From sequence record PQ671644.1: 64,000 nt of DNA, one strand, 5' to 3'. A model generated the notes under the pieces. That model worked only from the letters and a program-made list of their open reading frames with translations, did no database searches and was not told where the DNA came from. Both the position numbers and the translations under genes were made by a program. This DNA is from Escherichia phage DCP80. How positions within the stretch are numbered: position 1 is the first letter of the stretch; each line of letters begins with the position of its first letter. Positions 1-64,000 of the stretch are shown here, in pieces.

Positions 1-111
1 TGTTCATAATTTTCTCTTTGTGTTTGGTTGATATGATAATGATACACCCTTTTGATGAGGTTGTAAACCCCTTATTGCAAATACATCTGGCATTGAAACA
101 AATAAATGCCA
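1..111. repeat. Exact 111-nt copy of 30600..30710 (block-end self-overlap or direct repeat)
   Basis: Base-for-base identity of 1-111 with 30600-30710. The second copy abuts the N10 gap. The repeat contains an early-type promoter on the minus strand (GTTTACA-17nt-TATCAT, 39-67). Confidence 0.95.
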
Positions 112-236
112 AATGACAATTGGTAAAACACCAGATGATGAACTGCAACAAATGGTATCTGATTACAAGTGCTTGATTTATAACAAACAGGAAACACCAG
201 GTACATCTGGCATTGAAACAAATAAATGCCAGATGT
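82..236. repeat. Two copies of a 30-mer, the second inside a 10-bp-stem inverted repeat
   Basis: tacatctggcattgaaacaaataaatgcca occurs at 82-111 and 202-231. acatctggca (203-212) pairs with tgccagatgt (227-236). Confidence 0.9.
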
Positions 237-802
237 ATGCCAAATGTAATTTCTGCGGACTGTTGATAGTAATTCTTGTTTAGAAAAAACCCATGCAGAT
301 TAATAGTTTAGAGAGCAAAAACAAGCCTTTCAAAAACAGTCACTCGGCTGCAAAACCCTTACTTAATAAGTCAACACCTGGTTCCGCCTTCGGCGTCACT
401 AATACTGCCACTCAATAAAAATCATAAGCGCAGCGACTAAGACAGGGCGTAGCCCGTGCCGAAGGCCTATTGCATGTACTAAGAACAATCAAAACAATAC
501 TGATTAATAATTGTAATGAGCCTTCGGCCACTCACTTCGTTCGTGATTATGATTTGATTAATTGATTACTAGATACAACTTGTATTGATAACAAATTGCT
601 TGTAGAATTGATTCTAAGAAGGTTTTAGATGAGACTAGTAGATTTTACTAGCATTAGAAGATTAGAAGCCCTACGGGCTCCGCAGGAGCTATATGATACT
701 AGTAAGAATCATCAATACAATTATCATTCGCTTCGCTCATGAGTTTCACATTTTATCTTCTGTGATTGATTGTTCTTAGTAGTAATGAATCTTGTTAGAA
801 CC

Positions 803-811
803 ATTATAACA
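803..811 (-). promoter_or_regulatory. Extended -10-like element TGTTATAAT (copy 1)
   Basis: The reverse complement of attataaca is TGTTATAAT. The same motif precedes the gene starting at 58584 (58611-58619). No ORF lies downstream. Confidence 0.3.
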
Positions 812-950
812 TGTAAATCTTAAAGCAAATAACAAACGCTTTAAATCTTAGTAGTATTAATGAGAACAATTATCATTCGCTTCGCTCATGAGTTTTACAT
901 TTCTTTTTTGTTGATTTGTTAATGATGATTCTTAGTAACCTTGTAGAACC

Positions 951-959
951 ATTATAACA
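951..959 (-). promoter_or_regulatory. Extended -10-like element TGTTATAAT (copy 2)
   Basis: Second copy, inside the 149-bp tandem repeat. Confidence 0.3.
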
Positions 960-1259
960 TGTAATTTTTGAAGCAATAAAGATTGGATTGTTCTTAGTAG
1001 TATCAATTAGCACCTGCGGTGCGCCTTCGGCATAGAATTTTTAAAGTCAATTTTATTAGAAGTTTTTACAAGCTATTGATTTGATTAGTATTAATTAATC
1101 ATCTTGTGTTGAAATTGCTGTTGTAAGTTATTGATTTGATTGATGAATTTAAAAACTGATAAAAATATATCAAAAAGGTAAGACGTGTGTCTTAGTGTAC
1201 CAAAATGTGAAGGCCCGAAGGGACTGAACTGTCATCATGTTGTTGAAATTTGATGCTGT

Positions 1260-1267
1260 TATAAATA
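1260..1267 (+). promoter_or_regulatory. T4-type late promoter TATAAATA
   Basis: gTTATAAATAaat lies 20 nt upstream of the ATG at 1287, followed by SD aagagg. Confidence 0.7.
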
Positions 1268-1286
1268 AATAAAAAGAGGAAACACA

Positions 1287-1469
1287 ATGGATATCAAAAA
1301 ACTTTCTGAAGTTGCATTAGGTAAATGGAATCACCCAGCACCGCGGGTGTCAAAGTACGAAACGGATTTGCTGATAAATTCTGTGATGGATTATCTGTCG
1401 TACAGAGGTATCAAGCATGAAGAAATTCATGTTCAACGTTTGAAGAAATTCTTTGAAGGTAAAAAATGA
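1287..1469 (+). CDS. Hypothetical late protein (60 aa)
   Basis: ORF with an SD, directly downstream of the late promoter. First gene of the packaging and head operon. Confidence 0.5.
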   Translation: MDIKKLSEVALGKWNHPAPRVSKYETDLLINSVMDYLSYRGIKHEEIHVQRLKKFFEGKK

Positions 1470-1744
1470 AATTTTATATCTACGATTACAAAAACCAATT
1501 AAGAACCAACCAGATTGTTCGTACTGGTGATTTGAACCATCAGAACCCTAACGTTTATTCAATCAAGATATACGGTACGAAAACACAACTTGAACAAAAT
1601 CCGGACCAGCTAATCAAAGCTGCTCTGCGTCGTATCAGCGAACAATTCGTAGATACAACTTACATCATTCCTGAGGTTGAAATCCAGATAACTGGTGGAT
1701 TGAAATCTTATGCTGAAATTTTTGTGAGGACTTATGAACATTGA
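1466..1744 (+). CDS. Hypothetical late protein (92 aa)
   Basis: ATGA start/stop overlap with the upstream ORF. Its end overlaps the terminase start. Confidence 0.5.
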   Translation: MKFYIYDYKNQLRTNQIVRTGDLNHQNPNVYSIKIYGTKTQLEQNPDQLIKAALRRISEQFVDTTYIIPEVEIQITGGLKSYAEIFVRTYEH

Positions 1745-3716
1745 AGAAAATTTGAGTGTTGAATTCCCTGAAGAAGTTGAACAAGAACAATTCAACCCTG
1801 TAGTTGAACGTATGAAAATTAAAAACATAATCCAGAGAGTATCAAAGTATATCAAAGCTCCTGAAGTGTGTAAGCCATCAGAATGGGTTGAGCGTAATTT
1901 GTATTTCCCTGATGGTCCGATGGCTAACCAACCGATGAAGCTTGATAACTTCCAGAAGGGAATGATTGATTCCATCAACGAAGGCAAGGTTAAAATTATT
2001 TTCATGACCTCCGCACAGATAGGAAAGACAACTGTTCTTAATGGTATGTTGTTCTGGAAATCTGCAATCGAAGGTGGAAACGTTGGTATCGCACAGGCAA
2101 CAGGCAAGGAAGTGTCTAACTGGTTGAACAGTAAGATAAGACCAATGATTGAAGTCTCCCCTGTTATGAAAGACCTGGTTGCGTCAAAAGCTGACCGTGA
2201 TAAATCAAACAACGAATCACGTATCGACCTTATGAACGGTGGTACATGGTTCATGATGTCATTAGGTTCCCCTACGCACCTGCGTGGTAAGACATTACCA
2301 ATGATTCTGATGGACGAAGTTGAAGGCGCAGAAGAATCTGAAGAAGGTTCTCCTATTAACCTGGCTGCCAAACGTGCAACGACTTTCCAGGACGAAGCGA
2401 GATTGATTATTTGCTCAACGCCAAATACGAAGTACGGTCCTATCAATAAAGAATTCGAAGCTTCTGATAAACGATACTTCATGGTTGATTGCCCCCATTG
2501 TGGTCATAATCACAGGATTACGTTTAAAGAGTGTATTAAATTCAATATGATACGTGAACAAGGTAAAGAGATTCCTGATGTTGATTCAGCTGTTCAAATC
2601 TGTCCTTCATGTGAACAGACCATAACAGATATCCAACGTACACGTATGATTCATAACGGTAAATGGGTAGCAACTAATCCAAACTCAAGCTCCATTGGAT
2701 TCCATATCTCTGCTCTTTATTCTCCGCGAAACTCCGTAAAAGGAATCGTGGAAGAGTATAAACAAGCGAGAGCATCGTTTGATGTTAAAAGTTTTTACAA
2801 CACAGTTCTGGGTGAACCATGGTCTGACGGAAACGAAAACATTGAGCTGCATGTTATTGATTCATTAAGAGAACCTATTGGATTGGAAAACATACCTGAT
2901 GATGTGTTGTTCTTAACAGCGGGCGTTGACCAACAGAAAGACCGTTTAGAAATTACAATCTTCGGTCACACAAAACATAAGCTGTACGTATTATCACACA
3001 AATCCATCCACGGACAGAACCTTGAATTGCATAACGACCCGGCATACAAAGGACTATATAATTACATAAGATTACCGTTCACAACTTGTACAGGTCGTAA
3101 GTTGACATTAGCACGAGTTAACATGGACTCCGGTAACGGTCGAGCAACGAAGGTAATTTATTCTTTTGCGCAGAAATGGAACAATATAAAGCCTATCAAA
3201 GGTGCATCAAAAGTTGAAGCTCCGTTTATTCCACCAAAATCTTCAACATCAGGTGGTTATGAATTATGGATGATTGGTGTTAACGAAGGCAAAAACAAAG
3301 TTCGTGAAATTCTTGCATCAAACATAAATGAGGCTGATACTCCTGAACTGGAATTGTCATTGTCTGATGATTTACCTGATGATTATGCTGAACAGTTGTT
3401 ATCAGAAGAAGTTGTCAAATCTGGTACAGCCAGACGCTGGGTAATCAGAAAAGGTGGTGGCCGAAATGAGTGCCTTGATACGTTTGTTTACGGATTAGCT
3501 GCTAGATTTCAAGTACTTAATACAAGTAATTGGGGATTCTGGGAAAAACTGAAAGACAAGAATGAAAAAACTGAGCAAATATCTCAAGAAGAAATTGATG
3601 AATCGGTAGAAACAGGTGTTGTTAACTATGTTGATATTAAACCTGAGAAACCAAAAGTTCAAAGACCACAACGTCCGCAAAGACCAAGGCCAACAACACA
3701 AAGAAGGAGATTCTAA
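1734..3716 (+). CDS. Terminase large subunit, lambda GpA family
   Basis: Matches remembered lambda gpA blocks: MTSAQIGKTT (Walker A region), GSPINLAAKR..STP, CPHCGHNH...CPSCEQ, GFHISALYSP, FYNTVLGEPW, LTAGVDQQKDRLE, IKPIKGAS and RNECLDTFVYGLAA. Confidence 0.93.
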   Translation: MNIEENLSVEFPEEVEQEQFNPVVERMKIKNIIQRVSKYIKAPEVCKPSEWVERNLYFPDGPMANQPMKLDNFQKGMIDSINEGKVKIIFMTSAQIGKTTVLNGMLFWKSAIEGGNVGIAQATGKEVSNWLNSKIRPMIEVSPVMKDLVASKADRDKSNNESRIDLMNGGTWFMMSLGSPTHLRGKTLPMILMDEVEGAEESEEGSPINLAAKRATTFQDEARLIICSTPNTKYGPINKEFEASDKRYFMVDCPHCGHNHRITFKECIKFNMIREQGKEIPDVDSAVQICPSCEQTITDIQRTRMIHNGKWVATNPNSSSIGFHISALYSPRNSVKGIVEEYKQARASFDVKSFYNTVLGEPWSDGNENIELHVIDSLREPIGLENIPDDVLFLTAGVDQQKDRLEITIFGHTKHKLYVLSHKSIHGQNLELHNDPAYKGLYNYIRLPFTTCTGRKLTLARVNMDSGNGRATKVIYSFAQKWNNIKPIKGASKVEAPFIPPKSSTSGGYELWMIGVNEGKNKVREILASNINEADTPELELSLSDDLPDDYAEQLLSEEVVKSGTARRWVIRKGGGRNECLDTFVYGLAARFQVLNTSNWGFWEKLKDKNEKTEQISQEEIDESVETGVVNYVDIKPEKPKVQRPQRPQRPRPTTQRRRF

Positions 3717-4201
3717 TGGCTGAAATTACAAATCCCGATGTTACCTTATACATCGGTTCTGAACTAACTGTTACTATCAAGGGCTCCCATGGGGCCTTTG
3801 GACGTAATGACGGTGAAACATATGGTTTAGAAAACGGTATAAATAAAATCAATACAGACAATCTGACACCAGGTGTTTACACGTTAGTTGATTATGCTGA
3901 TACAATTGAATTCACACGTTATGCTGTGAAATCTCCGTTCGGTAAACAATCTCAACTTGAACAAATTAAAGAAATGATTCGCGCAATCAGAGCTTGTTTG
4001 TTAGCACGTGTGAACGGTGATGATGCATATCTTCAAAGCATGGCTTCAGATGGTTATACATTTGCTTATGCTTCTGTCATGGAGCTTGAAGAATTGTTAT
4101 CTGCAAACGAACGCAGATTAGCAAGAGCCAAACAAGCAGATGACATTAAGAAAGGTAAATCACCTATGAGAACAATTAAAGCGAGGTTCCGTCATGCTTA
4201 A
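3716..4201 (+). CDS. Head-tail joining protein with a gpW-like C-terminal domain
   Basis: Sits between terminase and portal, as lambda W does. The C-terminal roughly 80 aa resemble the gpW pattern (QLEQIKEMIRAIRACLL..., ...VMELEELL). The N-terminal roughly 75 aa are extra. Confidence 0.45.
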   Translation: MAEITNPDVTLYIGSELTVTIKGSHGAFGRNDGETYGLENGINKINTDNLTPGVYTLVDYADTIEFTRYAVKSPFGKQSQLEQIKEMIRAIRACLLARVNGDDAYLQSMASDGYTFAYASVMELEELLSANERRLARAKQADDIKKGKSPMRTIKARFRHA

Positions 4202-5735
4202 TCCATTTAAAGTCTTCAAAAGAAATGGTATAAATAAAGCTATTAAAAAGAAACAACGTGATGAACAAAAATTACGAATCATCAACGATTCACCACGAAG
4301 TCAAATTCGTGCTCTGGCTGTACAGTCTTCACGTTTAACAGAAACATTTGAACAAGATATGATTCGCGGTTCTATTAACCCTGCGATTCGTCTTGGAAAT
4401 CAGGCTTTAATGGACCAGGCCCAAACAATGGCTGTACAATCTGTTTACGGTAAAAAAGCTGTTCAATACAGTATCGACCAGGTTGTTGGTGCAGAGGGAA
4501 TTCTGCCTATGCCGATTGTTATGAAAAATAAAGAACTTGATGAAGCACTGAACGATGAAATCAGTTATGAATTTGATAAGTGGGCACGTAAAGCTTCTAA
4601 ATTTTCAACCAACGGACAAATGAACTTCCGTCAATTCCAACAGCAAATGGAAGCATCAAGATTTATTTTTGGTGAAGCTTTTGCGATTATCGAAGAAGAT
4701 GATTATGGAATTCGTGTTGAGGTAATTTCTCCGCAACGTTGTCGAATGAATTATTCCGAAAAGACCAAAGAAGGTAACTATATCATCGATTCAATCGAGT
4801 ATACCCCTAGTGGTCGCCCTGTAGCTTATTATTTTGAAATTCTTGACGTAATGGCAAACGATTCCATCACTGGTAATAAATTCCGTGTTGATGCTGATGA
4901 TTGTTTCCACTATTTCAAACCAAACGTTCCAGGACAACGACGTGGGATTTCTGAATTCGCACCTGTTATTAAAGAGTTGAACCAGTTGGATGAATTTACG
5001 TTTTCTACAATCGTTCAAAAACGTATGGCTTCTAACAGCATGGGATTCATTACAACAGATGCAAACGGTCACGATTCAATTGATATTGAAATGGACGATG
5101 AAGCTGATGATGTTTATCAAGAGCCGGATATTATCCAAGAATTTGAAGCTGGTACGATGCACCAGTTAGCCGCTGGTCAAGACATTAAACAAATTACAGC
5201 AACACAAGGAGCTGATGATTATGTCGCGTTTAACTCCGCTATGGAATCAAAAATCGCAATGGGTTTTGGATTCTTTAAACAGGGTTTTCTTGGTGATACC
5301 AGTTCAATTAACTATTCCTCTGCTCGATTTGGTGATGCACAGCAACGTAATATGATTAAATCAACACAATCAACTTTGCGTGAATCTGTTCTGGAACCAT
5401 TATATGAGCGTTGGCTTGAGTGGATGTATATGCAAGGGAAATTGGTCAAATCAGACCGAATGGTTGAGTTTATTGCAGTTAATACAGATTGGATTTATCC
5501 TAAATCTGAGAGCATCGACCCAATGAAAGACCTTGATATCGAGATTAAAGCCGTTGAAGCTGGTATGCGCACCCGTCGTGATGCAATTACAAGACTTGGT
5601 GGTGACGATGTTGATGCAACTTTTGCTGGTATCGAAGCTGAACAAGGTTTACGCGTTCCGAAGAATGAACAACAGTTGGCTGCAGTATCTGCTCCTGCAG
5701 AAATCGCCGCCGGGGTCTCCGAAGAAGGTGTATAA
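4194..5735 (+). CDS. Portal protein, lambda gpB family
   Basis: 513 aa, immediately after the GpA and W-like genes. Blocks QRRGISEFAPVIKELNQLD and INYSSARFGDAQQRN...WLEW resemble lambda gpB. Confidence 0.85.
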   Translation: MLNPFKVFKRNGINKAIKKKQRDEQKLRIINDSPRSQIRALAVQSSRLTETFEQDMIRGSINPAIRLGNQALMDQAQTMAVQSVYGKKAVQYSIDQVVGAEGILPMPIVMKNKELDEALNDEISYEFDKWARKASKFSTNGQMNFRQFQQQMEASRFIFGEAFAIIEEDDYGIRVEVISPQRCRMNYSEKTKEGNYIIDSIEYTPSGRPVAYYFEILDVMANDSITGNKFRVDADDCFHYFKPNVPGQRRGISEFAPVIKELNQLDEFTFSTIVQKRMASNSMGFITTDANGHDSIDIEMDDEADDVYQEPDIIQEFEAGTMHQLAAGQDIKQITATQGADDYVAFNSAMESKIAMGFGFFKQGFLGDTSSINYSSARFGDAQQRNMIKSTQSTLRESVLEPLYERWLEWMYMQGKLVKSDRMVEFIAVNTDWIYPKSESIDPMKDLDIEIKAVEAGMRTRRDAITRLGGDDVDATFAGIEAEQGLRVPKNEQQLAAVSAPAEIAAGVSEEGV

Positions 5736-5738
5736 ATA
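5731..5738 (+). promoter_or_regulatory. T4-type late promoter TATAAATA
   Basis: Overlaps the portal stop codon, 50 nt upstream of the ATG at 5789. A hairpin at 5749-5768 follows. Confidence 0.6.
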
Positions 5739-5788
5739 AAGGTATAACGGGACTTCTAACGAGGTCCCAAAAAATAAGGACAAAAACA

Positions 5789-7789
5789 ATGTCGCAAACA
5801 ATCAGATTAAAACGTGAAATTTCTGTAGAGAAAATTCAGGCTGATGAAGACGGGATTTATGAAATTGCATTTTCTTCTGAAACCCCTGTTGAACGTCAGA
5901 TTGATACTCGTCACGGTCCACAAATTGTGAATGAAATTCTCATGCACACAGGTCCGGAAAACGCAGATTTAGAGCGTATAAATAATAATGCAAGCTTGCT
6001 GTTTAACCACAATTTCGACAACCATTTAGGTGTTGTTGTTCCTGGTTCAGTACGTATTGACAATGATAAAGTTGGCCGCGCTAAAGTAAAATTTTCAAGC
6101 GTTGGACAATTAGCACAAGAGATTAAAGCCAAGGTCGATGAAGGCACAATCTCAAAAATTTCGTTTGGATACGACATTAACGAGTATGATGTTGTTGGTG
6201 ATGACATGCTTGTTTCTCGTTGGGCACCATATGAAATTTCTTTCGTCACTGTCCCGGCAGATGATAAGGTTGGCCTCGGCCGCAGTATAAATAATATTGT
6301 AATTAACACAAATAAGGAAAAACGAATGAAACGTTACGAAGATTTTGAAATTGAAGACATCGTTGAACTGTCACGTGAAGAACTCGCTGATATGACAATC
6401 GCTGAAATCGAAGCCCTGGCTGAAGATGTACGTGCTAAGCGTGAAGAATTGCTTGACGAAGTTGAAGACGCTGAGAAAGAAGAAAAAGTTACCGATGAAG
6501 AAGATGCTGACTACGACAAAGCTGAAGGCAAAGATGCAGAAGCTAAAGTTGAAGATAAAAAAGCCGAAGGCATCGAAGACGAACTCACTGCTGAAGAGCG
6601 TGAAGAAGAAATCATCGAAATTGAAGAAATCGCTGAACGATACAAAATCGGTCGCGGAGAAGTTCGCAAAGCCATCGCAAGTGGCATGACTGCTCGTCAG
6701 TTCAAACGTTCTATTAAACCATCTAAAAACAAAAAGGAAATTCGTACTATGACTACCTCTATCGCTAAAGATACCCAGAAAAACCTCGAAGCTCGTTTTG
6801 ACCTGGCTGAAGTAACCCGTTCACTTGCTGCTGGTAAAGACATTAAAGGCGCTGCTGCTGAGTACTCTCAGGAAATGACTCGTAAACGTCAGAACGCAGG
6901 TCGTGACATTAACGGTCGTGCATATATCCCGGTAAGTGCTCTGCAAGGTCAGCGCGCAGTAAACACCGTTCCTACCGTTGCAAATATCGAACAGCACTAC
7001 GTTGATTACAACAGCTTTGTTGAATTGCTGCTCAAACCAACTGTAATTGGTAAACTGGGTGTTAACTTCCAGACCGGTCTGACCACTCCTTACGATGTAC
7101 CGAAACAAACTTCCAGCTCTGTTGATGCGTTTGGTTTCGTTGCTGAAAACGGTGACTCTCCTGAAGGCGAAAGCGGATTTGACATCATCAAATTCATGCC
7201 GCACACCTTTACTGGTGGTAACCCGATTTCTCGTCAGGCTCTTAACACCATGCCTAACCTGGCAAGCTTCATCTCTAACCACATCGTAGAACAATCTCGT
7301 TCTAAGATTCAAGGTCTGATGTTTGGTTCTGCTACTGACCCGGTTGCTTCTGGTGCTAACGCTCCGCAGAGCATCATCGCTCAGTTGGTTGCTAAGCAGA
7401 TTGGTATGACCTACAAAGAATTCGTTACCCTGGCTGCTGAAGCTGAAGGTAAAGGCGTTGCAATGGACCGCTTCAAGTATCTGATTGCTTCTGCACTTGG
7501 TGGTGAACTGAAATCCACTCTGCGTGATGCTGCTGTTGCTGGTTACATCATCGATGATGAAAACCGTATCGGTGGTCATGATGTAGTTACCTCTGGTCTG
7601 GTTAAACCTGGTCAGATTCTGTCTGGTGACTTCTCTGCAATCACTGTTGCTGAATGGGAAGGTCTGGCACTGGATATGGACGACACGACCTATCGTAACA
7701 AAGGCGCTATCGTTCCGCGTGTTTGGTGTGATATCGATTGGAAAGTTACTGCTGACGACCGTCTGTTCTTGTTCGAAAAGACAGCATAA
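5789..7789 (+). CDS. Single ORF fusing an HK97-type prohead protease, an acidic scaffold (delta-like) region and an HK97-fold major capsid protein
   Basis: The N-terminus has U35/S78 protease motifs (LLFNHNFDNHLG, ISFGY, YEISFVTVPAD). Residues about 180-320 are an E/D/K-rich coiled coil. The C-terminal roughly 345 aa are capsid-like with strong codon bias. Confidence 0.8.
   Translation: MSQTIRLKREISVEKIQADEDGIYEIAFSSETPVERQIDTRHGPQIVNEILMHTGPENADLERINNNASLLFNHNFDNHLGVVVPGSVRIDNDKVGRAKVKFSSVGQLAQEIKAKVDEGTISKISFGYDINEYDVVGDDMLVSRWAPYEISFVTVPADDKVGLGRSINNIVINTNKEKRMKRYEDFEIEDIVELSREELADMTIAEIEALAEDVRAKREELLDEVEDAEKEEKVTDEEDADYDKAEGKDAEAKVEDKKAEGIEDELTAEEREEEIIEIEEIAERYKIGRGEVRKAIASGMTARQFKRSIKPSKNKKEIRTMTTSIAKDTQKNLEARFDLAEVTRSLAAGKDIKGAAAEYSQEMTRKRQNAGRDINGRAYIPVSALQGQRAVNTVPTVANIEQHYVDYNSFVELLLKPTVIGKLGVNFQTGLTTPYDVPKQTSSSVDAFGFVAENGDSPEGESGFDIIKFMPHTFTGGNPISRQALNTMPNLASFISNHIVEQSRSKIQGLMFGSATDPVASGANAPQSIIAQLVAKQIGMTYKEFVTLAAEAEGKGVAMDRFKYLIASALGGELKSTLRDAAVAGYIIDDENRIGGHDVVTSGLVKPGQILSGDFSAITVAEWEGLALDMDDTTYRNKGAIVPRVWCDIDWKVTADDRLFLFEKTA
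6286..6293 (+). promoter_or_regulatory. Internal late promoter cassette inside the protease-capsid ORF
   Basis: tataaataatattgtaattaacacaaataaggaaa is nearly identical to the intergenic cassette at 13165 (tataaataatattgtaaattaaccccaaataaaaggaaa). It is followed by an SD and an in-frame ATG at 6326. Confidence 0.6.
6326..7789 (+). CDS. Nested in-frame product: scaffold(delta)-major capsid protein (487 aa)
   Basis: M180 of the long ORF is preceded by aaggaaaaacga and by the internal TATAAATA. This is analogous to the lambda C/Nu3 nested arrangement and to HK97 gp5 with its delta domain. Confidence 0.55.
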   Translation: MKRYEDFEIEDIVELSREELADMTIAEIEALAEDVRAKREELLDEVEDAEKEEKVTDEEDADYDKAEGKDAEAKVEDKKAEGIEDELTAEEREEEIIEIEEIAERYKIGRGEVRKAIASGMTARQFKRSIKPSKNKKEIRTMTTSIAKDTQKNLEARFDLAEVTRSLAAGKDIKGAAAEYSQEMTRKRQNAGRDINGRAYIPVSALQGQRAVNTVPTVANIEQHYVDYNSFVELLLKPTVIGKLGVNFQTGLTTPYDVPKQTSSSVDAFGFVAENGDSPEGESGFDIIKFMPHTFTGGNPISRQALNTMPNLASFISNHIVEQSRSKIQGLMFGSATDPVASGANAPQSIIAQLVAKQIGMTYKEFVTLAAEAEGKGVAMDRFKYLIASALGGELKSTLRDAAVAGYIIDDENRIGGHDVVTSGLVKPGQILSGDFSAITVAEWEGLALDMDDTTYRNKGAIVPRVWCDIDWKVTADDRLFLFEKTA

Positions 7790-7796
7790 ACCTAAT

Positions 7797-7814
7797 GGAG
7801 AGAGCAATCTCTCC
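7797..7814 (+). terminator. Hairpin after the capsid gene (7-bp stem, GCAA loop)
   Basis: ggagaga-gcaa-tctctcc, 8 nt after the stop codon. Confidence 0.4.
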
Positions 7815-7904
7815 TATGAGTTTGGGCGCAGAAGCTCTTGATGCCGCTCCGGTTAAAAAAAGCAAGAGCGCGTCGGGTTAAATCTACTGACTAACAAACT
7901 ATAA

Positions 7905-7928
7905 GGGAGCCTTCGGGTTCCCTTTTTT
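7905..7928 (+). terminator. C(UUCG)G hairpin plus T-run terminator
   Basis: gggagccttcgggttccc followed by tttttt. Confidence 0.7.
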
Positions 7929-7930
7929 GT

Positions 7931-7938
7931 TATAAATA
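7931..7938 (+). promoter_or_regulatory. T4-type late promoter TATAAATA
   Basis: gTTATAAATAagg lies 17 nt upstream of the ATG at 7955, with SD aaggag. Confidence 0.7.
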
Positions 7939-7954
7939 AGGTAAAGGAGAAATT

Positions 7955-8350
7955 ATGGAAATAAAAGATTCATCTACAACCAAATTTGTCCAGGAAGCAG
8001 TATTGATTTCTAATAAATCATATGGTCAACGTCGTTTTAACAGTTTCACTCAGAAAGAACAATCATTGTTCACCAAAAAGATGGGGCTTAAAACACGTGT
8101 TAGAGATAACTTTGCACCTGAAACGATTGAAGAAATAAACGCAATCTGGCGTGAACAACGAGAAGACACCGACCTTTCTGTTGGTAGTATGATTTATATC
8201 TTGATAGACGAAGATGATTTCTTTTTCTGGCGCGAGTATGAATCACCTGAAGGAAAATGGTATAAAGCTGGTAATACCACCAAATCTTATAACGGTATGC
8301 TCCGTGTAGAATTATCAATAGGGGAAGCAGATGGCAAGTTCAATTATTAA
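7955..8350 (+). CDS. Hypothetical virion-module protein (131 aa)
   Basis: ORF with an SD and a late promoter, in the head-tail connector position. Confidence 0.5.
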   Translation: MEIKDSSTTKFVQEAVLISNKSYGQRRFNSFTQKEQSLFTKKMGLKTRVRDNFAPETIEEINAIWREQREDTDLSVGSMIYILIDEDDFFFWREYESPEGKWYKAGNTTKSYNGMLRVELSIGEADGKFNY

Positions 8351-8753
8351 TTATCCACCGTTGAGCGTTAAAAAAGGCCTCGAAACTGTTATGAAACAAA
8401 TTGGTATCAAAGTTAACGTTGATTCTTATAAAGCTGATGTTAATGATGAAATCCAAGGTGTAGTAATGGGAATTCAATCCGAGTATCAAGAGCCAACTCC
8501 TATGCAGAAACACCAATTTGTTGACCTGACAGTTAACGTTGGATTGTTTACCAAACGTGATGCATTGCTGTTAGCCGAAGCCGCTGAAGAAATTAAGAAA
8601 ATCGATTTTGCACAAAAACCTTATAATGATTTGGTTGATTTCAAAGTTAACCGCATGTGGGTGTCTTCTGATACGATTGATTTCAGCGAAACAGATTCCG
8701 ATGGTAACGTACAAGCGATAATCATTTTCAATATCCAATACCTCAAAATTTAA
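8331..8753 (+). CDS. Hypothetical virion-module protein (140 aa)
   Basis: Overlaps the upstream ORF by 20 nt, with SD ggggaag. Connector or completion position. Confidence 0.5.
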   Translation: MASSIINYPPLSVKKGLETVMKQIGIKVNVDSYKADVNDEIQGVVMGIQSEYQEPTPMQKHQFVDLTVNVGLFTKRDALLLAEAAEEIKKIDFAQKPYNDLVDFKVNRMWVSSDTIDFSETDSDGNVQAIIIFNIQYLKI

Positions 8754-8759
8754 GGAGCT

Positions 8760-10859
8760 ATGATGGCTGAAGTTTTTGCAGGAACTAAAGTACGTATGGC
8801 TGTTAACGAAGACCTAACTTCTAACAGCCCTATGTACATTGACGCAGGGTATGTACCCTTAGATAATCTGGTTGCATTTCCAGAGATAACCACACAAACT
8901 GAAACATACAAAATGGAATCATATAACGAGGATTATGAGCGCGTTATATTAGGAGCATATGGTTCCGCCCCAGTTACAATCCAAGTTGCCGAAGTTGCCG
9001 ATGATGAAGCACAAGGTATCCTTGACAAGTATCTTAACTCAATGAAAATGTTACGATTCCGTATCATGTGGGTTGAAAAGGAATTACCTCCGGTTGAAGG
9101 TATGCCTGCTGAAGAACAATACAGTGGTCCAACTGCAATCTTTGATGCTTATGTGACTTCTACTCATCTGTCGGGTGGTGAAAACCAAACTGTTATTCGC
9201 AGTTATACATTATCCCCGTTTGGAAAAGTTACACGTGATGTAACAAACCTTGGTGAGTACGTTCGTCGTGGACAATATGGCGTAGGTGGTGGTACAACTG
9301 ATTATCCGGGCCCTACAGACACCAATAGTTATGAAGGTAACCGTTGGGTCAACCTGTCGGCAGCAAGCTCCCAGAACCCATTTGCGGACTCCACAGGGGC
9401 TATGACAGTACAATCAGGTGAGCAAGGTTGGGCATTAGTCGGTTCTTCAACTGGTAACATGATGCTCCGTGCCAGAAACCGTCAGCTATCACGTGTTGGT
9501 GAGTGGACCAAAATCTATACCTCCGCTGAACCACCTACTGCAGCTGAAATTGGTGCTATCCCAACAGTAGGTGATGCTTATGTACAAGGTAACTTGAAAG
9601 CAAACAGCTTCTACGTAACTGATACTGCTGGAACAACTATCACCACGCAGATTAACAAAGACGGTATCACCACTAACGTGTTGAAAATCACAGGCTCTGT
9701 TAACTCTCCTAACTCTAATATCAGCGGCACATCAACGCTTAATATTGTAACGGCGAATAAGTTAACTGCTCAGGAATTGATTTCTCCATTGGCTCGTATT
9801 GATACTGGTACAGTTACAACGTTGGGTTCAACTGATTTCACAGCTTTCGACGCAGTTGTTAATAACAAGTTGGTTGCGAAAGAAGCAGAGATTGATGATT
9901 TAACGATTAACACAAGATTCCACGTAGGTGCAGGTGCTTCGTTCCAGATTGCTGGTAACGTACAATCAGCAACTGTAACTGCAACGGATAAAGTTACAAC
10001 CAAGAACCTTGAAGTACAAGAGGTTGAAAAGGTTGGACAAGTTAACCCTAACCGTGTTTTTATTCACTCTGTAAATGAGACTCCAGAAGCATACGACTCC
10101 ATGAACACAGGTATATCGCCTAAGTTGTCGTTATCCCAAGCAGCAACATTAGTTGGATATGCAGGTGAATTTAAACCAGACGGCTCAACACTGAAAGCTT
10201 ACGAGTTTACAAACAACTTGCAACAGTTAGAAAATGCCAGAATTACCAACTTAACAGTTGTGAATGGAATTGGTGTTAATAACTTATCATTCAGTGGGGC
10301 AATCACAGCTGGTAATAGCGATGCTAAGATTTTGTTAGAAACTCCGGACCAAGTTATTGTCTCAAATGATGCAACTCCTGGAGTAGCTGCAGCTCACTGG
10401 ACTGAAATTCGAGCAGGTGTTATCTACATCGATGGTAAACCAATTTGGCACGATGGTAATATCCCTAACGTTGTACAAATGGGCGGTGTTCCATTAAATG
10501 GTAACTCAACAATAACTGGTGATGTAACTGTTAAAGGCCGTGTTTCTGCTGATTCAATGCGTGTCGGTCCAAACATTTTGATGACAACGGACCTTATAAA
10601 TATTGGTATCGGAACAATCAAAATCGGTGGACAAGAAATTTTCCATCCAGGTAACCCTCCAACTGCTGCACAATGTAAAGCTGTTCCATTAGCTGGTAAC
10701 TCGAGAATGGACGGTGAATTGACAGCTAACAAACTTTACGAGTACAACACTGTTACTTCTACACAAGAACGTGTTTTTAGCCCGTTAAACAGACCAACTG
10801 CAGCAAATGCCGGTGTTATGGTTCTGCTTGGTGACGTTATCGATTTTGGTTTAGAATAA
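8760..10859 (+). CDS. Tail-tube-like N-terminal domain fused to a long fibre with tail-fibre repeats
   Basis: The N-terminal roughly 165 aa align with the 164-aa tube protein at 13211 (FAG..V....ED.T...P..AGY..VP....AFPE...Y...Y.R). The C-terminus has repeats such as IWHDGNIPN..GGVPLNGNSTITG and IFHPGNPPTAAQ..AVPLAGNSRMDG. Confidence 0.6.
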   Translation: MMAEVFAGTKVRMAVNEDLTSNSPMYIDAGYVPLDNLVAFPEITTQTETYKMESYNEDYERVILGAYGSAPVTIQVAEVADDEAQGILDKYLNSMKMLRFRIMWVEKELPPVEGMPAEEQYSGPTAIFDAYVTSTHLSGGENQTVIRSYTLSPFGKVTRDVTNLGEYVRRGQYGVGGGTTDYPGPTDTNSYEGNRWVNLSAASSQNPFADSTGAMTVQSGEQGWALVGSSTGNMMLRARNRQLSRVGEWTKIYTSAEPPTAAEIGAIPTVGDAYVQGNLKANSFYVTDTAGTTITTQINKDGITTNVLKITGSVNSPNSNISGTSTLNIVTANKLTAQELISPLARIDTGTVTTLGSTDFTAFDAVVNNKLVAKEAEIDDLTINTRFHVGAGASFQIAGNVQSATVTATDKVTTKNLEVQEVEKVGQVNPNRVFIHSVNETPEAYDSMNTGISPKLSLSQAATLVGYAGEFKPDGSTLKAYEFTNNLQQLENARITNLTVVNGIGVNNLSFSGAITAGNSDAKILLETPDQVIVSNDATPGVAAAHWTEIRAGVIYIDGKPIWHDGNIPNVVQMGGVPLNGNSTITGDVTVKGRVSADSMRVGPNILMTTDLINIGIGTIKIGGQEIFHPGNPPTAAQCKAVPLAGNSRMDGELTANKLYEYNTVTSTQERVFSPLNRPTAANAGVMVLLGDVIDFGLE

Positions 10860-10867
10860 AATTAATC

Positions 10868-10881
10868 GGGGCTTCGGCCCC
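10868..10881 (+). terminator. C(UUCG)G hairpin (no T-run, possibly an RNA stabiliser)
   Basis: ggggcttcggcccc, 9 nt after the stop codon. Confidence 0.45.
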
Positions 10882-10898
10882 CTAAATGAGGAATTAAA

Positions 10899-13136
10899 AT
10901 GGCTGACGTACGCGCAAATTCAAAATTTAAATTTCGTAGGTCTCGTAACCCTGGTTATATCCCTAAAGCAGCAGACCTATTAGAAGGTGAACTGTTTATC
11001 AACGTTGCTGATAAAAAATTGTATACAAAAGATGAAGAAGGTGGCGTAATTATTGCTATTGGCGGTGGTTCAGGCGGCGGCGGTGGTGAATTAGGCGGTG
11101 GCGCAATTATCATTCGTCCGGAAGACGCAGTTAACAGCAGCGGCAACTTGATTCTTTCTACAACTAAAGTTGGTGAAGCTTCTTATGCTCGTGGTTTATC
11201 TGGTCTTAATATGAAAATGCAGCAATATATACCAACTGATTCAGACCCAATAAACGTTGACTCGCTTTATCTGGAGATTGGCTCCAAAACCCAACTCAAC
11301 GATGGAGCAGCCAACCCTTATGTTGAAATTCCCGGTAAATTGGCATTTGTTACATCTCGCGGAAACTCATCAGGCGTAACAACTGCATCACCTGGTGCAA
11401 CAGTAATAACTGCAAAACCTGGTGCAACATGGCACCGTGAATTTGGTACCCCTGTTGATGAATCAACACTAAAACTTGGCGACGGCACGGTCACGATTTC
11501 TTCAAAAGACATTATAATTGGTAAGAGCACATCAGATGTTTTTACAAAATCTATACAAAATAATATGGTTTATATTAACAGCCCAAATCTTATTTTAGGT
11601 GGTTCTGTTGACATTTCTGGATTAAAAACTTTAAACGGCGGCGCAACCTCAACAATTGATGTTGGTGCTTTAACTTCACAAGGTAACACAGTTGTTAAAG
11701 GTGACCTTTATGTTGAAGGTGAAATTATTTCTGGCTCCCCAACTCCAGGTCCAAAGCCTTTAGAAGACTTAGCTGGATTAAGTTTAAAATTAACATATGG
11801 TGCAACAGTTGGTACTAATATTGATGCTGGTGGTTATGTTCGTTTAAAAGACGAATTAACTGTTAAAGGTAAACAAAATACAACTGATTACGAATTTAGT
11901 ATCCAACATCGTAATCGTTCCGGTGAAGACTGGGAAGGTAACACAATTTTTTATTCAGAAACTTTCTTAAAATCAACTAATGATGTTTATTTTGTTTCAG
12001 AAATTAATGAATTTACAACTTCTGACCCAACTTATCAAAACATAAGAGCAGCTAATATCCGTGGTAGCAATGGTACCTTTAGTGGTAATTTAACTGGTTA
12101 TTATGGTGGATTCTTTGATAATAATATCACAATCAACGAAAACGGTATTAATTTAGCAAATGATTCTGGTTATTCACTTGGATTAAACTTCTTCAGTAAT
12201 AAATCTGTTGCAATCAGTCTGAAAACTGAAGCCGATGGTGCTGGTCTGGTAACCGATTATAATGCATCTTATACCAAGTTGAAAGATGATGAATTTGTTA
12301 TCGGTACCTCAATTGGTGATGGTTTTAAAGGTGTTACAATCAATAACGTTAAAGAGACAAACGCGGGCGTAACTGTTACTCCTTCCGTTTCTTCTACAAC
12401 TGTTAAACTGATTGAAGCTAACTATGGTAACTTTTCTCCATATATCAGTTCAACGTCCAACAGCATCACTATTGCACCTGATGAACAATCTAAAGTAACT
12501 TTTAGTAACACTGGTGTAGTATTTGGCCGTGAAGTTACAACTCCTGCTGTTCAATTAGGTCAGGCCAGGGTTGAGCAAACTGGTAACATCCTGGGTGGTA
12601 CATGGGGTGTAGACCTTAAGAGTTATATCAATAACCAGATTGCAAATGGATTTGTTAACGTTACAACCAACACTGTACAACTTCCTGATGCATTAATCAG
12701 TGCAGACGGTAACGTAACTGGTGGTATCTGGGGCACTGATAAGACTTTGAAAGAGTATATCGATGCTAATGCAGGCGGTGGCGGCGGTTCAGGTGGTCGT
12801 AAAGAAGCGGTTAAAGTTTGGACTGGTTCTGTATCCGGCGCGGCGAACACAAGCCCGATGACTATTACTTCTACAGAAGATGGTGACTTCCGTTGCGGTG
12901 GAAAGTTAATGCTTAAAGAATCATCTGGTGCTTGGTTAGAGTATGATTTTGATTGTCCAGATTCAGCATCACCTCCGGCTGGCACTGTTCAGTTTAACAG
13001 ACAAATCTTTTCTCAGAACACAGGCGCATCTGATATGATTCTTGCTCAGAACAGCATGTCCGGTACAAAAACTACATGGTCGCTTTACGGTCACGCTCGT
13101 AAAACATACACCGAAGCTTGGTGGCGTCCATACTGA
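10899..13136 (+). CDS. Tail fibre protein (745 aa)
   Basis: N-terminal fibre motif LLEGELFINVADKKLYTKDEEGGVI. Two Gly-rich linkers (GGGSGGGGGELGGG and AGGGGGSGG). A distinct C-terminal roughly 110-aa Cys-containing domain. Confidence 0.6.
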   Translation: MADVRANSKFKFRRSRNPGYIPKAADLLEGELFINVADKKLYTKDEEGGVIIAIGGGSGGGGGELGGGAIIIRPEDAVNSSGNLILSTTKVGEASYARGLSGLNMKMQQYIPTDSDPINVDSLYLEIGSKTQLNDGAANPYVEIPGKLAFVTSRGNSSGVTTASPGATVITAKPGATWHREFGTPVDESTLKLGDGTVTISSKDIIIGKSTSDVFTKSIQNNMVYINSPNLILGGSVDISGLKTLNGGATSTIDVGALTSQGNTVVKGDLYVEGEIISGSPTPGPKPLEDLAGLSLKLTYGATVGTNIDAGGYVRLKDELTVKGKQNTTDYEFSIQHRNRSGEDWEGNTIFYSETFLKSTNDVYFVSEINEFTTSDPTYQNIRAANIRGSNGTFSGNLTGYYGGFFDNNITINENGINLANDSGYSLGLNFFSNKSVAISLKTEADGAGLVTDYNASYTKLKDDEFVIGTSIGDGFKGVTINNVKETNAGVTVTPSVSSTTVKLIEANYGNFSPYISSTSNSITIAPDEQSKVTFSNTGVVFGREVTTPAVQLGQARVEQTGNILGGTWGVDLKSYINNQIANGFVNVTTNTVQLPDALISADGNVTGGIWGTDKTLKEYIDANAGGGGGSGGRKEAVKVWTGSVSGAANTSPMTITSTEDGDFRCGGKLMLKESSGAWLEYDFDCPDSASPPAGTVQFNRQIFSQNTGASDMILAQNSMSGTKTTWSLYGHARKTYTEAWWRPY

Positions 13137-13138
13137 TA

Positions 13139-13159
13139 GAAGGCCTTCGGGCCTTTTTC
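13139..13159 (+). terminator. C(UUCG)G hairpin plus T-run terminator
   Basis: aaggccttcgggccttttt. Confidence 0.7.
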
Positions 13160-13164
13160 AGCGT

Positions 13165-13172
13165 TATAAATA
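13165..13172 (+). promoter_or_regulatory. T4-type late promoter TATAAATA
   Basis: gTTATAAATAatattg lies 39 nt upstream of the ATG at 13211. Confidence 0.7.
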
Positions 13173-13210
13173 ATATTGTAAATTAACCCCAAATAAAAGG
13201 AAACTAAACA

Positions 13211-13705
13211 ATGTCTACATTTGATATTTTTGCAGGTTCGTATGTATCGGTTTTCATGACTGAAGACATCACTAACAAACTCCCGGCTTTCGCAGGTTAT
13301 AAATTTGTTCCAGAAACGGGTGCTTTCCCTGAATCCGGTTCAGAGCGTCAGGTAATCGATGTTCCTAACTACTCTGATAACTATAACCGTAAACTGGTTG
13401 GTCGTGGTTCTGTTCCGGCTATTGACCTTACTGTTAACTACAAAGCTGGCTCTATCCATGATACTCTTTCTAAATTGTCTGATGACGGTAAACGCTTCCA
13501 GATTAAAATTGTATACTGGATGGACGGTACTTATACTGATGGTATCGCAATCATCTATAATGGCTTCTTGAGTTCAGACCGTACAACTGGTTCTGATAGT
13601 TCTGCTGTTCAGAAAGTGTTTACGTTTGAAGTTGATGGTGGCCCGGTTGCTCGTGCTATCGTTACAGGCAGCGGTGAGAAACCTACCGAAGAGCCTATCG
13701 TTTAA
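13211..13705 (+). CDS. Major tail (tube) protein (164 aa)
   Basis: Lies immediately upstream of the chaperone pair and tape measure. Strong codon bias, own late promoter and terminator. Confidence 0.65.
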   Translation: MSTFDIFAGSYVSVFMTEDITNKLPAFAGYKFVPETGAFPESGSERQVIDVPNYSDNYNRKLVGRGSVPAIDLTVNYKAGSIHDTLSKLSDDGKRFQIKIVYWMDGTYTDGIAIIYNGFLSSDRTTGSDSSAVQKVFTFEVDGGPVARAIVTGSGEKPTEEPIV

Positions 13706-13710
13706 TGAAC

Positions 13711-13732
13711 GGGACCTTCGGGTCCCTTTTTT
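13711..13732 (+). terminator. C(UUCG)G hairpin plus T-run terminator
   Basis: gggaccttcgggtccc followed by tttttt. Confidence 0.75.
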
Positions 13733-13735
13733 GTT

Positions 13736-13743
13736 TATAAATA
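13736..13743 (+). promoter_or_regulatory. T4-type late promoter TATAAATA
   Basis: tTTATAAATAttg lies 34 nt upstream of the ATG at 13777. Confidence 0.65.
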
Positions 13744-13776
13744 TTGCTATATAATAACCTAACCAAAGAGGCTGAT

Positions 13777-14133
13777 ATGAACTTAGATGAATTAATGGAA
13801 GCGGTAACCCCTGAAGGGTTGGAATTCCTGGAAGTAAAATTAAAAGACAAAACTTTTAAATTCTATTGTCAACCAATGGACCTGAAAACTTATCAACTTT
13901 TTACAATGAACAGAGACCTTGCTGCTGTTGCTCCTTACGTTATTATGAAAGGGATTGTTGATGTTGACCGTAACCCTATTTTTAAAACAGCAAAACAAGT
14001 AACAAACCTGCCCACATGGTTGCAGAGTGATTTATTCAACTACGTTTTCGCATTTACAACTCGTTTGCCAGAAGACGTTGAGATTGAACAAAGTTTAAAG
14101 CCGATTGGGTCAAAAGATTCCGCTACCGATTAA
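13777..14133 (+). CDS. Tail assembly chaperone (gpG analogue)
   Basis: ATG with SD aaagagg (M12 of the track ORF). Sits between the tube and tape measure genes. Confidence 0.6.
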   Translation: MNLDELMEAVTPEGLEFLEVKLKDKTFKFYCQPMDLKTYQLFTMNRDLAAVAPYVIMKGIVDVDRNPIFKTAKQVTNLPTWLQSDLFNYVFAFTTRLPEDVEIEQSLKPIGSKDSATD

Positions 14134-14462
14134 TTCTTCGTGGATTGCTTCCAGAGATTATTGATAGCATGTCATTGCATGAATTTAAAGAGCTCTATAT
14201 TATGGATACCTATTTGGAACCGCAAGGACCAAACGCAGACGAAATGAGAGCAGCCAGACAAATTCATGCTCAATATATGACATCTCCAAACATGACCGCA
14301 AAAGCTGCTAAGGAAATTAAAGTTACAAACTTTACAATGCTTGGTAAAAATGTGTTCAAAACTCAGGAAGACATCATTGAAGAGAATAAAATCAAACAGA
14401 AAGAGGCTATGGAGCTTCAATTCGGCGACCTTTTGGCCCAAATGAAAAAAGAGGAAAAATAA
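13777..14462 (+). CDS. Tail assembly chaperone GT-type frameshift fusion (13777..14100 joined to 14100..14462)
   Basis: Canonical G/GT arrangement upstream of the tape measure. The downstream ORF lacks a convincing independent start (TTG at 14145). Confidence 0.5.
14094..14100 (+). promoter_or_regulatory. -1 programmed frameshift slippery heptamer T_TTA_AAG
   Basis: The heptamer is in phase with the G frame (codons TTA 14095 and AAG 14098). The -1 frame is open from 14088 through 14462. Confidence 0.6.
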
Positions 14463-16877
14463 ATGGCTGGTTCAAATTATAATTTAGAGATTACAGGTGA
14501 TAATAATAAATTTAAGCGTGTTGTCTCCGATTCCATGAAGCAGCTTGATGATTTATCTAAAAAAACCGGTGGTGCTTTTGCAAGCATCTCCGGTCAAATG
14601 GGTAATATGTCAGGACTGTTAAGCTCTATTAAAGGACTCCCTGCGCCATTGATGGCTGTTGGTGCTGCTGCTTCTGCGGCTTCATTAGCTTTTGATGCTT
14701 TTAACAAATCAAGAGACCAAGTTGCTGACCTTAATAAGTTGTCAACTGCAACAGGATTAACTGTTGAAGAATTACAGAAAATAACAAACGCTTTCAAAGA
14801 AACTGGTATTGAAATGGAACAATTCACGGCTATTAACCAGGACACGCTTGATAAGTTAGCAGACGGTGTTAAAGATGGTTCCGGTATTGTACAAGACCTG
14901 AAAGATTATGGAATCGAAGTACAACAATACTCCGAATTTATTAACCAGGCAAATGGTGGTTTAAAAGCTGTTATTCGTACGTTCTATGAAATGCAAGCAG
15001 CTGGTAAATCTCAAGCAGAAATGATTAACATGATGGAAGCAATGGGTTCAGACGCTTCTAAACTGATTCCTATTCTTAAGAATCTGGGTTCAGAACAATT
15101 AGCTCTCCAACACATCAATGGACAATCTGTTACTGTTACTAATGAAATGGCCGAATCTTACAAAGCATATGAAACAGCATTGTCAAAAATGTCAACAGAA
15201 GTTGATGCTCTGCGTAACGATGCAATGGTACCATTTGTTGAAATCATGACGGATATCCTGGAAGATGGTGGAAAGGTAATTCAAATTATTAACTCCATTC
15301 GTACTGATGATTCACAGGAAAACATCAAACGTTTAACAAAAGAATTTGGTGCATTAGCCGAATCTATTAAATTCGTTGCGGACACGTGGGACATGTTAAC
15401 TGGACTGGAACATTGGCTTGATGATGCAAAAGATAAATCCCAATCATGGATTGCAGATGGATTGGCAAGTGCAAGTAACAATGCGTTTGGTACGAATTTT
15501 AAAACAGATTCGATGATTAAATCTAACGCGCAAATTTCTGCCCGTGATTATGATATATCAGGTCCAGCTCCGCAAGGTGATTGGAAACCGGCAGCTCCCA
15601 AAACTCCTGACCCTAATGTCAATATGTATAACAAGGAAGATAACGATAAGGCTAAAAAGGCTAAATCTGCACAAGATGCGGCTAAGAAAGCAGCAGCGGA
15701 AATGGCTAAGCAGTTGGCTGAACGTAAGGCTATGCTTGCAGAAATTAATACAATTAACCAGAGTCTTTATACACAACAAGCATCAACCTTCGCAGCTGAA
15801 TCACAGCAGGCGGAAGCAAACGTTGCTAAGTTGCAGGAATTGCTCAGTAAAGGTATTATTACACAGCAAGAGTTTGAAACTAAACGTAAAGCTATCATAG
15901 ACCAATCAAGCTTCAACCTTGAACAAACTTTGCTTGGTACAACTGATGGTGACCTGTCAACTATCCTGGCTGGTATCAATCAGGTTTATACAGACACTAA
16001 CAATAACTTGAAATCCCAGTTGGAAGCACGTCTGATTACTCAGGAACAGTATAATCAGAAACTGGAATTAAACGAACAGATGCATACAGCAAGGATGTAT
16101 GAATTCCAAGTTGCAAAGGACAACTCCCTCCAGGCTCTTCGTGAATTAGGATTCACAACTGATGAAGAAAACTTCCAGATGGAAATGGAAAAAATGGACG
16201 AACAATTTGAGAAATTACAAGCTGATAACCAAGCTCGTTATGATGCACAGATTATTTCTTATGAAGAATTTCTGGCTTCTAAAGCTCGATTGGAAGATGT
16301 TTATGCAGCCAAATCAACTCAGTTGGAAAATGACCGAATGAAATCCAACCTGGCCGTTGGTGAATCTCTGGCAACTTCTATGCAGGGAATCTTTGCAGGT
16401 GCTTTTGGTGAACAATCTAAAGCTGCTAAAGCCGCGTTTGTTGTATCAAAATCTTTAGCAATCGCTCAGAGTACAATGGACGCTCACTCTGCTGCAACTA
16501 AAGCTCTGGCAACTTATCCACAACCAATGGGTGGAATCATGGCTGGTGCTGCTTATGCTCAGGTTCTGGCACAGGTTGCATCGATTAAATCCACCAACCT
16601 AACTGGTATGGCTCACGATGGCATTGATACCGTTCCAGAAGAAGGCACATGGTTACTCCAGAAGGGTGAACGTGTGGTTGATAACAGGACTAACCAAGAC
16701 CTGAAAGATTTCCTTCGTGATGGTTCCGGTTCAGGTGGTAATCCGATTGAGATTAATGCCCCATTAAATATCAGTGGGAACGTCGATTCTTCTGACAGAA
16801 TGGTAATGGATGCGATTAACCGTTATCCTGAAGAGGTTGCTCGCATGGTCGAGAAAGCACAATCTAAACGCATGTAA
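14463..16877 (+). CDS. Tape measure protein (804 aa)
   Basis: Long alpha-helical, coiled-coil and Ala-rich protein in the canonical position. The C-terminal block GMAHDGIDTVPEEGTWLLQKGERVV resembles lambda-H C-terminal domains. Confidence 0.85.
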   Translation: MAGSNYNLEITGDNNKFKRVVSDSMKQLDDLSKKTGGAFASISGQMGNMSGLLSSIKGLPAPLMAVGAAASAASLAFDAFNKSRDQVADLNKLSTATGLTVEELQKITNAFKETGIEMEQFTAINQDTLDKLADGVKDGSGIVQDLKDYGIEVQQYSEFINQANGGLKAVIRTFYEMQAAGKSQAEMINMMEAMGSDASKLIPILKNLGSEQLALQHINGQSVTVTNEMAESYKAYETALSKMSTEVDALRNDAMVPFVEIMTDILEDGGKVIQIINSIRTDDSQENIKRLTKEFGALAESIKFVADTWDMLTGLEHWLDDAKDKSQSWIADGLASASNNAFGTNFKTDSMIKSNAQISARDYDISGPAPQGDWKPAAPKTPDPNVNMYNKEDNDKAKKAKSAQDAAKKAAAEMAKQLAERKAMLAEINTINQSLYTQQASTFAAESQQAEANVAKLQELLSKGIITQQEFETKRKAIIDQSSFNLEQTLLGTTDGDLSTILAGINQVYTDTNNNLKSQLEARLITQEQYNQKLELNEQMHTARMYEFQVAKDNSLQALRELGFTTDEENFQMEMEKMDEQFEKLQADNQARYDAQIISYEEFLASKARLEDVYAAKSTQLENDRMKSNLAVGESLATSMQGIFAGAFGEQSKAAKAAFVVSKSLAIAQSTMDAHSAATKALATYPQPMGGIMAGAAYAQVLAQVASIKSTNLTGMAHDGIDTVPEEGTWLLQKGERVVDNRTNQDLKDFLRDGSGSGGNPIEINAPLNISGNVDSSDRMVMDAINRYPEEVARMVEKAQSKRM

Positions 16878-16891
16878 GGGGCTTCGGCCCC
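16878..16891 (+). terminator. C(UUCG)G hairpin (no T-run)
   Basis: ggggcttcggcccc directly after the stop codon. Confidence 0.4.
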
Positions 16892-16904
16892 CATAAGGAA
16901 CAAT

Positions 16905-17465
16905 ATGATTAACAGTAAAGAAGTTGTCTTAACAGACATGAAACTAAGCGATAACGCTCAGGTGTTTACCTCCCAAACATTTACAGGGAAGGTACAACGT
17001 CGATTCTCCGGGATTCAATATTACACGCTGAAATTCAGTGCTCAGTATAACAAAAAAGATATTGCAGTTGTTAAAAGATTTTTGACAGAGTATAGATTTG
17101 GTAAACCATTTAACCTGCCGCTTCCTAAGTACTCCGGTTCAACTAGCACGGTAACTGGTAACGTTGCTGCTGCTATTGCTGCTCCAGCTGGTTCACGAAA
17201 GGTTAAACTTTCAGGATTCACGGGTCAGCTTGATGTTGGTACGGTTATTCAATTTGCTAACCATAAAAAATTATACCAAGTTGCATCAGATACAAGAGGT
17301 AACGGTGAACTTTCTATCGTTCCTAATCTGCGAGCTGCTGTACAAGTTGGTGAATTGATTAAGTACAGGAACATCGAAGGTAGCTTTATCCTTACAACTG
17401 ACTCTGTAGAATGGCCACAAACCGAACTGCAAACTATTGAACTAGAGGCGACAGAAAACGTATGA
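16905..17465 (+). CDS. Minor tail protein (gpM position)
   Basis: First gene after the tape measure. Assigned by position only. Confidence 0.45.
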   Translation: MINSKEVVLTDMKLSDNAQVFTSQTFTGKVQRRFSGIQYYTLKFSAQYNKKDIAVVKRFLTEYRFGKPFNLPLPKYSGSTSTVTGNVAAAIAAPAGSRKVKLSGFTGQLDVGTVIQFANHKKLYQVASDTRGNGELSIVPNLRAAVQVGELIKYRNIEGSFILTTDSVEWPQTELQTIELEATENV

Positions 17466-18124
17466 CAATTAATGAAATCAAAGCAGCGTTTGAAAAGCTT
17501 GGCACCAACCCAGATTTTCTGGAAGTGTACAACCTTTACAATGGTACGAGCAAAACATCACTAACGGTATCAGAAGTGCAATCAATTGGTTACGCGTACA
17601 ACATTGTTAAAATTCAGCTCAAACAAGATACATTATATCTAACTGATTGTGGTTATGACATCCTTTATAACGGAAATCTATATCTGGCATCAGGTGATTT
17701 CATGGGAATGGGAGCAATCTCTGATTCTAAAGAAATCAATAACAAAGGACTGTCTGTAACAATGGCTAACATCAAGCCCGAATTTGCAGACCGTGTTACA
17801 AGTGGACAATTTAAAAATGCTCCAGTTGAGTTAAGTATTTGTTTTATAAACCCTAATACTGGTGTTCCTGAAGTTGTTTATTCAGTTTTCTCTGGTTCAG
17901 TTGATTCTGTCCAGATAACGCTTTCTCCAGATTCTAATGGAACAGCTATCAGCAATAGCATTAAAGCTGAGTTAAATAGCATCTGGGAAATTCTGGCTTC
18001 TAAGCCGAGGGCTCATTGTTCTGATGCTGTACATCGTTCAACACCAGGCAATGAGAATGATATGTTCTTCAGCCGAATCGGTAAATGGAATTCTGAAGAG
18101 GTGTGGAAATCAGGTAAACGATAA
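17462..18124 (+). CDS. Minor tail protein (gpL position)
   Basis: ATGA overlap with the upstream gene. 220 aa, close to lambda gpL in size. Assigned by position. Confidence 0.45.
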   Translation: MTINEIKAAFEKLGTNPDFLEVYNLYNGTSKTSLTVSEVQSIGYAYNIVKIQLKQDTLYLTDCGYDILYNGNLYLASGDFMGMGAISDSKEINNKGLSVTMANIKPEFADRVTSGQFKNAPVELSICFINPNTGVPEVVYSVFSGSVDSVQITLSPDSNGTAISNSIKAELNSIWEILASKPRAHCSDAVHRSTPGNENDMFFSRIGKWNSEEVWKSGKR

Positions 18125-18186
18125 GAGACCATATGGATACTGAACAAACTGCTTTAAAATTTAGTAAAATGCAATAGCCTAACCAG

Positions 18187-18208
18187 GGGACCTTCGGGTC
18201 CCTTTTTT
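18187..18208 (+). terminator. C(UUCG)G hairpin plus T-run terminator
   Basis: gggaccttcgggtccc followed by tttttt. Confidence 0.75.
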
Positions 18209-18211
18209 CGT

Positions 18212-18219
18212 TATAAATA
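18212..18219 (+). promoter_or_regulatory. T4-type late promoter TATAAATA
   Basis: gTTATAAATAaag lies 42 nt upstream of the ATG at 18261. Confidence 0.65.
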
Positions 18220-18260
18220 AAGTAACAAAAGTTTAGAAATTAAAATAATTCTTAGGGGGA

Positions 18261-18677
18261 ATGATGTACGAAAGACATATCAAAATCATCAACATCATTG
18301 ATAAGTATCGTGGTGAAGAACATGTGTATGGATTAAATGATTGTAATATCCTTGTAGCAGATGTTATCGACGCACTATGTGGAACGGAGTATGCTGATAA
18401 ATTACGTGGAAGTTACGACAGCATAATCTCAGGGATGATTGTTGCAAAGGAAAAGGTTGGATTCTCCAACGCAAGACAAGCTCTTGTTAAACACGGTGAA
18501 AAAGTTGATTATCCGATGAACGGTGATTTCTGTATCATCAAGCACTTGAATGAAGGGAAAACCTTTTACGCAACAACCATTTATTGGAATGGGAAGGTTC
18601 TTCTAGAGAAAGATAATCATTATCAATGGTGTCTTTTTGAAAAAGACAATTACAAAGAATTCTTTAAGGTGGTATAA
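18261..18677 (+). CDS. Tail-tip protein with an NlpC/P60-like Cys motif (gpK position)
   Basis: The [15 protein letters not shown] motif resembles the catalytic Cys region of phage NlpC/P60 tail proteins. Lies upstream of the J-like gene. Confidence 0.45.
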
Positions 18678-18678
18678 A

Positions 18679-21600
18679 ATGGCAGTAGTAGCTATAGGTG
18701 TAATTGTTGCAGCGGCATCAGCAGGTGCTGCAGCGGCGGCCGCTGGTTTATCAATAGCATTATCTATTGGTATCGCCGTTGCAGTTGGTGCGTTAAACGC
18801 ATTAATGACATACAGCATGATGAATCAACAATCAGCAAGCTTCAACTCTCCTGATACTGGTTCAACATTAGGGACAGCAAGTAACCCAAGCACAGTTCTC
18901 CCGTTAGTTTATGGCGAACAACGTGTTGGTTCTATTGCAGTTTGGAAAGCTCTTGACAACCAAGACAGACGTCGCCTGGTACAAGTGTTTGCTGTTGCTC
19001 AGGGTGAAATTGATGGATTCAAACAGCTCTATATGGACAACAAGAAAATCTTCCGTGATGATTTGTTCTTCCGTAATGGCGTTGTGCAGAATGGACAGAT
19101 TCTTGACATCTATAAAAAAGCTGTTGAAGTTGAATTTGGTTGTGGTGGTCCAGGTCAGAAAGCTTCTGTTCTTGCTCAGAAATATCTGGGTAAAGGCGAA
19201 TGGCCAGATACAATGACCGGTAACAACGTTGCATGGTGTGTTATTGTTATGTACAAATCCAACGACCAGTTACAAGACGGTGTTGACATCCTCCAGCCAC
19301 AATCACAAGTTGCTCTGGATATTGTTGGGAAGAAAATCACAGACCTTACAACAGGTGTAGTTGGTCCATCTCAGAACGGTCCATCTCAGGCATACGATTA
19401 TTTCGTAACCCCAACCGGCCGTGGTGGTCTTGGAATCTCTGGTACTAAACTGGATATTGATTCCTTCCGTGAAGCTGCGTTTAAAGTATCAGGAGCCAAG
19501 CTTTATTCCAATGGTACGTTTGACCCGAACGCAACTGCTAAAGAAAACCTGACACAGCTGTGTGGTAGTTTCCAAGGATTTTGTTTAACTCAATTCGGTT
19601 TAATCTCTCTGGTTATTGATGAACCAGCTCCAGTTGCATGGTCTTTTACAGAGAACGAAGTTGAATTAAAAGATGTTTCCCTGAAAGATGGTGAATCGGA
19701 AAAAGACTGGAACGTATTAAACGTGTCTTATCAGGAACCTCGTCTTGATTACTCCAGCCAGATTCTGCGTTATCCTTCTGTTATTACCCCAGAATGGATT
19801 CAAGCAAACGGTGACCCGAAATCAAAAGACATTGAGTACAAATTTGTTAAAGATAAAGCACAGATTGATAAGTTAGCTTCTATTGAACGAAACAAAATGA
19901 GCCTGACTCGTAGCGTTACTTTCAGAACGTTTGCAACTTATACAGTACAAGTTTGGGACGTTATCGAATTTACTTTCGAAGAATTCAATCTTAACAAATC
20001 TAAATGGCGCGTAACTTCTGTTAACCGTGATGCAATCGGTGGTACCTTCGGTGCTGTAACGATTCAAGCATCAGAGTATAACGAACAAGTATACACCAAT
20101 ATGGATTTTGCTAACAACCCTAACTATAACGAATCAAACATTCCTAACGTTGGAGTTCTTCAGCAGCCAACCAATCTTCGTTGTCGTGCTGTAATGGCTA
20201 CTAACTTTGGTACAAGCTTCCTCGCAACATGGGACGCTATCCAAGATTACAACCGTATCGGATTCCGTGTAGAGTACAAACGCTCCGGTTCAAACAACTG
20301 GATTAACGGTGGTACGACTTCATATAATGAATTCCGTATCGAAGGTCTGGTTATGAATGATGGTGAGCTGATTGATGTACGAGTTTGTGCATACGGTTTG
20401 TTCGGTCGTTCAGAATGGGTAACACTGCAAGCTTCACAAGAGATTCCATATGACCTCCCAGGAGTCACAGGATTGCGTCTGGTGAACAATGCCGGTAATG
20501 CTAACACTACACTAGATAAAGACTTTATCTTCGCATGGGACGACCAGGGCGACCAGATACTGACAATTGATGGTGAGCGTGTGAAGTACAACCAAGTGTT
20601 CAGTCATTATCAGATTTATGTAACAGTTAATAACGTTGTACGTACCTACGTTACCAAAGATGTTGGATTCACGATTTCTTATGAAATCAACCGTGATATT
20701 GCTGGTATTGCTAAACGTGATGTTAAGATTGAAGTGCAACCGATTGGTGTACAACGCCGTTCAGGTCCTAAAGTTGGAATGACAGCAAGGAACAACCAGG
20801 CAACTGCGATTCAGAACTTCAACGCTACTCCAGGTTTTGGTTATATCGTTTGTTCATGGAATGACCCGATATCAATTCCAGATTGGGCAGGTACACAGAT
20901 TCAGTTCAGTAAGACTCCAGGATTTGAGACTCCACTTTATGCAACAACTTCCGACCGCTTCCAACAGTTTGTAGATATTGATGATGGCGATTACTATGTA
21001 AGAGCTGGTTGGTTTGACGTGTTCGGTGTTGATAATGAAATGGTTCTCTCCCAACCGATTTTTGTTTCTCTGAAATCGAAGGTGGACTGGACGCAGCAAG
21101 ACCAAGACCAGATTGATGACCTGTTGAACTTAACAGACCGTCTTGACCAGGCGATTGCTGATGCTCTTCTGTTAGCTGGACAACAAATGACAATCATGGA
21201 AAATCGTATCAACGAAACAACTGATGCGAAGATTTTAAATTCCAAAGCAACAACCCTTACTGAAGCTGGTGAGATGATTGCACAGCAGATTAACATTGTT
21301 AACTCTAACATGGATGAAATGTCTGCAACAATCACCAAACTTGACCAAGCTGTAACGTCTCCGACAGGTTCGGTTGCAACGCAGATTAATCAGGTTAAAG
21401 CTGAAATGGGTTCACAGATTGCATCGGTTGACCAGGAATCTAAAGCAAGTATCGATAAGTTAACAGGGGATATTAACTCCAGTTATTCATTAGCAGTTAA
21501 TGCTAATGGTCGTGTAGCTGGTATGAAGTTAATCGCTTCTAATGACCCAACTAAAGATACTGCAATCTATTTCACCGCAGACAAGTTTGCGATTACTTCT

Positions 21601-22437
21601 CAGACAGCTGGTGGAACAACGATTATTCCGTTTGCAGTACAAAACGGTCAGGTGTTTATGAACAGCGCATTGATTGCTAACGCATCAATCGGTTCAGCTC
21701 AAATCGCCAACGCAGCTATTAACAATGCTAAGATTTCTGATGCGGCTATCAACACAGCCAAAATCCAGGATGGAGCCATCACTAATGCTAAAATTGTTAA
21801 CGGTGCGATTGATAACGCTAAGATTGGTCAGTATATAAGAAGCAACGACTTTGTATCAGGTTCTCGTGGATGGAACATAGATAAAAGTGGTTATGCTGAA
21901 TTCAACAACGTAACAGTTCGTGGTAACATCTACGCGAATAATGGATTATTCAGAGGACGTATCGAAGCTACTGACGGTTATTTTAGTGGTACTGTTTACG
22001 CTAACAAAATCGAAGGTGATATCGTTACACCTGAGCGTGGTACAGTTGGATTGGACTTCCGTTGGGAAGGTGACCTCAGTGGTACAAGAAGAGTAATGCA
22101 ATTCGCCGGTGCTGATTATAAACGATTCCTGGATTCAAACTTAGTGTTAAGGATTTATGCTACATGGGAAAACAACGAATTCCGTGTTTATAGTTGTTCT
22201 TCAGCTGGTCATAGAACCGAATTGTTCTACTATCGTAACCCAGGACCATATGCAGGTGTTAAGGATTTCAGACTACAAGGTGTACCATTAGAACAGGCTG
22301 GTAGAGCTGGGTCTAACTGGATTGAAGTAACAAATACGGCGAATAGAAACGCTAGATACGGTTGGTTTACAACTGATGGAACAAGTACATCTTATGTTTG
22401 CGCATATCGTGCAGGTTCACAACGTTTAGTTATATAG
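18679..22437 (+). CDS. Tail tip / host specificity protein (lambda J-like, 1252 aa)
   Basis: Start moved to the ATG after SD aaggtgg (M15 of the track ORF). Hydrophobic Ala/Gly-rich N-terminus, FN3-like middle region and a C-terminal A.I..A.I repeat ([37 protein letters not shown]). Confidence 0.75.
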
Positions 22438-22442
22438 TAAAA

Positions 22443-22458
22443 GGGGACTTCGGTCCCC
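22443..22458 (+). terminator. C(UUCG)G hairpin
   Basis: ggggacttcggtcccc, 6 nt after the stop codon. Confidence 0.55.
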
Positions 22459-22471
22459 TTAAGGATAGGAA

Positions 22472-22933
22472 ATGGAAGTAATGAGTTTGGCTGCATTTGT
22501 AAAATTAGTTGGTTGGTTAGTAGGAGCAATTGCTTTTGTTGTCGGTTCAATCTGGAGCGTAGGTAAAGGCATAGGTGCTATCAAGGGAAAGTTTATTGAT
22601 AACCCAATCAAGGAAGTTAAAGACGAAGTTAAAGCTTTACAGGATAATCTTTCTGAAGTTGAAAAGAAGATTGAATCTGTGGATATCAAACAGCAAGCTC
22701 TGATTGATTCTATCAAGACCAATAGTGATATGACAATGTTGCATATCGAAAAGATTTCAACACAGATGGATGGTATGAAGGAGTTAGTATTATCAAAGAA
22801 TGATGAAGTAAACCGCAGGCTGGCCGAGACTGAAAAACGTCAACAAGACCAGATTAATGAATTTCTGAAAGCTGCACTGGCTAAGGGAATTTCCAACAAC
22901 GTAAACTTTTCCGGAGACCAACGTGTACGATGA
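22472..22933 (+). CDS. N-terminally membrane-anchored coiled-coil protein (weak holin-like topology candidate)
   Basis: One N-terminal TM segment (LAAFVKLVGWLVGAIAFVVGSIW) followed by a soluble coiled-coil domain. The topology recalls T4 holin T. No sequence motif was recognised. Confidence 0.4.
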   Translation: MEVMSLAAFVKLVGWLVGAIAFVVGSIWSVGKGIGAIKGKFIDNPIKEVKDEVKALQDNLSEVEKKIESVDIKQQALIDSIKTNSDMTMLHIEKISTQMDGMKELVLSKNDEVNRRLAETEKRQQDQINEFLKAALAKGISNNVNFSGDQRVR

Positions 22934-22958
22934 GTTCGATGGATTCTAAGAGGTTATT

Positions 22959-23426
22959 ATGAAAGCAATAGAGTACAAACATATGTTATACGAAAGACAA
23001 CATGGAATTTGTCTGCTATGTAAACTTCCGCTTGAAGATGTTAAAAGTTCCCATCTAGACCACGACCACGCTTTAACAGGTCCTAATGCTGGATTCTGCC
23101 GAGGACTTCTATGTCCTAGTTGTAACGTCTTGGAAGGAACTTTGCTGCATAAATTCAACAGAAGTGGATTAAAAAGTAAAACAACCTTTACAGCTTATCT
23201 TAATAACCTGCTATCTTATTATGCAAATCCACTGCATGAAAAGATACACCCTAATTTTATTAGAGATAAGGTGAAGGCTGTTTCACGGATGAGCAATCAA
23301 AGTATCATAGCTGAAATTGAAAAACTGACCTTTAACCTCCCAGCTGATAAGTCAAAGAAAGGACTTGTCAGTTTCTATCGTAAGGCTCTTAAGAAGTCCC
23401 TGGAGGACGTATGTCTGCAAAGTTAA
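22959..23426 (+). CDS. 49: Recombination endonuclease VII (T4 gp49 homologue)
   Basis: Matches the remembered T4 gp49 sequence: C..C....HLDHDH.LTGPNAG.CRGLLC..CN..EG, HKFNRSGLK and IHPNF. Confidence 0.88.
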   Translation: MKAIEYKHMLYERQHGICLLCKLPLEDVKSSHLDHDHALTGPNAGFCRGLLCPSCNVLEGTLLHKFNRSGLKSKTTFTAYLNNLLSYYANPLHEKIHPNFIRDKVKAVSRMSNQSIIAEIEKLTFNLPADKSKKGLVSFYRKALKKSLEDVCLQS

Positions 23427-23584
23427 AGGTTAATAAAGATTTACTAAAAAAAGTGCTCATGGCGGCCCTGATAAGCTCCTTGGTATGGAATCATATAGTA
23501 TCACCTATAATTCTAATAACCACAGGTGTAAGTATCACGATTCCGATGCATGAAGTACTTCAACCGTTAATGCTATTACTATAA
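23411..23584 (+). CDS. Small membrane protein (57 aa)
   Basis: Strong SD ggagg 5 nt upstream of the ATG. Hydrophobic core VLMAALISSLVW...SPIILITTGVSITIP. Below the ORF-track size cutoff. Confidence 0.35.
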   Translation: MSAKLKVNKDLLKKVLMAALISSLVWNHIVSPIILITTGVSITIPMHEVLQPLMLLL

Positions 23585-23592
23585 GGAATGAT

Positions 23593-24144
23593 ATGAGAGA
23601 CCCTAATAAAGGTAAAGCTCGGAAGGTCAAGGAAGACCTTCAAAAGTGGGCGATTAAGGAAGATGACGTTTTCAGTAAGAAATTAACAAAGGCTTCCAAG
23701 CTGGCATCAGTTCAGTTACAGAGATATATCAACGGTAACATCAAAGGAGGTGCAACACCTTTTACACAGAAAGCAGTGGGATTCCAATTTAGATATGATA
23801 AGTTTGGTTCCTGGAACAGAATCTATATAAGAGATGCACAAGCGGCTTATCTTGGTGACCTGATTGATGATGACAAACGCTTTAAGAAGTTTGTACCAAT
23901 CGCTGGCAGGAACACAAACAAGTTCGGTAACATAATTGGTTTAAGGAATTTCAGAAACCTTATTCCCGTTAAACAGATGCATAACGGACGAATGAGAACA
24001 ATTCTCATCAAGCCATCAGCTAAAGGTATAAAAAGATTCGTTGCTGTACAGAAGGAAATTTCCCCACGGAAAACATTAGGTTCATGGAAAGAAATGGAAA
24101 AGAGAATGATAAATAACATTAACAGAGTCATTCACTCCAAATAA
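23593..24144 (+). CDS. Hypothetical basic protein (183 aa)
   Basis: ORF only. Confidence 0.5.
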   Translation: MRDPNKGKARKVKEDLQKWAIKEDDVFSKKLTKASKLASVQLQRYINGNIKGGATPFTQKAVGFQFRYDKFGSWNRIYIRDAQAAYLGDLIDDDKRFKKFVPIAGRNTNKFGNIIGLRNFRNLIPVKQMHNGRMRTILIKPSAKGIKRFVAVQKEISPRKTLGSWKEMEKRMINNINRVIHSK

Positions 24145-24157
24145 ACTAAGGATTAAC

Positions 24158-24457
24158 ATGTACAAGTACAGATATTATAACGAAGAATCATTACTAACGT
24201 TAAAGATAAACGGTGTGAATCCACCAGGTTGTTCATTACCAGAACCAGCTAAAAGTTTAAAGAAATTCCAGAAGGTAAATGATAACGATTACTTTGCTGT
24301 GTCAACTTTGTTCAAGACACCAAAGGTTTCTTATAAGAAAGGGGAAGTTGTTAAACTAGAAGGATTCCCGTTAAGGAGAGAGGCTGTGTGTATCGGTGAT
24401 TTGTTACACACAGAGAAGGGGTACAGAATTAAAAGTTATATCTTCCAATTCTGTTAA
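24158..24457 (+). CDS. Hypothetical protein (99 aa)
   Basis: ORF with SD aagga. Confidence 0.45.
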   Translation: MYKYRYYNEESLLTLKINGVNPPGCSLPEPAKSLKKFQKVNDNDYFAVSTLFKTPKVSYKKGEVVKLEGFPLRREAVCIGDLLHTEKGYRIKSYIFQFC

Positions 24458-24464
24458 TTTTAGT

Positions 24465-24776
24465 TTAGTTGAGTTTTTTACAATTAGTTATCAATAAACC
24501 GTTGACATAGAATTCACGTTCCCCACCACGAATCCATGTACCATACATGATTCCATCTCGTTCACGTTTCAGAGCAGGGATTTTCTTCCCGTCGATTTCA
24601 ACAGAACTAGAGCGCAAAGGTGGTGAACGGAATTCCTCTGAACTGAAAGATTCGATAACTGTAACGAACTCCACTTTAATCTCAGGACTGTAACACTGGA
24701 ACTTTTGTACTTCCATTGCATAACTTGATGCAGAGATAAGAAGCAATGATGCGATGATTGTTTTTAAAGTTTTCAT
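24465..24776 (-). CDS. Secreted/periplasmic protein (103 aa)
   Basis: Signal peptide MKTLKTIIASLLLISASSYA followed by a cleavage-like site. Confidence 0.5.
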   Translation of the reverse strand: MKTLKTIIASLLLISASSYAMEVQKFQCYSPEIKVEFVTVIESFSSEEFRSPPLRSSSVEIDGKKIPALKRERDGIMYGTWIRGGEREFYVNGLLITNCKKLN

Positions 24777-24868
24777 ATAGTCTCCAAAGTAATAATCTTA
24801 TTTAGTGTTTCAATAGTATAAGATAAGTATAACACATAAATTCTAAAGCGTAAACCTAAGGAGGTTTT

Positions 24869-25333
24869 ATGTCAGAAGCTTTTAACATGCTGATGAAAGA
24901 TGAAGGCATCGAGTATCATCTTTATAAATGCACGCAAGGATACTGGACAATCGGGATTGGTCATATGATTTCCCGTGATAAACAAACAGCTGAACGATTC
25001 CTTAATGAGAAATTTGGGAAGTGTGTAATAAGTAAGGAGCAGGCTATCCAGTTGTTCAAGCAAGATTATAATCATGCAGTATTAGGTGCACAGAGTATCG
25101 TAAGATTAGACACCTACCGTGAATTAGCATTGTCTAATATGGTTTTCCAGATGGGACTTGGTGGTGTACTGAAGTTCAAGAAAATGATAGCTGCACTGAA
25201 GATACAAGACTGGAACGAAGCTTATAAGCAGGCTTTAGATTCTACATGGTATAAACAAACACCTAATCGTGCCAAACGTGTGGCCGAGGTACTAAGAGAT
25301 GGGAAACAAGCATATGTCAAACATTACTCCTGA
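24869..25333 (+). CDS. e: Lysozyme (T4 gp e family endolysin)
   Basis: Aligns with T4 lysozyme: DEG....Y.....GY.TIGIGH, NMVFQMG and WY.QTPNRAKRV. Confidence 0.92.
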   Translation: MSEAFNMLMKDEGIEYHLYKCTQGYWTIGIGHMISRDKQTAERFLNEKFGKCVISKEQAIQLFKQDYNHAVLGAQSIVRLDTYRELALSNMVFQMGLGGVLKFKKMIAALKIQDWNEAYKQALDSTWYKQTPNRAKRVAEVLRDGKQAYVKHYS

Positions 25334-25526
25334 AATGATTGCTGAACTATACGTTGAGAATCATAACTTAAAGCGTCAATTCAAAGCTGCTAACGATTTC
25401 GTCGGGCAGGTAGCCATGGCTCTCCAGATGGATTCTGAAGACTCTATCGTAACTTATGAAGCATTGTCTAACAAGTTAGCTTCCGCGCTCGCCGGGGCCT
25501 CCCAGGGCGTCCAGGAAAAGCAATAG
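25299..25526 (+). CDS. Hypothetical protein (start uncertain: 25299 or 25314)
   Basis: ORF overlapping the lysozyme 3' end. No TM segment. Confidence 0.35.
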   Translation: MGNKHMSNITPEMIAELYVENHNLKRQFKAANDFVGQVAMALQMDSEDSIVTYEALSNKLASALAGASQGVQEKQ

Positions 25527-25533
25527 TTACTTT

Positions 25534-25569
25534 CCGGGGGCCCCCTCCCCGGGATGTTACGCCCACCCA
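25534..25569. other. GC-rich symmetric island, candidate cosN-like site or terminator
   Basis: ccgggggccccctccccggg contains the g5c5 palindrome and a ccgggg/ccccgg inverted repeat. It is the only strongly GC-rich stretch here and lies about 200 bp upstream of the Nu1-like gene, followed by an A-tract-rich region. Confidence 0.35.
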
Positions 25570-25693
25570 TTCTTCTGTTTACCAGAAATTTTTTTGGGAT
25601 AGCTAACACAACTTTATAATTATAAAATATTTTTTAAAATTAAAAATAGTTTTGAAAATAAATTTTGATTTTAAAATTAATTTTACAATTCAT

Positions 25694-25707
25694 GAACTTA
25701 TAAGTTC
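25694..25707. promoter_or_regulatory. Perfect 14-bp palindrome gaacttataagttc upstream of the small terminase gene
   Basis: Lies 53 nt upstream of the ATG at 25760, inside a phased A/T-tract region (25575-25755). Confidence 0.35.
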
Positions 25708-25759
25708 TTAATTTCTAAAAGATTTTCAAGAGCTTTTCCAAAACTGATGAGGAATTAAA

Positions 25760-26251
25760 ATGTCAACCAAAGACCCGATTTATCTTAACCAAAAACAAAT
25801 CTCCGAATCCTACGGAGTTACGCGCCAGACGATTGCAGAGTGGCAGAAGCGTGAAAATCCAATTCCGTGGATTGCTGGACGGGGATATCCGATGCCTGAT
25901 GCCGGAGTTTGGATTGCAGAAAATTTTATAAAAACTTTAAGACAGAACAACGAAGCACAGGATTTTAATTATCACAAGACAAGGAAGATGGCAGCAGAAG
26001 CGGACATTGCTGAAAGGGAAAACATGCTCGAGGCGCAATCCGTTATCAGAACAGATTTCGTAGAAGAGGAGTTAAGGAATTTTGTTACAAGAGTTAAGGA
26101 AACCCTCCGCGTCATTCCATTGAAGTATGCAGAAGATATTGCTATAAGAGCAACAAGCACATCAGAAGTTAAGAAGGCATTAAGGGAAGCGATTGATAAA
26201 TCCCTGAACGAGATTGACCTGTTGATGTTGTTTGAAGAGCATGAAGAATAA
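25760..26251 (+). CDS. Terminase small subunit, lambda Nu1-like
   Basis: The N-terminal wHTH LNQKQISESYGVTRQTIAEWQKRENPI resembles lambda Nu1 VNKKQLADIFGASIRTIQNWQEQGMPV. YHKTRKMAAEADIAERENM resembles YERHRLTRAQADAQELKNA. Confidence 0.7.
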   Translation: MSTKDPIYLNQKQISESYGVTRQTIAEWQKRENPIPWIAGRGYPMPDAGVWIAENFIKTLRQNNEAQDFNYHKTRKMAAEADIAERENMLEAQSVIRTDFVEEELRNFVTRVKETLRVIPLKYAEDIAIRATSTSEVKKALREAIDKSLNEIDLLMLFEEHEE

Positions 26252-26271
26252 TCCATTCCCCCAATAAAAAA

Positions 26272-26287
26272 GGGACCCGAAGGTCCC
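26272..26287. terminator. Bidirectional hairpin between convergent genes
   Basis: aaaaaagggacccgaaggtccctta. Confidence 0.7.
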
Positions 26288-26292
26288 TTACG

Positions 26293-26532
26293 TCATTCCC
26301 ACTTAATCGTTGCTACTCGCTCATACACGAGACGTAAATCAATCTTTCCTTTTACGGTATATGTTCTTTGAACTTCCCCTTGTGCTTCCACTGTGAGGCT
26401 ATCAATTAATTCATCGTTTTGATACAATCGATATAGGTTTTTCTGACGGTTTGAAATTGTTAAAGTACGTTGAACTTCTTCTTTAGTATCTTCCAATTTA
26501 TGGAGAGCTTTTAGACTAGTTGATTCGTACAT
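26293..26532 (-). CDS. Hypothetical protein (79 aa)
   Basis: ORF with SD aaggaaa. Confidence 0.5.
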   Translation of the reverse strand: MYESTSLKALHKLEDTKEEVQRTLTISNRQKNLYRLYQNDELIDSLTVEAQGEVQRTYTVKGKIDLRLVYERVATIKWE

Positions 26533-26549
26533 AGTTTTCCTTTTTAAAG

Positions 26550-26563
26550 GGGACCGAAGTCCC
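26550..26563 (-). terminator. C(UUCG)G hairpin on the minus-strand transcript
   Basis: Plus strand gggaccgaagtccc. A T-run follows on the minus strand. Confidence 0.6.
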
Positions 26564-26890
26564 TTATGCGTATAAGTGTTTTTCTTTCTTACGAAGACAG
26601 TTTTCAGAAGCTGTCAGGAGCTGCAAGTTACTTGGAGCGTTGTTCTTGCGGTTAAAATCGATATGGTCAATGTGCATACCCTCAGGAACTTCAGAATCGT
26701 TATCAAGCATCCACACGATTCGGTGAGCATACTCGTTATTATGAACCGGGTGGAAAACATGGATATAACCAGAAGGTAATTCGTAACCAGCTTCTTTGCC
26801 AGCGTGCTTACCAGTGGTGTAAATCAGTTTGTCATCAACGATTGCATAGTGAGCTTTAACGATGTCGAGAGTAATTTTAGTACGTGCCAT
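26564..26890 (-). CDS. HNH endonuclease (108 aa), late-expressed
   Basis: AHRIVWML....PEGMHIDHIDFNRKNNAPSNLQLLTASEN (HNH_3-type). Has its own TATAAATA promoter and is convergent with the Nu1-like gene. Confidence 0.8.
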   Translation of the reverse strand: MARTKITLDIVKAHYAIVDDKLIYTTGKHAGKEAGYELPSGYIHVFHPVHNNEYAHRIVWMLDNDSEVPEGMHIDHIDFNRKNNAPSNLQLLTASENCLRKKEKHLYA

Positions 26891-26910
26891 TTGATATACC
26901 TTTTAAAAAT

Positions 26911-26932
26911 GAAGCACCGGAATTGATGCTTC
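26911..26932 (-). promoter_or_regulatory. Conserved 5'-leader hairpin, copy A
   Basis: mRNA gaagca-tcaattccgg-tgcttc, downstream of TATAAATAAAAGTATGAAAAC. The stem covaries with copy B while the loop is identical. Confidence 0.5.
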
Positions 26933-26947
26933 GCGTTTTCATACTTT

Positions 26948-26955
26948 TATTTATA
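26948..26955 (-). promoter_or_regulatory. T4-type late promoter TATAAATA
   Basis: The reverse complement reads gTTATAAATAaaagtatgaaaac, 58 nt upstream of the start at 26890. Confidence 0.7.
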
Positions 26956-26969
26956 ACAGCTTTTCGGGC

Positions 26970-27152
26970 TTATTCAGAAGTCAGAATAAATTTTTGATAC
27001 TGTTTACCAGTTATCTTGTATCTGATGAAGTTGAACAAATCGAACAAATATCCAAGAGGAATCAGAGCAATCAGAAGTGGTGCCATGATGAACATCAGGA
27101 TTGCTTGGATAACAAACAGAATTGTTTCACCCAGAAATTTTAAAATAAACAT
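26970..27152 (-). CDS. Small membrane protein (60 aa, 2 predicted TM)
   Basis: Hydrophobic ILFVIQAILMFIMAPLLIALIPLGYLF. Confidence 0.5.
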   Translation of the reverse strand: MFILKFLGETILFVIQAILMFIMAPLLIALIPLGYLFDLFNFIRYKITGKQYQKFILTSE

Positions 27153-27164
27153 AGTTCTCCCGTT

Positions 27165-27178
27165 GGGGCCGAAGCCCC
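27165..27178 (-). terminator. C(UUCG)G hairpin (intercistronic)
   Basis: Plus strand ggggccgaagcccc. Confidence 0.45.
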
Positions 27179-27185
27179 AGATAAG

Positions 27186-27350
27186 TTAGCGAATTGATTT
27201 TTGTTCTTTAGCGCGATTCTTAATACCAAGTCCTTGCATCGTGGCTTCGATAACCTCGATTGCTTTAACACGTTTTTCATACTCTGCCAGAGTGATTTGT
27301 TTTTTGGCGAATTGTACATAAAGGGCAGACATAGCTTCGTAACTGTTCAT
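27186..27350 (-). CDS. Hypothetical protein (54 aa)
   Basis: Start moved to M18 of the track ORF. The longer ORF would run through its own promoter and leader. Confidence 0.45.
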   Translation of the reverse strand: MNSYEAMSALYVQFAKKQITLAEYEKRVKAIEVIEATMQGLGIKNRAKEQKSIR

Positions 27351-27368
27351 AGGATTTCTCTTTAAAGG

Positions 27369-27390
27369 GAGACACCGGAATTGATGTCTC
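27369..27390 (-). promoter_or_regulatory. Conserved 5'-leader hairpin, copy B
   Basis: mRNA gagaca-tcaattccgg-tgtctc, downstream of TATAAATAAATGTATGAAAAC. Confidence 0.5.
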
Positions 27391-27406
27391 GTTGTTTTCA
27401 TACATT

Positions 27407-27414
27407 TATTTATA
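27407..27414 (-). promoter_or_regulatory. T4-type late promoter TATAAATA
   Basis: The reverse complement reads gTTATAAATAaatgtatgaaaac. Confidence 0.7.
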
Positions 27415-27422
27415 ACGGTCTT

Positions 27423-27713
27423 TTAACGCTTTTTAAAACCACCGAAGAAGGTGCCAGATAATGATTGAGCGATTTTAGAAGCTTCATAGTTGTTTGATTC
27501 AACTTCACCATACTTCCAACCTTTACCAAGGAGTTTCAACCATTTCAATCTAGCGATTGTCACATCATGACCTGCGCAAAGGAGTTCAAATTCTTCCAGT
27601 TCATCATTAAGTAGATAAGCAAGTTTTTCTTTATCCACAGCGTATGTCCAATTGGTACCTTCGAATTCGAAGAAAACTGAATCACCGTGGGTTTCTACAT
27701 TTTTAATCTTCAT
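27423..27713 (-). CDS. Hypothetical protein (96 aa)
   Basis: ORF, start/stop-coupled to the upstream gene. Confidence 0.5.
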   Translation of the reverse strand: MKIKNVETHGDSVFFEFEGTNWTYAVDKEKLAYLLNDELEEFELLCAGHDVTIARLKWLKLLGKGWKYGEVESNNYEASKIAQSLSGTFFGGFKKR

Positions 27714-27904
27714 TAGATTTCCTTTACAATAAATTTATAAGTTACTTGGGACTCTTTAAAGACAGCTTCCGTTGCCCATTCTTCAGGTTTTTTCGAAAGC
27801 TCTGTGTGATAAAGCATTGCAGCTTCACCCTCTTGTGCTTCCAAAGCTTCTATGTAGCTTCGGCCTTCTTTAAGTTTAATAACACCGCAATCTATGATTC
27901 TCAT
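27713..27904 (-). CDS. Hypothetical protein (63 aa)
   Basis: ORF with ATGA overlap with the upstream small ORF. Confidence 0.5.
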   Translation of the reverse strand: MRIIDCGVIKLKEGRSYIEALEAQEGEAAMLYHTELSKKPEEWATEAVFKESQVTYKFIVKEI

Positions 27905-28050
27905 TTCTTGTCCAGTAGTTGTTGGTAAAATTCGATATGAGCATAAACATCTTGAATCCCGTGTAGGTAATCATCAAAGGTGATGTCCAGGTCTTCAAAG
28001 AAGTTATGATAAATTTCTTGTAGTTTGGTATAACCGTTTTCGTTAGTCAT
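27901..28050 (-). CDS. Hypothetical small protein (49 aa)
   Basis: ATG 26 nt downstream of the TATAAATA at 28076, with SD cgagg. Below the track cutoff. Confidence 0.4.
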   Translation of the reverse strand: MTNENGYTKLQEIYHNFFEDLDITFDDYLHGIQDVYAHIEFYQQLLDKK

Positions 28051-28075
28051 AAGTACCTCGTTGTTTTCATAATTT

Positions 28076-28083
28076 TATTTATA
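28076..28083 (-). promoter_or_regulatory. T4-type late promoter TATAAATA
   Basis: The reverse complement reads agTATAAATAaaattatgaaaac. Confidence 0.65.
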
Positions 28084-28087
28084 CTGA

Positions 28088-28216
28088 TTAATACTGGTTT
28101 AAATGGCGCCACAACGTGGTTCTGGATATACTATGTTTCTTCAGAACAGATTTCTTATCTTTACGACGAGCATTTTTATACTCGTCTGCAATTTGATTTA
28201 ACTTCTCGTTGGTCAT
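28088..28216 (-). CDS. Possible small HTH protein (42 aa)
   Basis: TAATG-coupled to the upstream ORF. Contains SISRTTLWRHL, an HTH-like segment. Confidence 0.3.
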   Translation of the reverse strand: MTNEKLNQIADEYKNARRKDKKSVLKKHSISRTTLWRHLNQY

Positions 28217-28947
28217 TAAAATTTTACGCATAACAGGTTGTCCAGTTGGTCTTCATGGGTTTCGATTAAGATTTCAGATTCCAGAGCTTCAGCAGCCTGA
28301 ATCATTGTGGCAGTATCACCACCAGCTTTAGCAACGTGAATCACAGTATCGAATTTACGTTTGTAAAGATTTTTCAGTTTAACTTCTTTAGTTTTCTGTG
28401 CAAAGTGTTTTTCAGATTTACGTTTAACTTCAACCAGTTCTTCTTTAACAACTTCAACTTCTTCTTCAGCTTCCTGGATAGCAACGTTTGCTTTCTTCAG
28501 AGCAGCATGTTGTGCACGAATGATTTCCATCATTTCTTCCACAGATAATTCCTCAAGATTGTTGATGTCAAATTTGACAACTTCTTTCTTTTCAACATGG
28601 TGATTAGAATTAACGGTATCGATTTCGTAAATCCAAGTTTTGTCACCGCGACGAGTCATTTCCAGGTTCTGCTGGATATAACCTTTACCTACTTTGTGAA
28701 TCACACGAGCTGAATTCCAATCAGTATGAACTACACAGATTGAATTTTCAAATTCTGCAACAAAGTAATCTCCCTCACCAAAATCAACTGCTTTAGCTTT
28801 AACTGCACGATACAGAGAACGATTAGCTGAACCAATTTCTTGTAACAAAGATTTAACAGAACTAGCATGAATTACTTTGGTTGCATTTTGTACAGACATG
28901 TTGCTTTCAGCTTGGTTTTCGCATTTTTTAAAAAGTTTGATAATCAT
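28216..28947 (-). CDS. Hypothetical protein with an acidic coiled-coil centre (243 aa)
   Basis: ORF with SD aaggaaa. Confidence 0.55.
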   Translation of the reverse strand: MIIKLFKKCENQAESNMSVQNATKVIHASSVKSLLQEIGSANRSLYRAVKAKAVDFGEGDYFVAEFENSICVVHTDWNSARVIHKVGKGYIQQNLEMTRRGDKTWIYEIDTVNSNHHVEKKEVVKFDINNLEELSVEEMMEIIRAQHAALKKANVAIQEAEEEVEVVKEELVEVKRKSEKHFAQKTKEVKLKNLYKRKFDTVIHVAKAGGDTATMIQAAEALESEILIETHEDQLDNLLCVKF

Positions 28948-28986
28948 GTGTTTTCCTTTATTTGTTAATCGTGTTATTATTTAGAA

Positions 28987-29136
28987 TTAAAAAGTGATGT
29001 GTAATTCTTTGTTGATTTCAAAGATGACAGTTGCTAATGTCAAGTTGTGTTCTTTACACCAATCAGCACGTTTAGCCGGTGGCAATTTGTTTAACGCACA
29101 GAAGATTTTCATTAATTTAATCTGATAAGAATTCAT
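28987..29136 (-). CDS. Hypothetical small protein (49 aa)
   Basis: ATG with SD gaggt, 73 nt downstream of the TATAAATA at 29209. Confidence 0.35.
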   Translation of the reverse strand: MNSYQIKLMKIFCALNKLPPAKRADWCKEHNLTLATVIFEINKELHITF

Positions 29137-29208
29137 GGTGACCTCAAGTGTTTCGATGTTTGTTAGGGTTTAAAAAAGAGGTTGTTCACCTCGTCGCTTT
29201 CATACATT

Positions 29209-29216
29209 TATTTATA
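29209..29216 (-). promoter_or_regulatory. T4-type late promoter TATAAATA
   Basis: The reverse complement reads gtgTATAAATAaatgtatgaaagc. Confidence 0.65.
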
Positions 29217-29225
29217 CACTAATTT

Positions 29226-29750
29226 TCGGCTCATTAGACAATCAGAAAAGTTCAATCCGGATTCAATCGCGTCAGGAGAATTTCCATGATAATATTTATC
29301 TCTTTATACTCACAAAAAACATTGAAACACATTTTGCAGTTTTTGGACTTTTAATCAAAAAAGGCTGTTTTTGATATTTCCGGGGGGTGCCTATGCCTTC
29401 CGGAGCACTTTTTGAGGCAAAAGTTATAAGAAACCTATTTTAATATATCAAAAGGTAATAACAAAGGCCTTTTTTCCCTCAAAAAACGTCAGAAAAAGGC
29501 TGTTTTTTCAGCTTATTTTGAGCCTTTTTTGAAGGTTCATTTTTGGGACTTTTAATCAAAAAACAAGGGAATTTTTCGGGAGCAGTACAGGGGTACTATC
29601 AGATGATAGGAGCTATCATTTAGAAGGGAGAATTGTGATTACTTATGACCGTTATACGATTGTATCGCGATTATTTGGTCAAATAACGACGAAATAATCA
29701 AAATAAATCATCGAAACACTTAGAAAACAGGCTGTTTTAGGTATAAAAAT
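29226..29750. repeat. ORF-free roughly 525-bp region with dispersed repeats
   Basis: ggacttttaatcaaaaaa occurs at 29345-29362 and 29546-29563. aaaa(a/c)aggctgtttt occurs at 29358, 29493 and 29724. T/A-tract rich. Confidence 0.8.
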
Positions 29751-29766
29751 GGCCCCTTTCGGAGCC
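29751..29766 (-). terminator. Hairpin plus T-run terminator (minus strand)
   Basis: mRNA ggctccgaaaggggcc followed by attttt, 7 nt after the stop at 29773. Confidence 0.6.
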
Positions 29767-29772
29767 TAAAAT

Positions 29773-29940
29773 TTATTTCATACGCAGGTATTTTTCATAA
29801 CTAACTTTTGACAGAGCCAAATAGTAAGCTGCATCTTTTTCTCCCGATAATTTACCTTCAGCAACTGTTGCACAATCTTCTTTGAAAGTTGCTTCCCAGG
29901 AAAATCCATCAAGCCAATCGGAAAATTGTTGTTCGTTCAT
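29773..29940 (-). CDS. Hypothetical protein (55 aa)
   Basis: Start moved to M14 (SD gaggt), adjacent to the stop of the upstream ORF. Confidence 0.45.
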   Translation of the reverse strand: MNEQQFSDWLDGFSWEATFKEDCATVAEGKLSGEKDAAYYLALSKVSYEKYLRMK

Positions 29941-29941
29941 A

Positions 29942-30148
29942 TTAACCTCTGTAATGTCTGTTGTAATGGTGTACTGCAATTTCTGTGCAAAGGTCTTCGA
30001 AGACCAATGGGATTATGTTTTCTCGGTAGACAACATAACTGTACTGTCTGTAGGTGTAGACCTCTTTATATTTCTCGAAGAACATAAACAGGTCTTGATT
30101 AGCTGTAACTTCTAACGGGGTGATTTTCCCGGCTGCATCAACTATCAT
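29942..30148 (-). CDS. Hypothetical protein (68 aa)
   Basis: ORF with SD aaggagg. Confidence 0.5.
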   Translation of the reverse strand: MIVDAAGKITPLEVTANQDLFMFFEKYKEVYTYRQYSYVVYRENIIPLVFEDLCTEIAVHHYNRHYRG

Positions 30149-30288
30149 ACTTCCTCCTTATTAACTTAATAATAGGCTCCCGCTCAGAAACCTATGATAA
30201 GGTACCACACATGAATTTAATCAAAGGTCTTCACATCACTAAAGACCTTTTGTTAAACACATGAATCAGGTCATCACTCCTGATACTT

Positions 30289-30606
30289 TTATTTATAACG
30301 GGATTTATTCATCCATTCAAATATGCCAGGGTTCCATTCGATGTTACCCATCGCTACATAATGATTGATTGCTTCTCGCAGAGACACCTGGAAGAATTCG
30401 GATTCGTCAAGTAATGAAACAATGATTTCCCCTTGTGCCTGTAAATCATCAACTGTCATCATGGAAAGAATTTCATATGCTGATTGAATTTCGTCTTCTG
30501 TGAAATCTGTGTCGAACCAATCATTAAGGTTATCATCAGATTTGTAATTATTGTAATAAGCCATACCTTCGATAACCAGATTGATAATTTCATTTACGTT
30601 GTTCAT
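30289..30606 (-). CDS. Hypothetical acidic protein (105 aa)
   Basis: Start moved to M55 of the track ORF. The longer ORF crosses the N gap and the promoter. Confidence 0.55.
   Translation of the reverse strand: MNNVNEIINLVIEGMAYYNNYKSDDNLNDWFDTDFTEDEIQSAYEILSMMTVDDLQAQGEIIVSLLDESEFFQVSLREAINHYVAMGNIEWNPGIFEWMNKSRYK
30290..30297 (-). promoter_or_regulatory. T4-type late promoter TATAAATA overlapping the upstream gene's stop
   Basis: The reverse complement reads cgTTATAAATAaaagtat. Confidence 0.55.
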
Positions 30607-30710
30607 AATTTTCTCTTTGTGTTTGGTTGATATGATAATGATACACCCTTTTGATGAGGTTGTAAACCCCTTATTGCAAATACATCTGGCATTGAAACAA
30701 ATAAATGCCA
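30600..30710. repeat. Second copy of the 111-nt repeat (identical to 1..111)
   Basis: See the feature at 1..111. Confidence 0.95.
30638..30666 (-). promoter_or_regulatory. T4-early-type sigma70 promoter
   Basis: ggTTTACA-17nt-TATCAT. The architecture is nearly the same as the promoter at 59314-59342 (ggtttaca.c..ca..aaaagggtgta..attatc). Confidence 0.6.
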
Positions 30711-30720
30711 NNNNNNNNNN
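30711..30720. other. Assembly gap (N10)
   Basis: Run of n. Confidence 1.
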
Positions 30721-30832
30721 CTTTGACCTTGACAATAGTTCCAAGGTAAGCGCCATGATACCAAACATCCCAACCCTCTTGAGTAGGTTCTACACAAGCG
30801 CGCAATTCATTAACAATATTCAGCTTATTCAT
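30721..30832 (-). CDS. Hypothetical protein, 3'-truncated by the gap
   Basis: ATG at 30832 with SD gaggaa. MNKLNIVNELRACVEPTQEGWDVWYHGAYLG... runs into the N10 gap. Confidence 0.4.
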
Positions 30833-30839
30833 AATTTCC

Positions 30840-31448
30840 TCACTTTAAGATGTTAATAACATGTTGAATGTTTTCAGTTGACATAACGTTGTCAATGTAG
30901 GTATTCAATCCACCCACTTTAACGCTAAATCCCACGTCTGTAAACTGTTTTACTATCTTTTGTTCAGTATTATACGCATGTACGCGAATCTGACCATCAC
31001 GACGAACATCAATCTGTTTTAATGTCTTGACGCGCTTGAACTTCACAATCAGATTGCTGCGGTCTTCTGAAATGCTCTTAAAGTCAATACCAATAGACAA
31101 CAATTGCTCTTTGATATATTCTGCAGTCGCTTCCATTTCATCAGTCACACCGCGTTTTGTTCTTGTCTTCTTCACTTCCAGAAGGTCAGGATTATTTTCA
31201 TTCGCCCAAAGTTCAGCTGCATCCAGAATAAGGTCAACACCCTTTTCTGTAATCATCAAACCATCACCAGAAGCTTCAACATAGTTGTTATTCAACAAGG
31301 TCTGCACACTATCAATTGATGTGTTCTGCTGGTCTAAAACAACCTCTGGACTCACGAAGTTGTTTTTGTATACAAACACCAGAGCATTGACATCAGTCTC
31401 ATGCAGCGCGTTCTGGGAGCATTTAACGATATAATTTAACTTGTTCAC
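30840..31448 (-). CDS. motA: Middle-transcription activator MotA
   Basis: Aligns with remembered T4 MotA: YIVKCSQNALHE, SGDGLMITEKG, ENNPDLLEVKKTRTKRG.TDEME, QFTDVGFSVKV and ENIQHVINIL. Adjacent to gene 52, as in T4. Confidence 0.75.
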   Translation of the reverse strand: MNKLNYIVKCSQNALHETDVNALVFVYKNNFVSPEVVLDQQNTSIDSVQTLLNNNYVEASGDGLMITEKGVDLILDAAELWANENNPDLLEVKKTRTKRGVTDEMEATAEYIKEQLLSIGIDFKSISEDRSNLIVKFKRVKTLKQIDVRRDGQIRVHAYNTEQKIVKQFTDVGFSVKVGGLNTYIDNVMSTENIQHVINILK

Positions 31449-31450
31449 AA

Positions 31451-31666
31451 TTATCCCTTAATAGATTTCATATAATTTGATGCATATGATTGTACCACAG
31501 TACGTTTCATATGGGAAGTAGAAACAATCACATCAATCGCTTGTTTGCGTTCTTCTTTAGAATTCGCCAGTTTGAACATATCAAAGTAGTAGTAACAAGC
31601 TTCTTTGTTAGATTTGAATTTAGCGTTGATGTATTCTTGACCTTCATTCTGTTGTGCAGTAAACAT
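31451..31666 (-). CDS. Hypothetical protein (71 aa)
   Basis: ATG (M5 of the track ORF) with SD ggag, downstream of an early promoter. Confidence 0.5.
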   Translation of the reverse strand: MFTAQQNEGQEYINAKFKSNKEACYYYFDMFKLANSKEERKQAIDVIVSTSHMKRTVVQSYASNYMKSIKG

Positions 31667-31715
31667 TTTATTCTCCAAAGTTTTTATGATTCATTGTGTA
31701 ACTCAGTATGGAATC

Positions 31716-31744
31716 ATTATGCCTCATGACCATCTGGTTGTACA
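31716..31744 (-). promoter_or_regulatory. Early sigma70-type promoter
   Basis: agtagTGTACA-17nt-CATAATga. The same family occurs at 34142, 35133, 35723, 40871, 59005 and in the right-arm copies. Confidence 0.6.
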
Positions 31745-31765
31745 CTACTTTTTTAAAATAAAAAA

Positions 31766-31781
31766 GGACCCCGAAGGGTCC
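31766..31781 (-). terminator. C(UUCG)G hairpin plus T-run
   Basis: Plus strand aaaaaaggaccccgaagggtcc. Confidence 0.7.
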
Positions 31782-31879
31782 TAGTCTTTATCTATCTTAT
31801 TACCAATAAACATACCAACAATCACACCTGCGATTGCCGCAAAAATACAAAGCAATGCAAACTCAACTCCAAAACTCAT
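31781..31879 (-). CDS. Small membrane peptide (32 aa)
   Basis: ATGA overlap with the gene 52 stop, SD ggagg. Hydrophobic FALLCIFAAIAGVIVGMFIG. Confidence 0.35.
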   Translation of the reverse strand: MSFGVEFALLCIFAAIAGVIVGMFIGNKIDKD

Positions 31880-33255
31880 AGAGCCTCCAAATCATTAAGG
31901 TATTCAGTTTTAACATCAGTTGTCTTCCAGTACTCATGCTCAGCTTTCTTAGCCTTTGCTTCGTCTGCAAGCTTCTTGGCTTCATCAGAGGTCATATGGT
32001 AGATGTTCATTGCCACTAACTTCTCTGCATAATCGCCATATATTTCACTCGCCTGGAGTTCCTCAATCAACTTCTTACGAGGTTTCCCCTGGATAACAAC
32101 CTTACCGTCAATCACTTCTTTAATAAAGAAGACTTTTGCCCGGGCCAGTTTAAATGCTGCTTCAGTTTCTTTAATCTTACTGTCAATTCGCACTTGAACA
32201 TAAGTCTTACGGACATCAACGAAATCGCGAATCAGGTCAAGCGTGTTGGTGTATTCAGCCAGCTTGCCTTTGTGATTAAGCACTGTTAAGTTTTGGGAGA
32301 GCTTCTCAATCAGACCAAAGTCTTTCATGATTTTCTCATGATTTTCTTCTTCAGTACCATCCAGCTTGTATTCTTTGCGGAATTTAATCTTAAACCCAAA
32401 ACCATGCTCGCCGCAGTTATCTTTCCAGGTGATAAAACCTTTCTCTTCCAGCGGGTCCAGGATTTTACTTGTATACTTTTCTAGGTTCCATTGGACCGGG
32501 ATTTCAGTAATTTCCATTTGGGTCCTGGAAGTCATTTTGTACGTGCCATGAAGCTCATACTTACCAGGCTCTTCCAGCTCAACCACTTCACCACGGAATT
32601 CTGGATATTTTACTTTCGGCGCAACCGGCTCACGACCTTCCACGATAGCTTTAACAGCTTCCTTGACGTCCTGGAACGAATGAGGAAGAATATCAGTAGC
32701 GAAGCCAACAGCAATCCCAGAAGTGGCGTTAAGTAATACAGTAGGAATAACAGGAAGATAAAAAGCAGGAGGCTTATGTTCTTCATCAGGATGGACCGGA
32801 GCATATTCTGTATCCTTAAACAAGTTATAAAAGTTCTTTGAAACCCGTGCGAATACATAACGAGCTGATGATGCTTCTGGCACCATTCTGGAACCAAAGT
32901 TGCCTTGTCCATCAAACATGGGGTATTCATTTTTATATGTTGCGACCAGACCAGAAGTTGCTTCTTCCGCTGATGCTTCACCATGGTGATAACCATAATC
33001 AGCTACGCCGCCGGCGATGGATGCAACTTTATGGAATTTATTCTTATCACCGCGCGCCAGGTCTAATGCTCTCGCCATAACAAATCTGTGAACTGGTTTA
33101 AAACCATCAATCATGTTTGGGATTGCGCGACCTTCCACAGTGTAGATAGCATATGATAATGCTTCCACATCAATAATGTCTTTTAGACTGCGTGGGTTAA
33201 GGGTCCCCATTGAATCACTGAACTGTTTGGACATCATACTTAAAACGTCAGACAT
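31876..33255 (-). CDS. 52: DNA topoisomerase II medium subunit (T4 gp52, GyrA-like)
   Basis: GyrA/ParC N-terminal motif IDGFKPVHRFV. The 459-aa size and the position next to motA match T4 gp52. Confidence 0.85.
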   Translation of the reverse strand: MSDVLSMMSKQFSDSMGTLNPRSLKDIIDVEALSYAIYTVEGRAIPNMIDGFKPVHRFVMARALDLARGDKNKFHKVASIAGGVADYGYHHGEASAEEATSGLVATYKNEYPMFDGQGNFGSRMVPEASSARYVFARVSKNFYNLFKDTEYAPVHPDEEHKPPAFYLPVIPTVLLNATSGIAVGFATDILPHSFQDVKEAVKAIVEGREPVAPKVKYPEFRGEVVELEEPGKYELHGTYKMTSRTQMEITEIPVQWNLEKYTSKILDPLEEKGFITWKDNCGEHGFGFKIKFRKEYKLDGTEEENHEKIMKDFGLIEKLSQNLTVLNHKGKLAEYTNTLDLIRDFVDVRKTYVQVRIDSKIKETEAAFKLARAKVFFIKEVIDGKVVIQGKPRKKLIEELQASEIYGDYAEKLVAMNIYHMTSDEAKKLADEAKAKKAEHEYWKTTDVKTEYLNDLEAL

Positions 33256-33263
33256 ATATCACC

Positions 33264-33404
33264 TTACCAGATTAACGAATGTACTGCCATTATAGCATCA
33301 GAAATAAAAAGCACAACCTGCACTAATGCAAATACAACTCCATAATATAGCGCTACCAATAAGGCAGCAAGGGCTAACGAGTAGCCCAGGATTTTCTTAA
33401 TCAT
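33264..33404 (-). CDS. Small membrane protein (46 aa)
   Basis: Hydrophobic ORF overlapping the upstream ORF's end. No clear SD. Confidence 0.3.
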   Translation of the reverse strand: MIKKILGYSLALAALLVALYYGVVFALVQVVLFISDAIMAVHSLIW

Positions 33405-33558
33405 TTTTAATCATCTTAAGTAAACCGACAAAAGTAGAAAGAATCCAGCCAATAAACAGAAAACTTAAGAATAGCGGACCAGGGGTCCAGACTCCTAAAA
33501 AGAAGCAGACTGAACAAACCACGGCAATAATAAGTTCGATAAAAGCCAGAATAATCAT
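33397..33558 (-). CDS. Small membrane protein (53 aa)
   Basis: Start at M8 with SD gagga. Two hydrophobic segments. Confidence 0.4.
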   Translation of the reverse strand: MIILAFIELIIAVVCSVCFFLGVWTPGPLFLSFLFIGWILSTFVGLLKMIKND

Positions 33559-33647
33559 ATTTTCCTCAAGGGCGTCCAAAGACGCCAGTTAATTTAAGAT
33601 TATGGCGATGCCATTGCATCACATGTTCATTATGGAAATTACTCATA

Positions 33648-34097
33648 TTAATAACTCTGCAGAATGAATTTAAAGTTATCAGCAAGCATGCGATTCATTT
33701 CTGAAAGGGTCTGGCAATCAGAACTATGTGAGCGAGTGAACGCCATCGCAATTTGACCTTTACCATAACCAGTTGTCAGGGGTTTCATTTTAGAAACTGG
33801 AACAAACAGGACTTCATAGATAACACCATTGTTCGCCATTGTGCGCGACAGTTGCGAACGCTGTTTGCGGATGTGACTTAATACAGTGTCAAACCCTTGT
33901 TGTGAACGTTGGTTACCAACGTAAAAACGTGCAGCAACAATACGTGATTCGCCTTCACCCTTAACTACAAAATAAAAACCTGGTTGAGTGATAGCTTCTT
34001 TAGTTGGACGCCCTGCAACATAATTACCATTATGGATATAAGCAACAGTGGTAGCGCCAGCATTCAGTACGTCACGACGGGTCATGTAAGTATTCAT
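33648..34097 (-). CDS. ndd: Ndd-like nucleoid disruption protein
   Basis: 149 aa. The blocks [39 protein letters not shown] and [10 protein letters not shown] resemble my recollection of T4 Ndd. Lies between rIIB and 52, as in T4. Confidence 0.5.
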
Positions 34098-34141
34098 ATT
34101 AATTTCCTCAGTAAGTTAAAGTTTTGTGCTCCAGTGGGGTC

Positions 34142-34170
34142 ATTATACTCTGACCCCAAGAGTATGTACA
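34142..34170 (-). promoter_or_regulatory. Early sigma70-type promoter
   Basis: atagTGTACA-17nt-TATAATga. Confidence 0.6.
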
Positions 34171-34515
34171 CTATTTTTGAAGTTGTTCTAAAATAAATCC
34201 GCTGGTGTAAAGGCTTGCATTATACAGGCGGTCAAGAGACAACGAATCCAATCCATAAGCTTCGCGAATTGCATTGATAGCACTCTCATAACTTGTATAA
34301 TAAACATCGCGATAATCGCGGTCCATAGTCATGCGGAACTTAATAAATTTGTAGAAACCAGTTTCAGGGTCCTGATAGAATGCAAATTCTGCAGACATCA
34401 AATTTTTAAGGTTAACAGCTTTTGTACCACCTGAATAACTTAAATCAAATGCTTCTGATACGCTAATCTGTTTAAAGAACATAATGTTGCGATTACCAAA
34501 AAATACTTTAGACAT
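34171..34515 (-). CDS. Hypothetical protein (114 aa)
   Basis: ORF with SD gagga. Confidence 0.5.
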   Translation of the reverse strand: MSKVFFGNRNIMFFKQISVSEAFDLSYSGGTKAVNLKNLMSAEFAFYQDPETGFYKFIKFRMTMDRDYRDVYYTSYESAINAIREAYGLDSLSLDRLYNASLYTSGFILEQLQK

Positions 34516-34530
34516 AATATTTTCCTCAGC

Positions 34531-34776
34531 TTATTCAGGGTCTACTGCGCCATCCCACAAGTCAACTTCTTCTGATGATTCCATCAGTTCATCAACTGTG
34601 AAGCACTCAGTATTATTTTCAATTGCAAAACGCTTCTGATAAAAAGGATAATCCAAACAGTTTTCAGTGCGCACTGGACGCTCGCTGTTATCCATTAAAG
34701 GCGAAATGCGAATCAGTTGTTGACCATTACCCAGGACAAATTTTTCACCAACTGCAACGTCTTTAAAAAGTTTCAT
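34531..34776 (-). CDS. Hypothetical protein (81 aa)
   Basis: ORF. Confidence 0.5.
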   Translation of the reverse strand: MKLFKDVAVGEKFVLGNGQQLIRISPLMDNSERPVRTENCLDYPFYQKRFAIENNTECFTVDELMESSEEVDLWDGAVDPE

Positions 34777-34979
34777 TGCTTAGCTCCATTCCAAATTACA
34801 TCAACAACAGACTTCAAACCATTATCCTGGATTTGTGTGAATACTTCAGCAGCAATCCAGACCTGGAAACCAATCATTGCAATGGCACCAATGAAAATCA
34901 GGATAATCATTGCCACAATAAACTTGAACATAAAGTCAAAGCGACGATTGGATTTCTGAAAGTGTGAATTGTAATTCAT
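34773..34979 (-). CDS. Membrane protein (68 aa)
   Basis: Start at M17 with SD gagga. TM segment FKFIVAMIILIFIGAIAMIGFQVWIAA. A truncated copy lies at 49644..49790. Confidence 0.5.
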   Translation of the reverse strand: MNYNSHFQKSNRRFDFMFKFIVAMIILIFIGAIAMIGFQVWIAAEVFTQIQDNGLKSVVDVIWNGAKQ

Positions 34980-34989
34980 AATATTATCC

Positions 34990-35106
34990 TCAAAAGAAAT
35001 AGTTAAAGTAAACACGTACATGGTCAATCATAAAAATAATTGGGAAAATGCTCAGGACAACAAACAATACAAACATGTTCCAAATGGCTTTAAGTAACTT
35101 TTTCAT
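34990..35106 (-). CDS. Small membrane protein (38 aa)
   Basis: SD ggaga. Conserved in the right arm (49360..49476). Confidence 0.4.
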   Translation of the reverse strand: MKKLLKAIWNMFVLFVVLSIFPIIFMIDHVRVYFNYFF

Positions 35107-35132
35107 AATCATCTCCAGTAGTTGATAGGTTC

Positions 35133-35160
35133 ATTATACTACAACCACCGGAGATGTACA
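35133..35160 (-). promoter_or_regulatory. Early sigma70-type promoter
   Basis: gagTGTACA-16nt-TATAATga followed by the leader tcaactactggaga. Confidence 0.6.
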
Positions 35161-35251
35161 CTCTTTTATGCAAGTTTCATTAATAATAAACTAAAACAAA
35201 CGCAAATTACTGGAATACACAACATCCAGATAAGACACCAGGTTTTGCTGC

Positions 35252-35518
35252 TCAAAATATCACCTCTTTTATTTCAATCAGACCCCTGTGCAATGCGGTG
35301 CGAAGGTCATAAAGAATATCTATGCCATCAACATTATCCAGTTTTCCATCAATAAGCTTTTTTAAATCATGCTTTGATGCAACTAGCGGGCGAAGAAATT
35401 TACATTCAGAAAGAGACAATTCTGTAGTAATATCATCACCATCACCTGACGCATCATACATGGCAGCAACAACCATACCTGTAACTTTGTGCTTGGCGTA
35501 ATATAATTTAATATCCAT
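35252..35518 (-). CDS. Hypothetical protein (88 aa), KLYYAKHKVTG family
   Basis: Start at M25. Homologue of 48949..49215 and paralogue of 48689..48952. Confidence 0.5.
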   Translation of the reverse strand: MDIKLYYAKHKVTGMVVAAMYDASGDGDDITTELSLSECKFLRPLVASKHDLKKLIDGKLDNVDGIDILYDLRTALHRGLIEIKEVIF

Positions 35519-35528
35519 TCTGTTTTCC

Positions 35529-35684
35529 TCACGCATAACGATTGTATGTATTTTTACGACAAGCGTAAAATTGACGCTCAGTAACTGCAAAACTTTTTCC
35601 GCGTTGTTGCATTAATTTAAAAAATTCAGTAATATCGCCATTAACTTCAAGGTATAAAGTCATTGCATATTGAGCAGGTTTCAT
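35529..35684 (-). CDS. Hypothetical small protein (51 aa)
   Basis: SD ggag. Present only in the left arm (replaced by 48689..48952 in the right arm). Confidence 0.35.
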   Translation of the reverse strand: MKPAQYAMTLYLEVNGDITEFFKLMQQRGKSFAVTERQFYACRKNTYNRYA

Positions 35685-35722
35685 TTTATTCTCCAGTCTG
35701 TTTGGTAACTCAGTATGGAATC

Positions 35723-35751
35723 ATTATGCACTGACTCCATACTGATGTACA
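35723..35751 (-). promoter_or_regulatory. Early sigma70-type promoter
   Basis: agtagTGTACA-17nt-CATAATgattccatactgagttac. Confidence 0.6.
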
Positions 35752-35762
35752 CTACTTTTTAA

Positions 35763-36038
35763 TTAATTGTGCATTTGTTCTTTAACTTCTTTATATGCGC
35801 CAACTGCATTCACGACCCCAGTAAAATCTGCAGTCCCACGATAGAGATAGAAAGCAATTTCAGTCAGGTGGTAGACTTCAAATTCTGAAAGATAAACGAT
35901 AACGTCATAATATGCAACTTGACCCTGGACTTCGTTGAATGCCACATCAAAAATTTCATGGGTTGGAAAATTGATGTTGTTGTTTTTGAGTGCTTGGATA
36001 AGAATTTGTTTGATGTTGTGAGTAGTAACGTGTTCCAT
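35763..36038 (-). CDS. Hypothetical protein (91 aa)
   Basis: Start at M31 of the track ORF, which otherwise overlaps the upstream gene. Confidence 0.5.
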   Translation of the reverse strand: MEHVTTHNIKQILIQALKNNNINFPTHEIFDVAFNEVQGQVAYYDVIVYLSEFEVYHLTEIAFYLYRGTADFTGVVNAVGAYKEVKEQMHN

Positions 36039-36085
36039 GATAATGTCCTCATTTGTTGGTATGAGGACATTATTACACGGTTGGT

Positions 36086-36679
36086 TCAGCTTGTAAACCG
36101 GTGATAGGGAAATTTTTCTTCTGAACAAGAACGGAGGTACCAGCCATCCCCTTGTGACTTCTGCACAAGACCAGACTCAGGAACGAAAGCACCAGGCCCA
36201 GCAAGGAATTTTGGTTTAAATCTATAACCTTTGAGAGTCTCTTTTACATCGAGCATAATCATAAGGTCAGCAAGCTTGTGCTGCATAAAAGGACCAAGAT
36301 TAATCCCGTAACCATGCGGATAATCGCCCTGGTGGCCAGTGTGTACGGATATCCATTTGGAACCAGACTGGTGGGTCTTGACTTCGATTCTTACCCCTTC
36401 CTTCGAAACTACATCAAATGCAAAGGAATAAGGATTATCGTAATCTTCGTCGCCGCCACATAAAAAACCAGAAGTCCATTTAGCAATAGCTTGTTCAGCC
36501 ATTGTAGCAACCATGCATCTTTGCATGACTTGCTCACGGTCCTGACCTGGGTCTTTACGCAATGAATACCGGGTAGTGTCTACAATCTTCTGCAGGGATT
36601 CGGGGTTTAAGTCTTCCTTTGTATAAAGAAAGGAGGGCATCTTTTTCAGATGCTCCCAGGTTTTACTCTTCTGAATCAT
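36086..36679 (-). CDS. denB: Putative nuclease, DenB (endonuclease IV)-like by position
   Basis: PD-(D/E)xK-like motif FAFDVV...RIEVKTHQ. 197 aa, located downstream of rIIB where T4 has denB. I cannot verify sequence identity to T4 DenB. Confidence 0.4.
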   Translation of the reverse strand: MIQKSKTWEHLKKMPSFLYTKEDLNPESLQKIVDTTRYSLRKDPGQDREQVMQRCMVATMAEQAIAKWTSGFLCGGDEDYDNPYSFAFDVVSKEGVRIEVKTHQSGSKWISVHTGHQGDYPHGYGINLGPFMQHKLADLMIMLDVKETLKGYRFKPKFLAGPGAFVPESGLVQKSQGDGWYLRSCSEEKFPYHRFTS

Positions 36680-36932
36680 TTACGACCTCATCGATACCGA
36701 CGATTCCACGGATGTGAAGCTCACCATAATACAAACGGTCATTAGCATCAAATGTATCAGAATCCGGGTCAGGGAATTCCCCAACAACTACTTCATCACA
36801 TTCCAACCAACCATAGTGAACATCACCTTCATGCTTGATGAGCTTACCGCAGTAAACTATTCCTGCATAATGATGACCCCGGAGATTTGAAACTTTGATG
36901 TCACGGTCTGACACATTGAAATGCTTAATCAT
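36663..36932 (-). CDS. Hypothetical protein (89 aa)
   Basis: ORF, conserved in both arms. Confidence 0.5.
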   Translation of the reverse strand: MIKHFNVSDRDIKVSNLRGHHYAGIVYCGKLIKHEGDVHYGWLECDEVVVGEFPDPDSDTFDANDRLYYGELHIRGIVGIDEVVNDSEE

Positions 36933-36935
36933 AAT

Positions 36936-37133
36936 TTATTCACCAAAATAAGAGATACGAGTTGCCAGTACATGAGCATAAGCGCCCATCGCGTCTAACT
37001 GTGCAATCAAAAGACCTTGTTGACGAGCATCGAGAGTTTCAAAAACACCGCCCTTAATAAATTCTTCAAGAGCATTGATTTTCAAAACCAGCTGGTCATG
37101 TTCTTCAACTACACGTGCTTGGAAACCTAACAT
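36936..37133 (-). CDS. Hypothetical protein (65 aa)
   Basis: ORF with SD tgagg, conserved in both arms. Confidence 0.5.
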   Translation of the reverse strand: MLGFQARVVEEHDQLVLKINALEEFIKGGVFETLDARQQGLLIAQLDAMGAYAHVLATRISYFGE

Positions 37134-37145
37134 AAAGCCTCATTA

Positions 37146-37159
37146 GGGGCCGAAGCCCC
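37146..37159 (-). terminator. C(UUCG)G hairpin in the rIIB-downstream spacer (endonuclease-free site)
   Basis: Plus strand ggggccgaagcccc. This spacer is replaced by the HNH-AP2 gene in the right arm. Confidence 0.5.
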
Positions 37160-37166
37160 GATTAAT

Positions 37167-38141
37167 TTAGAATTGTTCAGTTACATCATCAAGGACCAGG
37201 TAACCACAGACCCTCATCTTACTATCACCATAATCCACCGGGATACTTACAACATCACGCGGGTGAACTTTACAGGATACGATGCGTCCATCACCATGAC
37301 CAAAACCACTTCCAATATAACCTTTAGAGCAAACATGCAACCCAGTTGAACAAGTTTGTTCGTCATTATCGTTCACACGAGAGCGCGGCATTTTAACATA
37401 TTGACCAGGGCTGTTGTCGAATGTATTTGAGTGACAATCTTTGTAAGTTGCACGAACCATTTTCCATGCGATGAAATGACCGTCTTCGGTGATTTCGATA
37501 TCGTTCGCAACCAGGAAGTCAAACAAACGCTGTACGGCTTTCTCACTCGGGTTCTCAAGGAGATTCTCAAGGAACGGCAGATAGAATTCAAAGTCTTCGC
37601 CATTTTGCATTGAATCAATGATACGAGTAACCAGGCCAGAGCGTAGTTCAATTCCCTGATAGAACAGACTACCACCTTCAATACGCACATCGCCTTTCAC
37701 ATATTTTTGTACTGCAGCTTTGATTGAGATAAACTCGATAGCATCATCAAAACGAGATTCAATCAATGCCTGAATAATATCATTAAAGTGTTTATGGTCT
37801 TTTGTGGCGTTCCAGACTGTGCGACCTTCAGTGATGGAAACGAATTTGCTTGATGCGTTCCATACGATTTCTGGGCGGCTACCGCCGATTGTATCTTCAA
37901 CGACCGGAACTTCAACCATTACTGTCACCGGAGCATTAATCGCCACACCAACAGCTGCTTTCAGTGATGCAGAAATGGTTTTAGATAATTTTGATTCTTT
38001 ATCATTTTTCAAAACACGGCGAATGGTGTCAACCGATACACCGAAATTATCTGCTAGTTCCTGTTGGGTATAATTACCAGTTTTATAAAGAGAAACTACC
38101 TGGTTTTGGTCAAATTTGGATAAAGCTTTAATATTAAACAT
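37167..38141 (-). CDS. rIIB: rIIB protein (copy 1)
   Basis: Aligns with remembered T4 rIIB: MFNIK, SGNYTQQELA..GVSVDTIRRVLKN, DVRIEGGSLFYQ.IELRSGLV.RI, FEFY.PFLENLLENPS.KAV.RLFDFLVANDIEITEDG and GLHVCSK. Confidence 0.88.
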   Translation of the reverse strand: MFNIKALSKFDQNQVVSLYKTGNYTQQELADNFGVSVDTIRRVLKNDKESKLSKTISASLKAAVGVAINAPVTVMVEVPVVEDTIGGSRPEIVWNASSKFVSITEGRTVWNATKDHKHFNDIIQALIESRFDDAIEFISIKAAVQKYVKGDVRIEGGSLFYQGIELRSGLVTRIIDSMQNGEDFEFYLPFLENLLENPSEKAVQRLFDFLVANDIEITEDGHFIAWKMVRATYKDCHSNTFDNSPGQYVKMPRSRVNDNDEQTCSTGLHVCSKGYIGSGFGHGDGRIVSCKVHPRDVVSIPVDYGDSKMRVCGYLVLDDVTEQF

Positions 38142-38142
38142 A

Positions 38143-40377
38143 TTATTCCTTATTGGCCGCTTCCACGGCCTTCATGATTTGAGCAACGTTCTGTACTTGT
38201 TCAGTTGACATAGCGTTACGGTTATATAAAAAGTGTGAAACAATCGGGTGATTCTTTTCAAATTCAAAAACCATTTTATCGCTTGTTACCGAAGCGTTTT
38301 TGGTCAGGTCGTCATAAATCTTATTACAAAGGACCAGCGTTTCCTGCATGGTCTTATCAACCGTTCCACTGTTATATGCGTTATAAGCAAAGAACTTATT
38401 GAACTGCATTAGTTCGGCATAGTCAGTATTCACATCTTTCTGAACATCTTTTGCATAAAAATACTTGAACATAAAATTCAGTTCTGCATATTCAGACAGG
38501 ATAGGAATATAATAACGCGAACGGCTTGAAGCGGCAATGTACTGGTCTGCATCAACCGCATCAATCAATTCCACATAACGATTGACTGCAGCTTCAATCA
38601 GACAATCGCACTGCGCCAGCTTGGTAACCTTTTTCTGAAGCTGTGGACGAATAACACAGAATTCATTGATTTCCAACAGATTCGCCAGTTTGCACAATGT
38701 CTGGGTCCCGAAGGTCGTGGTGCCATATTCTTGATTCAACGGGGAAATGCTACTGCGGTTAATGAATACAGCATAACCATCGATTTCCTCTGCATCAGCT
38801 GCACATGTAAATTCTTCAACAGACTGCCAGCGACCATTGGTTTTAGTCCAACGAATCAATGATGGAGTCTTTGACTTAATGCGCGCTTTCGGGTCAGCAA
38901 CCGGAATCCAGTCTTTTACAAGGGCAGTCAGTTCAGACGTACGATAGATATTAACCGTATCGCCTTCAAATCGTTCCTGGAGTTGAACCATCAACCGTGT
39001 CTGAATTTCGCTGGTCGGGTCAACAAACAGTAAACTACTACCCTGACGAGTCGGGACTTTACCAGATGCAATAAGCTTTTTAGCTTTTGCGCTGGTATCA
39101 TACAACATTGAACTGATACCACGAATCATCGCAATTCGCCCTTTAACATCGTCAATAACAATGTTCAAGGTATCATTCTGAATACCAAACATGCTCGTCA
39201 GACTTGCCGTGTTCGAGCTTGAGCTTGAGTTGCGCAGACGTTTCAGACGAGTGTCACGATAGATATCATAGACAACCCCGGCATTAATAAGGTCTTTGTC
39301 CAGCTCGAACATTTCGTACATCTGGTTAAAGGTCAATTGTGATTTCGTAAATTTCGTTTCAGCATTACGAGCTTTCAGAAAATTACGAGCTTCATAATTC
39401 AGATTCTGCAATTCGCGATATGTATGGCGAAGACATTCTGATTCCTGCCATTTCTTACAATCGTCTTCCATGACTTTCTTATCAAGGGCTTCAATACGTT
39501 CAACGATATTTGCGACCGTACGTTTGTCCAGTGATAACGCTTCGCGAGAAGGTGCAATATCCAACGAACCCATCGGGAACTTAATAAAGACAACATCATT
39601 TTTGGCAGTCATCCAGGTTTTCTTGGTGTAACCATCACCAATCGGATAAACAATTCCGCCATAAATTGCATAAAGTCCATAACGTTCTGGACTGCTATAA
39701 TTAATACGCGCTGGAGCATAGTAATCATCAAATTCCGGGAAGTATTCAATTTCGCCAGCGCCTTGCACTTCAGCCAGCCCAGCAAATGGACGCATGATAT
39801 ACGCAATCTCGTAGCGGAACTTACCAAAATCATTACTATCAACCGGGACAACAACTTCAATCCCTGTGCGGTCACCAGGTTTCATTGGTTCACTAAAGGT
39901 TGGCTTAATCTGTGGACCATCGCCGTCCATATAAGCGACATATCCATTAACTTGACCATCATGATATGAAATCAGGCTAAACGTCTCGGTATAACTGAAC
40001 GGAGATTTAGAACCCAGACCAAAGCCACCAATAAAATCGTTGGATTCGGCCTTGGATGATGCAAAGAAACTGTTATACAGACCTGGAGTATTTTCATCAC
40101 CACGAATCTGGAAATCACTCATACCCGGACCAAAGTCACGACATACAAAACGTGGGTCCAGTTCACCAGGAGCTTGCACAATGAATTTATCCTGACATCC
40201 ATTGAGCATATGAGCATCAATCATATTGGTAATCAGCTCACGAACAACCGCGCGCACCTTGTTTGTATAAAGGTCGCTGGTCAGAATCTTAAACACCTTT
40301 GGAGATGCCTGGATTGTGAATGCTGATGCCTTGGCACCATTACCAAGGATTGTTTCCTTTTCAGTTTCTAAAATCAT
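38143..40377 (-). CDS. rIIA: rIIA protein (copy 1)
   Basis: Aligns with remembered T4 rIIA: TEKETILGNG.K, SPKVFKIL.SDLYTNK.RAVVRELITNMIDAH, DPRFVCRDFGPGMSDF, ESNDFIGGFGLGSKSPFSYT, GYVAYMDGDGPQIKPTF and LDIAPSREALSLD. Confidence 0.92.
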   Translation of the reverse strand: MILETEKETILGNGAKASAFTIQASPKVFKILTSDLYTNKVRAVVRELITNMIDAHMLNGCQDKFIVQAPGELDPRFVCRDFGPGMSDFQIRGDENTPGLYNSFFASSKAESNDFIGGFGLGSKSPFSYTETFSLISYHDGQVNGYVAYMDGDGPQIKPTFSEPMKPGDRTGIEVVVPVDSNDFGKFRYEIAYIMRPFAGLAEVQGAGEIEYFPEFDDYYAPARINYSSPERYGLYAIYGGIVYPIGDGYTKKTWMTAKNDVVFIKFPMGSLDIAPSREALSLDKRTVANIVERIEALDKKVMEDDCKKWQESECLRHTYRELQNLNYEARNFLKARNAETKFTKSQLTFNQMYEMFELDKDLINAGVVYDIYRDTRLKRLRNSSSSSNTASLTSMFGIQNDTLNIVIDDVKGRIAMIRGISSMLYDTSAKAKKLIASGKVPTRQGSSLLFVDPTSEIQTRLMVQLQERFEGDTVNIYRTSELTALVKDWIPVADPKARIKSKTPSLIRWTKTNGRWQSVEEFTCAADAEEIDGYAVFINRSSISPLNQEYGTTTFGTQTLCKLANLLEINEFCVIRPQLQKKVTKLAQCDCLIEAAVNRYVELIDAVDADQYIAASSRSRYYIPILSEYAELNFMFKYFYAKDVQKDVNTDYAELMQFNKFFAYNAYNSGTVDKTMQETLVLCNKIYDDLTKNASVTSDKMVFEFEKNHPIVSHFLYNRNAMSTEQVQNVAQIMKAVEAANKE

Positions 40378-40384
40378 GTTTTTC

Positions 40385-40594
40385 TCACTTTATGTTACGT
40401 TTGATTAATTCTGCAACTTCAAGAAGTTCATCCTTTGTTGCGGTGTCTGAAGCTATTTTAATACGGATTTCTTTGAAGCGTTCTTTAAACTCTTCAGCTT
40501 CTCTTATATCAAAAAAACGTTGGATAACACGGTATTCTTTATGGATAGCCTTATCAAACAGTTCCATATTAACTTTGAAGTTCGTCATTTCCAA
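40385..40594 (-). CDS. Hypothetical protein (69 aa)
   Basis: ORF, conserved in both arms. Confidence 0.5.
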   Translation of the reverse strand: MEMTNFKVNMELFDKAIHKEYRVIQRFFDIREAEEFKERFKEIRIKIASDTATKDELLEVAELIKRNIK

Positions 40595-40853
40595 TCTCCT
40601 GTAATATTTTTCTCATACTACGCATGGTAGCTTTATGTTCTTGGTCATGGTATATCAATGCAAGGAGTGCTTCAATTCGCTCCTCAGGGACCTTCTGGCC
40701 AGCCTTAATTCTCATGGCTGATGTTCTTACAGCTAACAAGTAACTTCGCTTCCTGTCGTTATCTGGGAGCCCCTGCACTTTCCTCAGACCTGCTTCCATA
40801 ATACACCGTGCGACATTTTGCAGATTAACTAAACTTCCGTCAGACATAATCAT
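40569..40853 (-). CDS. Hypothetical protein (94 aa)
   Basis: ORF with SD gaggtg, conserved in both arms (4 aa differences). Confidence 0.5.
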   Translation of the reverse strand: MIMSDGSLVNLQNVARCIMEAGLRKVQGLPDNDRKRSYLLAVRTSAMRIKAGQKVPEERIEALLALIYHDQEHKATMRSMRKILQEIGNDELQS

Positions 40854-40870
40854 ATTTTCACCTCAAAGAC

Positions 40871-40899
40871 ATCTTAACACACTTTTTGTGGCTTGTACA
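40871..40899 (-). promoter_or_regulatory. Early sigma70-type promoter
   Basis: aTGTACA-17nt-TAAGAT. Confidence 0.5.
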
Positions 40900-40908
40900 T
40901 AATAAAAA

Positions 40909-40926
40909 GGTCTCCCGAAGGAGACC
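40909..40926 (-). terminator. C(UUCG)G hairpin plus T-run
   Basis: Plus strand aaaaaggtctcccgaaggagacc. Confidence 0.7.
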
Positions 40927-40931
40927 AAATT

Positions 40932-40993
40932 TTATTCTACTTTATAGACTTGACCATACGCCATGAAAGTTTCACCTTCCCAGGTTTCGCACG
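40932..40993 (-). CDS. 3' fragment of a small ORF (homologue of 42834..42986), truncated by the gap
   Basis: Identical (reverse complement) to 42925..42986. Confidence 0.4.
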
Positions 40994-41040
40994 NNNNNNN
41001 NNNNNNNNNNNNNNNNNNNNNNNNNNNNNNNNNNNNNNNN
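40994..41040. other. Assembly gap (N47)
   Basis: Run of n. Confidence 1.
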
Positions 41041-41041
41041 A

Positions 41042-42793
41042 TTCTTGTTTGGTGAATATAAGTCCGTAAGCTATGTTCCTGGTATTGTAAAACTGATTGA
41101 TGAAATTATCGATAACTCTGTTGATGAAGCAATTCGCACCAGTTTTAAATTCGCCAATAAAATTGATGTTCAAATTAAAGGCAATAAGGTTATCGTTGAA
41201 GATAACGGACGCGGTATTCCACAAGCAATGGTTGTCGACCAGACCGGTGAACAAATACCTGGCCCTGTCGCGGCATGGACTATTCCAAAGGCCGGTGGCA
41301 ACTTCGGTGATGATGCTGAGCGTAAAACTGGCGGGATGAATGGCGTTGGTAGTAGTTTAACCAACATCTTCTCTGTAACATTTGCGGGTGCAACTTGTGA
41401 TGGTGAGAATGAAATTGTCGTACGTTGTTCTAACGGAATGGAAAATAAGAGCTGGAATAAAGTTCCCGCTTCGAAGAAAGAACATGTGAAGGCTAAGACT
41501 GGTACGGTTGTTTCCTTTATTCCCGAATTCAGCCATTTTGAAACTAATGGACTCGACGAGACTTATGACGCCATCACATTGGACCGTCTACAGACTCTTG
41601 CGGTTGTTTATCCGGATATTCAGTTTACCTTTAATGGCAAAAAGGTTGATGGTAACTTCAAGAAGTTCGCCAAGCAATTTGGAACCGAAGTTGTTATCCA
41701 GGAAACTGATACGGTATCGATGGCCTTTACGACTAGCCCGGATGGTTTCCGTCAGTTGACTTATGTCAACAACATTCATACAAAGAATGGCGGACACCAC
41801 GTTGAATGTGTTATGGATGATATCTGTGAACATCTTCAACCAGCCATTAAACGCAAATATAAAGGCATCGAGGTGACCAAGGCACGAGTTAAAGAATGTC
41901 TCACCATGCTTATGTTCATCCGCGATATGAGCAACATGCGATTTGATTCCCAGACCAAAGAGCGATTGACTTCTCCGGCTGGTGAAATTCGAAATCACAT
42001 TAAGATTGATGCTAAGAAAATCGCGCAAGCTATTCTGAAAAATGAACCGCTGATTATGCCGATTGTTGAAGCTGCATTAGCCCGTAAATTGGCTGCAGAA
42101 AAAGCAGCAGAGACTAAAGCGAATAAGAAAGCTTCGAAGGCTAAGGTACAAAAGCATATCAAAGCCAACGAATGGGGTAACGACAAACTTGAAACGACTC
42201 TATTCCTGACCGAAGGGGATTCTGCAACGGGTCCATTTATCAAGGTTCGCGACCGTGAATTGCAAGGTGCTTATCCATTACGTGGTAAGTTTAAAAACAC
42301 ATGGGGTCTGAAAGCTGTTGACGTTATGAAGAACGCTGAAGCCTTTGATGTGTGTGCAATTACTGGGTTAACGATTGGACAACCGGCCAAGAATATGAAT
42401 TACCGAAACATTGCTATCATGACAGATGCGGATGTGGATGGTGTCGGTAGTATCTATCCATCGTTATTGGCGTTTTTCAGTAACTGGCCAGAGCTGTTCC
42501 ATGAAGGACGAATTCGCTTTGTGAAAACTCCTGTTATTATTGCGCAGCTCAAAGACAAACAAGAATGGTTCTATTCTCTTCCTGACTATGAAGAAGCTAA
42601 GGATAAACTTCCGAAGCACACCATCCGATATATCAAGGGGCTTGGTTCTCTGGAAGATTCCGAGTATAAACGCGTATTGCTCGAACCAGTATTCGAAGTT
42701 GTCCAATTGCCTGATAACTGGAAAGAACTGTTCGAAATGTTATTCGGTAAAGATTCACAACAGCGTAAAGATTGGATGAATGCGACGCTATAA
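41042..42793 (+). CDS. 39: DNA topoisomerase II large subunit (T4 gp39, with the gp60 region fused), 5'-truncated by the gap
   Basis: Aligns with remembered T4 gp39 from about residue 35: YVPG.VKLIDEIIDNSVDE, VEDNGRGIPQ, PGPVAAWTIPKAGGNFGDD and GGMNGVGSSLTNIFS. Toprim motifs LTEGDSA and MTDADVDG lie in one continuous ORF. Confidence 0.9.
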   Translation, partial: FLFGEYKSVSYVPGIVKLIDEIIDNSVDEAIRTSFKFANKIDVQIKGNKVIVEDNGRGIPQAMVVDQTGEQIPGPVAAWTIPKAGGNFGDDAERKTGGMNGVGSSLTNIFSVTFAGATCDGENEIVVRCSNGMENKSWNKVPASKKEHVKAKTGTVVSFIPEFSHFETNGLDETYDAITLDRLQTLAVVYPDIQFTFNGKKVDGNFKKFAKQFGTEVVIQETDTVSMAFTTSPDGFRQLTYVNNIHTKNGGHHVECVMDDICEHLQPAIKRKYKGIEVTKARVKECLTMLMFIRDMSNMRFDSQTKERLTSPAGEIRNHIKIDAKKIAQAILKNEPLIMPIVEAALARKLAAEKAAETKANKKASKAKVQKHIKANEWGNDKLETTLFLTEGDSATGPFIKVRDRELQGAYPLRGKFKNTWGLKAVDVMKNAEAFDVCAITGLTIGQPAKNMNYRNIAIMTDADVDGVGSIYPSLLAFFSNWPELFHEGRIRFVKTPVIIAQLKDKQEWFYSLPDYEEAKDKLPKHTIRYIKGLGSLEDSEYKRVLLEPVFEVVQLPDNWKELFEMLFGKDSQQRKDWMNATL

Positions 42794-42801
42794 ATAGATG
42801 T

Positions 42802-42817
42802 GGGAGAATATTCTCCC
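42802..42817 (+). terminator. Perfect 16-bp palindromic hairpin after gene 39
   Basis: gggagaatattctccc. Confidence 0.4.
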
Positions 42818-42833
42818 GCTACTAGGAGACAAT

Positions 42834-42986
42834 ATGACTAAATACTGGATTACACTCGCTACCGGTGAATATGGTTTTCTCTGGGCAGAGAAAAAGCCTT
42901 TGTTTGCAGAATTTGTAACAATCACGTGCGAAACCTGGGAAGGTGAAACTTTCATGGCGTATGGTCAAGTCTATAAAGTAGAATAA
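42834..42986 (+). CDS. Hypothetical small protein (50 aa)
   Basis: ATG (M13 of the track ORF) with SD aggag. Confidence 0.4.
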   Translation: MTKYWITLATGEYGFLWAEKKPLFAEFVTITCETWEGETFMAYGQVYKVE

Positions 42987-42991
42987 AATTT

Positions 42992-43015
42992 GGTCTCCTT
43001 CGGGAGACCTTTTTA
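42992..43015 (+). terminator. C(UUCG)G hairpin plus T-run
   Basis: ggtctccttcgggagacc followed by ttttt. Confidence 0.7.
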
Positions 43016-43018
43016 TTA

Positions 43019-43047
43019 TGTACAAGCCACAAAAATTGTGTTAAGAT
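43019..43047 (+). promoter_or_regulatory. Early sigma70-type promoter
   Basis: aTGTACA-17nt-TAAGAT. Confidence 0.5.
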
Positions 43048-43064
43048 GTCTTTGAGGTGAAAAT

Positions 43065-43349
43065 ATGATTATGTCTGACGGAAGTTTAGTTAATCTGCAG
43101 AATGTCGCACGGTGTATTATGGAAGCAGGCCTGAGGAAGGTACAGGAGCTCCCAGATAGCGACAGGAAGCGAAGTTACTTGTTAGCTGTAAGAACAGCAG
43201 CCATGAGCATTAAGGCTGGCCAGAAGGTCCCTGAGGAGCGAATTGAAGCACTTCTTGCATTGATATACCATGACCAAGAACATAAAGCTACCATGCGTAG
43301 TATGAGAAAAATATTACAGGAGATTGGAAATGACGAACTTCAAAGTTAA
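43065..43349 (+). CDS. Hypothetical protein (94 aa), copy 2
   Basis: Homologue of 40569..40853. Confidence 0.5.
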   Translation: MIMSDGSLVNLQNVARCIMEAGLRKVQELPDSDRKRSYLLAVRTAAMSIKAGQKVPEERIEALLALIYHDQEHKATMRSMRKILQEIGNDELQS

Positions 43350-43533
43350 TATGGAGCTGTTTGATAAAGCTGTTCATAAAGAATACCGCGTTATCCAACG
43401 ATTTTTTGATATAAGAGAAGCTGAAGAGTTTAAAGAACGCTTCAAAGAAATCCGTATTAAAATAGCTTCAGACACCGCAACAAAGGATGAACTTCTTGAA
43501 GTTGCAGAATTAATCAAACGTAACATAAAGTGA
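43324..43533 (+). CDS. Hypothetical protein (69 aa), copy 2
   Basis: Homologue of 40385..40594. Confidence 0.5.
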   Translation: MEMTNFKVNMELFDKAVHKEYRVIQRFFDIREAEEFKERFKEIRIKIASDTATKDELLEVAELIKRNIK

Positions 43534-43540
43534 GAAAAAC

Positions 43541-45775
43541 ATGATTTTAGAAACTGAAAAGGAAACAATCCTTGGTAATGGTGCCAAGGCATCAGCATTC
43601 ACAATCCAGGCATCTCCAAAGGTGTTTAAGATTCTGACCAGCGACCTTTATACAAACAAGGTGCGCGCGGTTGTTCGTGAGCTGATTACCAATATGATTG
43701 ATGCTCATATGCTCAATGGCTGTCAGGATAAATTCATTGTTCAAGCTCCTGGTGAACTGGACCCACGTTTTGTGTGTCGTGACTTTGGTCCAGGTATGAG
43801 TGATTTCCAGATTCGTGGTGATGAAAATACGCCAGGTCTGTATAACAGTTTCTTTGCATCATCCAAGGCTGAATCCAATGATTTTATTGGTGGCTTCGGC
43901 TTGGGTTCTAAATCTCCGTTTAGTTATACAGAGACGTTTAGCCTGATTTCATATCATGATGGACAAGTTAATGGTTATGTCGCTTATATGGACGGTGATG
44001 GTCCACAGATTAAGCCAACCTTTAGCGAACCAATGAAACCTGGTGACCGCACAGGGATTGAAGTTGTTGTCCCGGTTGATAGTAATGATTTCGGTAAGTT
44101 CCGTTATGAGATTGCATATATCATGCGTCCATTTGCTGGACTGGCTGAAGTGCAAGGCGTAGGCGAAATTAATTACTTCCCAGAATTTGATGATTATTAT
44201 GCTCCAGCGCGTATTAATTATAGCAGTCCAGAACGTTATGGACTTTATGCAATTTATGGTGGAATTGTTTATCCGATTGGTGATGGTTACACCAAGAAAA
44301 CCTGGATGACTGCCAAAAATGATGTTGTCTTTATTAAGTTCCCAATGGGTTCGCTGGATATTGCACCTTCTCGCGAAGCGTTATCACTGGACAAACGTAC
44401 GGTCGCAAATATCGTTGAACGTATTGAAGCCCTTGATAAGAAAGTCATGGAAGATGATTGTAAGAAATGGCAGGAATCAGAATGTCTCCGCCATACATAT
44501 CGCGAATTGCAGAATCTGAATTATGAAGCTCGTAATTTTCTGAAAGCTCGTAATGTTGAAACGAAATTTACGAAATCACAATTGACCTTTAACCAGATGT
44601 ACGAAATGTTCGAGCTGGACAAAGACCTTATTAATGCCGGGGTTGTCTATGATATCTATCGCGATACTCGTCTGAAACGTCTGCGTAACGCAAGCTCAAG
44701 CTCGAACACGGCAAGTCTGACGCGCATGTTTGGTATTCAGACTGATACCTTGAACATTGTTATTGATGATGCTAAAGGGCGAATTGCGATGATTCGTGGT
44801 ATCAGTTCAATGTTGTATGATACCAGCGCGAAAGCTAAAAAGCTTATTGCATCTGGTAAAGTCCCGACTCGTCAGGGTAGTAGTTTACTGTTTGTTGACC
44901 CAACCAGCGAAATTCAAACACGGTTGATGGTTCAACTCCAGGAACGATTTAAAGGCGATACGGTTAATATCTATCGTACGTCTGAACTGACTGCCCTTGT
45001 AAAAGACTGGATTCCGGTTGCTGACCCGAAAGCGCGCGTTAAGTCAAAGACTCCATCATTGATTCGTTGGACTAAAACTAATGGTCGCTGGCAGTCTGTT
45101 GAAGAATTTACATGTGCAGCTGATGCAGAGGAAATCGATGGTTATGCTGTATTCATTAACCGCAGTAGCATTTCCCCGTTGAATCAAGAATACGGCACCA
45201 CGACCTTCGGGACCCAGACATTGTGTAAACTGGCAAACCTGTTGGAAATCAATGAATTCTGTGTTATTCGTCCACAGCTTCAGAAAAAGGTTACCAAGCT
45301 GGCGCAGTGCGATTGTCTGATTGAAGCTGCAGTCAATCGTTATGTGGAATTGATTGATGCGGTTGATGCGGACCAGTACATTGCCGCTTCAAGCCGTTCG
45401 CGTTATTATATTCCTATCCTGTCTGAATATGCAGAACTGAATTTTATGTTCAAGTATTTTTATGCAAAAGATGTTCAGAAAGATGTGAATACTGACTATG
45501 CCGAACTAATGCAGTTCAATAAGTTCTTTGCTTATAACGCATATAACAGTGGAACAGTTGATAAGACCATGCAGGAAACATTGGTCCTTTGTAATAAGAT
45601 TTATGACGACCTGACCAAAAACGCTTCGGTAACAAGCGATAAAATGGTTTTTGAATTTGAAAAGAATCACCCGATTGTTTCACACTTTTTATATAACCGT
45701 AACGCTATGTCAACTGAACAAGTACAGAACGTTGCTCAAATCATGAAGGCCGTGGAAGCGGCCAATAAGGAATAA
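43541..45775 (+). CDS. rIIA: rIIA protein (copy 2)
   Basis: 744 aa, about 10 aa differences from copy 1. Same T4 rIIA motifs. Confidence 0.92.
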   Translation: MILETEKETILGNGAKASAFTIQASPKVFKILTSDLYTNKVRAVVRELITNMIDAHMLNGCQDKFIVQAPGELDPRFVCRDFGPGMSDFQIRGDENTPGLYNSFFASSKAESNDFIGGFGLGSKSPFSYTETFSLISYHDGQVNGYVAYMDGDGPQIKPTFSEPMKPGDRTGIEVVVPVDSNDFGKFRYEIAYIMRPFAGLAEVQGVGEINYFPEFDDYYAPARINYSSPERYGLYAIYGGIVYPIGDGYTKKTWMTAKNDVVFIKFPMGSLDIAPSREALSLDKRTVANIVERIEALDKKVMEDDCKKWQESECLRHTYRELQNLNYEARNFLKARNVETKFTKSQLTFNQMYEMFELDKDLINAGVVYDIYRDTRLKRLRNASSSSNTASLTRMFGIQTDTLNIVIDDAKGRIAMIRGISSMLYDTSAKAKKLIASGKVPTRQGSSLLFVDPTSEIQTRLMVQLQERFKGDTVNIYRTSELTALVKDWIPVADPKARVKSKTPSLIRWTKTNGRWQSVEEFTCAADAEEIDGYAVFINRSSISPLNQEYGTTTFGTQTLCKLANLLEINEFCVIRPQLQKKVTKLAQCDCLIEAAVNRYVELIDAVDADQYIAASSRSRYYIPILSEYAELNFMFKYFYAKDVQKDVNTDYAELMQFNKFFAYNAYNSGTVDKTMQETLVLCNKIYDDLTKNASVTSDKMVFEFEKNHPIVSHFLYNRNAMSTEQVQNVAQIMKAVEAANKE

Positions 45776-45776
45776 T

Positions 45777-46754
45777 ATGTTTAATATCAAATGTATGTCT
45801 AAAGCCGAACAAGAACGAGTTGTCTCTCTTTATGAATCTGGTAACTATACGCAAGACGAACTTGCACTCGGTTTCGGCGTTTCGGTTGACACCATTCGTC
45901 GCGTTTTGAAAAATGACAAAGAATCAAAATTAGCTAAAACCATTTCTGCATCACTGAAAGCCGCTGTCGGGGTGGCGATTAATGCTCCAGTGACAGTAAC
46001 AGTTGAAGCCCCGGTTGAAGCCACAATCGGTGGAAGCCGCCCGGAAATCGTATGGAATGCATCAAGTAAATTCGTTTCCATTACTGAAGGTCGTACAGTC
46101 TGGAATGCAACAAAAGACCATAAACACTTTGATGATATTATTCAGGCACTCAAAGAATCTCGTTTTGATGATGCTATTGAGTATATCTCAATCAAAGCTG
46201 CAGTACAAAAATATGTGAAAGGCGATGTGCGTATTGAAGGTGGTAGTCTGTTCTATCAGGGAATTGAACTGCGCTCTGGCCTGGTTACTCGTATCATTGA
46301 TTCAATGCAAAATGGCGAAGACTTTGAATTCTATCTGCCATTCCTTGAGAATCTCCTTGAGAACCCGAGTGAGAAAGCCGTACAGCGTTTGTTTGACTTC
46401 CTGGTTGCGAACGATATCGAAATCACCGAAGACGGCCATTTCATCGCATGGAAAATGGTTCGTGCAACCTACAAAGATTGTCACTCAAACACATTCGACA
46501 ACAGCCCTGGCCAATATGTTAAAATGCCACGCTCTCGTGTGAATGACAATGACGAACAAACTTGTTCGACTGGTCTGCACGTTTGCTCTAAAGGCTATAT
46601 CGGAAGTGGTTTTGGTCATGGTGATGGACGCATCGTATCCTGTAAAGTTCACCCGCGTGATGTTGTAAGTATCCCGGTGGATTATTCCGATAGTAAGATG
46701 AGGGTTTGCGGTTACCTGGTTCTTGAAGATGTGACCGAACGTTTCAATGATTAA
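45777..46754 (+). CDS. rIIB: rIIB protein (copy 2)
   Basis: 325 aa. Same T4 rIIB motifs. More diverged from copy 1 in the N-terminal roughly 90 aa. Confidence 0.88.
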   Translation: MFNIKCMSKAEQERVVSLYESGNYTQDELALGFGVSVDTIRRVLKNDKESKLAKTISASLKAAVGVAINAPVTVTVEAPVEATIGGSRPEIVWNASSKFVSITEGRTVWNATKDHKHFDDIIQALKESRFDDAIEYISIKAAVQKYVKGDVRIEGGSLFYQGIELRSGLVTRIIDSMQNGEDFEFYLPFLENLLENPSEKAVQRLFDFLVANDIEITEDGHFIAWKMVRATYKDCHSNTFDNSPGQYVKMPRSRVNDNDEQTCSTGLHVCSKGYIGSGFGHGDGRIVSCKVHPRDVVSIPVDYSDSKMRVCGYLVLEDVTERFND

Positions 46755-47238
46755 ACAAACAATTGCTAAAGATGGCTCGGCTCGTGGTATTGTCCACGGG
46801 CTAGGTCACACGCCTGAATACATTGTATGGATTGGCATGAAAGCTCGGTGTTGCAATCCAACACATATTAGTTATTCTCGATATGGCGGTCGGGGTATCA
46901 CTGTTTGCGATGAATGGCTGCATGATTTTGAAAGATTTTATACAGATATGGGGCCACGACCCACTGACAAACATCAACTTGACCGAACAGATAACGATAA
47001 AGGGTACTCTCCCGATAACTGCAGATGGGTTAGTCCAGGCGAGAATGCTTTAAATAAGCGCCCGTATAATAACAACAAGTCTGGATTTAAAGGAGTCTCG
47101 TTTGATAAACGAGCTTTGAATAAACCATGGCGAGCCACTATTATGCGAAATAAAAAACAAATTCAAGTCGGAGCTTTTGCAACTCCAGAAGAAGCAAATG
47201 AAGCTCGATTAAAATATATGGAAGAACACAATGTCTAA
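46747..47238 (+). CDS. HNH-AP2 homing endonuclease (163 aa)
   Basis: HNH-like DRTDNDKGYSPDNCRWVSPGENALN plus an AP2-type DNA-binding domain FKGVSF...PWRATIMRNKKQIQVGAFATPEEANEARLKY. Absent from the left arm. Confidence 0.8.
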   Translation: MIKQTIAKDGSARGIVHGLGHTPEYIVWIGMKARCCNPTHISYSRYGGRGITVCDEWLHDFERFYTDMGPRPTDKHQLDRTDNDKGYSPDNCRWVSPGENALNKRPYNNNKSGFKGVSFDKRALNKPWRATIMRNKKQIQVGAFATPEEANEARLKYMEEHNV

Positions 47239-47440
47239 AGAAATGTTAGGTTTCCAAGCACGTGTAGTTGAAGAACATGACCAGCTGGTTTTGAAAATTA
47301 ATGCTCTTGAAGAATTTATTAAGGGCGGAGTTTTTGAAACTCTCGATGCTCGTCAACAAGGTCTTTTGATTGCCCAGTTAGATGCAATGGGTGCATATGC
47401 TCATATACTGGCAACTCGTATCTCTTATTTTGGTGAATAA
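47231..47440 (+). CDS. Hypothetical protein (start 47231 or 47243), copy 2
   Basis: Homologue of 36936..37133. Confidence 0.5.
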   Translation: MSKEMLGFQARVVEEHDQLVLKINALEEFIKGGVFETLDARQQGLLIAQLDAMGAYAHILATRISYFGE

Positions 47441-47443
47441 ATT

Positions 47444-47713
47444 ATGATTAAGCATTTCAATGTGTCAGACCGTGACATCAAAGTTTCAAATCTCCGGGGT
47501 CATCATTATGCGGGAATAGTTTACTGCGGTAAGCTCATCAAGCATGAAGGTGATGTTCACTATGGTTGGTTGGAATGTGATGAAGTAGTTGTTGGGGAAT
47601 TCCCTGACCCGAATTCTGATACATTTGATGCTAATGACCGTTTGTATTATGGCGAGCTTCACATCCGTGGAATCGTCGGTATCGATGAGGTCGTAAATGA
47701 TTCAGAAGAGTAA
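47444..47713 (+). CDS. Hypothetical protein (89 aa), copy 2
   Basis: Homologue of 36663..36932. Confidence 0.5.
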   Translation: MIKHFNVSDRDIKVSNLRGHHYAGIVYCGKLIKHEGDVHYGWLECDEVVVGEFPDPNSDTFDANDRLYYGELHIRGIVGIDEVVNDSEE

Positions 47714-48290
47714 AACCTGGGAGCATTTGAAAAAGATGCCCTCCTTTCTTTATACGAAGGAAGACTTAACCCCCGAATCCCTACAAAAGATTGTAGACAC
47801 TGCCAGATATTCATTGCGTAAAGACCCAGGTCAGGACCGTGAGCAAGTCATGCAAAGATGTATGGTGGCCACAATGGCTGAACAAGCTATTGCTAAATGG
47901 ACCTCCGGTTTTTTATGTGGCGGTGATGAAGATTACGATAATCCTTATTCCTTTGCATTTGATGTAGTTTCGAAGGAAGGGGTGAGAATCGAAGTCAAGA
48001 CCCACCAGTCTGGGTCCAAATGGATATCCGTGCATACTGGCCACCAGGGCGATTATCCACATGGTTACGGGATTAATCTTGGTCCTTTTATGCAACACAA
48101 GCTTGCTGACCTTATGATTATGCTCGATGTAAAAGAGACTCTCAAAGGTTATAGATTTAAACCAAAATTCCTTGCTGGACCCGGTGCTTTCGTTCCTGAG
48201 TCTGGTCTTGTGCAGAAGTCACAAGGGGATGGCTGGTACCTCCGTTCTTGTTCAGAAGAAAAATTTCCCTATCACCGGTTTACAAGCTGA
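47697..48290 (+). CDS. denB: Putative nuclease, DenB-like by position, copy 2
   Basis: Homologue of 36086..36679. Confidence 0.4.
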   Translation: MIQKSKTWEHLKKMPSFLYTKEDLTPESLQKIVDTARYSLRKDPGQDREQVMQRCMVATMAEQAIAKWTSGFLCGGDEDYDNPYSFAFDVVSKEGVRIEVKTHQSGSKWISVHTGHQGDYPHGYGINLGPFMQHKLADLMIMLDVKETLKGYRFKPKFLAGPGAFVPESGLVQKSQGDGWYLRSCSEEKFPYHRFTS

Positions 48291-48337
48291 ACCAACTGTG
48301 TAATAATGTCCTCATACCAACAAATAAGGACATTATC

Positions 48338-48613
48338 ATGGAACACGTTACTACTCACAACATCAAACAAATTCTTATCCAAGCACTCAAAAACAACAAC
48401 ATCAATTTTCCAACCCATGAAATTTTTGATGTGGTATTCAACGAAGTCCAGGGTCAAGTTGCATATTATGACGTTATCGTTTATCTTTCAGAATTTGAAG
48501 TCTACCATCTGACTGAAATTGCTTTCTATCTCTATCGTGGGACTGCAGATTTTACTGGGGTCGTGAATGCAGTTGGCGCATATAAAGAAGTTAAAGAGCA
48601 AATGCACAATTAA
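48338..48613 (+). CDS. Hypothetical protein (91 aa), copy 2
   Basis: Homologue of 35763..36038. Confidence 0.5.
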   Translation: MEHVTTHNIKQILIQALKNNNINFPTHEIFDVVFNEVQGQVAYYDVIVYLSEFEVYHLTEIAFYLYRGTADFTGVVNAVGAYKEVKEQMHN

Positions 48614-48624
48614 TTAAAAAGTAG

Positions 48625-48653
48625 TGTACATCAGTATGGAGTCAGTGCATAAT
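48625..48653 (+). promoter_or_regulatory. Early sigma70-type promoter
   Basis: agtagTGTACA-17nt-CATAATgattccatactgagttac. Confidence 0.6.
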
Positions 48654-48688
48654 GATTCCATACTGAGTTACCAACCTGGAGAAACAAA

Positions 48689-48952
48689 ATGAAATTTAAA
48701 TTTTATTATATTAAGCATAAAGTTACTGGGGAGTTTATTGCATTTACAACTTCATCCAATAATCAAGGTGATACTTTTACTTCATTGTTCTTATCTAGAT
48801 GGGATTCAGACCAGCCTTATTTGTCCACAAAAGAGCATCTTCAACGTATGGCGAAGGGCGAGCTAAACGATTCTTGGGATAATATTGTGAATAATTGTAT
48901 CAAGAAAGCTATCCAAGAAAATCAACTTGAAATCATTGAGGTGGAATTGTGA
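48689..48952 (+). CDS. Hypothetical protein (87 aa), KFYYIKHKVTG family, right arm only
   Basis: Paralogue of the next gene (shared N-terminal K.YY.KHKVTG and C-terminal LEIIEVEL / LIEIKEVIF). Confidence 0.5.
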   Translation: MKFKFYYIKHKVTGEFIAFTTSSNNQGDTFTSLFLSRWDSDQPYLSTKEHLQRMAKGELNDSWDNIVNNCIKKAIQENQLEIIEVEL

Positions 48953-49215
48953 ATATTAAATTATATTACGCCAAGCACAAAGTTACAGGTATGGTTGTTG
49001 CTGCTATGTATGACGCGTCAGGCGATGGTGATGATGTTATTACAGAGTTATCTCTTTCTGATTGTAAATTTCTTCGCCCGTTGGTTGCATCAAAGCGTGA
49101 TTTAAAAAAGCTTATTGATGGTAAGCTGGACAATATTGATGGTATAGATATTTTTTATGACCTCCGCGTCGCATTGTCTGATGGATTGATTGAAATCAAA
49201 GAGGTGATATTTTGA
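48949..49215 (+). CDS. Hypothetical protein (88 aa), copy 2
   Basis: Homologue of 35252..35518. Confidence 0.5.
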   Translation: MNIKLYYAKHKVTGMVVAAMYDASGDGDDVITELSLSDCKFLRPLVASKRDLKKLIDGKLDNIDGIDIFYDLRVALSDGLIEIKEVIF

Positions 49216-49305
49216 GCAGCAAAACCTGGTGTCTTATCTGGATGTTGTGTATCCCAGTAATTTGCGTTTGTTTTAGTTTATTATTAATGAAACTTGCATA
49301 AAGAG

Positions 49306-49333
49306 TGTACATCTCCGGTGGTTGTAGTATAAT
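49306..49333 (+). promoter_or_regulatory. Early sigma70-type promoter
   Basis: gagTGTACA-16nt-TATAATga. Confidence 0.6.
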
Positions 49334-49359
49334 GAACCTATCAACTACTGGAGATGATT

Positions 49360-49476
49360 ATGAAAAAGTTACTTAAAGCCATTTGGAACATGTTTATACT
49401 GTTTGTTGTCCTGAGCATTTTCCCAATTGTTTTTATGATTGACCATGTACGTGTTTACTTTAACTATTTCTTTTGA
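49360..49476 (+). CDS. Small membrane protein (38 aa), copy 2
   Basis: Homologue of 34990..35106. Confidence 0.4.
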   Translation: MKKLLKAIWNMFILFVVLSIFPIVFMIDHVRVYFNYFF

Positions 49477-49486
49477 GGATAATACT

Positions 49487-49633
49487 ATGATAGTTATGAA
49501 AAAGTTTAAAGAATATCATTGCTATGAATGTGGCAAAAAGATTGATTCTATTCATTCATTAAACGTCTTTTCTTTTGATAATTTAAACTATGCACACATT
49601 TGGTGCCTTCGTGGAATGACTAAATTTAACTGA
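49487..49633 (+). CDS. Small Cys-containing protein (48 aa), right arm only
   Basis: SD gagga. Contains CYEC...C. Flanked by a duplicated tgaggataata(c/t)tATG junction. Confidence 0.35.
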   Translation: MIVMKKFKEYHCYECGKKIDSIHSLNVFSFDNLNYAHIWCLRGMTKFN

Positions 49634-49643
49634 GGATAATATT

Positions 49644-49790
49644 ATGAATTACAATTCACACTTTCAGAAATCCAATCGCCGCTTTGACTTTATGTTCAAG
49701 TTTATTGTGGCAATGATTATCCTGATTTTCATTGGTGCCATTGCAATGATTGGTTTCCAGGTCTGGATTGCTGCTGAAGTATTCACACAA
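49644..49790 (+). CDS. Membrane protein, 3'-truncated by the gap (copy 2 of 34773..34979)
   Basis: MNYNSHFQKSNRRFDFMFKFIVAMIILIF... runs into the N10 gap. Confidence 0.45.
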
Positions 49791-49800
49791 NNNNNNNNNN
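49791..49800. other. Assembly gap (N10)
   Basis: Run of n. Confidence 1.
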
Positions 49801-49831
49801 TTTACAATTGAGTTAACTCCCAAGGATTAAT

Positions 49832-50143
49832 ATGCAAGCTCCAGATATTTCTCAACTGACCGATAAGCAGATTGAAGAAGCACAGGAACGTCTCGAAGAA
49901 GCGAACGCACTTGAAGCACGCAGTCAAGCAGCGAAGATTCTGAAAAAGAATGCTCGTGAAATTGCACGACTGAATAAGCATGCTCAAGGGGCAGTGCTGG
50001 AAAACAATTTTGAAGCATACAAATATGCTTTAGTTAAACTGCGTGGAATTTACCGCCAACCAGTTACGGAAGACCTGATTAAGTTGATGTGGGAAACTAC
50101 TCGCAAACAAATTTGGGAAATCGTAAATGGCATTAGTAAATAA
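49832..50143 (+). CDS. Hypothetical coiled-coil protein (103 aa)
   Basis: ORF with SD aagga. Confidence 0.5.
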   Translation: MQAPDISQLTDKQIEEAQERLEEANALEARSQAAKILKKNAREIARLNKHAQGAVLENNFEAYKYALVKLRGIYRQPVTEDLIKLMWETTRKQIWEIVNGISK

Positions 50144-50333
50144 ACCGTTTAAGCGGCTTCGTGTAGGGGCCGCTTTCAGATTTCGCTCATATGGTGATAT
50201 CTGTATCAAGCAGACCGAAACCGAATGTAAGCTCCTTGGCCCTTATGGTGTTCCAAAAGGTATTGTTAAAATTGAGCCGACATCCAAAGTTTGGGTGGAT
50301 TCACACCAACTTAAGAAATGGTGGCAACGATGA
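50127..50333 (+). CDS. Hypothetical basic protein (68 aa)
   Basis: ORF overlapping the upstream gene by 17 nt. Confidence 0.45.
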   Translation: MALVNKPFKRLRVGAAFRFRSYGDICIKQTETECKLLGPYGVPKGIVKIEPTSKVWVDSHQLKKWWQR

Positions 50334-50391
50334 TAACATGGACAGCAGGCTAATGAAAGACGAATACGAAAAAGTTTAAGAGGTTGTATGA

Positions 50392-50565
50392 ATGACGAAT
50401 TCGATGGATTTTGATAAGATTAAATCTGACAAAAATGAGATGTTGCTTAAATTTGAAGCCGCTCGTATTAAAGCAGAAAATGAAGGTACTATTACCTATA
50501 AGCCTATCAAGTTCAGGTCTTCTCATGAACCTCTGTATGGTGTATTAATTGGAAAGGAAGCCTAG
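50392..50565 (+). CDS. Hypothetical small protein (57 aa)
   Basis: SD aagagg. Followed by a terminator. Confidence 0.35.
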   Translation: MTNSMDFDKIKSDKNEMLLKFEAARIKAENEGTITYKPIKFRSSHEPLYGVLIGKEA

Positions 50566-50578
50566 TGCTTCCTTTTTT
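50556..50578 (+). terminator. Hairpin plus T-run terminator
   Basis: ggaagc-ctagt-gcttcc followed by tttttt. Confidence 0.65.
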
Positions 50579-50622
50579 GCTTTATATTCGGGATGATAAA
50601 ATGAACCAACTGAGGAGAACAT

Positions 50623-50766
50623 ATGGAATTATTTTTAGGATATGTCGTGCTATTCATGGCATTCTATACATTCACACGAGCTTGTTGGATAGGATTCTTT
50701 TCCACTCCTGACGGGTTCATTTCAATAATTTTATTTTGCATTGCGATAACGGTGCTTGGCTTATGA
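50623..50766 (+). CDS. Small membrane protein (47 aa)
   Basis: SD gaggag. ATGA overlap with the gene 47 start. Confidence 0.35.
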   Translation: MELFLGYVVLFMAFYTFTRACWIGFFSTPDGFISIILFCIAITVLGL

Positions 50767-51782
50767 AAATTTTAAATTTAGGTGATTGGCACTTGGGTGT
50801 CAAAGCTGACGACCCATGGGCTCAAAACATTCAACGCGATGGTATTTTACAGGCGATTGCGTATTCCAAAGCGAATGGGATTAAAGTCTGGATTCAATAT
50901 GGCGATATTTTTGACGTCCGTAAGGCCGTAACGCATAAGACGATGGAATTCAGCCGTGAGATTATGGAACTCCTTCGTGAAGCAGGAATTACTATGCACA
51001 CGATAGTCGGGAACCATGACATGAATCTGAAGAATAAGATTCATCCTAATGCTATCACTGAACTCCTGAATAAGTATGACCATGTTAAAATCTACGACAA
51101 GCCAACGACTGTTGATTTTGACGGTTGTCAGATTGATATGATTCCATGGATGTGTGACGAGAACGCAACTGACATTCACCAACATATCAAAACTTCTGGT
51201 GCTGAATATTGCATCGGTCACTGGGAATTAACCGGGTTTTATTTCTATAAAGGATTGAAATCCCACGGACTTGAGCCTGATTTCCTTAAGAAGTACAAGC
51301 AAGTTTGGTCTGGTCACTTCCACACAATTTCAGAAGCTGCGAACGTTAAGTACATAGGAACACCATGGACATTAACAGCAGGTGATGAGAACGACCCACG
51401 CGGGTTCTGGGAATTTGATACCGAAACCGAAGAGATGAAATTTATTCCGAATGAAACCACCTGGCATCGGAAGATTTTTTATCCAAACGAAACTATTAAC
51501 TACGACGACTTCAAAGACTTATCAGTCCGTGTTATTGTAGAAAAAGTCGATAAAGACCTGACCAAGTTCGAATCCGAATTAGAAAAGCGTGTGCATGAAT
51601 TGCGTGTTGTCAATAAGGTTGATAACAGTGTTGATACGACTGACTCCGAAGAAGAGTTAGACATAAAACGCTTAACTGATATGATGGCAGAATATATTGA
51701 TGCATTACCTGACACCAATGAGAAAGAATCAAAAGCTCTTAAAGCATTGGCCAACAAATTATATCTTGAGGTGCAACCGTGA
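50763..51782 (+). CDS. 47: Recombination nuclease subunit gp47 (Mre11/SbcD-like)
   Basis: MKILNLGDWHLGVKADD, WIQYGDIFDVRKA and TIVGNHD (phosphoesterase motifs). 339 aa from M10 of the track ORF. Confidence 0.9.
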   Translation: MKILNLGDWHLGVKADDPWAQNIQRDGILQAIAYSKANGIKVWIQYGDIFDVRKAVTHKTMEFSREIMELLREAGITMHTIVGNHDMNLKNKIHPNAITELLNKYDHVKIYDKPTTVDFDGCQIDMIPWMCDENATDIHQHIKTSGAEYCIGHWELTGFYFYKGLKSHGLEPDFLKKYKQVWSGHFHTISEAANVKYIGTPWTLTAGDENDPRGFWEFDTETEEMKFIPNETTWHRKIFYPNETINYDDFKDLSVRVIVEKVDKDLTKFESELEKRVHELRVVNKVDNSVDTTDSEEELDIKRLTDMMAEYIDALPDTNEKESKALKALANKLYLEVQP

Positions 51783-52042
51783 AACTTTATGATTTTAATG
51801 AAGCGGGGCTTGAACATATCCGCGAATGTGATGTGGTTGACGACGATAATCAACCGAATACTATTAAGTATTGGTTTGAAGCTATCACTGACCGGGAAAC
51901 CGGTCAACTTATCAAAGTCTATGTAGTCACCGATTGGGCCGTAGAATTTAGTTTTAATGTAATGGAAGATGATACTCCAGAAACATTAATTCATATGGCT
52001 GAATCATGCATCAAGGATGCTTATAATGATGAAAATGTATAA
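51779..52042 (+). CDS. Hypothetical strongly acidic protein (87 aa, GTG start)
   Basis: SD gaggtg. Net charge about -15. Lies between 47 and 46. Confidence 0.45.
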   Translation: MKLYDFNEAGLEHIRECDVVDDDNQPNTIKYWFEAITDRETGQLIKVYVVTDWAVEFSFNVMEDDTPETLIHMAESCIKDAYNDENV

Positions 52043-52241
52043 ACATGATTTTCATATTGGCGATGGCTGGTTCGGTAATGTAGAATGGGACGTGGATGGT
52101 TCTTGGTATACCGGAACTATGTATGTCACTTCTGAATATTCTGAAGGTGTTTCATGGGCCATGGAACTTGACGACGTGTTTGCTTCTTCCGAAGAAATGC
52201 TAGAATATGCTGAACAAACAATTCGTGAGAACAATACATGA
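52017..52241 (+). CDS. Hypothetical strongly acidic protein (about 70 aa, start uncertain)
   Basis: C-terminus EEMLEYAEQTIRENN resembles ETLIHMAESCIKDAYNDEN of the upstream ORF. Confidence 0.45.
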   Translation: MLIMMKMYKHDFHIGDGWFGNVEWDVDGSWYTGTMYVTSEYSEGVSWAMELDDVFASSEEMLEYAEQTIRENNT

Positions 52242-53920
52242 AAACGTTTAAGCTAAAGAAAGTAACGTATAAAAATATTATGTCTGTAGGCCAGCAGCCT
52301 ATTACAATCCAACTTGATAAGGTCCAAAAGACCTTAGTCACTGGTAAAAATGGCGCTGGTAAATCGACATTCCTTGAAGCTGTTACTTTTGCTTTATTTG
52401 GTAAGCCTTTTCGTGATGTTAAGAAAGGGCAATTAATTAACTCAAGTAACAAGAAAGACCTTTTGGTCGAACTGTGGATGGAATATGATGGAAAAGAATA
52501 CTATATCAAGCGCGGGCAAAAACCCAACGTTTTTGAAATCTCTTGTGGCGGTGAACGTCTTGATGAATCTGCCAGCAGTAAAGACTTCCAAGCGGAATTT
52601 GAACAGCTCATCGGAATGTCCTATGCGAGCTTCAAACAGATTGTCGTACTCGGCACAGCTGGATATACCCCTTTTATGGGCCTATCCACTCCTGCAAGAA
52701 GAAAACTTGTCGAAGACCTTTTAGAGGTTTCTGTACTGGCCGATATGGATAAGCTGAACAAATCTCTTATCCGTGAAGTCAATAGTCAAATCCAGGTGAT
52801 GGATGTGCAGCATGACGGGATTGTTCAACAGATTAAAATCTATCAGGACAACGAAGACCGTCAAAGAAAATTATCAGGCGATAATCTGTTGCGACTGCAA
52901 ACGATGTATGATGAACTTGCCACAGAAGCACGTGGAATCAAGGCAACTATCGAAGAAGCAACGACAAGACTGACCGAGATAATCTTGGGAGAAGACCCTG
53001 AGCACGAACTCACAAAGTTAAAGCAGGAATCATTCCTGATTAAATCGAAGATTGACGATTATCGAAAGGTTGTTGGTCTGTACGAGAAAGGTGGTTGTTG
53101 TCAGACCTGTGCTAGTCAGTTGCATCCAGGAGACCCTATTGTCGCCAGGATTGAGTCAAAGATTGAAGAATGTAATGCATCGGCTGATAAGCATAAAGCT
53201 CGCCAGAATGCTGTTCAGGAGCAATTTGATGCGTATACCAAGGCAAGACAAAACCAGCGTACAATAGCTCAAGACATTCAAACCAAGAAACAAACCTTAG
53301 TCCAGACTGTCGAAAAAGCTAAAAAGGTTAAAGCATTAATCGAGCAAGCCAAGTCAGAATTCATCGACCATGCAGCAGACATTAAAATGCTTCAAGACCA
53401 GCTTGATAAAATAGTCAAACAGAAATCTGACCTTGTGATGGAAAAATATCAACGTGGCATCCTAACGGATATGTTGAAAGATTCCGGTATCAAAGGTGCG
53501 ATTATTAAGAAATATATTCCTATCTTTAATAAGCAGATAAACGCTTACCTTAAAGTTATGGAAGCTGATTATAGTTTTACGTTAGATGAAGAGTTCAACG
53601 AAACGATTAAATCTCGTGGACGTGAAGACTTCAGCTATGCATCATTTAGCCAGGGTGAAAAAGCTCGTATCGATATTGCATTGCTGTTTACATGGCGTGA
53701 TATTGCTGCGAAAGTATCTGGTGTTAATATTAACACCTTGATTCTGGATGAAGTTTTTGACTCGGCCACCGATGTAGAGGGTGTTAAAGCAATTGCTACC
53801 ATCCTGAACAAATTGGAAGACACCAACATCTTTATTATCAGTCACCGAGACCATGACCCGGAAGCATACGGGCAACATCTCCAGATGAAAAAAGTTGGTC
53901 GATTCACTGTTATGGAATAA
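52238..53920 (+). CDS. 46: Recombination ATPase subunit gp46 (Rad50/SbcC-like)
   Basis: Walker A GKNGAGKST, central coiled coil with a CCQTC zinc hook-like motif, signature SFSQGEKARI and Walker B LILDEVFD. 560 aa. Confidence 0.9.
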   Translation: MKTFKLKKVTYKNIMSVGQQPITIQLDKVQKTLVTGKNGAGKSTFLEAVTFALFGKPFRDVKKGQLINSSNKKDLLVELWMEYDGKEYYIKRGQKPNVFEISCGGERLDESASSKDFQAEFEQLIGMSYASFKQIVVLGTAGYTPFMGLSTPARRKLVEDLLEVSVLADMDKLNKSLIREVNSQIQVMDVQHDGIVQQIKIYQDNEDRQRKLSGDNLLRLQTMYDELATEARGIKATIEEATTRLTEIILGEDPEHELTKLKQESFLIKSKIDDYRKVVGLYEKGGCCQTCASQLHPGDPIVARIESKIEECNASADKHKARQNAVQEQFDAYTKARQNQRTIAQDIQTKKQTLVQTVEKAKKVKALIEQAKSEFIDHAADIKMLQDQLDKIVKQKSDLVMEKYQRGILTDMLKDSGIKGAIIKKYIPIFNKQINAYLKVMEADYSFTLDEEFNETIKSRGREDFSYASFSQGEKARIDIALLFTWRDIAAKVSGVNINTLILDEVFDSATDVEGVKAIATILNKLEDTNIFIISHRDHDPEAYGQHLQMKKVGRFTVME

Positions 53921-53954
53921 TGCTTTAAACAAGGATGTTATAATAGAGGCTATT

Positions 53955-54146
53955 ATGGCTGACTTCTTAACCGGGCAGCATTTACTGGCTGTCCCTGAAA
54001 TTAAACGGTATGTGTTAGTTAATACCTTTTCGAAAGATGAACACCTTGTTACTGAACGTGACTTACAAAACGCTTTCGGTGAAGAATATGTTAAAATAAT
54101 CGCGAACAGACACAATGCCTGGTTCGCATATGAATACTTTGATTAA
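53955..54146 (+). CDS. Hypothetical protein (63 aa) in the 46-45 spacer
   Basis: Start at M21 with SD agagg. Confidence 0.4.
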   Translation: MADFLTGQHLLAVPEIKRYVLVNTFSKDEHLVTERDLQNAFGEEYVKIIANRHNAWFAYEYFD

Positions 54147-54170
54147 TTGATAATGAATAGAGAGAATATT

Positions 54171-54578
54171 ATGAACAACGTAACTGCTAAAGATATCCAA
54201 GTTAAAACCATCCGCACCGACGCTAACCCACATAACCAAAACCGCATCCGCAAATCCTGGGTCCTGGCGTGTGATGAAGTATCTGCCACCCGTCTGCAGT
54301 CTCTGCCGCAAGAAGTTAAATTCATGTTGTATGGTGTTATCGATACTGATGTATCTGATAAGTGGATTGAACTGATGCAACGTCATTACAACGATTCACT
54401 GGCTGCTGGTGCTAAACTGGTTATCGACCGTGACGGTTCCGAACGTCTTGAAGATGATTACTGTGTTAACTCTGACGACCATCTGGTGCAAGCTGGTTCT
54501 ATTATTGCTGCGCAACTTCCAGAGTATATTGAATCTCTTCCGGAAGCTATCCACAAACAAATGGCAGTTGTTGCTTAA
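54171..54578 (+). CDS. Hypothetical, highly codon-biased protein immediately upstream of gene 45 (rpbA position in T4)
   Basis: Position only. Start ambiguous (54153 or 54171). Confidence 0.4.
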   Translation: MNNVTAKDIQVKTIRTDANPHNQNRIRKSWVLACDEVSATRLQSLPQEVKFMLYGVIDTDVSDKWIELMQRHYNDSLAAGAKLVIDRDGSERLEDDYCVNSDDHLVQAGSIIAAQLPEYIESLPEAIHKQMAVVA

Positions 54579-54608
54579 TTAATTTTGATTTGAATAAAAG
54601 GTAATTAA

Positions 54609-55304
54609 ATGAAATTCTCTAAAGACACTATCGCAGTTTTGAAAAACTTCACCTCCATCTACTCTGGCATTATGCTTAAACCAGGCAATACCATCCTGAC
54701 TCGTTCTGTAACTGGAGCGTCATATGGCGAATCCGAAATCAATGATACAATTGACTTTGAAGCTGCGATTTATGACCTGAACGGCTTCTTAAGTATCCTG
54801 GGCCTGGTAACTGACCAAGCTGAAGTATCTCTGGCTGAAGACGCATCAAATATCATTATCAAAGACCAACGTTCAACGATTCACTGGCCTGCGGCTGACC
54901 CGAGCACTATCGTGTTCCCTGCTAAGAAGATTCCTTTCCCGGTAGCTAAGGTTATCTTCGACCTGAAAGGCAGTGACCTGCAGCAGCTTCTGCGTGTGGC
55001 TGGTGGTTTGTCTCTGGACACTTTTGCAATCACCAACAAAGACGGTAAGATTGTTATCCATGGTTATAACCAGCTCGAAGATAAAGAATTAGCGCGTCCA
55101 TTGTATTCCCTGGTGTGTGGTGATTACGAAGGCGATGCAGCGTTTAAATTTATCATTAACAAACTGAACATGAAAATGATTCCGGCTGATTACCGTGTTA
55201 TGCTTTGGGCAAAAGATGATAAATTTGCTACGAAGTTTGAAGGCACACAAGCAAGCTATGTGATTGCAATGGAACAAGGCTCTAGCCACGAATTCCAAGA
55301 TTAA
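54609..55304 (+). CDS. 45: Sliding clamp gp45
   Basis: Aligns with T4 gp45: SKDT...LKNF....SGIMLK, AIYDLNGFL.IL.LV, WPAADPST.V, DLQQLLRV, FIIN..NMKM and LWAK. Confidence 0.92.
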   Translation: MKFSKDTIAVLKNFTSIYSGIMLKPGNTILTRSVTGASYGESEINDTIDFEAAIYDLNGFLSILGLVTDQAEVSLAEDASNIIIKDQRSTIHWPAADPSTIVFPAKKIPFPVAKVIFDLKGSDLQQLLRVAGGLSLDTFAITNKDGKIVIHGYNQLEDKELARPLYSLVCGDYEGDAAFKFIINKLNMKMIPADYRVMLWAKDDKFATKFEGTQASYVIAMEQGSSHEFQD

Positions 55305-55307
55305 TAA

Positions 55308-55325
55308 ATGGGGCTTCGGCCCCAT
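55308..55325 (+). terminator. C(UUCG)G hairpin
   Basis: atggggcttcggccccat. Confidence 0.5.
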
Positions 55326-55360
55326 GGAGTACAAAGTAGAAACTAATATGAGGAAAATAT

Positions 55361-56320
55361 ATGTTAACGGTTAATGACAAAGAATTCATGTGGGAACAAA
55401 AATACCGCCCAGGTACATTATCAGAGTGTATTCTCCCGGCTCATGATAAAGAAACATTAGAGGCGATTGTTAAAAAAGGTTTGATTCCTAACTTGATTCT
55501 GGTCAGTAGTTCCCCTGGTACTGGTAAGACAACAGTTGCAAAAGCTATGTGCGCAGATACGAATTCTGATATGCTGTTTGTTAACGGCTCCGATTGCCGA
55601 ATTGACTTTGTGCGTAATGAATTGACTCGCTTTGCATCATCCAAATCAATCGAAGGTCGCCGTAAGGTAATTGTTATCGATGAGTTCGACCGTGCAGGTC
55701 TGGCAGAATCACAACGGCATCTTCGTAGCTTTATGGAAGCTTATTCAAGCAACTGTTCAATCATTATGACCGCGAACAATATTGATGGCATCATCACTCC
55801 GTTGCAGTCTCGTTGTCGCGTCATTAAGTTTGGTGAAGCAACTCCGGCTGACCAGACTACCATGATGAAAGAGATGATTCATCGTGCAGTCGCGATATGT
55901 AAAAACGAAGGCGTTGAAATCGAAGACCTGAAAGTTGTTGCTGCTTTGGTTAAGCATAACTTCCCGGACCTGCGTAAGACAATTAATGAGCTTGACCGTT
56001 ACTCTGCAAAGGGTGTTATCGATTCCGGTATTCTAAGCATCGTGACAAACAATCGCACGCCAATTGATGATGTGATTGATGCCCTTAAGGACCGTAACTT
56101 TAAAGTTCTCCGTGGTCTGGCTCCTAAGCATGCAAATGATTATTCAAGCTTCATTGCAAAGCTGGCTGATGAAATGTATGGCAAACTGACTGGTGCAAGT
56201 ATTATCCGCATGTATGAGATTGTAGGTGAGAATAATCAGTATCATGGCATTGCAGCCAATACCGAAGTTCACTTGACTTATCTGTTTGCTCAACTGGCTG
56301 GGGAAATGAAATGGCTGTAA
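55361..56320 (+). CDS. 44: Clamp loader large subunit gp44
   Basis: EQKYRP, SPGTGKTTVAKA (Walker A), VIVIDEFDR, SQRHLRSFMEAYSSNCSII.TANN and SRCRVI.FG. Confidence 0.92.
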   Translation: MLTVNDKEFMWEQKYRPGTLSECILPAHDKETLEAIVKKGLIPNLILVSSSPGTGKTTVAKAMCADTNSDMLFVNGSDCRIDFVRNELTRFASSKSIEGRRKVIVIDEFDRAGLAESQRHLRSFMEAYSSNCSIIMTANNIDGIITPLQSRCRVIKFGEATPADQTTMMKEMIHRAVAICKNEGVEIEDLKVVAALVKHNFPDLRKTINELDRYSAKGVIDSGILSIVTNNRTPIDDVIDALKDRNFKVLRGLAPKHANDYSSFIAKLADEMYGKLTGASIIRMYEIVGENNQYHGIAANTEVHLTYLFAQLAGEMKWL

Positions 56321-56742
56321 GTCTCTTTGATGATGACGTTCAATTAAACGAACATGAGGTTGCGTGGAAATCACGCGACTTTAACAAAATTCAGGAATTG
56401 TCCGATTCATACAAAGAGAAAGCAGAAAATGAATTGTTCGCGATTCTTAACGACATAACCGTTAGCAAAAAACCACGGAACCTGATTCAATCGGAAAACT
56501 ACAATAAATTCTGGCTGGACAATGCCTTGAGTCAACATGTCGATTGCATCATGCAGGTGAACGTGATGAACTTAATCGGTTCTGGATTAACAGACCAACA
56601 GCATTATAATTATTTGCTGCATGCGGTTCCACAAGGCAAGCGTTATGGCAAATGGGCGAAGGCTGAACCGGATGTAGTCAGCGTCCAGCTTGTGTTAAAG
56701 CTTTTGATGAAATATTATACAATTAATGCAGATGATGCTTTG
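56311..56742 (+). CDS. 62: Clamp loader small subunit gp62, 3'-truncated by the gap
   Basis: SLF.DD.QLNEH.VAW, KEKAENE.F, ENALSQ, MNLIGSGL and VP.GKRYGKWAK. Runs into the N18 gap. Confidence 0.8.
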
Positions 56743-56760
56743 NNNNNNNNNNNNNNNNNN
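56743..56760. other. Assembly gap (N18)
   Basis: Run of n. Confidence 1.
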
Positions 56761-56910
56761 ACGAATCTGACGTTTAGTCGGTCGCGCAACGTAAGCTTGT
56801 GTAGTTACTCGTCCAAAAACACCATACTTAGGCGAAGGAGTATCAATAAAGACTTCCCACTGGCAAGAGTAGCTATATATTGCTTTAGAGAATTGGGTCA
56901 AAACAAACAT
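56761..56910 (-). CDS. Hypothetical protein, 3'-truncated by the gap
   Basis: ATG at 56910. MFVLTQFSKAIYSYSCQWEVF... runs into the N18 gap. Confidence 0.4.
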
Positions 56911-56911
56911 A

Positions 56912-57271
56912 TTAACCTCGCTTCATGAAGGCATTAAAAATCTGGTCATCAATATCAGTAGGCGGTTCTTGAGCTTTGACCCAAGCCCCTTCCAGAATGT
57001 CATTCGCTTCAGTAGATAACATGACCCCAATTTCGGGGTTTCCCGTTATCCAGGCGGCGCAATCACGTACATTCTTTTTATCAAATGGATAGCCACGAGT
57101 ATCTTCATAAGGTCCATTCATTACCAGGAATGAGCGAGCCTTTATGATAATATCATCTTTAACGATAATATAACCAATCGCTTGATTAAACTGAGGGTCG
57201 CGGAATTCATAATGAGCATTACCATCATTATTGCTCGCCAGTTCAAAATTCAGAAAATTGTAATCATTCAT
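56912..57271 (-). CDS. Hypothetical protein (119 aa) with a DDQIFNAFMKRG tail
   Basis: ORF. Shares its last roughly 11 codons plus the stop and next-start junction with the upstream gene. Confidence 0.5.
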   Translation of the reverse strand: MNDYNFLNFELASNNDGNAHYEFRDPQFNQAIGYIIVKDDIIIKARSFLVMNGPYEDTRGYPFDKKNVRDCAAWITGNPEIGVMLSTEANDILEGAWVKAQEPPTDIDDQIFNAFMKRG

Positions 57272-57272
57272 A

Positions 57273-57707
57273 TTAATCTCGCTTCATGAAGGCATTAAAA
57301 ATCTGGTCGTCAACTGAATATACAGGGGTTTCCAGAAGTTTCAAAAGACTGTTTTTGATGTACTTACCCGGGATACCCTTAACAATACTGTCATTCAACT
57401 CATTATCAGGGTTGATGTCTTTAAATTCAAACCCGTCAAACTCAACCTTGTCAGGAATACCGTCAGCGAAAAAATAAACCAATTGGTGCATTGTATTGCG
57501 CGAAAATAATTTAGACTTGACCGCAATAAGTTCTTGCCAATGGTTTAATTCTTTGTTAAGAAGTTTATGAGCAAACGTAATTCTATTATCACTATCAACA
57601 AGAAAATAACCCAGGTATTGAATCTCGTCGCTCCAAAACACCCTGTATGCCTGCGCATTTGGATTTTTACAACGAAGTTTTTTGATAACCAAATTTCTGT
57701 TAATCAT
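57273..57707 (-). CDS. Hypothetical protein (144 aa) with a DDQIFNAFMKRD tail
   Basis: Start at M46 of the track ORF (SD ggtga). The longer ORF overlaps the sp-like gene. Confidence 0.5.
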   Translation of the reverse strand: MINRNLVIKKLRCKNPNAQAYRVFWSDEIQYLGYFLVDSDNRITFAHKLLNKELNHWQELIAVKSKLFSRNTMHQLVYFFADGIPDKVEFDGFEFKDINPDNELNDSIVKGIPGKYIKNSLLKLLETPVYSVDDQIFNAFMKRD

Positions 57708-57708
57708 T

Positions 57709-58002
57709 TTATTCACCTGTAACCCATTGAACAATTTTGCTATTGTCAAATGAAGCATCGCAATACAGAATATAGTTATACTGCATAACGTCACCAGAAG
57801 ACAATTGGTCAGATACTTCTTTAACCATATCAGGGCGGTCACGTTTGGTTATGTTCATGATATCAGCACGAATCTGGGTTTCAACTTCAGATTGCTCTGC
57901 TGTCATAGACCATTCACAAAGGTTTTTATCAAGCCCAGCAGTAACTGGAGCTGTACCACATGATGCTACGGTAAGAATTGCTGCAATAATTAACTTTTTC
58001 AT
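57709..58002 (-). CDS. sp: Spackle-like periplasmic/lipoprotein (superinfection exclusion candidate)
   Basis: 97 aa. Signal peptide with a lipobox-like VASC. Resembles my recollection of T4 Sp (LCEWSMTA.Q.EVETQI.ADIMNI.KRDRP, VMQYNY.LYCD). Lies downstream of 41 and dmd, as in T4. Confidence 0.55.
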   Translation of the reverse strand: MKKLIIAAILTVASCGTAPVTAGLDKNLCEWSMTAEQSEVETQIRADIMNITKRDRPDMVKEVSDQLSSGDVMQYNYILYCDASFDNSKIVQWVTGE

Positions 58003-58030
58003 AATGTTCTCCTCAGTAGTTGATATGGAT

Positions 58031-58059
58031 AATATACTGCATTATCCCTTTGATGTAAA
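58031..58059 (-). promoter_or_regulatory. T4-early-type promoter
   Basis: aGTTTACA-17nt-TATATT followed by the leader atcaactactgaggag. Confidence 0.6.
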
Positions 58060-58062
58060 CTG

Positions 58063-58266
58063 TTATTTTTCGTTAGAACGATAATCACATTCAAAAACTT
58101 TATTGCCATTAACAAAGGCTTTAACCAGCGCATTATTCACTTCTGCATACTGCACTGTAACCCATTCAATCATATTTTTGTCACTGACATCCAGGGCGGT
58201 TTCTTTGGTAAACATATTACCATTTTCAAACCAACCAATAAACACTACGTTCTCTAATTTATACAT
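58063..58266 (-). CDS. dmd: Dmd-like antitoxin (anti-RnlA/LsoA)
   Basis: 67 aa. VVFIGWFENGNMFTKE...QYAEVNNALVKAF..GNKV.ECD.R resembles my recollection of T4 Dmd (61.5). Syntenic downstream of gene 41. Confidence 0.55.
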   Translation of the reverse strand: MYKLENVVFIGWFENGNMFTKETALDVSDKNMIEWVTVQYAEVNNALVKAFVNGNKVFECDYRSNEK

Positions 58267-58584
58267 TTAGATTTCCTCACAAAACGCCCAAGCGGCGTGA
58301 TAAACTGTTGCGCCTTTAGTATCATTTAAACAAACCACGTCAACAGGTGCAATCACACGATAAAGACGGGGTTCTCCTCCATATGAGCGAGCTGCTCTTC
58401 CTGCATAGATACGCGCCAAACCAATATCTTCAGTAAAAAACACACGCCCTAAATTTTTCTTACGTCCAACTTCTGACAGAACACCAGTTGCATCAGGAGG
58501 ACAAAGCATATTTTGGATTCCAGCATTAGAGCTTGACCCATGATAATAAACTTTGTATTCTGCCTTGCAATCAATGGTTTTCAT
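58267..58584 (-). CDS. Hypothetical protein (105 aa), weak ART-like motifs
   Basis: VYYHGSS ... GRVFFTEDIGLARIYA ... RLYRV. Only loosely reminiscent of H-Y-E ADP-ribosyltransferase or DUF3990-type cores. Confidence 0.5.
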   Translation of the reverse strand: MKTIDCKAEYKVYYHGSSSNAGIQNMLCPPDATGVLSEVGRKKNLGRVFFTEDIGLARIYAGRAARSYGGEPRLYRVIAPVDVVCLNDTKGATVYHAAWAFCEEI

Positions 58585-58610
58585 TTTATTCTCCAGTAGT
58601 TGATAGAGTC

Positions 58611-58619
58611 ATTATAACA
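58611..58619 (-). promoter_or_regulatory. Extended -10 promoter TGTTATAAT
   Basis: atGTTATAATgactctatcaactactggagaataaaATG, directly after a terminator hairpin. Confidence 0.5.
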
Positions 58620-58628
58620 TAAGAAAAA

Positions 58629-58643
58629 GGGGCTGTAAGCCCC
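58629..58643 (-). terminator. Hairpin plus T-run terminator
   Basis: Plus strand aaaaaggggctgtaagcccc. Confidence 0.65.
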
Positions 58644-58652
58644 TTTGTTCAC

Positions 58653-58955
58653 TTACGCCAACTCATAGTTGTGCATAGTCAGACAACGAATTTTCCCAGT
58701 AGTTGGGTGCATAACAGTCACACTAATTGTGTAATCATCACACACGTTAACAAAAGGTTCAGCGATAACATATACTGCCCCACCCGCCAACAGGTATTCA
58801 CGAAGAGAGCTGCGAACAGATGAAGGTTGAACATCGCTTTTGAGCTTTATTAATTTACCAGTTTGAATGCCTGATGCGATAAGAGCAGCACAGTTTTCAT
58901 CACGGCGAGCGAATTGTCCAAAATAGTAACGATTCATGTCGGTTTGATTAAACAT
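58653..58955 (-). CDS. Hypothetical protein (100 aa)
   Basis: ORF with SD aaggaaa. Confidence 0.5.
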   Translation of the reverse strand: MFNQTDMNRYYFGQFARRDENCAALIASGIQTGKLIKLKSDVQPSSVRSSLREYLLAGGAVYVIAEPFVNVCDDYTISVTVMHPTTGKIRCLTMHNYELA

Positions 58956-59004
58956 ATGGTTTTCCTTTTAACAGTTGGTTTATTGTGTAACTCAGTATGA
59001 AATC

Positions 59005-59033
59005 ATTATGTCCTAAGACAAGGGGCTTGTACA
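59005..59033 (-). promoter_or_regulatory. Early sigma70-type promoter
   Basis: atagTGTACA-17nt-CATAATgatttcatactgagttac. Confidence 0.6.
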
Positions 59034-59282
59034 CTATTTTAATTCATTAATTAAATGAAAATCTTGTGCATTGAAAGTAATGAAAAAATAATCATTCCCT
59101 TCAACTGAAGCATGACAGGCAACACTACACCAGCGCCTTGCTCTGTTCAAGGAGCAATCCAAAATTTTAAAAGGCTTCAGACCAACAATGGCAGCTGTTC
59201 TTTTATTATGCTCACAAATATCAGCATACTTTTGGAGAGCTTCTTCAGATTTGAACTGGTAATGCACATTAACTAATAACAT
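59034..59282 (-). CDS. Hypothetical protein (82 aa)
   Basis: ORF with SD gagga. Confidence 0.5.
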   Translation of the reverse strand: MLLVNVHYQFKSEEALQKYADICEHNKRTAAIVGLKPFKILDCSLNRARRWCSVACHASVEGNDYFFITFNAQDFHLINELK

Positions 59283-59313
59283 TTTATTATCCTCATCAGT
59301 AGTTGATGGGATA

Positions 59314-59342
59314 ATAGTACACCCTTTTTATGGTGATGTAAA
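59314..59342 (-). promoter_or_regulatory. T4-early-type promoter
   Basis: ggTTTACA-17nt-TACTAT followed by the leader atcaactactgatgagg. Confidence 0.6.
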
Positions 59343-59358
59343 CCTCTAAAATGAAAAA

Positions 59359-59371
59359 GACCCGAAGGGTC
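59359..59371 (-). terminator. C(UUCG)G hairpin plus T-run after gene 41
   Basis: Plus strand aaaaagacccgaagggtc. Confidence 0.65.
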
Positions 59372-59372
59372 T

Positions 59373-60812
59373 TTAGAATTTCATTTGAGCAGCAAGGTCG
59401 TCCAGGTCGCTCCTGTTGACCCTGGTTTGTCTATTCATTTCAGCCTGGCGATTCATCTCACCGGTGGCTTCTTTAACCGTAGGGCCTTGTTTAGGAGCTG
59501 AATCATCATCAACCTCGTACCAGCGCTGATTACCTTTCTTAACACCCATCTTGAATTTATTATAGTAGTTCTTATCGCCATAACGAGACTTAAGCTGTTT
59601 GATTAACTGCAGACCCATTTGAGCGAATTCTTCAGTCTCAACAACACCCAACATAAAGTCGGCCGTGTGAGCAATACCAAAGGATTCTGCGATGTCAGCC
59701 ATATCAATCTCAGCTGCAACGTTCGCGCCCCTGGTTGTCTGTGCTGCAGTCCACAGGACCACATTTTTCTCAACAGCCAGACCACGAAGTTCTTCTGCAA
59801 CCATCTTAATCAGGCCGTAACTGTTTTCGGTAAACGTTTTCAGTCTTGAGCTTGCACAGATTGCCAGGTAGTCAACAATAATCACATCCGGCACAAACCC
59901 TTGCTTCAGTTTGTATTCATTCAATAATGCACGGAAGGTATCTGCATGAGCACCGCCAGTTGGATATTGTTTTATCTTCAGAGTCCCAAGAGTCCCTGAT
60001 GCCCGCCATTTTTCCATCTTAGCTTTGTATTCTGCCCATGATATATGACCTTCATCAATATCATCCAGAGACACATCCAGCAAGTTGGCATCAATACGTT
60101 TGGCACATACTTCTTCAGCCATTTCCATGCTTATATAAAGCACGTTATGACCAGTCTGAAGATAGTCGGCCGCTAACGAACAAAGTCCCAGAGATTTCCC
60201 GACGTTTGTCCCGGCCAGTAAAACGTTCTCTGTGCCGTACTCAACTCCACCCTTCGTAATTTTATTCAGGATGTTAATACGGAACGGAACCTTCTTCGAT
60301 TTGTTCAGATAAGTCTGGAATCGAGCTTCGTAATCGTTTAACCAGTCATGGCCCAGTGCAGAGTCAAAACAGATAGACAATGCATCGCGCATGATATCAG
60401 GGATAGCACCAATATCTGGGATTCGTTTATCACGTTTATCTTTCGGAAGTTCGGCATTACTCTGGATTTCGATAATCCTGGATGTGGCATTGAACATCGC
60501 AGACTTCTGTACATACTTCTCGGTTTCTCTAACCAACCATTCCTGGTCTTCTGGAGTATCAGCCAGAACTCCTAAGAGTTTCTTTGTGCCTTCATATTCG
60601 ACTTCAGAAAGGTCAGAACTGTCAAGCGCAATATCAAGTGCAGTCTTAGTTGGTACCGCTTGATATTCTTTTACGTGTTCGTTAATCGTATTAAAAAGGG
60701 TCTTTGCAGGACCCTTTTCAAAATATGTGTTATTCAGATATGGCCAGACTTTAACAAAATATTCCTTGTTAAAGAGTAGCTGGGATAAAATAGTTTCTAC
60801 CACTTCCACCAC
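59373..60812 (-). CDS. 41: Replicative DNA helicase gp41 (DnaB family)
   Basis: Aligns with remembered T4 gp41: KVWPY, ETEKYVQ..AMFNATS.IIEIQ.NAELP, GVNVGKSLGLCSLAADYLQ.GHNVLYISMEMAEEVCAKRIDAN.LDVSLDDID.GHIS and SRYGDKN. Confidence 0.92.
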   Translation of the reverse strand: MVEVVETILSQLLFNKEYFVKVWPYLNNTYFEKGPAKTLFNTINEHVKEYQAVPTKTALDIALDSSDLSEVEYEGTKKLLGVLADTPEDQEWLVRETEKYVQKSAMFNATSRIIEIQSNAELPKDKRDKRIPDIGAIPDIMRDALSICFDSALGHDWLNDYEARFQTYLNKSKKVPFRINILNKITKGGVEYGTENVLLAGTNVGKSLGLCSLAADYLQTGHNVLYISMEMAEEVCAKRIDANLLDVSLDDIDEGHISWAEYKAKMEKWRASGTLGTLKIKQYPTGGAHADTFRALLNEYKLKQGFVPDVIIVDYLAICASSRLKTFTENSYGLIKMVAEELRGLAVEKNVVLWTAAQTTRGANVAAEIDMADIAESFGIAHTADFMLGVVETEEFAQMGLQLIKQLKSRYGDKNYYNKFKMGVKKGNQRWYEVDDDSAPKQGPTVKEATGEMNRQAEMNRQTRVNRSDLDDLAAQMKF

Positions 60813-61141
60813 CTCTTTTTCATTTTAATTTTATCAATTTCATCTTGTATTTGCATTGTAACACACTTTTCTACATGCACTGCAAGCTCCGCTTTGCGGT
60901 CTTCAGAAGGGGTGCCGAAATCAACTGAAACTTTTCCAGATGGTTCAATTTTAATTCCGGTTACGTACACAATGTGACTGGACCCATCAGGGAGTGATAA
61001 CAGAATTTCCTGCCGTACAGTTCCCATGGATTGCCGGATAATCTCCAAACTTTTTTCGTAGTAAGGTACAGAAGGAGCCTTAGCTCCCTCCGCATCTTTC
61101 TCGAAATTATCTAAATCAGATAAATCGATATCATTCATCAA
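60797..61141 (-). CDS. 40: Hypothetical protein in the gene 40 position (114 aa)
   Basis: Lies between uvsX and 41, as T4 gene 40 does. Trp/Lys-rich C-terminus KKRWWKW. Symbol assigned by synteny only. Confidence 0.35.
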   Translation of the reverse strand: MMNDIDLSDLDNFEKDAEGAKAPSVPYYEKSLEIIRQSMGTVRQEILLSLPDGSSHIVYVTGIKIEPSGKVSVDFGTPSEDRKAELAVHVEKCVTMQIQDEIDKIKMKKRWWKW

Positions 61142-62309
61142 GGTCTTCCATCATATCTAAATCGTTTTCGATATCTGCCGCAGACGGTTTTGTCTTACCT
61201 TCAGGAGCAGTGTATTTTTCAACCTTGGAGGCAATAAGCGCATCAACTTCGGCATCAACAACAGCATTGCTATCGATTGCACCCAGTTGGTAATGGCGTT
61301 TGATTGCATCACGGAAAGGTTCGTGCTTGAACAGCGGGCCCCAGAATTCGGTGCAGTTAGTATCTTTTGCGCGCCATGATTTTTCTTCGCGGACCATTTC
61401 ACCGGTCTCAACATCAAGATATTCACGGTTATACCAACCAACTTTTGGTTTCACCACAAATCCGATTTCCATTGCCATATCAAGCAGGCCAGAATACGGG
61501 TCAATCCCACCATCGAATTTTACATCAATGAAGAATTTACTTTTCTCTTTGACCATACGAGATTTTTCGGCGTTCAGAACAAATTGGAAGCCTTCAAGTT
61601 CTTTACCAGTTTCTTTAATCTGGCGTTTGCCGATAATGAATACGGTGTCCGCAGAATACATAACACCTGTACCGCCGGTCATAACGGTTTTACTGTACAT
61701 CTCAATCGTCTCGATTGTATGGTTAACCGCGACACAAGGAATATCCTTGATGCTAAAATACGGGGTAACAATACGGAACAGAGATTTCAGGGATTTGGCA
61801 CGAGTCATATCACCAACGACTTTTTCGTTCATCGCATCTTCTGTTTCTTTTTTCGACGCCATGTTACCGATTGAGTCAATAAAAATAATGACTTTTTCAC
61901 CACGCTCAATTGCTTCAAGCTGGTTAACCATATCAACTTTCAATTGTTCAACCGACTGGATTGGTGTATGGATAACACGTTCCGGGTCAACTTTCATTGC
62001 ACGAAGATATGCTTCTGTGATACCAAATTCTGAATCATAGAACAAACAGATTGCATCGGGGTATTTGTTCATATATGCAGAGACCATCGTTAAACCCATA
62101 TTGGATTTAAAGTGTTTTGACGGACCAGCAAAAATAGTCAAACCTGACTGCATACCACCATCTAGTGCACCGCTGATTGCAATGTTCAGCATCGGGATTT
62201 TTGTACGAACTACATCTTTACCATTAAAGAACTTGGACTTGGTAAGAGTCGCGGTCATTTTGGATGTAGAAGCTTTAATCAAACGGGATTTCAAATCTGC
62301 AATAGACAT
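61131..62309 (-). CDS. uvsX: Recombinase UvsX (RecA/Rad51 family)
   Basis: Aligns with remembered T4 UvsX: DLKSRLIKASTSK, AGPSKHFKSN (Walker A region), CLFYDSEFGIT, ERGEKV..FIDS.GN.ASKKETEDA.NEKVV.DMTRAK, GGTG.MYSADTVFIIGKRQIK and KSWRAKDTNC..FWGPLFKH.PFRDAIK. Confidence 0.93.
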   Translation of the reverse strand: MSIADLKSRLIKASTSKMTATLTKSKFFNGKDVVRTKIPMLNIAISGALDGGMQSGLTIFAGPSKHFKSNMGLTMVSAYMNKYPDAICLFYDSEFGITEAYLRAMKVDPERVIHTPIQSVEQLKVDMVNQLEAIERGEKVIIFIDSIGNMASKKETEDAMNEKVVGDMTRAKSLKSLFRIVTPYFSIKDIPCVAVNHTIETIEMYSKTVMTGGTGVMYSADTVFIIGKRQIKETGKELEGFQFVLNAEKSRMVKEKSKFFIDVKFDGGIDPYSGLLDMAMEIGFVVKPKVGWYNREYLDVETGEMVREEKSWRAKDTNCTEFWGPLFKHEPFRDAIKRHYQLGAIDSNAVVDAEVDALIASKVEKYTAPEGKTKPSAADIENDLDMMEDLDE

Positions 62310-62362
62310 TCATTTTTTCCATAGGCACCATCATATTTTTCTCACAGGTTTAAGATAGGATA

Positions 62363-62388
62363 ATTATATCACTGTATTTTTAGAGCAA
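62363..62388 (-). promoter_or_regulatory. MotA-dependent middle promoter candidate upstream of uvsX
   Basis: Minus strand reads aaTTGCTCTAaaaatacagtgaTATAAT. A MotA-box-like TGCT(c)TA lies 12 nt upstream of a -10 TATAAT, with no -35. Confidence 0.45.
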
Positions 62389-62517
62389 TTAACGATTGAA
62401 TCCACGATTAATTGCACGTTCAACAATCTTCCGGGTCTGACGTTTGTCCCACCAGTACATAAACCCAATACCAAATGCAGACAACAGCCATAAGCTAATC
62501 AATAACATACCAATCAT
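62389..62517 (-). CDS. Small membrane protein (42 aa)
   Basis: SD gagaag. Hydrophobic IGMLLISLWLLSAFGIGFMYWW. Confidence 0.3.
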   Translation of the reverse strand: MIGMLLISLWLLSAFGIGFMYWWDKRQTRKIVERAINRGFNR

Positions 62518-62544
62518 AATATTCTTCTCACAGTTCAGGGAAAT

Positions 62545-62652
62545 TTAGTAAACGTTACCACGTTTCCAGTTTTCTTCAGCCAAATGCTTATTACGCTTTT
62601 CTAATAGCAACAAACCAATTACTGTTACAACAATCAGAAGTAATAATAACAT
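62545..62652 (-). CDS. Small membrane protein (35 aa)
   Basis: TGATG coupling with the upstream gene. LLLLLIVVTVIGLLLL. Confidence 0.3.
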   Translation of the reverse strand: MLLLLLIVVTVIGLLLLEKRNKHLAEENWKRGNVY

Positions 62653-63092
62653 CAGTTAATACCTTGGCGTGCTTTCTCTTTAGCTACACATTTATTAATA
62701 TAGCTCAGACGGTTTTGAGCAGAACGCTGATACATATCACGATACTCATTAGCTTTTGGAGAACCCGTCTCCGCTGCCTGATAAGCTTCCGCGCGCATGA
62801 TGTTTATCTGCATATTGATGTATGACATGCAGACCTGCGAAATCTGGTTAACAGTATCCAGGTCATTTTGTCGCTTGGTTTCTGCTNNNNNNNNNNNNNN
62901 NNNNNNNNNNNNNNNNNNNNNNNNNNNNNNNNNNNNNNNNAGATTGGTTGCAAGACTGTGCTCACCAACAAGCCATAATGAGTATGTTTGAACATCCAGA
63001 CCATAATTTCTGTCTTTATGAACTCGTACACCCATTACTTCAAATTGTTCACTCGCCTTTTCTACTGCATCCAGGAAATCATCTTTAGTCAT
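62652..63092 (-). CDS. Hypothetical protein interrupted by the N54 gap (could be two gene fragments)
   Basis: The frame stays open across 54 N. The N-terminal part MTKDDFLDAVEKASEQFE... starts at M5 of the track ORF. Confidence 0.35.
   Translation of the reverse strand: MTKDDFLDAVEKASEQFEVMGVRVHKDRNYGLDVQTYSLWLVGEHSLATNXXXXXXXXXXXXXXXXXXXAETKRQNDLDTVNQISQVCMSYINMQINIMRAEAYQAAETGSPKANEYRDMYQRSAQNRLSYINKCVAKEKARQGIN
62887..62940. other. Assembly gap (N54)
   Basis: Run of n. Confidence 1.
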
Positions 63093-63093
63093 G

Positions 63094-63462
63094 TTAGACC
63101 CCAAAAGTTGCTTTAATCAGTGCAATGACTTCTGCTGCATTTTTGTGATTGACTTGCACATGAATGGTTTGAGTATCAACATCAGGAGCATCACCATCAA
63201 CTTCCAGGAAGTGACAGAATTCCCATTCAGCGAGTTCAAAGTACTCATCAACATCACCCATACTATTCAGGATGGTGCCATCTTTCATTTCAACTTTTTC
63301 AACAAAATAATCACCTTCAATATAACACATATCCAGGACTTTGAAGGAATTGCCATGTTGTTCCATCAACTTGACCATGCACGAATTATCATCAGGACTA
63401 CCAGCGATGAATTGTTTTTTAGCAGCAGGGTCTAATACGTAAAATTTACCAGTTTCCATCAT
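63094..63462 (-). CDS. Hypothetical acidic protein (122 aa)
   Basis: Start at M24 with SD gagga. Paralogue of the partial gene at 63811..64000 (GD.D.YFEL.E.EF.CF.E). Confidence 0.5.
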   Translation of the reverse strand: MMETGKFYVLDPAAKKQFIAGSPDDNSCMVKLMEQHGNSFKVLDMCYIEGDYFVEKVEMKDGTILNSMGDVDEYFELAEWEFCHFLEVDGDAPDVDTQTIHVQVNHKNAAEVIALIKATFGV

Positions 63463-63520
63463 TTTAATTTCCTCATTTTTGTTGAGGGAACATATTATCA
63501 TGTTCCCGTTGGTTTGTATA

Positions 63521-63748
63521 TTAAGCTTCAATCAAATTCATATAAAATTTAGCGTCTTCCGGGTGCATCCCTTCGCAATATTCATTTTGCATAAAGCGGG
63601 TAAGGTCTTCAAGAGGACCTTGAACTTCAATTTGAATACTAAAGAATTGGGTATCTTTAATGTAAGTCATACACAAAGAAGGATACCGATTACGAATAAC
63701 TTCGTAAGTGTATTCAAAATCAACGATATCAATATTAACCTTAGCCAT
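63521..63748 (-). CDS. Hypothetical protein (75 aa)
   Basis: ORF with SD gagga, downstream of an early promoter. Confidence 0.5.
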
Positions 63749-63777
63749 TTTATTTTCCTCATGTAGTTGATAGGTCT

Positions 63778-63807
63778 ATAATAACATAATCATAGACCCG
63801 TTGTAAA
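63778..63807 (-). promoter_or_regulatory. T4-early-type promoter
   Basis: aGTTTACA-18nt-TATTAT followed by the leader tatcaactacatgagg. Confidence 0.5.
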
Positions 63808-63810
63808 CTG

Positions 63811-64000
63811 CTATTTGAAAGCTTTTTGCAGAAGTTCAATGATTTGGTCGACGTTATTAGCATCTACAACACAATTAATAGAAACCGCCCCCGAAGGTGT
63901 TTTTGTATAATTGGAGTATTCACGGAAGCAATAAAACTCTTCTTCACTAAGTTCAAAATAATCATCACCCATACCATCATCATTATAGATTGCACCATTA
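63811..64000 (-). CDS. Hypothetical protein, 5' end outside the window
   Basis: ...AIYNDDGMGDDYFELSEEEFYCFREY...IIELLQKAFK, stop at 63811-63813. Confidence 0.45.
   Translation of the reverse strand, partial: NGAIYNDDGMGDDYFELSEEEFYCFREYSNYTKTPSGAVSINCVVDANNVDQIIELLQKAFK

What the first reader, a model, noticed from the sequence alone, without database searches (positions are those of the whole stretch)
1260..26251. Lambda-type siphovirus virion module run by T4-type regulatory signals, scaffolded next to a T4-type replisome set
Seen in the sequence: the virion genes are unmistakably lambda/HK97-like. They include a GpA terminase, a gpW-like protein, a gpB-type portal and an HK97-type protease-capsid ORF. 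The tail order is V, G/GT, H, M, L, K, J, with no sheath or baseplate. The operons are nevertheless preceded by TATAAATA octamers at 1260, 5731, 6286, 7931, 13165, 13736 and 18212 on the plus strand. On the minus strand they occur at 26948, 27407, 28076, 29209 and 30290. Each lies 17-75 nt upstream of a start codon in the correct orientation. The transcripts end in C(UUCG)G hairpins, and the block encodes clear T4 gp49 and T4 lysozyme homologues. The other blocks carry T4-type motA, rII, 39/52, 47/46, 45/44/62, uvsX and 41 genes and share the GTTTACA/TGTACA early promoter families. Established knowledge: TATAAATA is the gp55/gp33/gp45-dependent T4 late promoter, and CUUCGG hairpins were first described in T4 mRNAs. 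T4-type phages as I know them are myoviruses. Inference: this is either a hybrid lineage with a swapped virion module or a separate element that depends on a T4-like transcription apparatus.
Basis: partly seen in the sequence, partly recalled or inferred. Interest (0 to 1): 0.8.

Follow-up and report, generated by a model that had tools for sequence, protein, structure and literature searches.

The report
Candidate satellite virus of T4-like phages
The first 30.6 kb of the window is a complete, separate small phage genome that builds its own head and tail. All its genes sit behind T4-type promoters and it has no detectable replication or transcription genes, so it most likely can grow only in cells also infected by a T4-like phage.

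Summary
Block 1 holds 16 TATAAATA octamers. All are in gene sense, and 10 lie in the 11% of sequence that is intergenic. It also has nine UUCG-loop terminators, a T4 gp49-type endonuclease VII and an e-type lysozyme.

"Scaffolded next to" is an artefact. The window is six contigs joined by N runs. Block 1 closes on itself through a 111-nt end overlap. Six independent assemblies span that junction, and none links it to T4 or host DNA. Blocks 2-6 are ordinary Gaprivervirus (VR7-like) contigs, so the hybrid-genome reading is rejected.

Block 1 also carries two T4-early-like promoters and two tandem MotA-box middle promoters in a 1.1-kb non-coding, origin-like region. I found no polymerase, primase, helicase, initiator, integrase, sigma factor, gp55 or gp33.

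Its relatives are roughly 35-kb islands with a serine recombinase in Enterobacteriaceae. They keep promoters at the same positions but with CTAAATA, which is the sense-enriched motif in the late-gene region of phage Vi01 (Ackermannviridae). Other clades use AATAAATA or GATAAATA.

Best reading (about 0.6): a virophage-like satellite virus that makes its own virion and borrows the helper's transcription and replisome. No such element turned up in the literature I searched. There is no experimental evidence.

The parts
1..30710 (.). Complete element (block 1). The unique circular unit is 30,599 bp and 30600-30710 repeats 1-111.
   Evidence: 100% identical 111-nt end overlap. The junction is spanned by L008 and L101-L105 from other datasets. 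No megablast hit among 50,697 phage records. The large terminase is at most about 30% identical to any deposited phage.
112..1259 (-). Non-coding, repeat-rich region and candidate replication origin. It holds a 150-bp tandem repeat (717-867 and 866-1013), two GCGAAGC mini-hairpins and a duplicated 34-nt palindrome (82-115 and 202-235).
   Evidence: No credible gene: only a few ORFs of 41-56 aa and no tRNA or Rfam hit. Repeats. GCGAAGC clusters sit in the equivalent non-coding region of all relatives. The origin function is inferred.
951..977 (-). MotA-box middle-type promoter, ATTGCTTCA-N12-TATAAT.
   Evidence: Strict pattern found 2 times against 0.007 expected. Conserved in L008 and E31. Resembles the T4 oriF/uvsY middle promoter.
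803..829 (-). Second MotA-box middle-type promoter, TTTGCTTTA-N12-TATAAT, in the tandem copy.
30638..30667 (-). T4-early-like sigma-70 promoter, GTTTACA-N17-TATCAT (same sequence as 39-68). It drives orf105.
   Evidence: The stretch 27-81 is 85% identical to an intergenic sequence in the tk-rI early region of Gaprivervirus phages VR7 and CJ20. The roughly 350-nt promoter plus orf105 cassette is absent from L008.
24826..24855 (-). T4-early-like promoter upstream of orf103.
   Evidence: A similar early-like promoter precedes the equivalent minus-strand ORF in L008 and E31.
1260..1267 (+). Late promoter TATAAATA, 19 nt before ATG 1287. It heads the orf60-orf92-terminase operon.
5731..5738 (+). 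Late promoter, 50 nt before the protease-capsid gene.
   Evidence: The homologous position in relatives carries CTAAATA.
6286..6293 (+). Late promoter inside the protease-capsid ORF, followed by an RBS and the in-frame ATG 6326. This implies a nested scaffold-capsid product.
   Evidence: Conserved as TATAAATA, AATAAATA or CTAAATA in all relatives examined.
7931..7938 (+). Late promoter just after the terminator at 7903-7924.
   Evidence: The stretch 7903-7950 is 89.8% identical to an intergenic cassette of Cronobacter phage S13, a member of Straboviridae.
13165..13172 (+). Late promoter before the tail tube gene.
13736..13743 (+). Late promoter before the tail chaperone gene (ATG 13777).
18212..18219 (+). 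Late promoter before the DUF6950 and tail tip genes.
26948..30297 (-). Five minus-strand late promoters, at 26948, 27407, 28076, 29209 and 30290. Four share the leader GTATAAATAAAnGTATGAAAnCGACGAG.
1734..3716 (+). Large terminase, GpA type.
   Evidence: Pfam GpA_ATPase 8e-52 and GpA_nuclease 4e-50.
4194..5735 (+). Portal, lambda family.
   Evidence: Pfam 9e-59.
5789..7789 (+). Fusion of prohead protease (S78), scaffold and HK97-type major capsid protein.
   Evidence: Pfam. More than 2,000 homologues.
8760..13136 (+). Two fibre proteins of 699 and 745 aa. The N-terminus of the second resembles the T4 gp37 family.
   Evidence: PHROGs 7e-7 and 1e-8. No tblastn hit in the phage collection. Relatives carry gp34, gp36, gp37 and gp38 domains at this position.
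13211..22437 (+). Non-contractile tail module: tube, two chaperone ORFs, tape measure (14463-16877), distal tail protein, hub, DUF6950 protein and J-like tip (18637-22437, start uncertain).
   Evidence: No sheath or baseplate wedge genes.
22959..23426 (+). Endonuclease VII, T4 gp49 type.
   Evidence: Pfam Endonuclease_7 6e-14 plus the T4 dimerisation domain 1e-9.
24869..25333 (+). Lysozyme, T4 e type.
   Evidence: Pfam 8e-13. 70% nt identity to the Aeh1 gene e.
25760..26251 (+). Small terminase, Nu1-like.
   Evidence: phrog_57 9e-20.
26293..29136 (-). Late minus-strand cluster: an HNH endonuclease (26564-26890), a 243-aa coiled-coil protein and eight small ORFs.
   Evidence: Apart from the HNH endonuclease, no function found.
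29240..29760 (.). Second non-coding region with repeated AAAAAGGCTGTTTTT units. Possibly the terminase recognition site.
   Evidence: Function not established.
29773..30606 (-). Early operon of orf105, orf68 and orf55, ending at the terminator 29751-29766.
   Evidence: orf105 has no homologue apart from identical copies in five other datasets.
30721..64000 (.). Context, not part of the element: five contigs of one or two Gaprivervirus (VR7-like T4-type) phages and the candidate helper. Block 2 is an inverted copy of block 3 at about 96% identity.

Best explanation
Block 1 is the complete 30.6-kb genome of a satellite virus of T4-like (Gaprivervirus/Tequatrovirus) phages.

What it encodes: everything needed to package DNA, build a siphovirus-type particle and lyse the cell. 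This comprises small and large terminase with an HNH partner, portal, protease-capsid, fibres, a non-contractile tail, endonuclease VII and lysozyme.

What it lacks: any detectable function for copying or transcribing its DNA.

Proposed cycle (all steps inferred):
1. Its own virion delivers the DNA, and host RNA polymerase reads two T4-early-like promoters.
2. A co-infecting T4-like phage supplies MotA and AsiA, which fire the two tandem middle promoters in the non-coding region.
3. As at T4 oriF/oriG, that transcript primes replication by the helper replisome.
4. The helper's gp55, gp33 and gp45 clamp then transcribe the virion genes from the TATAAATA promoters.
5. The element's own endonuclease VII resolves branched replicative DNA, and its own terminase fills its own capsids.

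Shown here: the anatomy, the motif statistics, the circular independent genome, the absence of detectable homologues, and the conservation and switching of the promoters among relatives.

Inferred: dependence on a helper, the origin function, and every step of the cycle.
For: 1. Independent replicon.
- 111-nt end overlap.
- L008 is a 30,478-bp contig broken at a different place, and L101-L105 come from five further datasets. All read across the junction, and none is joined to T4 or host DNA.

2. T4-type late signals.
- 16 sense-oriented TATAAATA, a density of 0.52 per kb. T4's own late region has 0.36 per kb.
- The distances to start codons and the in-gene copies resemble those in T4.

3. Two strict MotA-box promoters against 0.007 expected. 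They are conserved in relatives that share only 65-73% DNA identity. The co-assembled phage encodes MotA.

4. Regulatory DNA shared with T4-like phages.
- A 55-nt early promoter matches Gaprivervirus, the genus of the co-assembled contigs.
- A 48-nt terminator plus late-promoter cassette matches a Straboviridae phage.

5. No polymerase, primase, helicase, initiator, integrase, repressor, RNA polymerase or sigma factor.
- Every listed ORF of 47 aa or more was scanned with PHROGs, Pfam or both.
- T4 gp55, gp33, DsbA, gp59 and gp32 gave nothing below E = 0.1 by tblastn or phmmer.
- The only products not behind a late promoter are at most 105 aa.

6. Promoter positions are conserved across the family while the motif differs by lineage: TATAAATA, AATAAATA, GATAAATA or CTAAATA.
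- In the 50-kb late-gene region of Vi01 that I sampled, CTAAATA occurs 10 times in sense and 2 in antisense, and TATAAATA is nearly absent.
- In T4's late region, CTAAATA is not enriched.

7. No regulator is shared between block 1 and its integrated relatives. The one conserved unknown protein, of 183 aa, is predicted mixed alpha/beta and scores 0.07% probability against gp55 by hhalign.

8. Other T4-type accessory genes occur in the family: gp49, e, gp34/36/37/38-type fibre domains, homing endonucleases and a UvsW-type helicase.
Against: - There are no experimental data, read depths or read pairs. Co-occurrence with a T4-like phage is shown for this one assembly only, and three look-ups for shared samples were uninformative.
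- About 14 small ORFs and one 243-aa ORF have no assigned function, so a novel initiator or polymerase-retargeting factor cannot be excluded.
- The middle promoters carry an extended -10 (TGnTATAAT) and could work with host sigma-70 alone.
- The TAAATA core is used by the whole family, including islands in bacterial isolates. That is also what a family-encoded factor too diverged to detect would produce.
- The element needs co-infection by two separately adsorbing particles, and no mechanism that ensures this was found.
- Cytosine DNA is normally degraded and not transcribed late in T4 infection.
Confidence: 0.62

Rival explanations
1. An autonomous small siphophage, virulent or plasmid-like, that happens to be in the same sample as T4-like phages. 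One of its uncharacterised small proteins would direct host polymerase to TAAATA-type promoters, and host enzymes or an unrecognised initiator would replicate it.
For: - About 15 ORFs have no function assigned.
- The TAAATA core is family-wide, including integrated members in isolate genomes.
- The middle promoters have an extended -10 that host sigma-70 can use.
- Co-occurrence with T4 is documented only once.
Against: - No factor is conserved between block 1 and its integrated relatives apart from virion, packaging, endonuclease VII and lysis proteins and two conserved unknown proteins of 183 and 99 aa.
- The candidate early products are at most 105 aa, and one of them is dispensable because L008 lacks it.
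- TATAAATA lacks the -7 T that sigma-70 needs (established knowledge).
- MotA-box geometry occurs twice against 0.007 expected.
- Regulatory DNA is shared with T4-like phages.
- Two of the lineage motifs equal the consensus of known helper-type families.
- From my knowledge, no tailed phage lacking every replication gene has been described.
Confidence: 0.22
2. An anti-phage island of the PLE type. Its main role would be to sense T4-like infection through the helper's late promoters and spoil it, with transmission secondary.
For: - Integrated relatives carry TIR and AAA_15/AAA_21 cargo genes and sit in bacterial chromosomes.
- Helper-specific promoters would make an infection-triggered switch.
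Against: - Block 1 has no integrase and no recognisable defence gene.
- It is recovered as a free circular genome in seven other datasets.
- Most of its coding capacity is virion genes.
- This is a variant of the best explanation rather than a true alternative.
Confidence: 0.08
3. A hybrid T4-type phage whose myovirus virion genes were replaced by a lambda-type module. All six blocks would then belong to one genome.
For: The blocks share one record, have similar G+C (about 40%) and use the same promoter types.
Against: - Block 1 closes on itself, and other assemblies read across the junction.
- The joins are N runs between contigs that fall in decreasing length order.
- Blocks 2 and 3 are two copies of the same T4 region at 96% identity, so the record mixes strains.
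- The T4 blocks are 93-96% identical to complete 170-kb myophage genomes.
- An HK97-type capsid made for about 30 kb could not hold such a genome (inference).
Confidence: 0.02
4. A chance motif or assembly artefact, with TATAAATA reflecting only A+T-rich intergenic sequence.
For: Intergenic DNA is A+T-rich, and the octamer resembles a -10 box.
Against: - None of 100 shuffles reached the observed count.
- All 16 copies are in sense.
- Positions are conserved in relatives 30-60% diverged in protein, including a site inside a coding sequence.
- Near-identical sequence was assembled independently in seven other datasets.
Confidence: 0.01

Closest known systems
Virophages of giant viruses (Sputnik type)
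   Same: A small virus with its own capsid genes and no transcription machinery. Its genes carry the helper's late promoter motif, and it multiplies only in cells infected by the helper. This comparison rests on my knowledge and was not tested here.
   Different: Eukaryotic hosts, a double-jelly-roll capsid and no sequence relationship. Here the particle is a tailed HK97-fold virion, and the helper signals are the T4 early, middle and late sets.
Capsid-forming PICIs (cf-PICIs)
   Same: Satellites that encode their own terminase, portal, protease and HK97-type capsid (summarised in PMC12772148).
   Different: As I recall them, cf-PICIs are roughly 10-15 kb integrated islands. They have an integrase and their own replication module, steal helper tails and exploit temperate phages. 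Block 1 has tail and fibre genes, no integrase, no replication module and T4-type promoters.
PLE of Vibrio cholerae, with lytic helper ICP1
   Same: A satellite of a virulent phage that relies on the helper's replication machinery (PMC7145576 abstract; PMC12772148).
   Different: PLE is an integrated island of about 18 kb that remodels and steals ICP1 capsids and tails. Block 1 makes its own virion and is found free.
Streptomyces satellites MiniFlayer and MulchMansion
   Same: Satellites of virulent or non-lysogenic helpers that encode encapsidation genes, with loss of integration in one lineage (PMC10690885 abstract).
   Different: A different host, no reported use of helper-specific promoters, and they depend on the helper for replication in another way.
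T4 late, middle and early transcription units and the oriF/oriG origins
   Same: - TATAAATA with no -35 element.
- TGCTTnA box 12 nt upstream of TATAAT.
- GTTTAC-type early promoters.
- UUCG-loop terminators.
- A middle promoter followed by non-coding A+T-rich DNA, as at oriF.
   Different: These signals sit on a 30.6-kb genome that shares no structural or replication genes with T4.
Lambda, HK97 and RcGTA/phiJL001-type virion modules
   Same: GpA and Nu1 terminase, lambda-family portal, HK97 capsid with S78 protease, tail tube, tape measure and J-like tip.
   Different: No lambda M, L or K proteins. The hub and DUF6950 protein are of the RcGTA/phiJL001 type. The small terminase lies 6 kb from the large one. 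At most about 30% identity to any deposited phage terminase.

Membership tests
T4-type late (gp55/gp33/gp45-dependent) transcription units | TATAAATA at -10 with no -35 element, in sense, shortly upstream of late genes | tested here: met
   16 of 16 in sense, 10 intergenic, 16-72 nt before starts. The pattern matches the T4 control region.
T4-type late (gp55/gp33/gp45-dependent) transcription units | Transcription requires gp55, gp33 and a loaded gp45 clamp | not testable with these tools
   This needs in vitro transcription or infection with gene 55, 33 or 45 mutants.
T4-type middle (MotA/AsiA-dependent) promoters | (a/t)(a/t)TGCTT(t/c)A box centred near -30, 11-13 nt from a TAnnnT -10 | tested here: met
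   Two sites, at 951-977 and 803-829, against 0.007 expected. They are like the T4 oriF promoter. MotA dependence itself was not tested.
Phage satellite or satellite virus | Lacks functions essential for its own multiplication | tested here: met
   No replication or transcription gene found by Pfam, PHROGs, tblastn or phmmer. This is absence of detectable homologues, not proof of absence.
Phage satellite or satellite virus | Multiplies only with a specific helper | not testable with these tools
   The only support is co-assembly with Gaprivervirus contigs in this record.
Phage satellite or satellite virus | Replicon separate from the helper | tested here: met
   Circular map confirmed by six other contigs.
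cf-PICI | Integrase, own replication module (primase or replicase), and a capsid module without tail genes | tested here: not met
   No integrase or replication gene, and a full tail and fibre module is present.
Tevenvirinae / T4-like phage genome | T4 core genes (gp43, gp41, gp23, gp18, gp20 and others) on the same molecule | tested here: not met
   None in block 1. The T4 genes lie on other contigs.
Lambda/HK97-type siphovirus virion module | GpA and Nu1 terminase, lambda-family portal, HK97-fold capsid with protease | tested here: met
Lambda/HK97-type siphovirus virion module | Lambda tail tip proteins M, L and K, and the G/GT frameshift | tested here: inconclusive
   No M, L or K families were found; the hub and DUF6950 protein are of another type. 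Two chaperone ORFs are present, but no canonical slippery site was seen at 14100-14133.
Integrated relatives: temperate prophage | Integrase plus repressor and replication modules | tested here: inconclusive
   A large serine recombinase is present. Candidate regulators are a PGAP-annotated GntR-family protein that had no PHROG hit and Rha/pRha proteins in L015-L017. No replication module was found in L007 or L017; the only relevant hit is a UvsW-type helicase.

The most novel reading that the evidence does not exclude
Block 1 and its relatives would be the first bacterial counterpart of virophages. They form a widespread family in Enterobacteriaceae, present in at least 70 of 5,426 complete E. 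coli genomes, plus free forms of about 30 kb. These satellite viruses make complete tailed virions but hand over transcription and replication to virulent T4-superfamily helpers. Different lineages would have retuned the first two bases of a gp55-type late promoter to match different helper families: Straboviridae with TATAAATA, Ackermannviridae with CTAAATA, and unknown helpers with AATAAATA or GATAAATA.
Probability: 0.5. Interest if true: 0.92.

Novelty: new variant of a known kind. Interest (0 to 1): 0.85.

Why it matters
Known phage satellites, such as P4, PICIs, cf-PICIs and PLE, typically keep their own integration and regulation genes and steal virion parts from the helper. Here the dependence would be reversed. 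The element is structurally self-sufficient and relies on the helper for gene expression and DNA synthesis.

If that is right, several things follow:
- T4, the best-studied virulent phage, would have a natural parasite that could be used to probe late transcription and origin firing.
- A set of "prophages" in clinical Enterobacteriaceae would be reclassified as helper-dependent satellites.
- Comparing the lineages would show how a promoter motif tracks the sigma factor of a changing helper.
- T4-like and Vi01-like phages are used therapeutically, and such parasites could lower their yield or move host genes.

Tried and rejected
- Megablast and blastn of block 1 against 50,697 phage records found only 48-55-nt regulatory matches plus a 126-150-nt match (70-72% identity) in the e-type lysozyme gene.
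- An exact look-up of the terminase found nothing on record.
- The terminase as a single query against IMG/VR found no relative.
- tRNA and Rfam scans of block 1 found nothing.
- The generic sigma-70 and terminator scans were not enriched overall. Only the specific T4-type patterns are enriched.
- I asked whether the conserved 183-aa protein is a hidden gp55-type sigma factor.
  - It had no PDB sequence match, Pfam family or PHROG.
  - The AlphaFold model had pLDDT 64 and mixed alpha/beta structure.
  - Foldseek returned nothing below E = 0.09.
  - hhalign against gp55 gave 0.07% probability.
  - The idea was rejected.
- I looked for gp45-binding C-terminal tails (LDFL) on block-1 proteins and found none.
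- The 745-aa fibre has no tblastn hit in the phage collection, so there is no evidence of recent receptor-domain exchange with a helper.
- Intergenic cassettes of the integrated relatives were searched against phages. The only result was a weak terminator match to Winklervirus-type Straboviridae at E = 3e-3.
- Sample co-occurrence was tried through exact T4 protein look-ups. rIIB is not on record, and the gp45 look-up showed only 10 places out of 98 index blocks, with no sample overlap among those shown.
- Six of the seven literature searches looked for a T4 satellite, a satellite that uses helper late promoters, or DUF6950. They found nothing relevant.
- The seventh, a search for "CTAAATA", returned only primer listings.
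- The IMG/VR clade L018-L020 (AATAAATA) first looked like a free form. Its gene order near one contig end resembles the integrated relatives, so its status is unresolved.

Full report
**1. What the window is**

The 64-kb window holds five N runs that split it into six blocks: 1-30710, 30721-40993, 41041-49790, 49801-56742, 56761-62886 and 62941-64000. The five complete blocks fall in decreasing length order, as in an assembler's contig list, and the sixth is cut by the window end.

- Block 2 is an inverted copy of part of block 3 at about 96% identity, so at least two strains of one phage are mixed.
- Blocks 3-5 are 93-96% identical in DNA to E. coli T4-type myophages.
- PHROGs confirm MotA, gp52, rIIA, rIIB, gp39, gp47, gp46, gp45, UvsX and gp41.
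- The gp45 protein is 100% identical to that of phage VR7 and other Gaprivervirus genomes of about 170 kb.

The joins therefore carry no evidence of physical linkage.

**2. Block 1 is a separate, complete genome**

- Its first and last 111 nt are identical, which gives a circular unit of 30,599 bp.
- An ENA contig of 30,478 bp (L008, 92-96% identical) is broken at a different place, just before the terminase gene. It reads through the block-1 junction, apart from a roughly 350-nt indel.
- Five Logan contigs from five other runs align at about 99% across the junction. All of them stop inside the tandem repeat of the non-coding region.
- None of these contigs continues into T4 or bacterial DNA.
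- Block 1 has no megablast match among 50,697 phage records. Its terminase is at most about 30% identical to any deposited phage.

**3. Gene content**

Pfam and PHROGs identify the following:
- GpA large terminase, a connector and a lambda-family portal.
- An S78 protease fused to an HK97-type capsid protein.
- Two fibre proteins.
- Tail tube and two chaperone ORFs. The 804-aa ORF at 14463-16877 is taken as the tape measure from its size, position and homology to the relatives' 799-aa ORF.
- A distal tail protein, an RcGTA/phiJL001-type hub, a DUF6950 protein and a J-like tip.
- Endonuclease VII with the T4-specific dimerisation domain.
- An e-type lysozyme, a Nu1-like small terminase and an HNH endonuclease.

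The remaining ORFs number about 15, and all but one (243 aa) are at most 183 aa. They match nothing.

I found no polymerase, primase, helicase, initiator, integrase, repressor, RNA polymerase or sigma factor. T4 gp55, gp33, DsbA, gp59 and gp32 give nothing below E = 0.1 by tblastn or phmmer. That holds for block 1, its 31.6-kb relative and an integrated relative.

**4. Regulatory signals**

Late promoters:
- Block 1 has 16 TATAAATA copies, all in the sense of the local genes. Ten lie in the 11% of sequence that is intergenic, 16-72 nt before a start codon.
- The density is 0.52 per kb. T4's own 50-kb late region has 0.36 per kb, and it also has in-gene copies.
- One site, at 6286, lies inside the protease-capsid ORF. 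It is followed by an RBS and the in-frame ATG 6326, which implies a nested scaffold-capsid product.

Terminators:
- Nine perfect UUCG-loop hairpins, against 1.1 expected, close the genes.
- Three of them abut a late promoter.

- Two sigma-70 promoters of the T4 early style (GTTTAC... TATCAT or TATACT) drive minus-strand genes.
- One of these is 85% identical over 55 nt to an intergenic sequence in the tk-rI early region of Gaprivervirus phages.
- Two tandem promoters with exact MotA-box geometry (WWTGCTTNA-N12-TATAAT) sit in the 1.1-kb non-coding region. The expectation is 0.007.
- These promoters resemble the T4 oriF/uvsY promoter. They are conserved in relatives that are only 65-73% identical in DNA.
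- The same region carries GCGAAGC mini-hairpins and short repeats. These recur in the equivalent region of every relative examined.

**5. Relatives**

The capsid protein has more than 2,000 homologues.

| Group | Examples | Form | Late motif |
|---|---|---|---|
| Block-1 lineage (92-99% DNA identity) | L006, L008, L009, L101-L105 | seven other datasets; contigs of 1.7-30.5 kb, none joined to T4 or host DNA | TATAAATA |
| E31 (65-73% DNA identity) | L010 + L011, 31.6 kb | same layout, no integrase in the 29.9 kb held | TATAAATA, with some GATAAATA and AATAAATA |
| Integrated, 59-63% capsid identity | L003, L007 | chromosomal islands | CTAAATA |
| Integrated, about 40% capsid identity | L015-L017 | chromosomal islands | CTAAATA |
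| Other IMG/VR clades | L018-L020; L062, L073 and others | status unresolved | AATAAATA; GATAAATA |

The integrated relatives are islands of roughly 35 kb in E. coli, Enterobacter, Klebsiella, Kluyvera, Citrobacter and Serratia.
- They have 39-42% G+C in hosts of 51-55%.
- They carry a large serine recombinase and sit in ycdX or between ybiT and ldtB.
- They occur in 7 + 63 of 5,426 complete E. coli genomes.

Block 1 shares all virion and packaging genes, endonuclease VII, lysozyme and two small unknown proteins with these islands. It shares no regulator.

The integrated islands have almost no TATAAATA in the virion module. They carry CTAAATA 9-12 times in sense against about once in antisense.

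At homologous positions the free lineage has TATAAATA where the integrated lineage has CTAAATA. These positions are:
- before the capsid gene,
- at the nested site inside it,
- before the next head gene,
- before the tail tube gene,
- before the DUF6950 gene.

Across 80 IMG/VR loci the TAAATA core is strongly sense-biased, and the two preceding bases are lineage-specific.

As a control, the late-gene region of Salmonella phage Vi01 (Ackermannviridae) has CTAAATA 10 times in sense and 2 in antisense, and essentially no TATAAATA. T4 shows the reverse. That CTAAATA is the published late consensus of Vi01-like phages is my recollection. I checked it only on this one region.

The family also carries other T4-type accessory genes: gp34/36/37/38-type fibre domains, homing endonucleases and a UvsW-type helicase.

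**6. Interpretation**

The anatomy is that of a virus able to package, assemble and lyse, but unable to transcribe most of its genes or copy its DNA without T4-type factors.

- The late promoters would need the gp55 sigma factor, gp33 and the gp45 clamp.
- The middle promoters have the form used by MotA and AsiA, and their setting matches a T4 R-loop origin.
- An element-encoded endonuclease VII makes sense if the DNA is replicated in the branched T4 mode and must be resolved for a foreign terminase.

I therefore favour a satellite virus of T4-like phages, about 0.62 including the defence-island variant. It is functionally analogous to virophages.

Of this reading, only the sequence features are shown. 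Every step of the life cycle is inferred.

The main rival, at about 0.22, is an autonomous phage with an unrecognised factor of its own. Points against it:
- The only products not under late promoters are at most 105 aa, and one of them is dispensable.
- No regulator is conserved across lineages that keep the promoter positions.
- The one conserved unknown protein, of 183 aa, is not gp55-like.

Points that keep it open:
- The TAAATA core is family-wide.
- The middle promoters have an extended -10.
- There are no co-occurrence statistics.

**7. Novelty**

A December 2025 overview of satellites lists P4, PICIs, cf-PICIs, PLE and a jumbo-phage island. None of these makes a complete virion or is tied to T4. 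Six literature searches aimed at this question found no description of such an element. The held library is incomplete, so this is not proof of absence.

I rate the element a new variant of a known kind, namely satellite viruses and phage satellites. Interest is high because the direction of dependence is reversed and the helper is the T4 model system.

Noticed in passing
window 30721-40993 versus 41041-49790: Block 2 is a reverse-complement copy of the rIIA/rIIB/gp39 region of block 3 at 94-99% identity. The record therefore mixes two strains of the T4-like phage, which probably explains why that phage assembled only into contigs of 10 kb or less.
   Followed up: partly
window 6286-6330; L007 20484; L011 10480; L019 10489; L015 10505: A late promoter, RBS and in-frame ATG lie about 490-540 nt inside the protease-capsid ORF. 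This is conserved in every lineage, with the lineage's own motif embedded in coding sequence. It implies a nested scaffold-capsid product, as with lambda C/Nu3.
   Followed up: partly
window 717-1013; L003 2328-2805; L001 3379-3869; L007 12439-12894; E31 17140-17346: Clusters of the GCGAAGC mini-hairpin motif mark the long non-coding region of all family members, free and integrated alike.
   Followed up: partly
window 30289-30680 (same sequence as 1-81 for the promoter part): A roughly 350-nt cassette holds a T4-early-like promoter and the orphan gene orf105. It is present in block 1 and in five Logan datasets but absent from the 30,478-bp ENA relative. Only the promoter part has a match elsewhere, in Gaprivervirus.
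   Followed up: yes
window 82-115 and 202-235: Two copies of a 34-nt palindrome, ACATCTGGCATTGAAACAAATAAATGCCAGATGT, lie just upstream of the early promoter (as read on its own strand). Its function is unknown.
   Followed up: no
window 29240-29760: A second non-coding stretch has five or more AAAAAGGCTGTTTTT-like units in both orientations. It could be the terminase recognition (cos) region. The small and large terminase genes are unusually far apart, at 25760 and 1734.
   Followed up: partly
window 24465-24776 (-): orf103 starts with a signal-peptide-like sequence (MKTLKTIIASLLLISASSYA) and sits behind a T4-early-like promoter, on the opposite strand to its neighbours. It may be an exclusion or envelope protein.
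   Followed up: no
L017 43237-44727 (E. coli PSJ-22 island): An integrated relative encodes a helicase with the N-terminal domain of T4 UvsW (Pfam 2e-34). It sits next to CapR-domain and GIY-YIG proteins and a serine recombinase.
   Followed up: no
L007 7202-8098; L001 545-1753: Integrated relatives carry cargo that looks like anti-phage defence: a TIR-domain protein, and an AAA_15/AAA_21 ATPase next to an HNH protein.
   Followed up: no
L018-L020, L119 (IMG/VR): One clade uses GTAATAAATA as its late motif and has a single MotA-box promoter. Its gene order near one contig end resembles the integrated islands, and I could not tell whether it is integrated. I know of no helper family with that motif.
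   Followed up: partly
window 42789-42796: The only TATAAATA outside block 1 lies at the end of the T4-type gp39 gene in block 3.
   Followed up: no

Follow-up and report, generated by a model that had tools for sequence, protein, structure and literature searches.

In phage λ, an in-frame internal start within the protease gene C yields a shorter, 3'-coterminal assembly protein, Nu3, and the C-terminal part shared by the two products targets the protease into the procapsid (bioRxiv 10.64898/2026.09.13.751334). A comparable arrangement is found in herpes simplex virus (HSV), where the scaffold gene UL26.5 lies in frame within the protease gene UL26 and the two are 3'-coterminal. UL26.5 has its own promoter, located inside the protease coding sequence, and its product is made in excess. 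In the archaeal tailed virus HFTV1 (gp17/gp17.5), Ribo-seq and mass spectrometry identified an in-frame internal start in the prohead protease gene from which excess scaffold is made. Phage HK97 encodes its protease, gp4, and its capsid protein, gp5, in separate adjacent genes.

The window analyzed here, a 64,000-nt stretch of Escherichia phage DCP80 (accession no. PQ671644.1), carries a locus that shares with HK97 the S78 protease family, the capsid fold and a scaffold that forms the N-terminal domain of the capsid protein. Unlike in HK97, however, no stop codon separates the two parts, so that the protease is available only in fused form. The fused gene sits on a 30.6-kb contig, and the neighboring contigs are T4-like. 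An earlier examination of the letters alone (the sequence-only reading) had let its finding begin at 5731; that position is an upstream TATAAATA overlapping the portal stop codon, and the ORF starts at 5789. Its features are as follows:

5789..7789, plus strand: full-length ORF of 666 aa, consisting of protease, linker, scaffold and capsid protein (translation, Pfam, PHROG, homologues, model)
5776..5780, plus strand: Shine-Dalgarno (SD) sequence AAGGA of the full-length ORF (sequence; anti-SD duplex of -5.9 kcal/mol)
5789..6253, plus strand: prohead protease domain (Peptidase_S78), residues 1-155 (Pfam PF04586, model)
6254..6331, plus strand: disordered inter-domain linker, residues 156-181, which also holds the putative promoter/RBS cassette (pLDDT <50)
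6332..6718, plus strand: acidic helical scaffold (delta-like) region, residues 182-310 (E/D-rich; modeled helices 188-308)
6767..7786, plus strand: HK97-fold capsid domain, residues 327-666 (Pfam PF05065, model)

The existence of a 666-codon ORF with an S78 protease, an acidic scaffold region and a capsid domain, as first proposed, is confirmed by Pfam, PHROG 617 and an AlphaFold model. Peptidase_S78 (PF04586) matches residues 57-159 with 36.1 bits (gathering score 21) and Phage_capsid (PF05065) matches with 41.2 bits (gathering score 24.2); these are the only Pfam families reported for the protein. PHROG 617 aligns residues 7-654 with profile positions 9-613 of 626 (E 6.7e-74), and as a single ORF aligned end to end with the fused profile it is a member of this fused protease-scaffold-capsid family. 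The model shows a beta-rich protease fold at residues 1-155 (pLDDT 75-90), disorder at 156-181, helices at 182-310, disorder at 311-326 and, from 327 to 666, a capsid fold of mixed helix and sheet (pLDDT 70-90). In the protease domain H74, H79 and S125 are invariant across 31 homologues; the catalytic His and Ser are presumably among them, by analogy with HK97 gp4. The three-part architecture is common to the fused genes of PHROG 617 and 4523. Fused phages matched at 27-32% identity are Jilinvirus ECO1230-10, PT1 and HeidiAbel, Hapunavirus VP882, Rhodobacter RcCronus and Xanthomonas Murka; no cultured member with >35% identity was found in the clade of the window. The same architecture is seen in actinophage genes annotated as "capsid and protease fusion."

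Within the linker lies a cassette that resembles an intergenic one elsewhere in the window:

6286..6293, plus strand: internal TATAAATA (candidate promoter P2), which spans the codons xTA AAT Axx
6314..6318, plus strand: internal SD sequence AAGGA, 7 nt before the ATG
6326..7789, plus strand: nested in-frame ORF of 487 aa, scaffold plus capsid protein (in-frame ATG, conserved Met)
13165..13213, plus strand: intergenic reference cassette with TATAAATA, leader, AAGGA (13197-13201) and the tube-gene ATG
13142..13158, plus strand: intrinsic terminator GGCC-TTCG-GGCC plus T5, ahead of the tube-gene cassette (repeat family D4)

The gene 3' of the intergenic cassette encodes the major tail (tube) protein (phrog_158, E 2.3e-12), and the terminator ahead of it folds with -11.2 kcal/mol (z -2.35). 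The sequence-only reading had called the two cassettes nearly identical. Indeed, TATAAATAATATTGTAA is the same at 6286-6302 and 13165-13181, and a gapped alignment runs on through TTAAC, CAAAT and AAGGAAA, with 34/35 aligned bases and 4 gap positions. The alignment scores 48, compared with a best match of 24.5 +/- 2.3 (maximum 31) in 60 simulated genomes, and within the genome the 6286-6326 cassette is by far the best match to that of the tube gene. With TATAAATA held fixed, the downstream part scores 32, versus 10-20 at the other 15 TATAAATA sites. ATG 6326 shares the frame of the ORF from 5789, and the intergenic copy does contain the extra A that had been noticed, GTAAATTAAC reading GTA AAT TAA in the corresponding frame.

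The hairpin ggcctcggcc, which had been counted into the cassette, is not part of the promoter/RBS element. Its predicted fold is weak (-6.8 kcal/mol, z -0.65; 49/200 shuffles at least as good), and the sequence lacks a T run and encodes a conserved G-L-G-R, for which relatives use other codons that cannot pair. The internal SD duplex, at -6.2 kcal/mol, ranks second among the 14 in-frame Met codons scored for the stop-to-stop ORF, annotated start included. By folding, the leader is unstructured, and the whole cassette falls inside the linker of pLDDT <50. The 42 nt from the G-L-G-R codons to ATG 6326 are 81% A+T; the coding frame is free of stops there, and the other two contain 2 and 3. Two further signals occur in the ORF:

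6749..6751, plus strand: another conserved in-frame ATG (M321), where scaffold meets capsid, preceded by AAGGA at 6734-6738
5977..5984, plus strand: intragenic TATAAATA in the protease domain, encoding an invariant R-I-N-N

The M321 codon, within the second disordered segment (311-326) of the model, might be a further nested start, although this is uncertain. We judge the TATAAATA at 5977..5984 to be a chance occurrence: the hexamer is not kept in relatives, because R-I-N-N is written there with ATT, ATC or CTG.

Since one more A would give an in-frame TAA, like that of the intergenic copy, the sequence-only reading had also considered that a single-base homopolymer error had joined two separate genes. 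Such an error, a missing A at 6300-6302, is refuted by independent assemblies and by fused homologues. In four such assemblies, L085 (SRR10874826), L086 (SRR14573573) and L087 and L088 (SRR27732226/9), the locus is a single ORF with the two-A run retained (GTAATTAAC or GTAATCAAC), and L085 also retains the three-A run ahead of the tube gene. Comparison with homologous loci, which that reading had suggested, found fusion in nearly all of them. Among the matches listed of 2,129, every homologue is 634-669 aa long and has both Pfam domains; of the closest relatives among cluster representatives at 50% identity, almost all have 560-700 aa. One long ORF is present in nearly all of 88 related loci, the short ORFs being cut by a contig end or truncated copies. 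Moreover, the fused ORF persists in relatives with wholly different linker sequences. Across 17 lineages the linker is 62-81% A+T; almost every off-frame contains 1-5 stops, the coding frame none. The probability of such an open frame is 0.08-0.35 per lineage, and the summed log10 is -13.7. An assembly or sequencing artefact is thus scarcely credible, and these comparisons show the fusion to be genuine, ancestral and, to judge from the open linkers, held open by selection.

The cassette recurs to about 29% protein identity, being carried by the window lineage, the Klebsiella/Enterobacter-type loci L001-L013, an E. coli group (L014-L041 plus L089) and L067-L073. The order is conserved: TAAATA is followed, over 32, 35, 56, 59 or 65 nt, by AAGGA, GGAGG or GAGGA and an in-frame ATG. 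The linker TAAATA is conserved in all Group A lineages. In L067-L073 it lies 13 codons farther from G-L-G-R, yet is 32 nt from the ATG. The codon ahead of AAT is ATA, TTA or CTA in 13/13 representatives, versus a gene-wide xTA share of 18% for Leu codons and 3.5% for Ile codons. The residues encoded by the motif vary (I/L, then T/I/N/K), and adjacent synonymous sites are saturated. A control R-[I/L]-N-N, invariant in the protease domain, is written with ATT, ATC, CTG, CTA and ATA codons. The internal SD ranks first to fourth among the 10-19 in-frame Met codons scored per ORF, and first to third in all lineages except one. These patterns show that the hexamer TAAATA, the SD and the ATG are conserved at the DNA level, the hexamer through the use of rare xTA codons.

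A possible source of the likeness between the two cassettes is recent recombination or gene conversion that copied the tube cassette into the linker, as a passenger in one lineage only. The extended identity (17/17, then TTAAC) does score 32 in the window lineage as opposed to 10-20 in most relatives, with L004 intermediate at 28. However, the core signals date back to the ancestor of the whole clade, and the closest outgroups of the window lineage were not found to lack the cassette. Moreover, a 94% relative in which three cassette positions have diverged still keeps TATAAATA, AAGGA and the ATG. We therefore regard recent copying as very unlikely; gene conversion may explain the extra similarity to the tube cassette, not the element itself.

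A plain fusion, in which every capsid subunit is made from ATG 5789 together with a protease and scaffold of its own, is a more serious alternative. The TAAATA, SD and ATG of the linker would then be unused leftovers of an ancestral protease/capsid intergenic region, or would be there because the protein requires them, for example as a cleavage site or tether. The relatives of Group B, a sister clade (L042-L066, L079-80), have no ATG, SD or motif in the linker, and a nested start is therefore dispensable for fused capsid genes; L038 lacks the internal ATG. The actinophage genes, too, are annotated as simple fusions. Asn168 is invariant among homologues, so some protein-level constraint on the motif is possible, and the internal Met is conserved as K/R-M-K-R. 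Against this, unused leftovers should decay, but the motif has fixed synonymous third positions next to saturated neighbors, although its residues change, and the control R-I/L-N-N has no such codon fixation. In addition, the 32-nt gap to the ATG is held even where the motif has shifted relative to the protease end, and the SD is among the best of the internal Met codons in nearly every lineage. On balance we consider a plain fusion unlikely.

The same signals could instead serve translation only, with ATG 6326 an internal start on the long mRNA and TAAATA kept for some other reason than as a promoter. In the distant cultured fused relatives VP882 (M185) and the Jilinvirus phages (M217), too, an SD and ATG mark the scaffold start, and L081 has AAGGAG and an ATG in a linker from which TAAATA is absent. 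However, TAAATA itself is fixed at the codon level and, in every relative, the hexamer lies behind terminators, strictly tied to orientation. In addition, its flanking bases tend to co-vary with the intergenic copies of each genome: 5' of the hexamer, in internal and intergenic copies, the window lineage has TA; C predominates in L004, L010 and the E. coli group, and A/T in L002, L003 and L011. A purely translational role is, in our estimation, decidedly unlikely.

The view that TAAATA is a promoter also draws on its distribution. Ahead of late genes, every relative has a terminator hairpin, then TAAATA, SD and ATG. The TATAAATA sequence is matched 8/8 at 16 sites, all in gene orientation, without a -35 element and just upstream of structural genes; sigma-70-type sites are not in excess (15 found versus 22 expected). 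The TAAATA:TATTTA counts in contig 1 are 15:1 where genes lie on the plus strand and 0:7 where they lie on the minus strand (expected ~20 and ~15), and they are 19:2 in the late region of the E. coli element. The bare hexamer has about the density in coding sequence that composition predicts, neither rarer nor commoner, which also suits a plain fusion; the promoter argument therefore rests on positional and codon-level conservation. The label "late" for the cassette is one that we infer from position only.

TATAAATA is the T4 late promoter consensus (PMC3121705). The TATAAATA sites resemble T4 late promoters in the 8/8 match, the lack of a -35 element, the location upstream of structural genes and the strict orientation, while relatives have CTAAATA or ATAAATA instead. 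Recognition of T4-type late promoters depends on gp55, together with gp33 and the gp45 clamp. No PHROG or Pfam match to gp55, gp33 or another sigma factor was obtained among 20 contig-1 proteins scanned, no gp55-like or other sigma gene was seen among 10 proteins scanned in the E. coli relative, and gp55 is absent from the 64-kb window. Homologues of gp45 and gp44 occur only on the neighboring T4-like contigs. It is conceivable, if improbable, that these are T4-type late promoters served by gp55, gp33 and gp45 from elsewhere, and that the elements are virion-encoding parasites of gp55-bearing phages. In that event the prophage-like relatives in E. coli, Klebsiella and Enterobacter, like the 30.6-kb contig itself, would exploit T4-like (or other gp55-bearing) phages, borrowing the helper's late transcription and perhaps replication, while setting their own capsid stoichiometry by a promoter embedded in a coding linker.

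Upstream of the full-length start are two more elements:

5731..5738, plus strand: TATAAATA over the portal stop codon; candidate promoter P1, from which the full-length ORF may be transcribed
5749..5768, plus strand: stable GC-rich hairpin, downstream of P1 and upstream of the full-length start (folding, shuffles)

TAAATA is present just past the portal stop in most relatives, matching the position of P1. The hairpin folds with -13.6 kcal/mol (z -4.2; 0/200 shuffles as good), and a hairpin of different sequence takes its place in L086, L002, L004, L006-8, L010, L011, the E. coli group and L038. It could be an attenuator or a 5' stabilizer, and may lower expression of the long form.

We consider it probable, from the conservation described above, that the fused ORF is also two nested, in-frame, 3'-coterminal genes, the short one expressed from an internal promoter and ATG 6326. 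Translation from ATG 5789 gives the 666-aa fusion, the sole route to the protease, which it tethers to the interior face of a capsid subunit. The linker TATAAATA at 6286 would fire as a promoter and, through the unstructured leader, the SD at 6314 and ATG 6326, direct synthesis of a 487-aa scaffold-capsid precursor like HK97 gp5, whose layout is that of the predicted short product. Long and short forms would co-assemble via their common capsid domain, and the tethered protease would then cleave off protease, linker and scaffold. The short form is proposed to be the more abundant product; any excess of it would be transcriptional, because the two SD sites are similar in strength. The cassette specifically resembles that of the tube, the other most abundant virion protein. 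A second, protease-free precursor, if made, would explain how fused genes set the protease-to-capsid ratio.

The λ C/Nu3-like nesting suggested by the sequence-only reading is supported by comparison, through the TAAATA, SD and in-frame ATG that are conserved at the DNA level. Its hairpin does not belong to the element, and its term "read-through" is wrong because the long form has its own start at an upstream ATG. For fused protease-scaffold-capsid genes, the literature searched yielded no description of a nested product or an internal promoter. The DCP80 gene shares with C/Nu3 an in-frame internal start with an RBS at the scaffold start (AAGGA, ATG 6326; Group A). However, in λ the scaffold Nu3 is free and the capsid protein comes from a separate gene, E, whereas the part shared by the two DCP80 products includes the capsid protein. 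The protease λ C belongs to another family than S78, and Nu3 is not known to have a promoter of its own. The fused gene would work like C/Nu3 without being a member of that system, having an S78 protease and a scaffold fused to the capsid domain. HFTV1 differs in relying on translational control only and in encoding its capsid protein in a gene apart. For the internal promoter, by analogy, UL26/UL26.5 is the closer comparison: as a candidate promoter, the linker motif is conserved at the DNA level and is identical to intergenic promoter-like sites. HSV nonetheless infects eukaryotes, its promoter is of an unrelated type, and its capsid protein VP5 is separate. We conclude that the DCP80 gene probably represents a new variation on the nested protease/scaffold theme of λ C/Nu3 and HSV UL26/UL26.5.

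The fused gene spans 5789-7789 and encodes 666 aa. Both of its Pfam domains exceed their cut-offs (Peptidase_S78 with 36.1 bits, Phage_capsid with 41.2), residues 7-654 align with PHROG 617 ("major head protein"), and an AlphaFold model (mean pLDDT 73, from 31 homologues) has five segments. The single 666-codon protease-scaffold-capsid ORF recognized by the sequence-only reading is borne out by all of these, but not its start: position 5731 is a copy of the 8-mer TATAAATA that overlaps the portal stop codon.

Features of the fused gene and its linker cassette (segments from the AlphaFold model)
Residues 1-155: protease domain, beta-rich
Residues 156-181: first disordered segment (the linker), pLDDT about 28
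Residues 188-308: helices in an E/D-rich stretch (the scaffold)
Residues 311-326: second disordered segment
From residue 327: capsid-type fold
6286, plus strand: TATAAATA, which contains the core hexamer TAAATA
6314, plus strand: AAGGA
6326, plus strand: in-frame ATG

Before the tube gene (the major tail gene) stands an intergenic copy of this cassette with one A more, as had been noted, and in the coding frame it would read GTA AAT TAA. A homopolymer error joining two genes was one explanation offered for the fusion. It is contradicted by independent assemblies from at least three sequencing projects, in which related loci L085 (98% identity) and L086-L088 (94%) have the same two-A run and single ORF as the window; the three-A run before the tube gene is also present in L085. 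Comparison with homologous loci, likewise proposed earlier, found one long ORF in nearly all of 88 related loci, the few short ones being cut at contig ends or truncated copies. Of 2,129 hits, the 120 homologues listed all have 634-669 aa and both domains. Among 50%-identity cluster representatives nearly every one of the nearest relatives measures 560-700 aa; capsid proteins without the fusion turn up only near 25% identity, and no stop-separated protease and capsid genes were seen in close relatives. Moreover, across 17 lineages the linker is 62-81% A+T, with one to five stops in almost every off-frame and none in frame. In-frame openness has a chance of 0.08-0.35 per lineage, and the summed log10 of -13.7 overstates the independence of the lineages but is still, in our judgment, decisive. 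We regard a sequencing error as vanishingly improbable. The open linker, the lack of a stop codon belonging to the protease part, and the absence of variation at protease residues H74, H79 and S125 among homologues show the long fusion to be a selected, functional product.

The cassette falls wholly within the first disordered segment. Megablast of the fused gene against cultured phages gave no match, and since a genome-collection scan returned only four distant loci, the comparison set consists of IMG/VR loci, Logan contigs and one RefSeq E. coli region. In the loci that share the cassette (Group A), it lies 3' of VPADDxVGLGR in the order TAAATA, then AAGGA, GGAGG or GAGGA, and an in-frame ATG, with 32, 35, 56, 59 or 65 nt following the hexamer; the ATG is absent from L038.

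Carriers of the linker cassette
Window lineage
L001-L013: Klebsiella/Enterobacter-type loci
L014-L041 and L089: E. coli/Shigella group
L067-L073: metagenomic group, about 29% identical

In the metagenomic group the hexamer is 13 codons further from G-L-G-R, yet 32 nt separate it from the ATG, as in the window and E. coli. Fused sister loci at 30-35% identity (Group B; L042-L066, L079-80) provide a natural negative control: their linker is acidic and has neither ATG, SD nor motif. Within Group A the hexamer is read xTA AAT Axx. All 13 representatives begin it with ATA, TTA or CTA, although gene-wide xTA accounts for only 18% of the Leu codons and 3.5% of the Ile codons, and its Asn is written AAT without exception (gene-wide, 49%). 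The residues it encodes change (I/L, then T/I/N/K), and synonymous sites nearby are saturated. As a control, the protein-invariant R-[I/L]-N-N of the protease domain uses ATT, ATC, CTG, CTA and ATA; given these varying codons, the TATAAATA copy at 5977, considered as a promoter, was judged a lineage-specific chance occurrence. The SD of the conserved Met ranks first to fourth (first to third but for one lineage) among 10-19 in-frame Met per ORF, a set that may include the annotated start. We take this pattern to show that the linker doubles as a disordered tether and as the site of promoter-like, SD and ATG signals that are constrained as DNA. A plain fusion, in which those signals are unused relics, is favored by Group B and contradicted by the codon evidence; we hold it to be unlikely.

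A comparable arrangement was seen in the linker of L081 (8370-8520; Methylophilus MAG, 24% identity), where an in-frame hairpin of canonical terminator-like form, CCCGCGAAAGCGGG plus T6, is followed by AAGGAG and ATG. It is an independent instance of intergenic-type signals within an open frame.

The near-identity of the linker and tube-gene cassettes also stood. Aligned with 13165-13213, which precedes the major tail gene (phrog_158), the linker copy agrees at 34 of the 35 bases aligned, four further positions being gaps, for a score of 48; in 60 simulated genomes the best matches reached 31 at most, with a mean of 24.5 +/- 2.3. Once TATAAATA is fixed, the part 3' of the motif scores 32, compared with 10-20 for the 15 other TATAAATA sites. 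This strong likeness is confined to the window lineage and L004, a distribution for which gene conversion may be considered as a contributor; it is also consistent with similarly high expression of the two virion proteins that are most abundant. That the linker cassette is a recent passenger copied from the tube gene would suit so narrow a likeness, while the cassette itself is found across Group A, and we think this very unlikely. The leader between the internal motif and ATG 6326 is unstructured. The "hairpin" ggcctcggcc (6272-6281) of the sequence-only reading did not hold up: it is no better than shuffles (z -0.65), has no T run and is not conserved. It encodes the conserved G-L-G-R, for which relatives use codons unable to pair.

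The 8-mer TATAAATA is the T4 late-promoter consensus (PMC3121705). In every relative, the late-gene intergenic regions have a terminator hairpin, then TAAATA, SD and ATG. The bases 5' of the hexamer tend to agree between internal and intergenic copies within each genome, with TA in the window lineage, a predominance of C in L004, L010 and E. coli, and a predominance of A/T in L002, L003 and L011. Sigma-70-type sites show no excess in the region.

Hexamer and 8-mer occurrences (contig 1 is 1-30710)
Contig 1, plus-strand genes: TAAATA 15, TATTTA 1 (expected from composition, 20.6 and 15.3)
Contig 1, minus-strand genes: TAAATA 0, TATTTA 7
E. coli element, late region: TAAATA 19, TATTTA 2 (expected from composition, 14.9 and 11.4)
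Contig 1, TATAAATA, plus strand: 1260, 3838, 4229, 5731, 5977, 6286, 7931, 10595, 13165, 13736, 18212
Contig 1, TATAAATA, minus strand: 26948, 27407, 28076, 29209, 30290

All 16 copies of the 8-mer in contig 1 are in gene orientation and none is antisense. The density of the sense-strand hexamer in coding DNA is roughly as composition predicts; what is unusual is its near absence from the antisense strand, its intergenic enrichment and its fixed position in the linker. An internal translation start with no promoter would fit VP882 and Jilinvirus, where an SD and ATG likewise mark the scaffold start; beside the constrained codons of the hexamer, we find it distinctly unlikely.

Other occurrences of these motifs were noted. 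The TATAAATA copies at 3838-3845 (head-tail joining gene) and 4229-4236 (start of the portal gene) are intragenic, each preceded by gg, and retained in the 94% relative; either could act as an internal promoter of downstream genes. The five minus-strand sites (26935-30306) have in common a longer motif, gtTATAAATAAAWGTATGAAAACRACGAG, which reaches about 20 nt into the transcribed region and would form a second, putative promoter/leader class. Over the T4-like contigs (30721-64000, 33 kb of early/replication genes) there are four TAAATA and no TATTTA, where the composition estimate made for contig 1 gives well over 10 of each; late-promoter-like hexamers thus seem to be avoided in this stretch.

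On balance we favor a reading in which the fused gene yields two 3'-coterminal products, the shorter through the promoter-like motif, SD and ATG in the linker. A 74-kDa fusion initiated at ATG 5789 would carry the protease into the shell, as its protease part belongs to a capsid subunit whose N-terminal scaffold would face inward as in HK97. A 54-kDa scaffold-capsid precursor would be initiated at ATG 6326, on mRNAs from the internal promoter and on the long mRNA. SD strengths are alike for the long (-5.9 kcal/mol) and short forms (-6.2 kcal/mol), so transcription would, speculatively, have to account for any excess of the short form. Between the TATAAATA at the portal stop codon and the long-form start lies a very stable hairpin (5749-5768; -13.6 kcal/mol, z -4.2), and most Group A lineages have a hairpin of other sequence at the equivalent place. 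This order, promoter then hairpin, is the opposite of that in other intergenic regions; as a speculation, the long mRNA could be attenuated or processed at this hairpin.

A second conserved in-frame Met, Met321 (ATG 6749), has AAGGA upstream (together 6734-6751); it belongs to the second disordered segment, where scaffold and capsid meet. The window lineage, the E. coli group, L067-71 and Group B all have the pair, which is absent from L002-L012. For the E. coli group and Group B the Lys codon there is invariably AAG, against a gene-wide AAA:AAG of 594:123 (about 5-fold). It may be a further nested start yielding scaffold-free capsid protein, or a protein motif near the maturation cleavage site.

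The window is a chain of contigs divided by N runs (30711-30720, 40994-41040, 49791-49800, 56743-56760, 62887-62940). The two ends of contig 1 share the same 111 nt, which means a circular genome of about 30.6 kb or else a contig that broke at a repeat. Near its junction we observed short direct repeats, namely TACATCTGGCATTGAAACAAATAAATGCCAAATG three times (82-115, 202-235, 30681-30714) and a 68-nt repeat pair (700-767 and 849-916), which could be origin or packaging-site repeats. Contig 1 encodes a lambda-type terminase with a Nu1-like small subunit, a portal and siphovirus-type tail genes. Set in this lambda/HK97-like background are three T-even-like modules (22959-23426, 24869-25333, 10899-13136): a T4-type endonuclease VII that includes the T4 dimerisation domain, a T4-lysozyme-like gene (150 nt of it have 70% DNA identity to gene e of Aeh1) and a tail-fibre protein whose N-terminus is gp37-like. 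In distant blastn of 22.4-30.4 kb against cultured phages, that 150-nt lysozyme stretch of T4-like Aeh1 was the sole match. No replication, integrase or sigma gene was recognized in the contig 1 ORFs scanned, no gp55-like or other sigma gene and no gp33 homologue turned up among the proteins scanned in contig 1 and the E. coli relative, and tblastn of the contig 1 non-structural ORFs against all loci gave no conserved regulator. Contigs 2-6 carry T4-like rIIA/rIIB, topoisomerase II, gp46/47, gp45, gp44, gp41 and UvsX; with rIIA/rIIB present twice in opposite orientation, they are probably two strains or a bin. Gene 55 is absent from the T4-like contigs within the window.

The relatives are elements of about 30-35 kb. 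The E. coli element occurs in 49 of 5,426 complete genomes, always in the chromosome, at about 34 kb and 42% GC (flank, 49%), with almost no annotated non-structural functions. One of them, in L089 (NZ_CP122634.1, 2,737,626-2,779,622), lies at 2,738-2,772 kb in strain ETEC4085, is inserted in hicB and adjoins a large serine recombinase, with no replication or sigma gene recognized; RefSeq annotates its 27270-28052 as a "receptor-recognizing protein". T4-consensus sites on an element with no visible gp55 allow that this family may borrow gp55-type late transcription from a T4-like helper. The literature searched held no T4-dependent satellite of this kind, and helper dependence of such a lambda/HK97-like element, if true, would outweigh our main finding.

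Fused protease-scaffold-capsid genes are common: they fill hundreds of clusters at 50% identity and occur in many cultured phages. They raise the question of whether each of several hundred capsid subunits carries its own protease. If the internal promoter and start are true, at least one large clade would make mostly protease-free precursor and a minority of tethered protease, and a disordered linker could also serve as an intergenic control region. Annotation is affected as well, since one called gene is probably two products.

The three-part fusion is already well known, from PHROG 617 and 4523, from genes labelled "major capsid protein and protease" and from the actinophage "capsid and protease fusion". 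The capsid gene here has at most 35% identity to any cultured phage. The literature searched reports no internal promoter or nested scaffold-capsid product for fused capsid genes. The sequence-only reading had proposed a lambda C/Nu3-like nested system. Its logic fits the comparison, with signals conserved as DNA, and the same nesting of protease and scaffold is found in herpes simplex virus UL26/UL26.5 and in archaeal virus HFTV1 gp17/17.5; UL26.5, a gene inside UL26, has its own promoter. The fused gene belongs to none of the lambda, HSV or HFTV1 families: its protease is S78, where that of lambda is of the C type, and its scaffold is joined to the capsid protein. If our reading is true, the logic of lambda and the herpesviruses would have been reached here by a third route.
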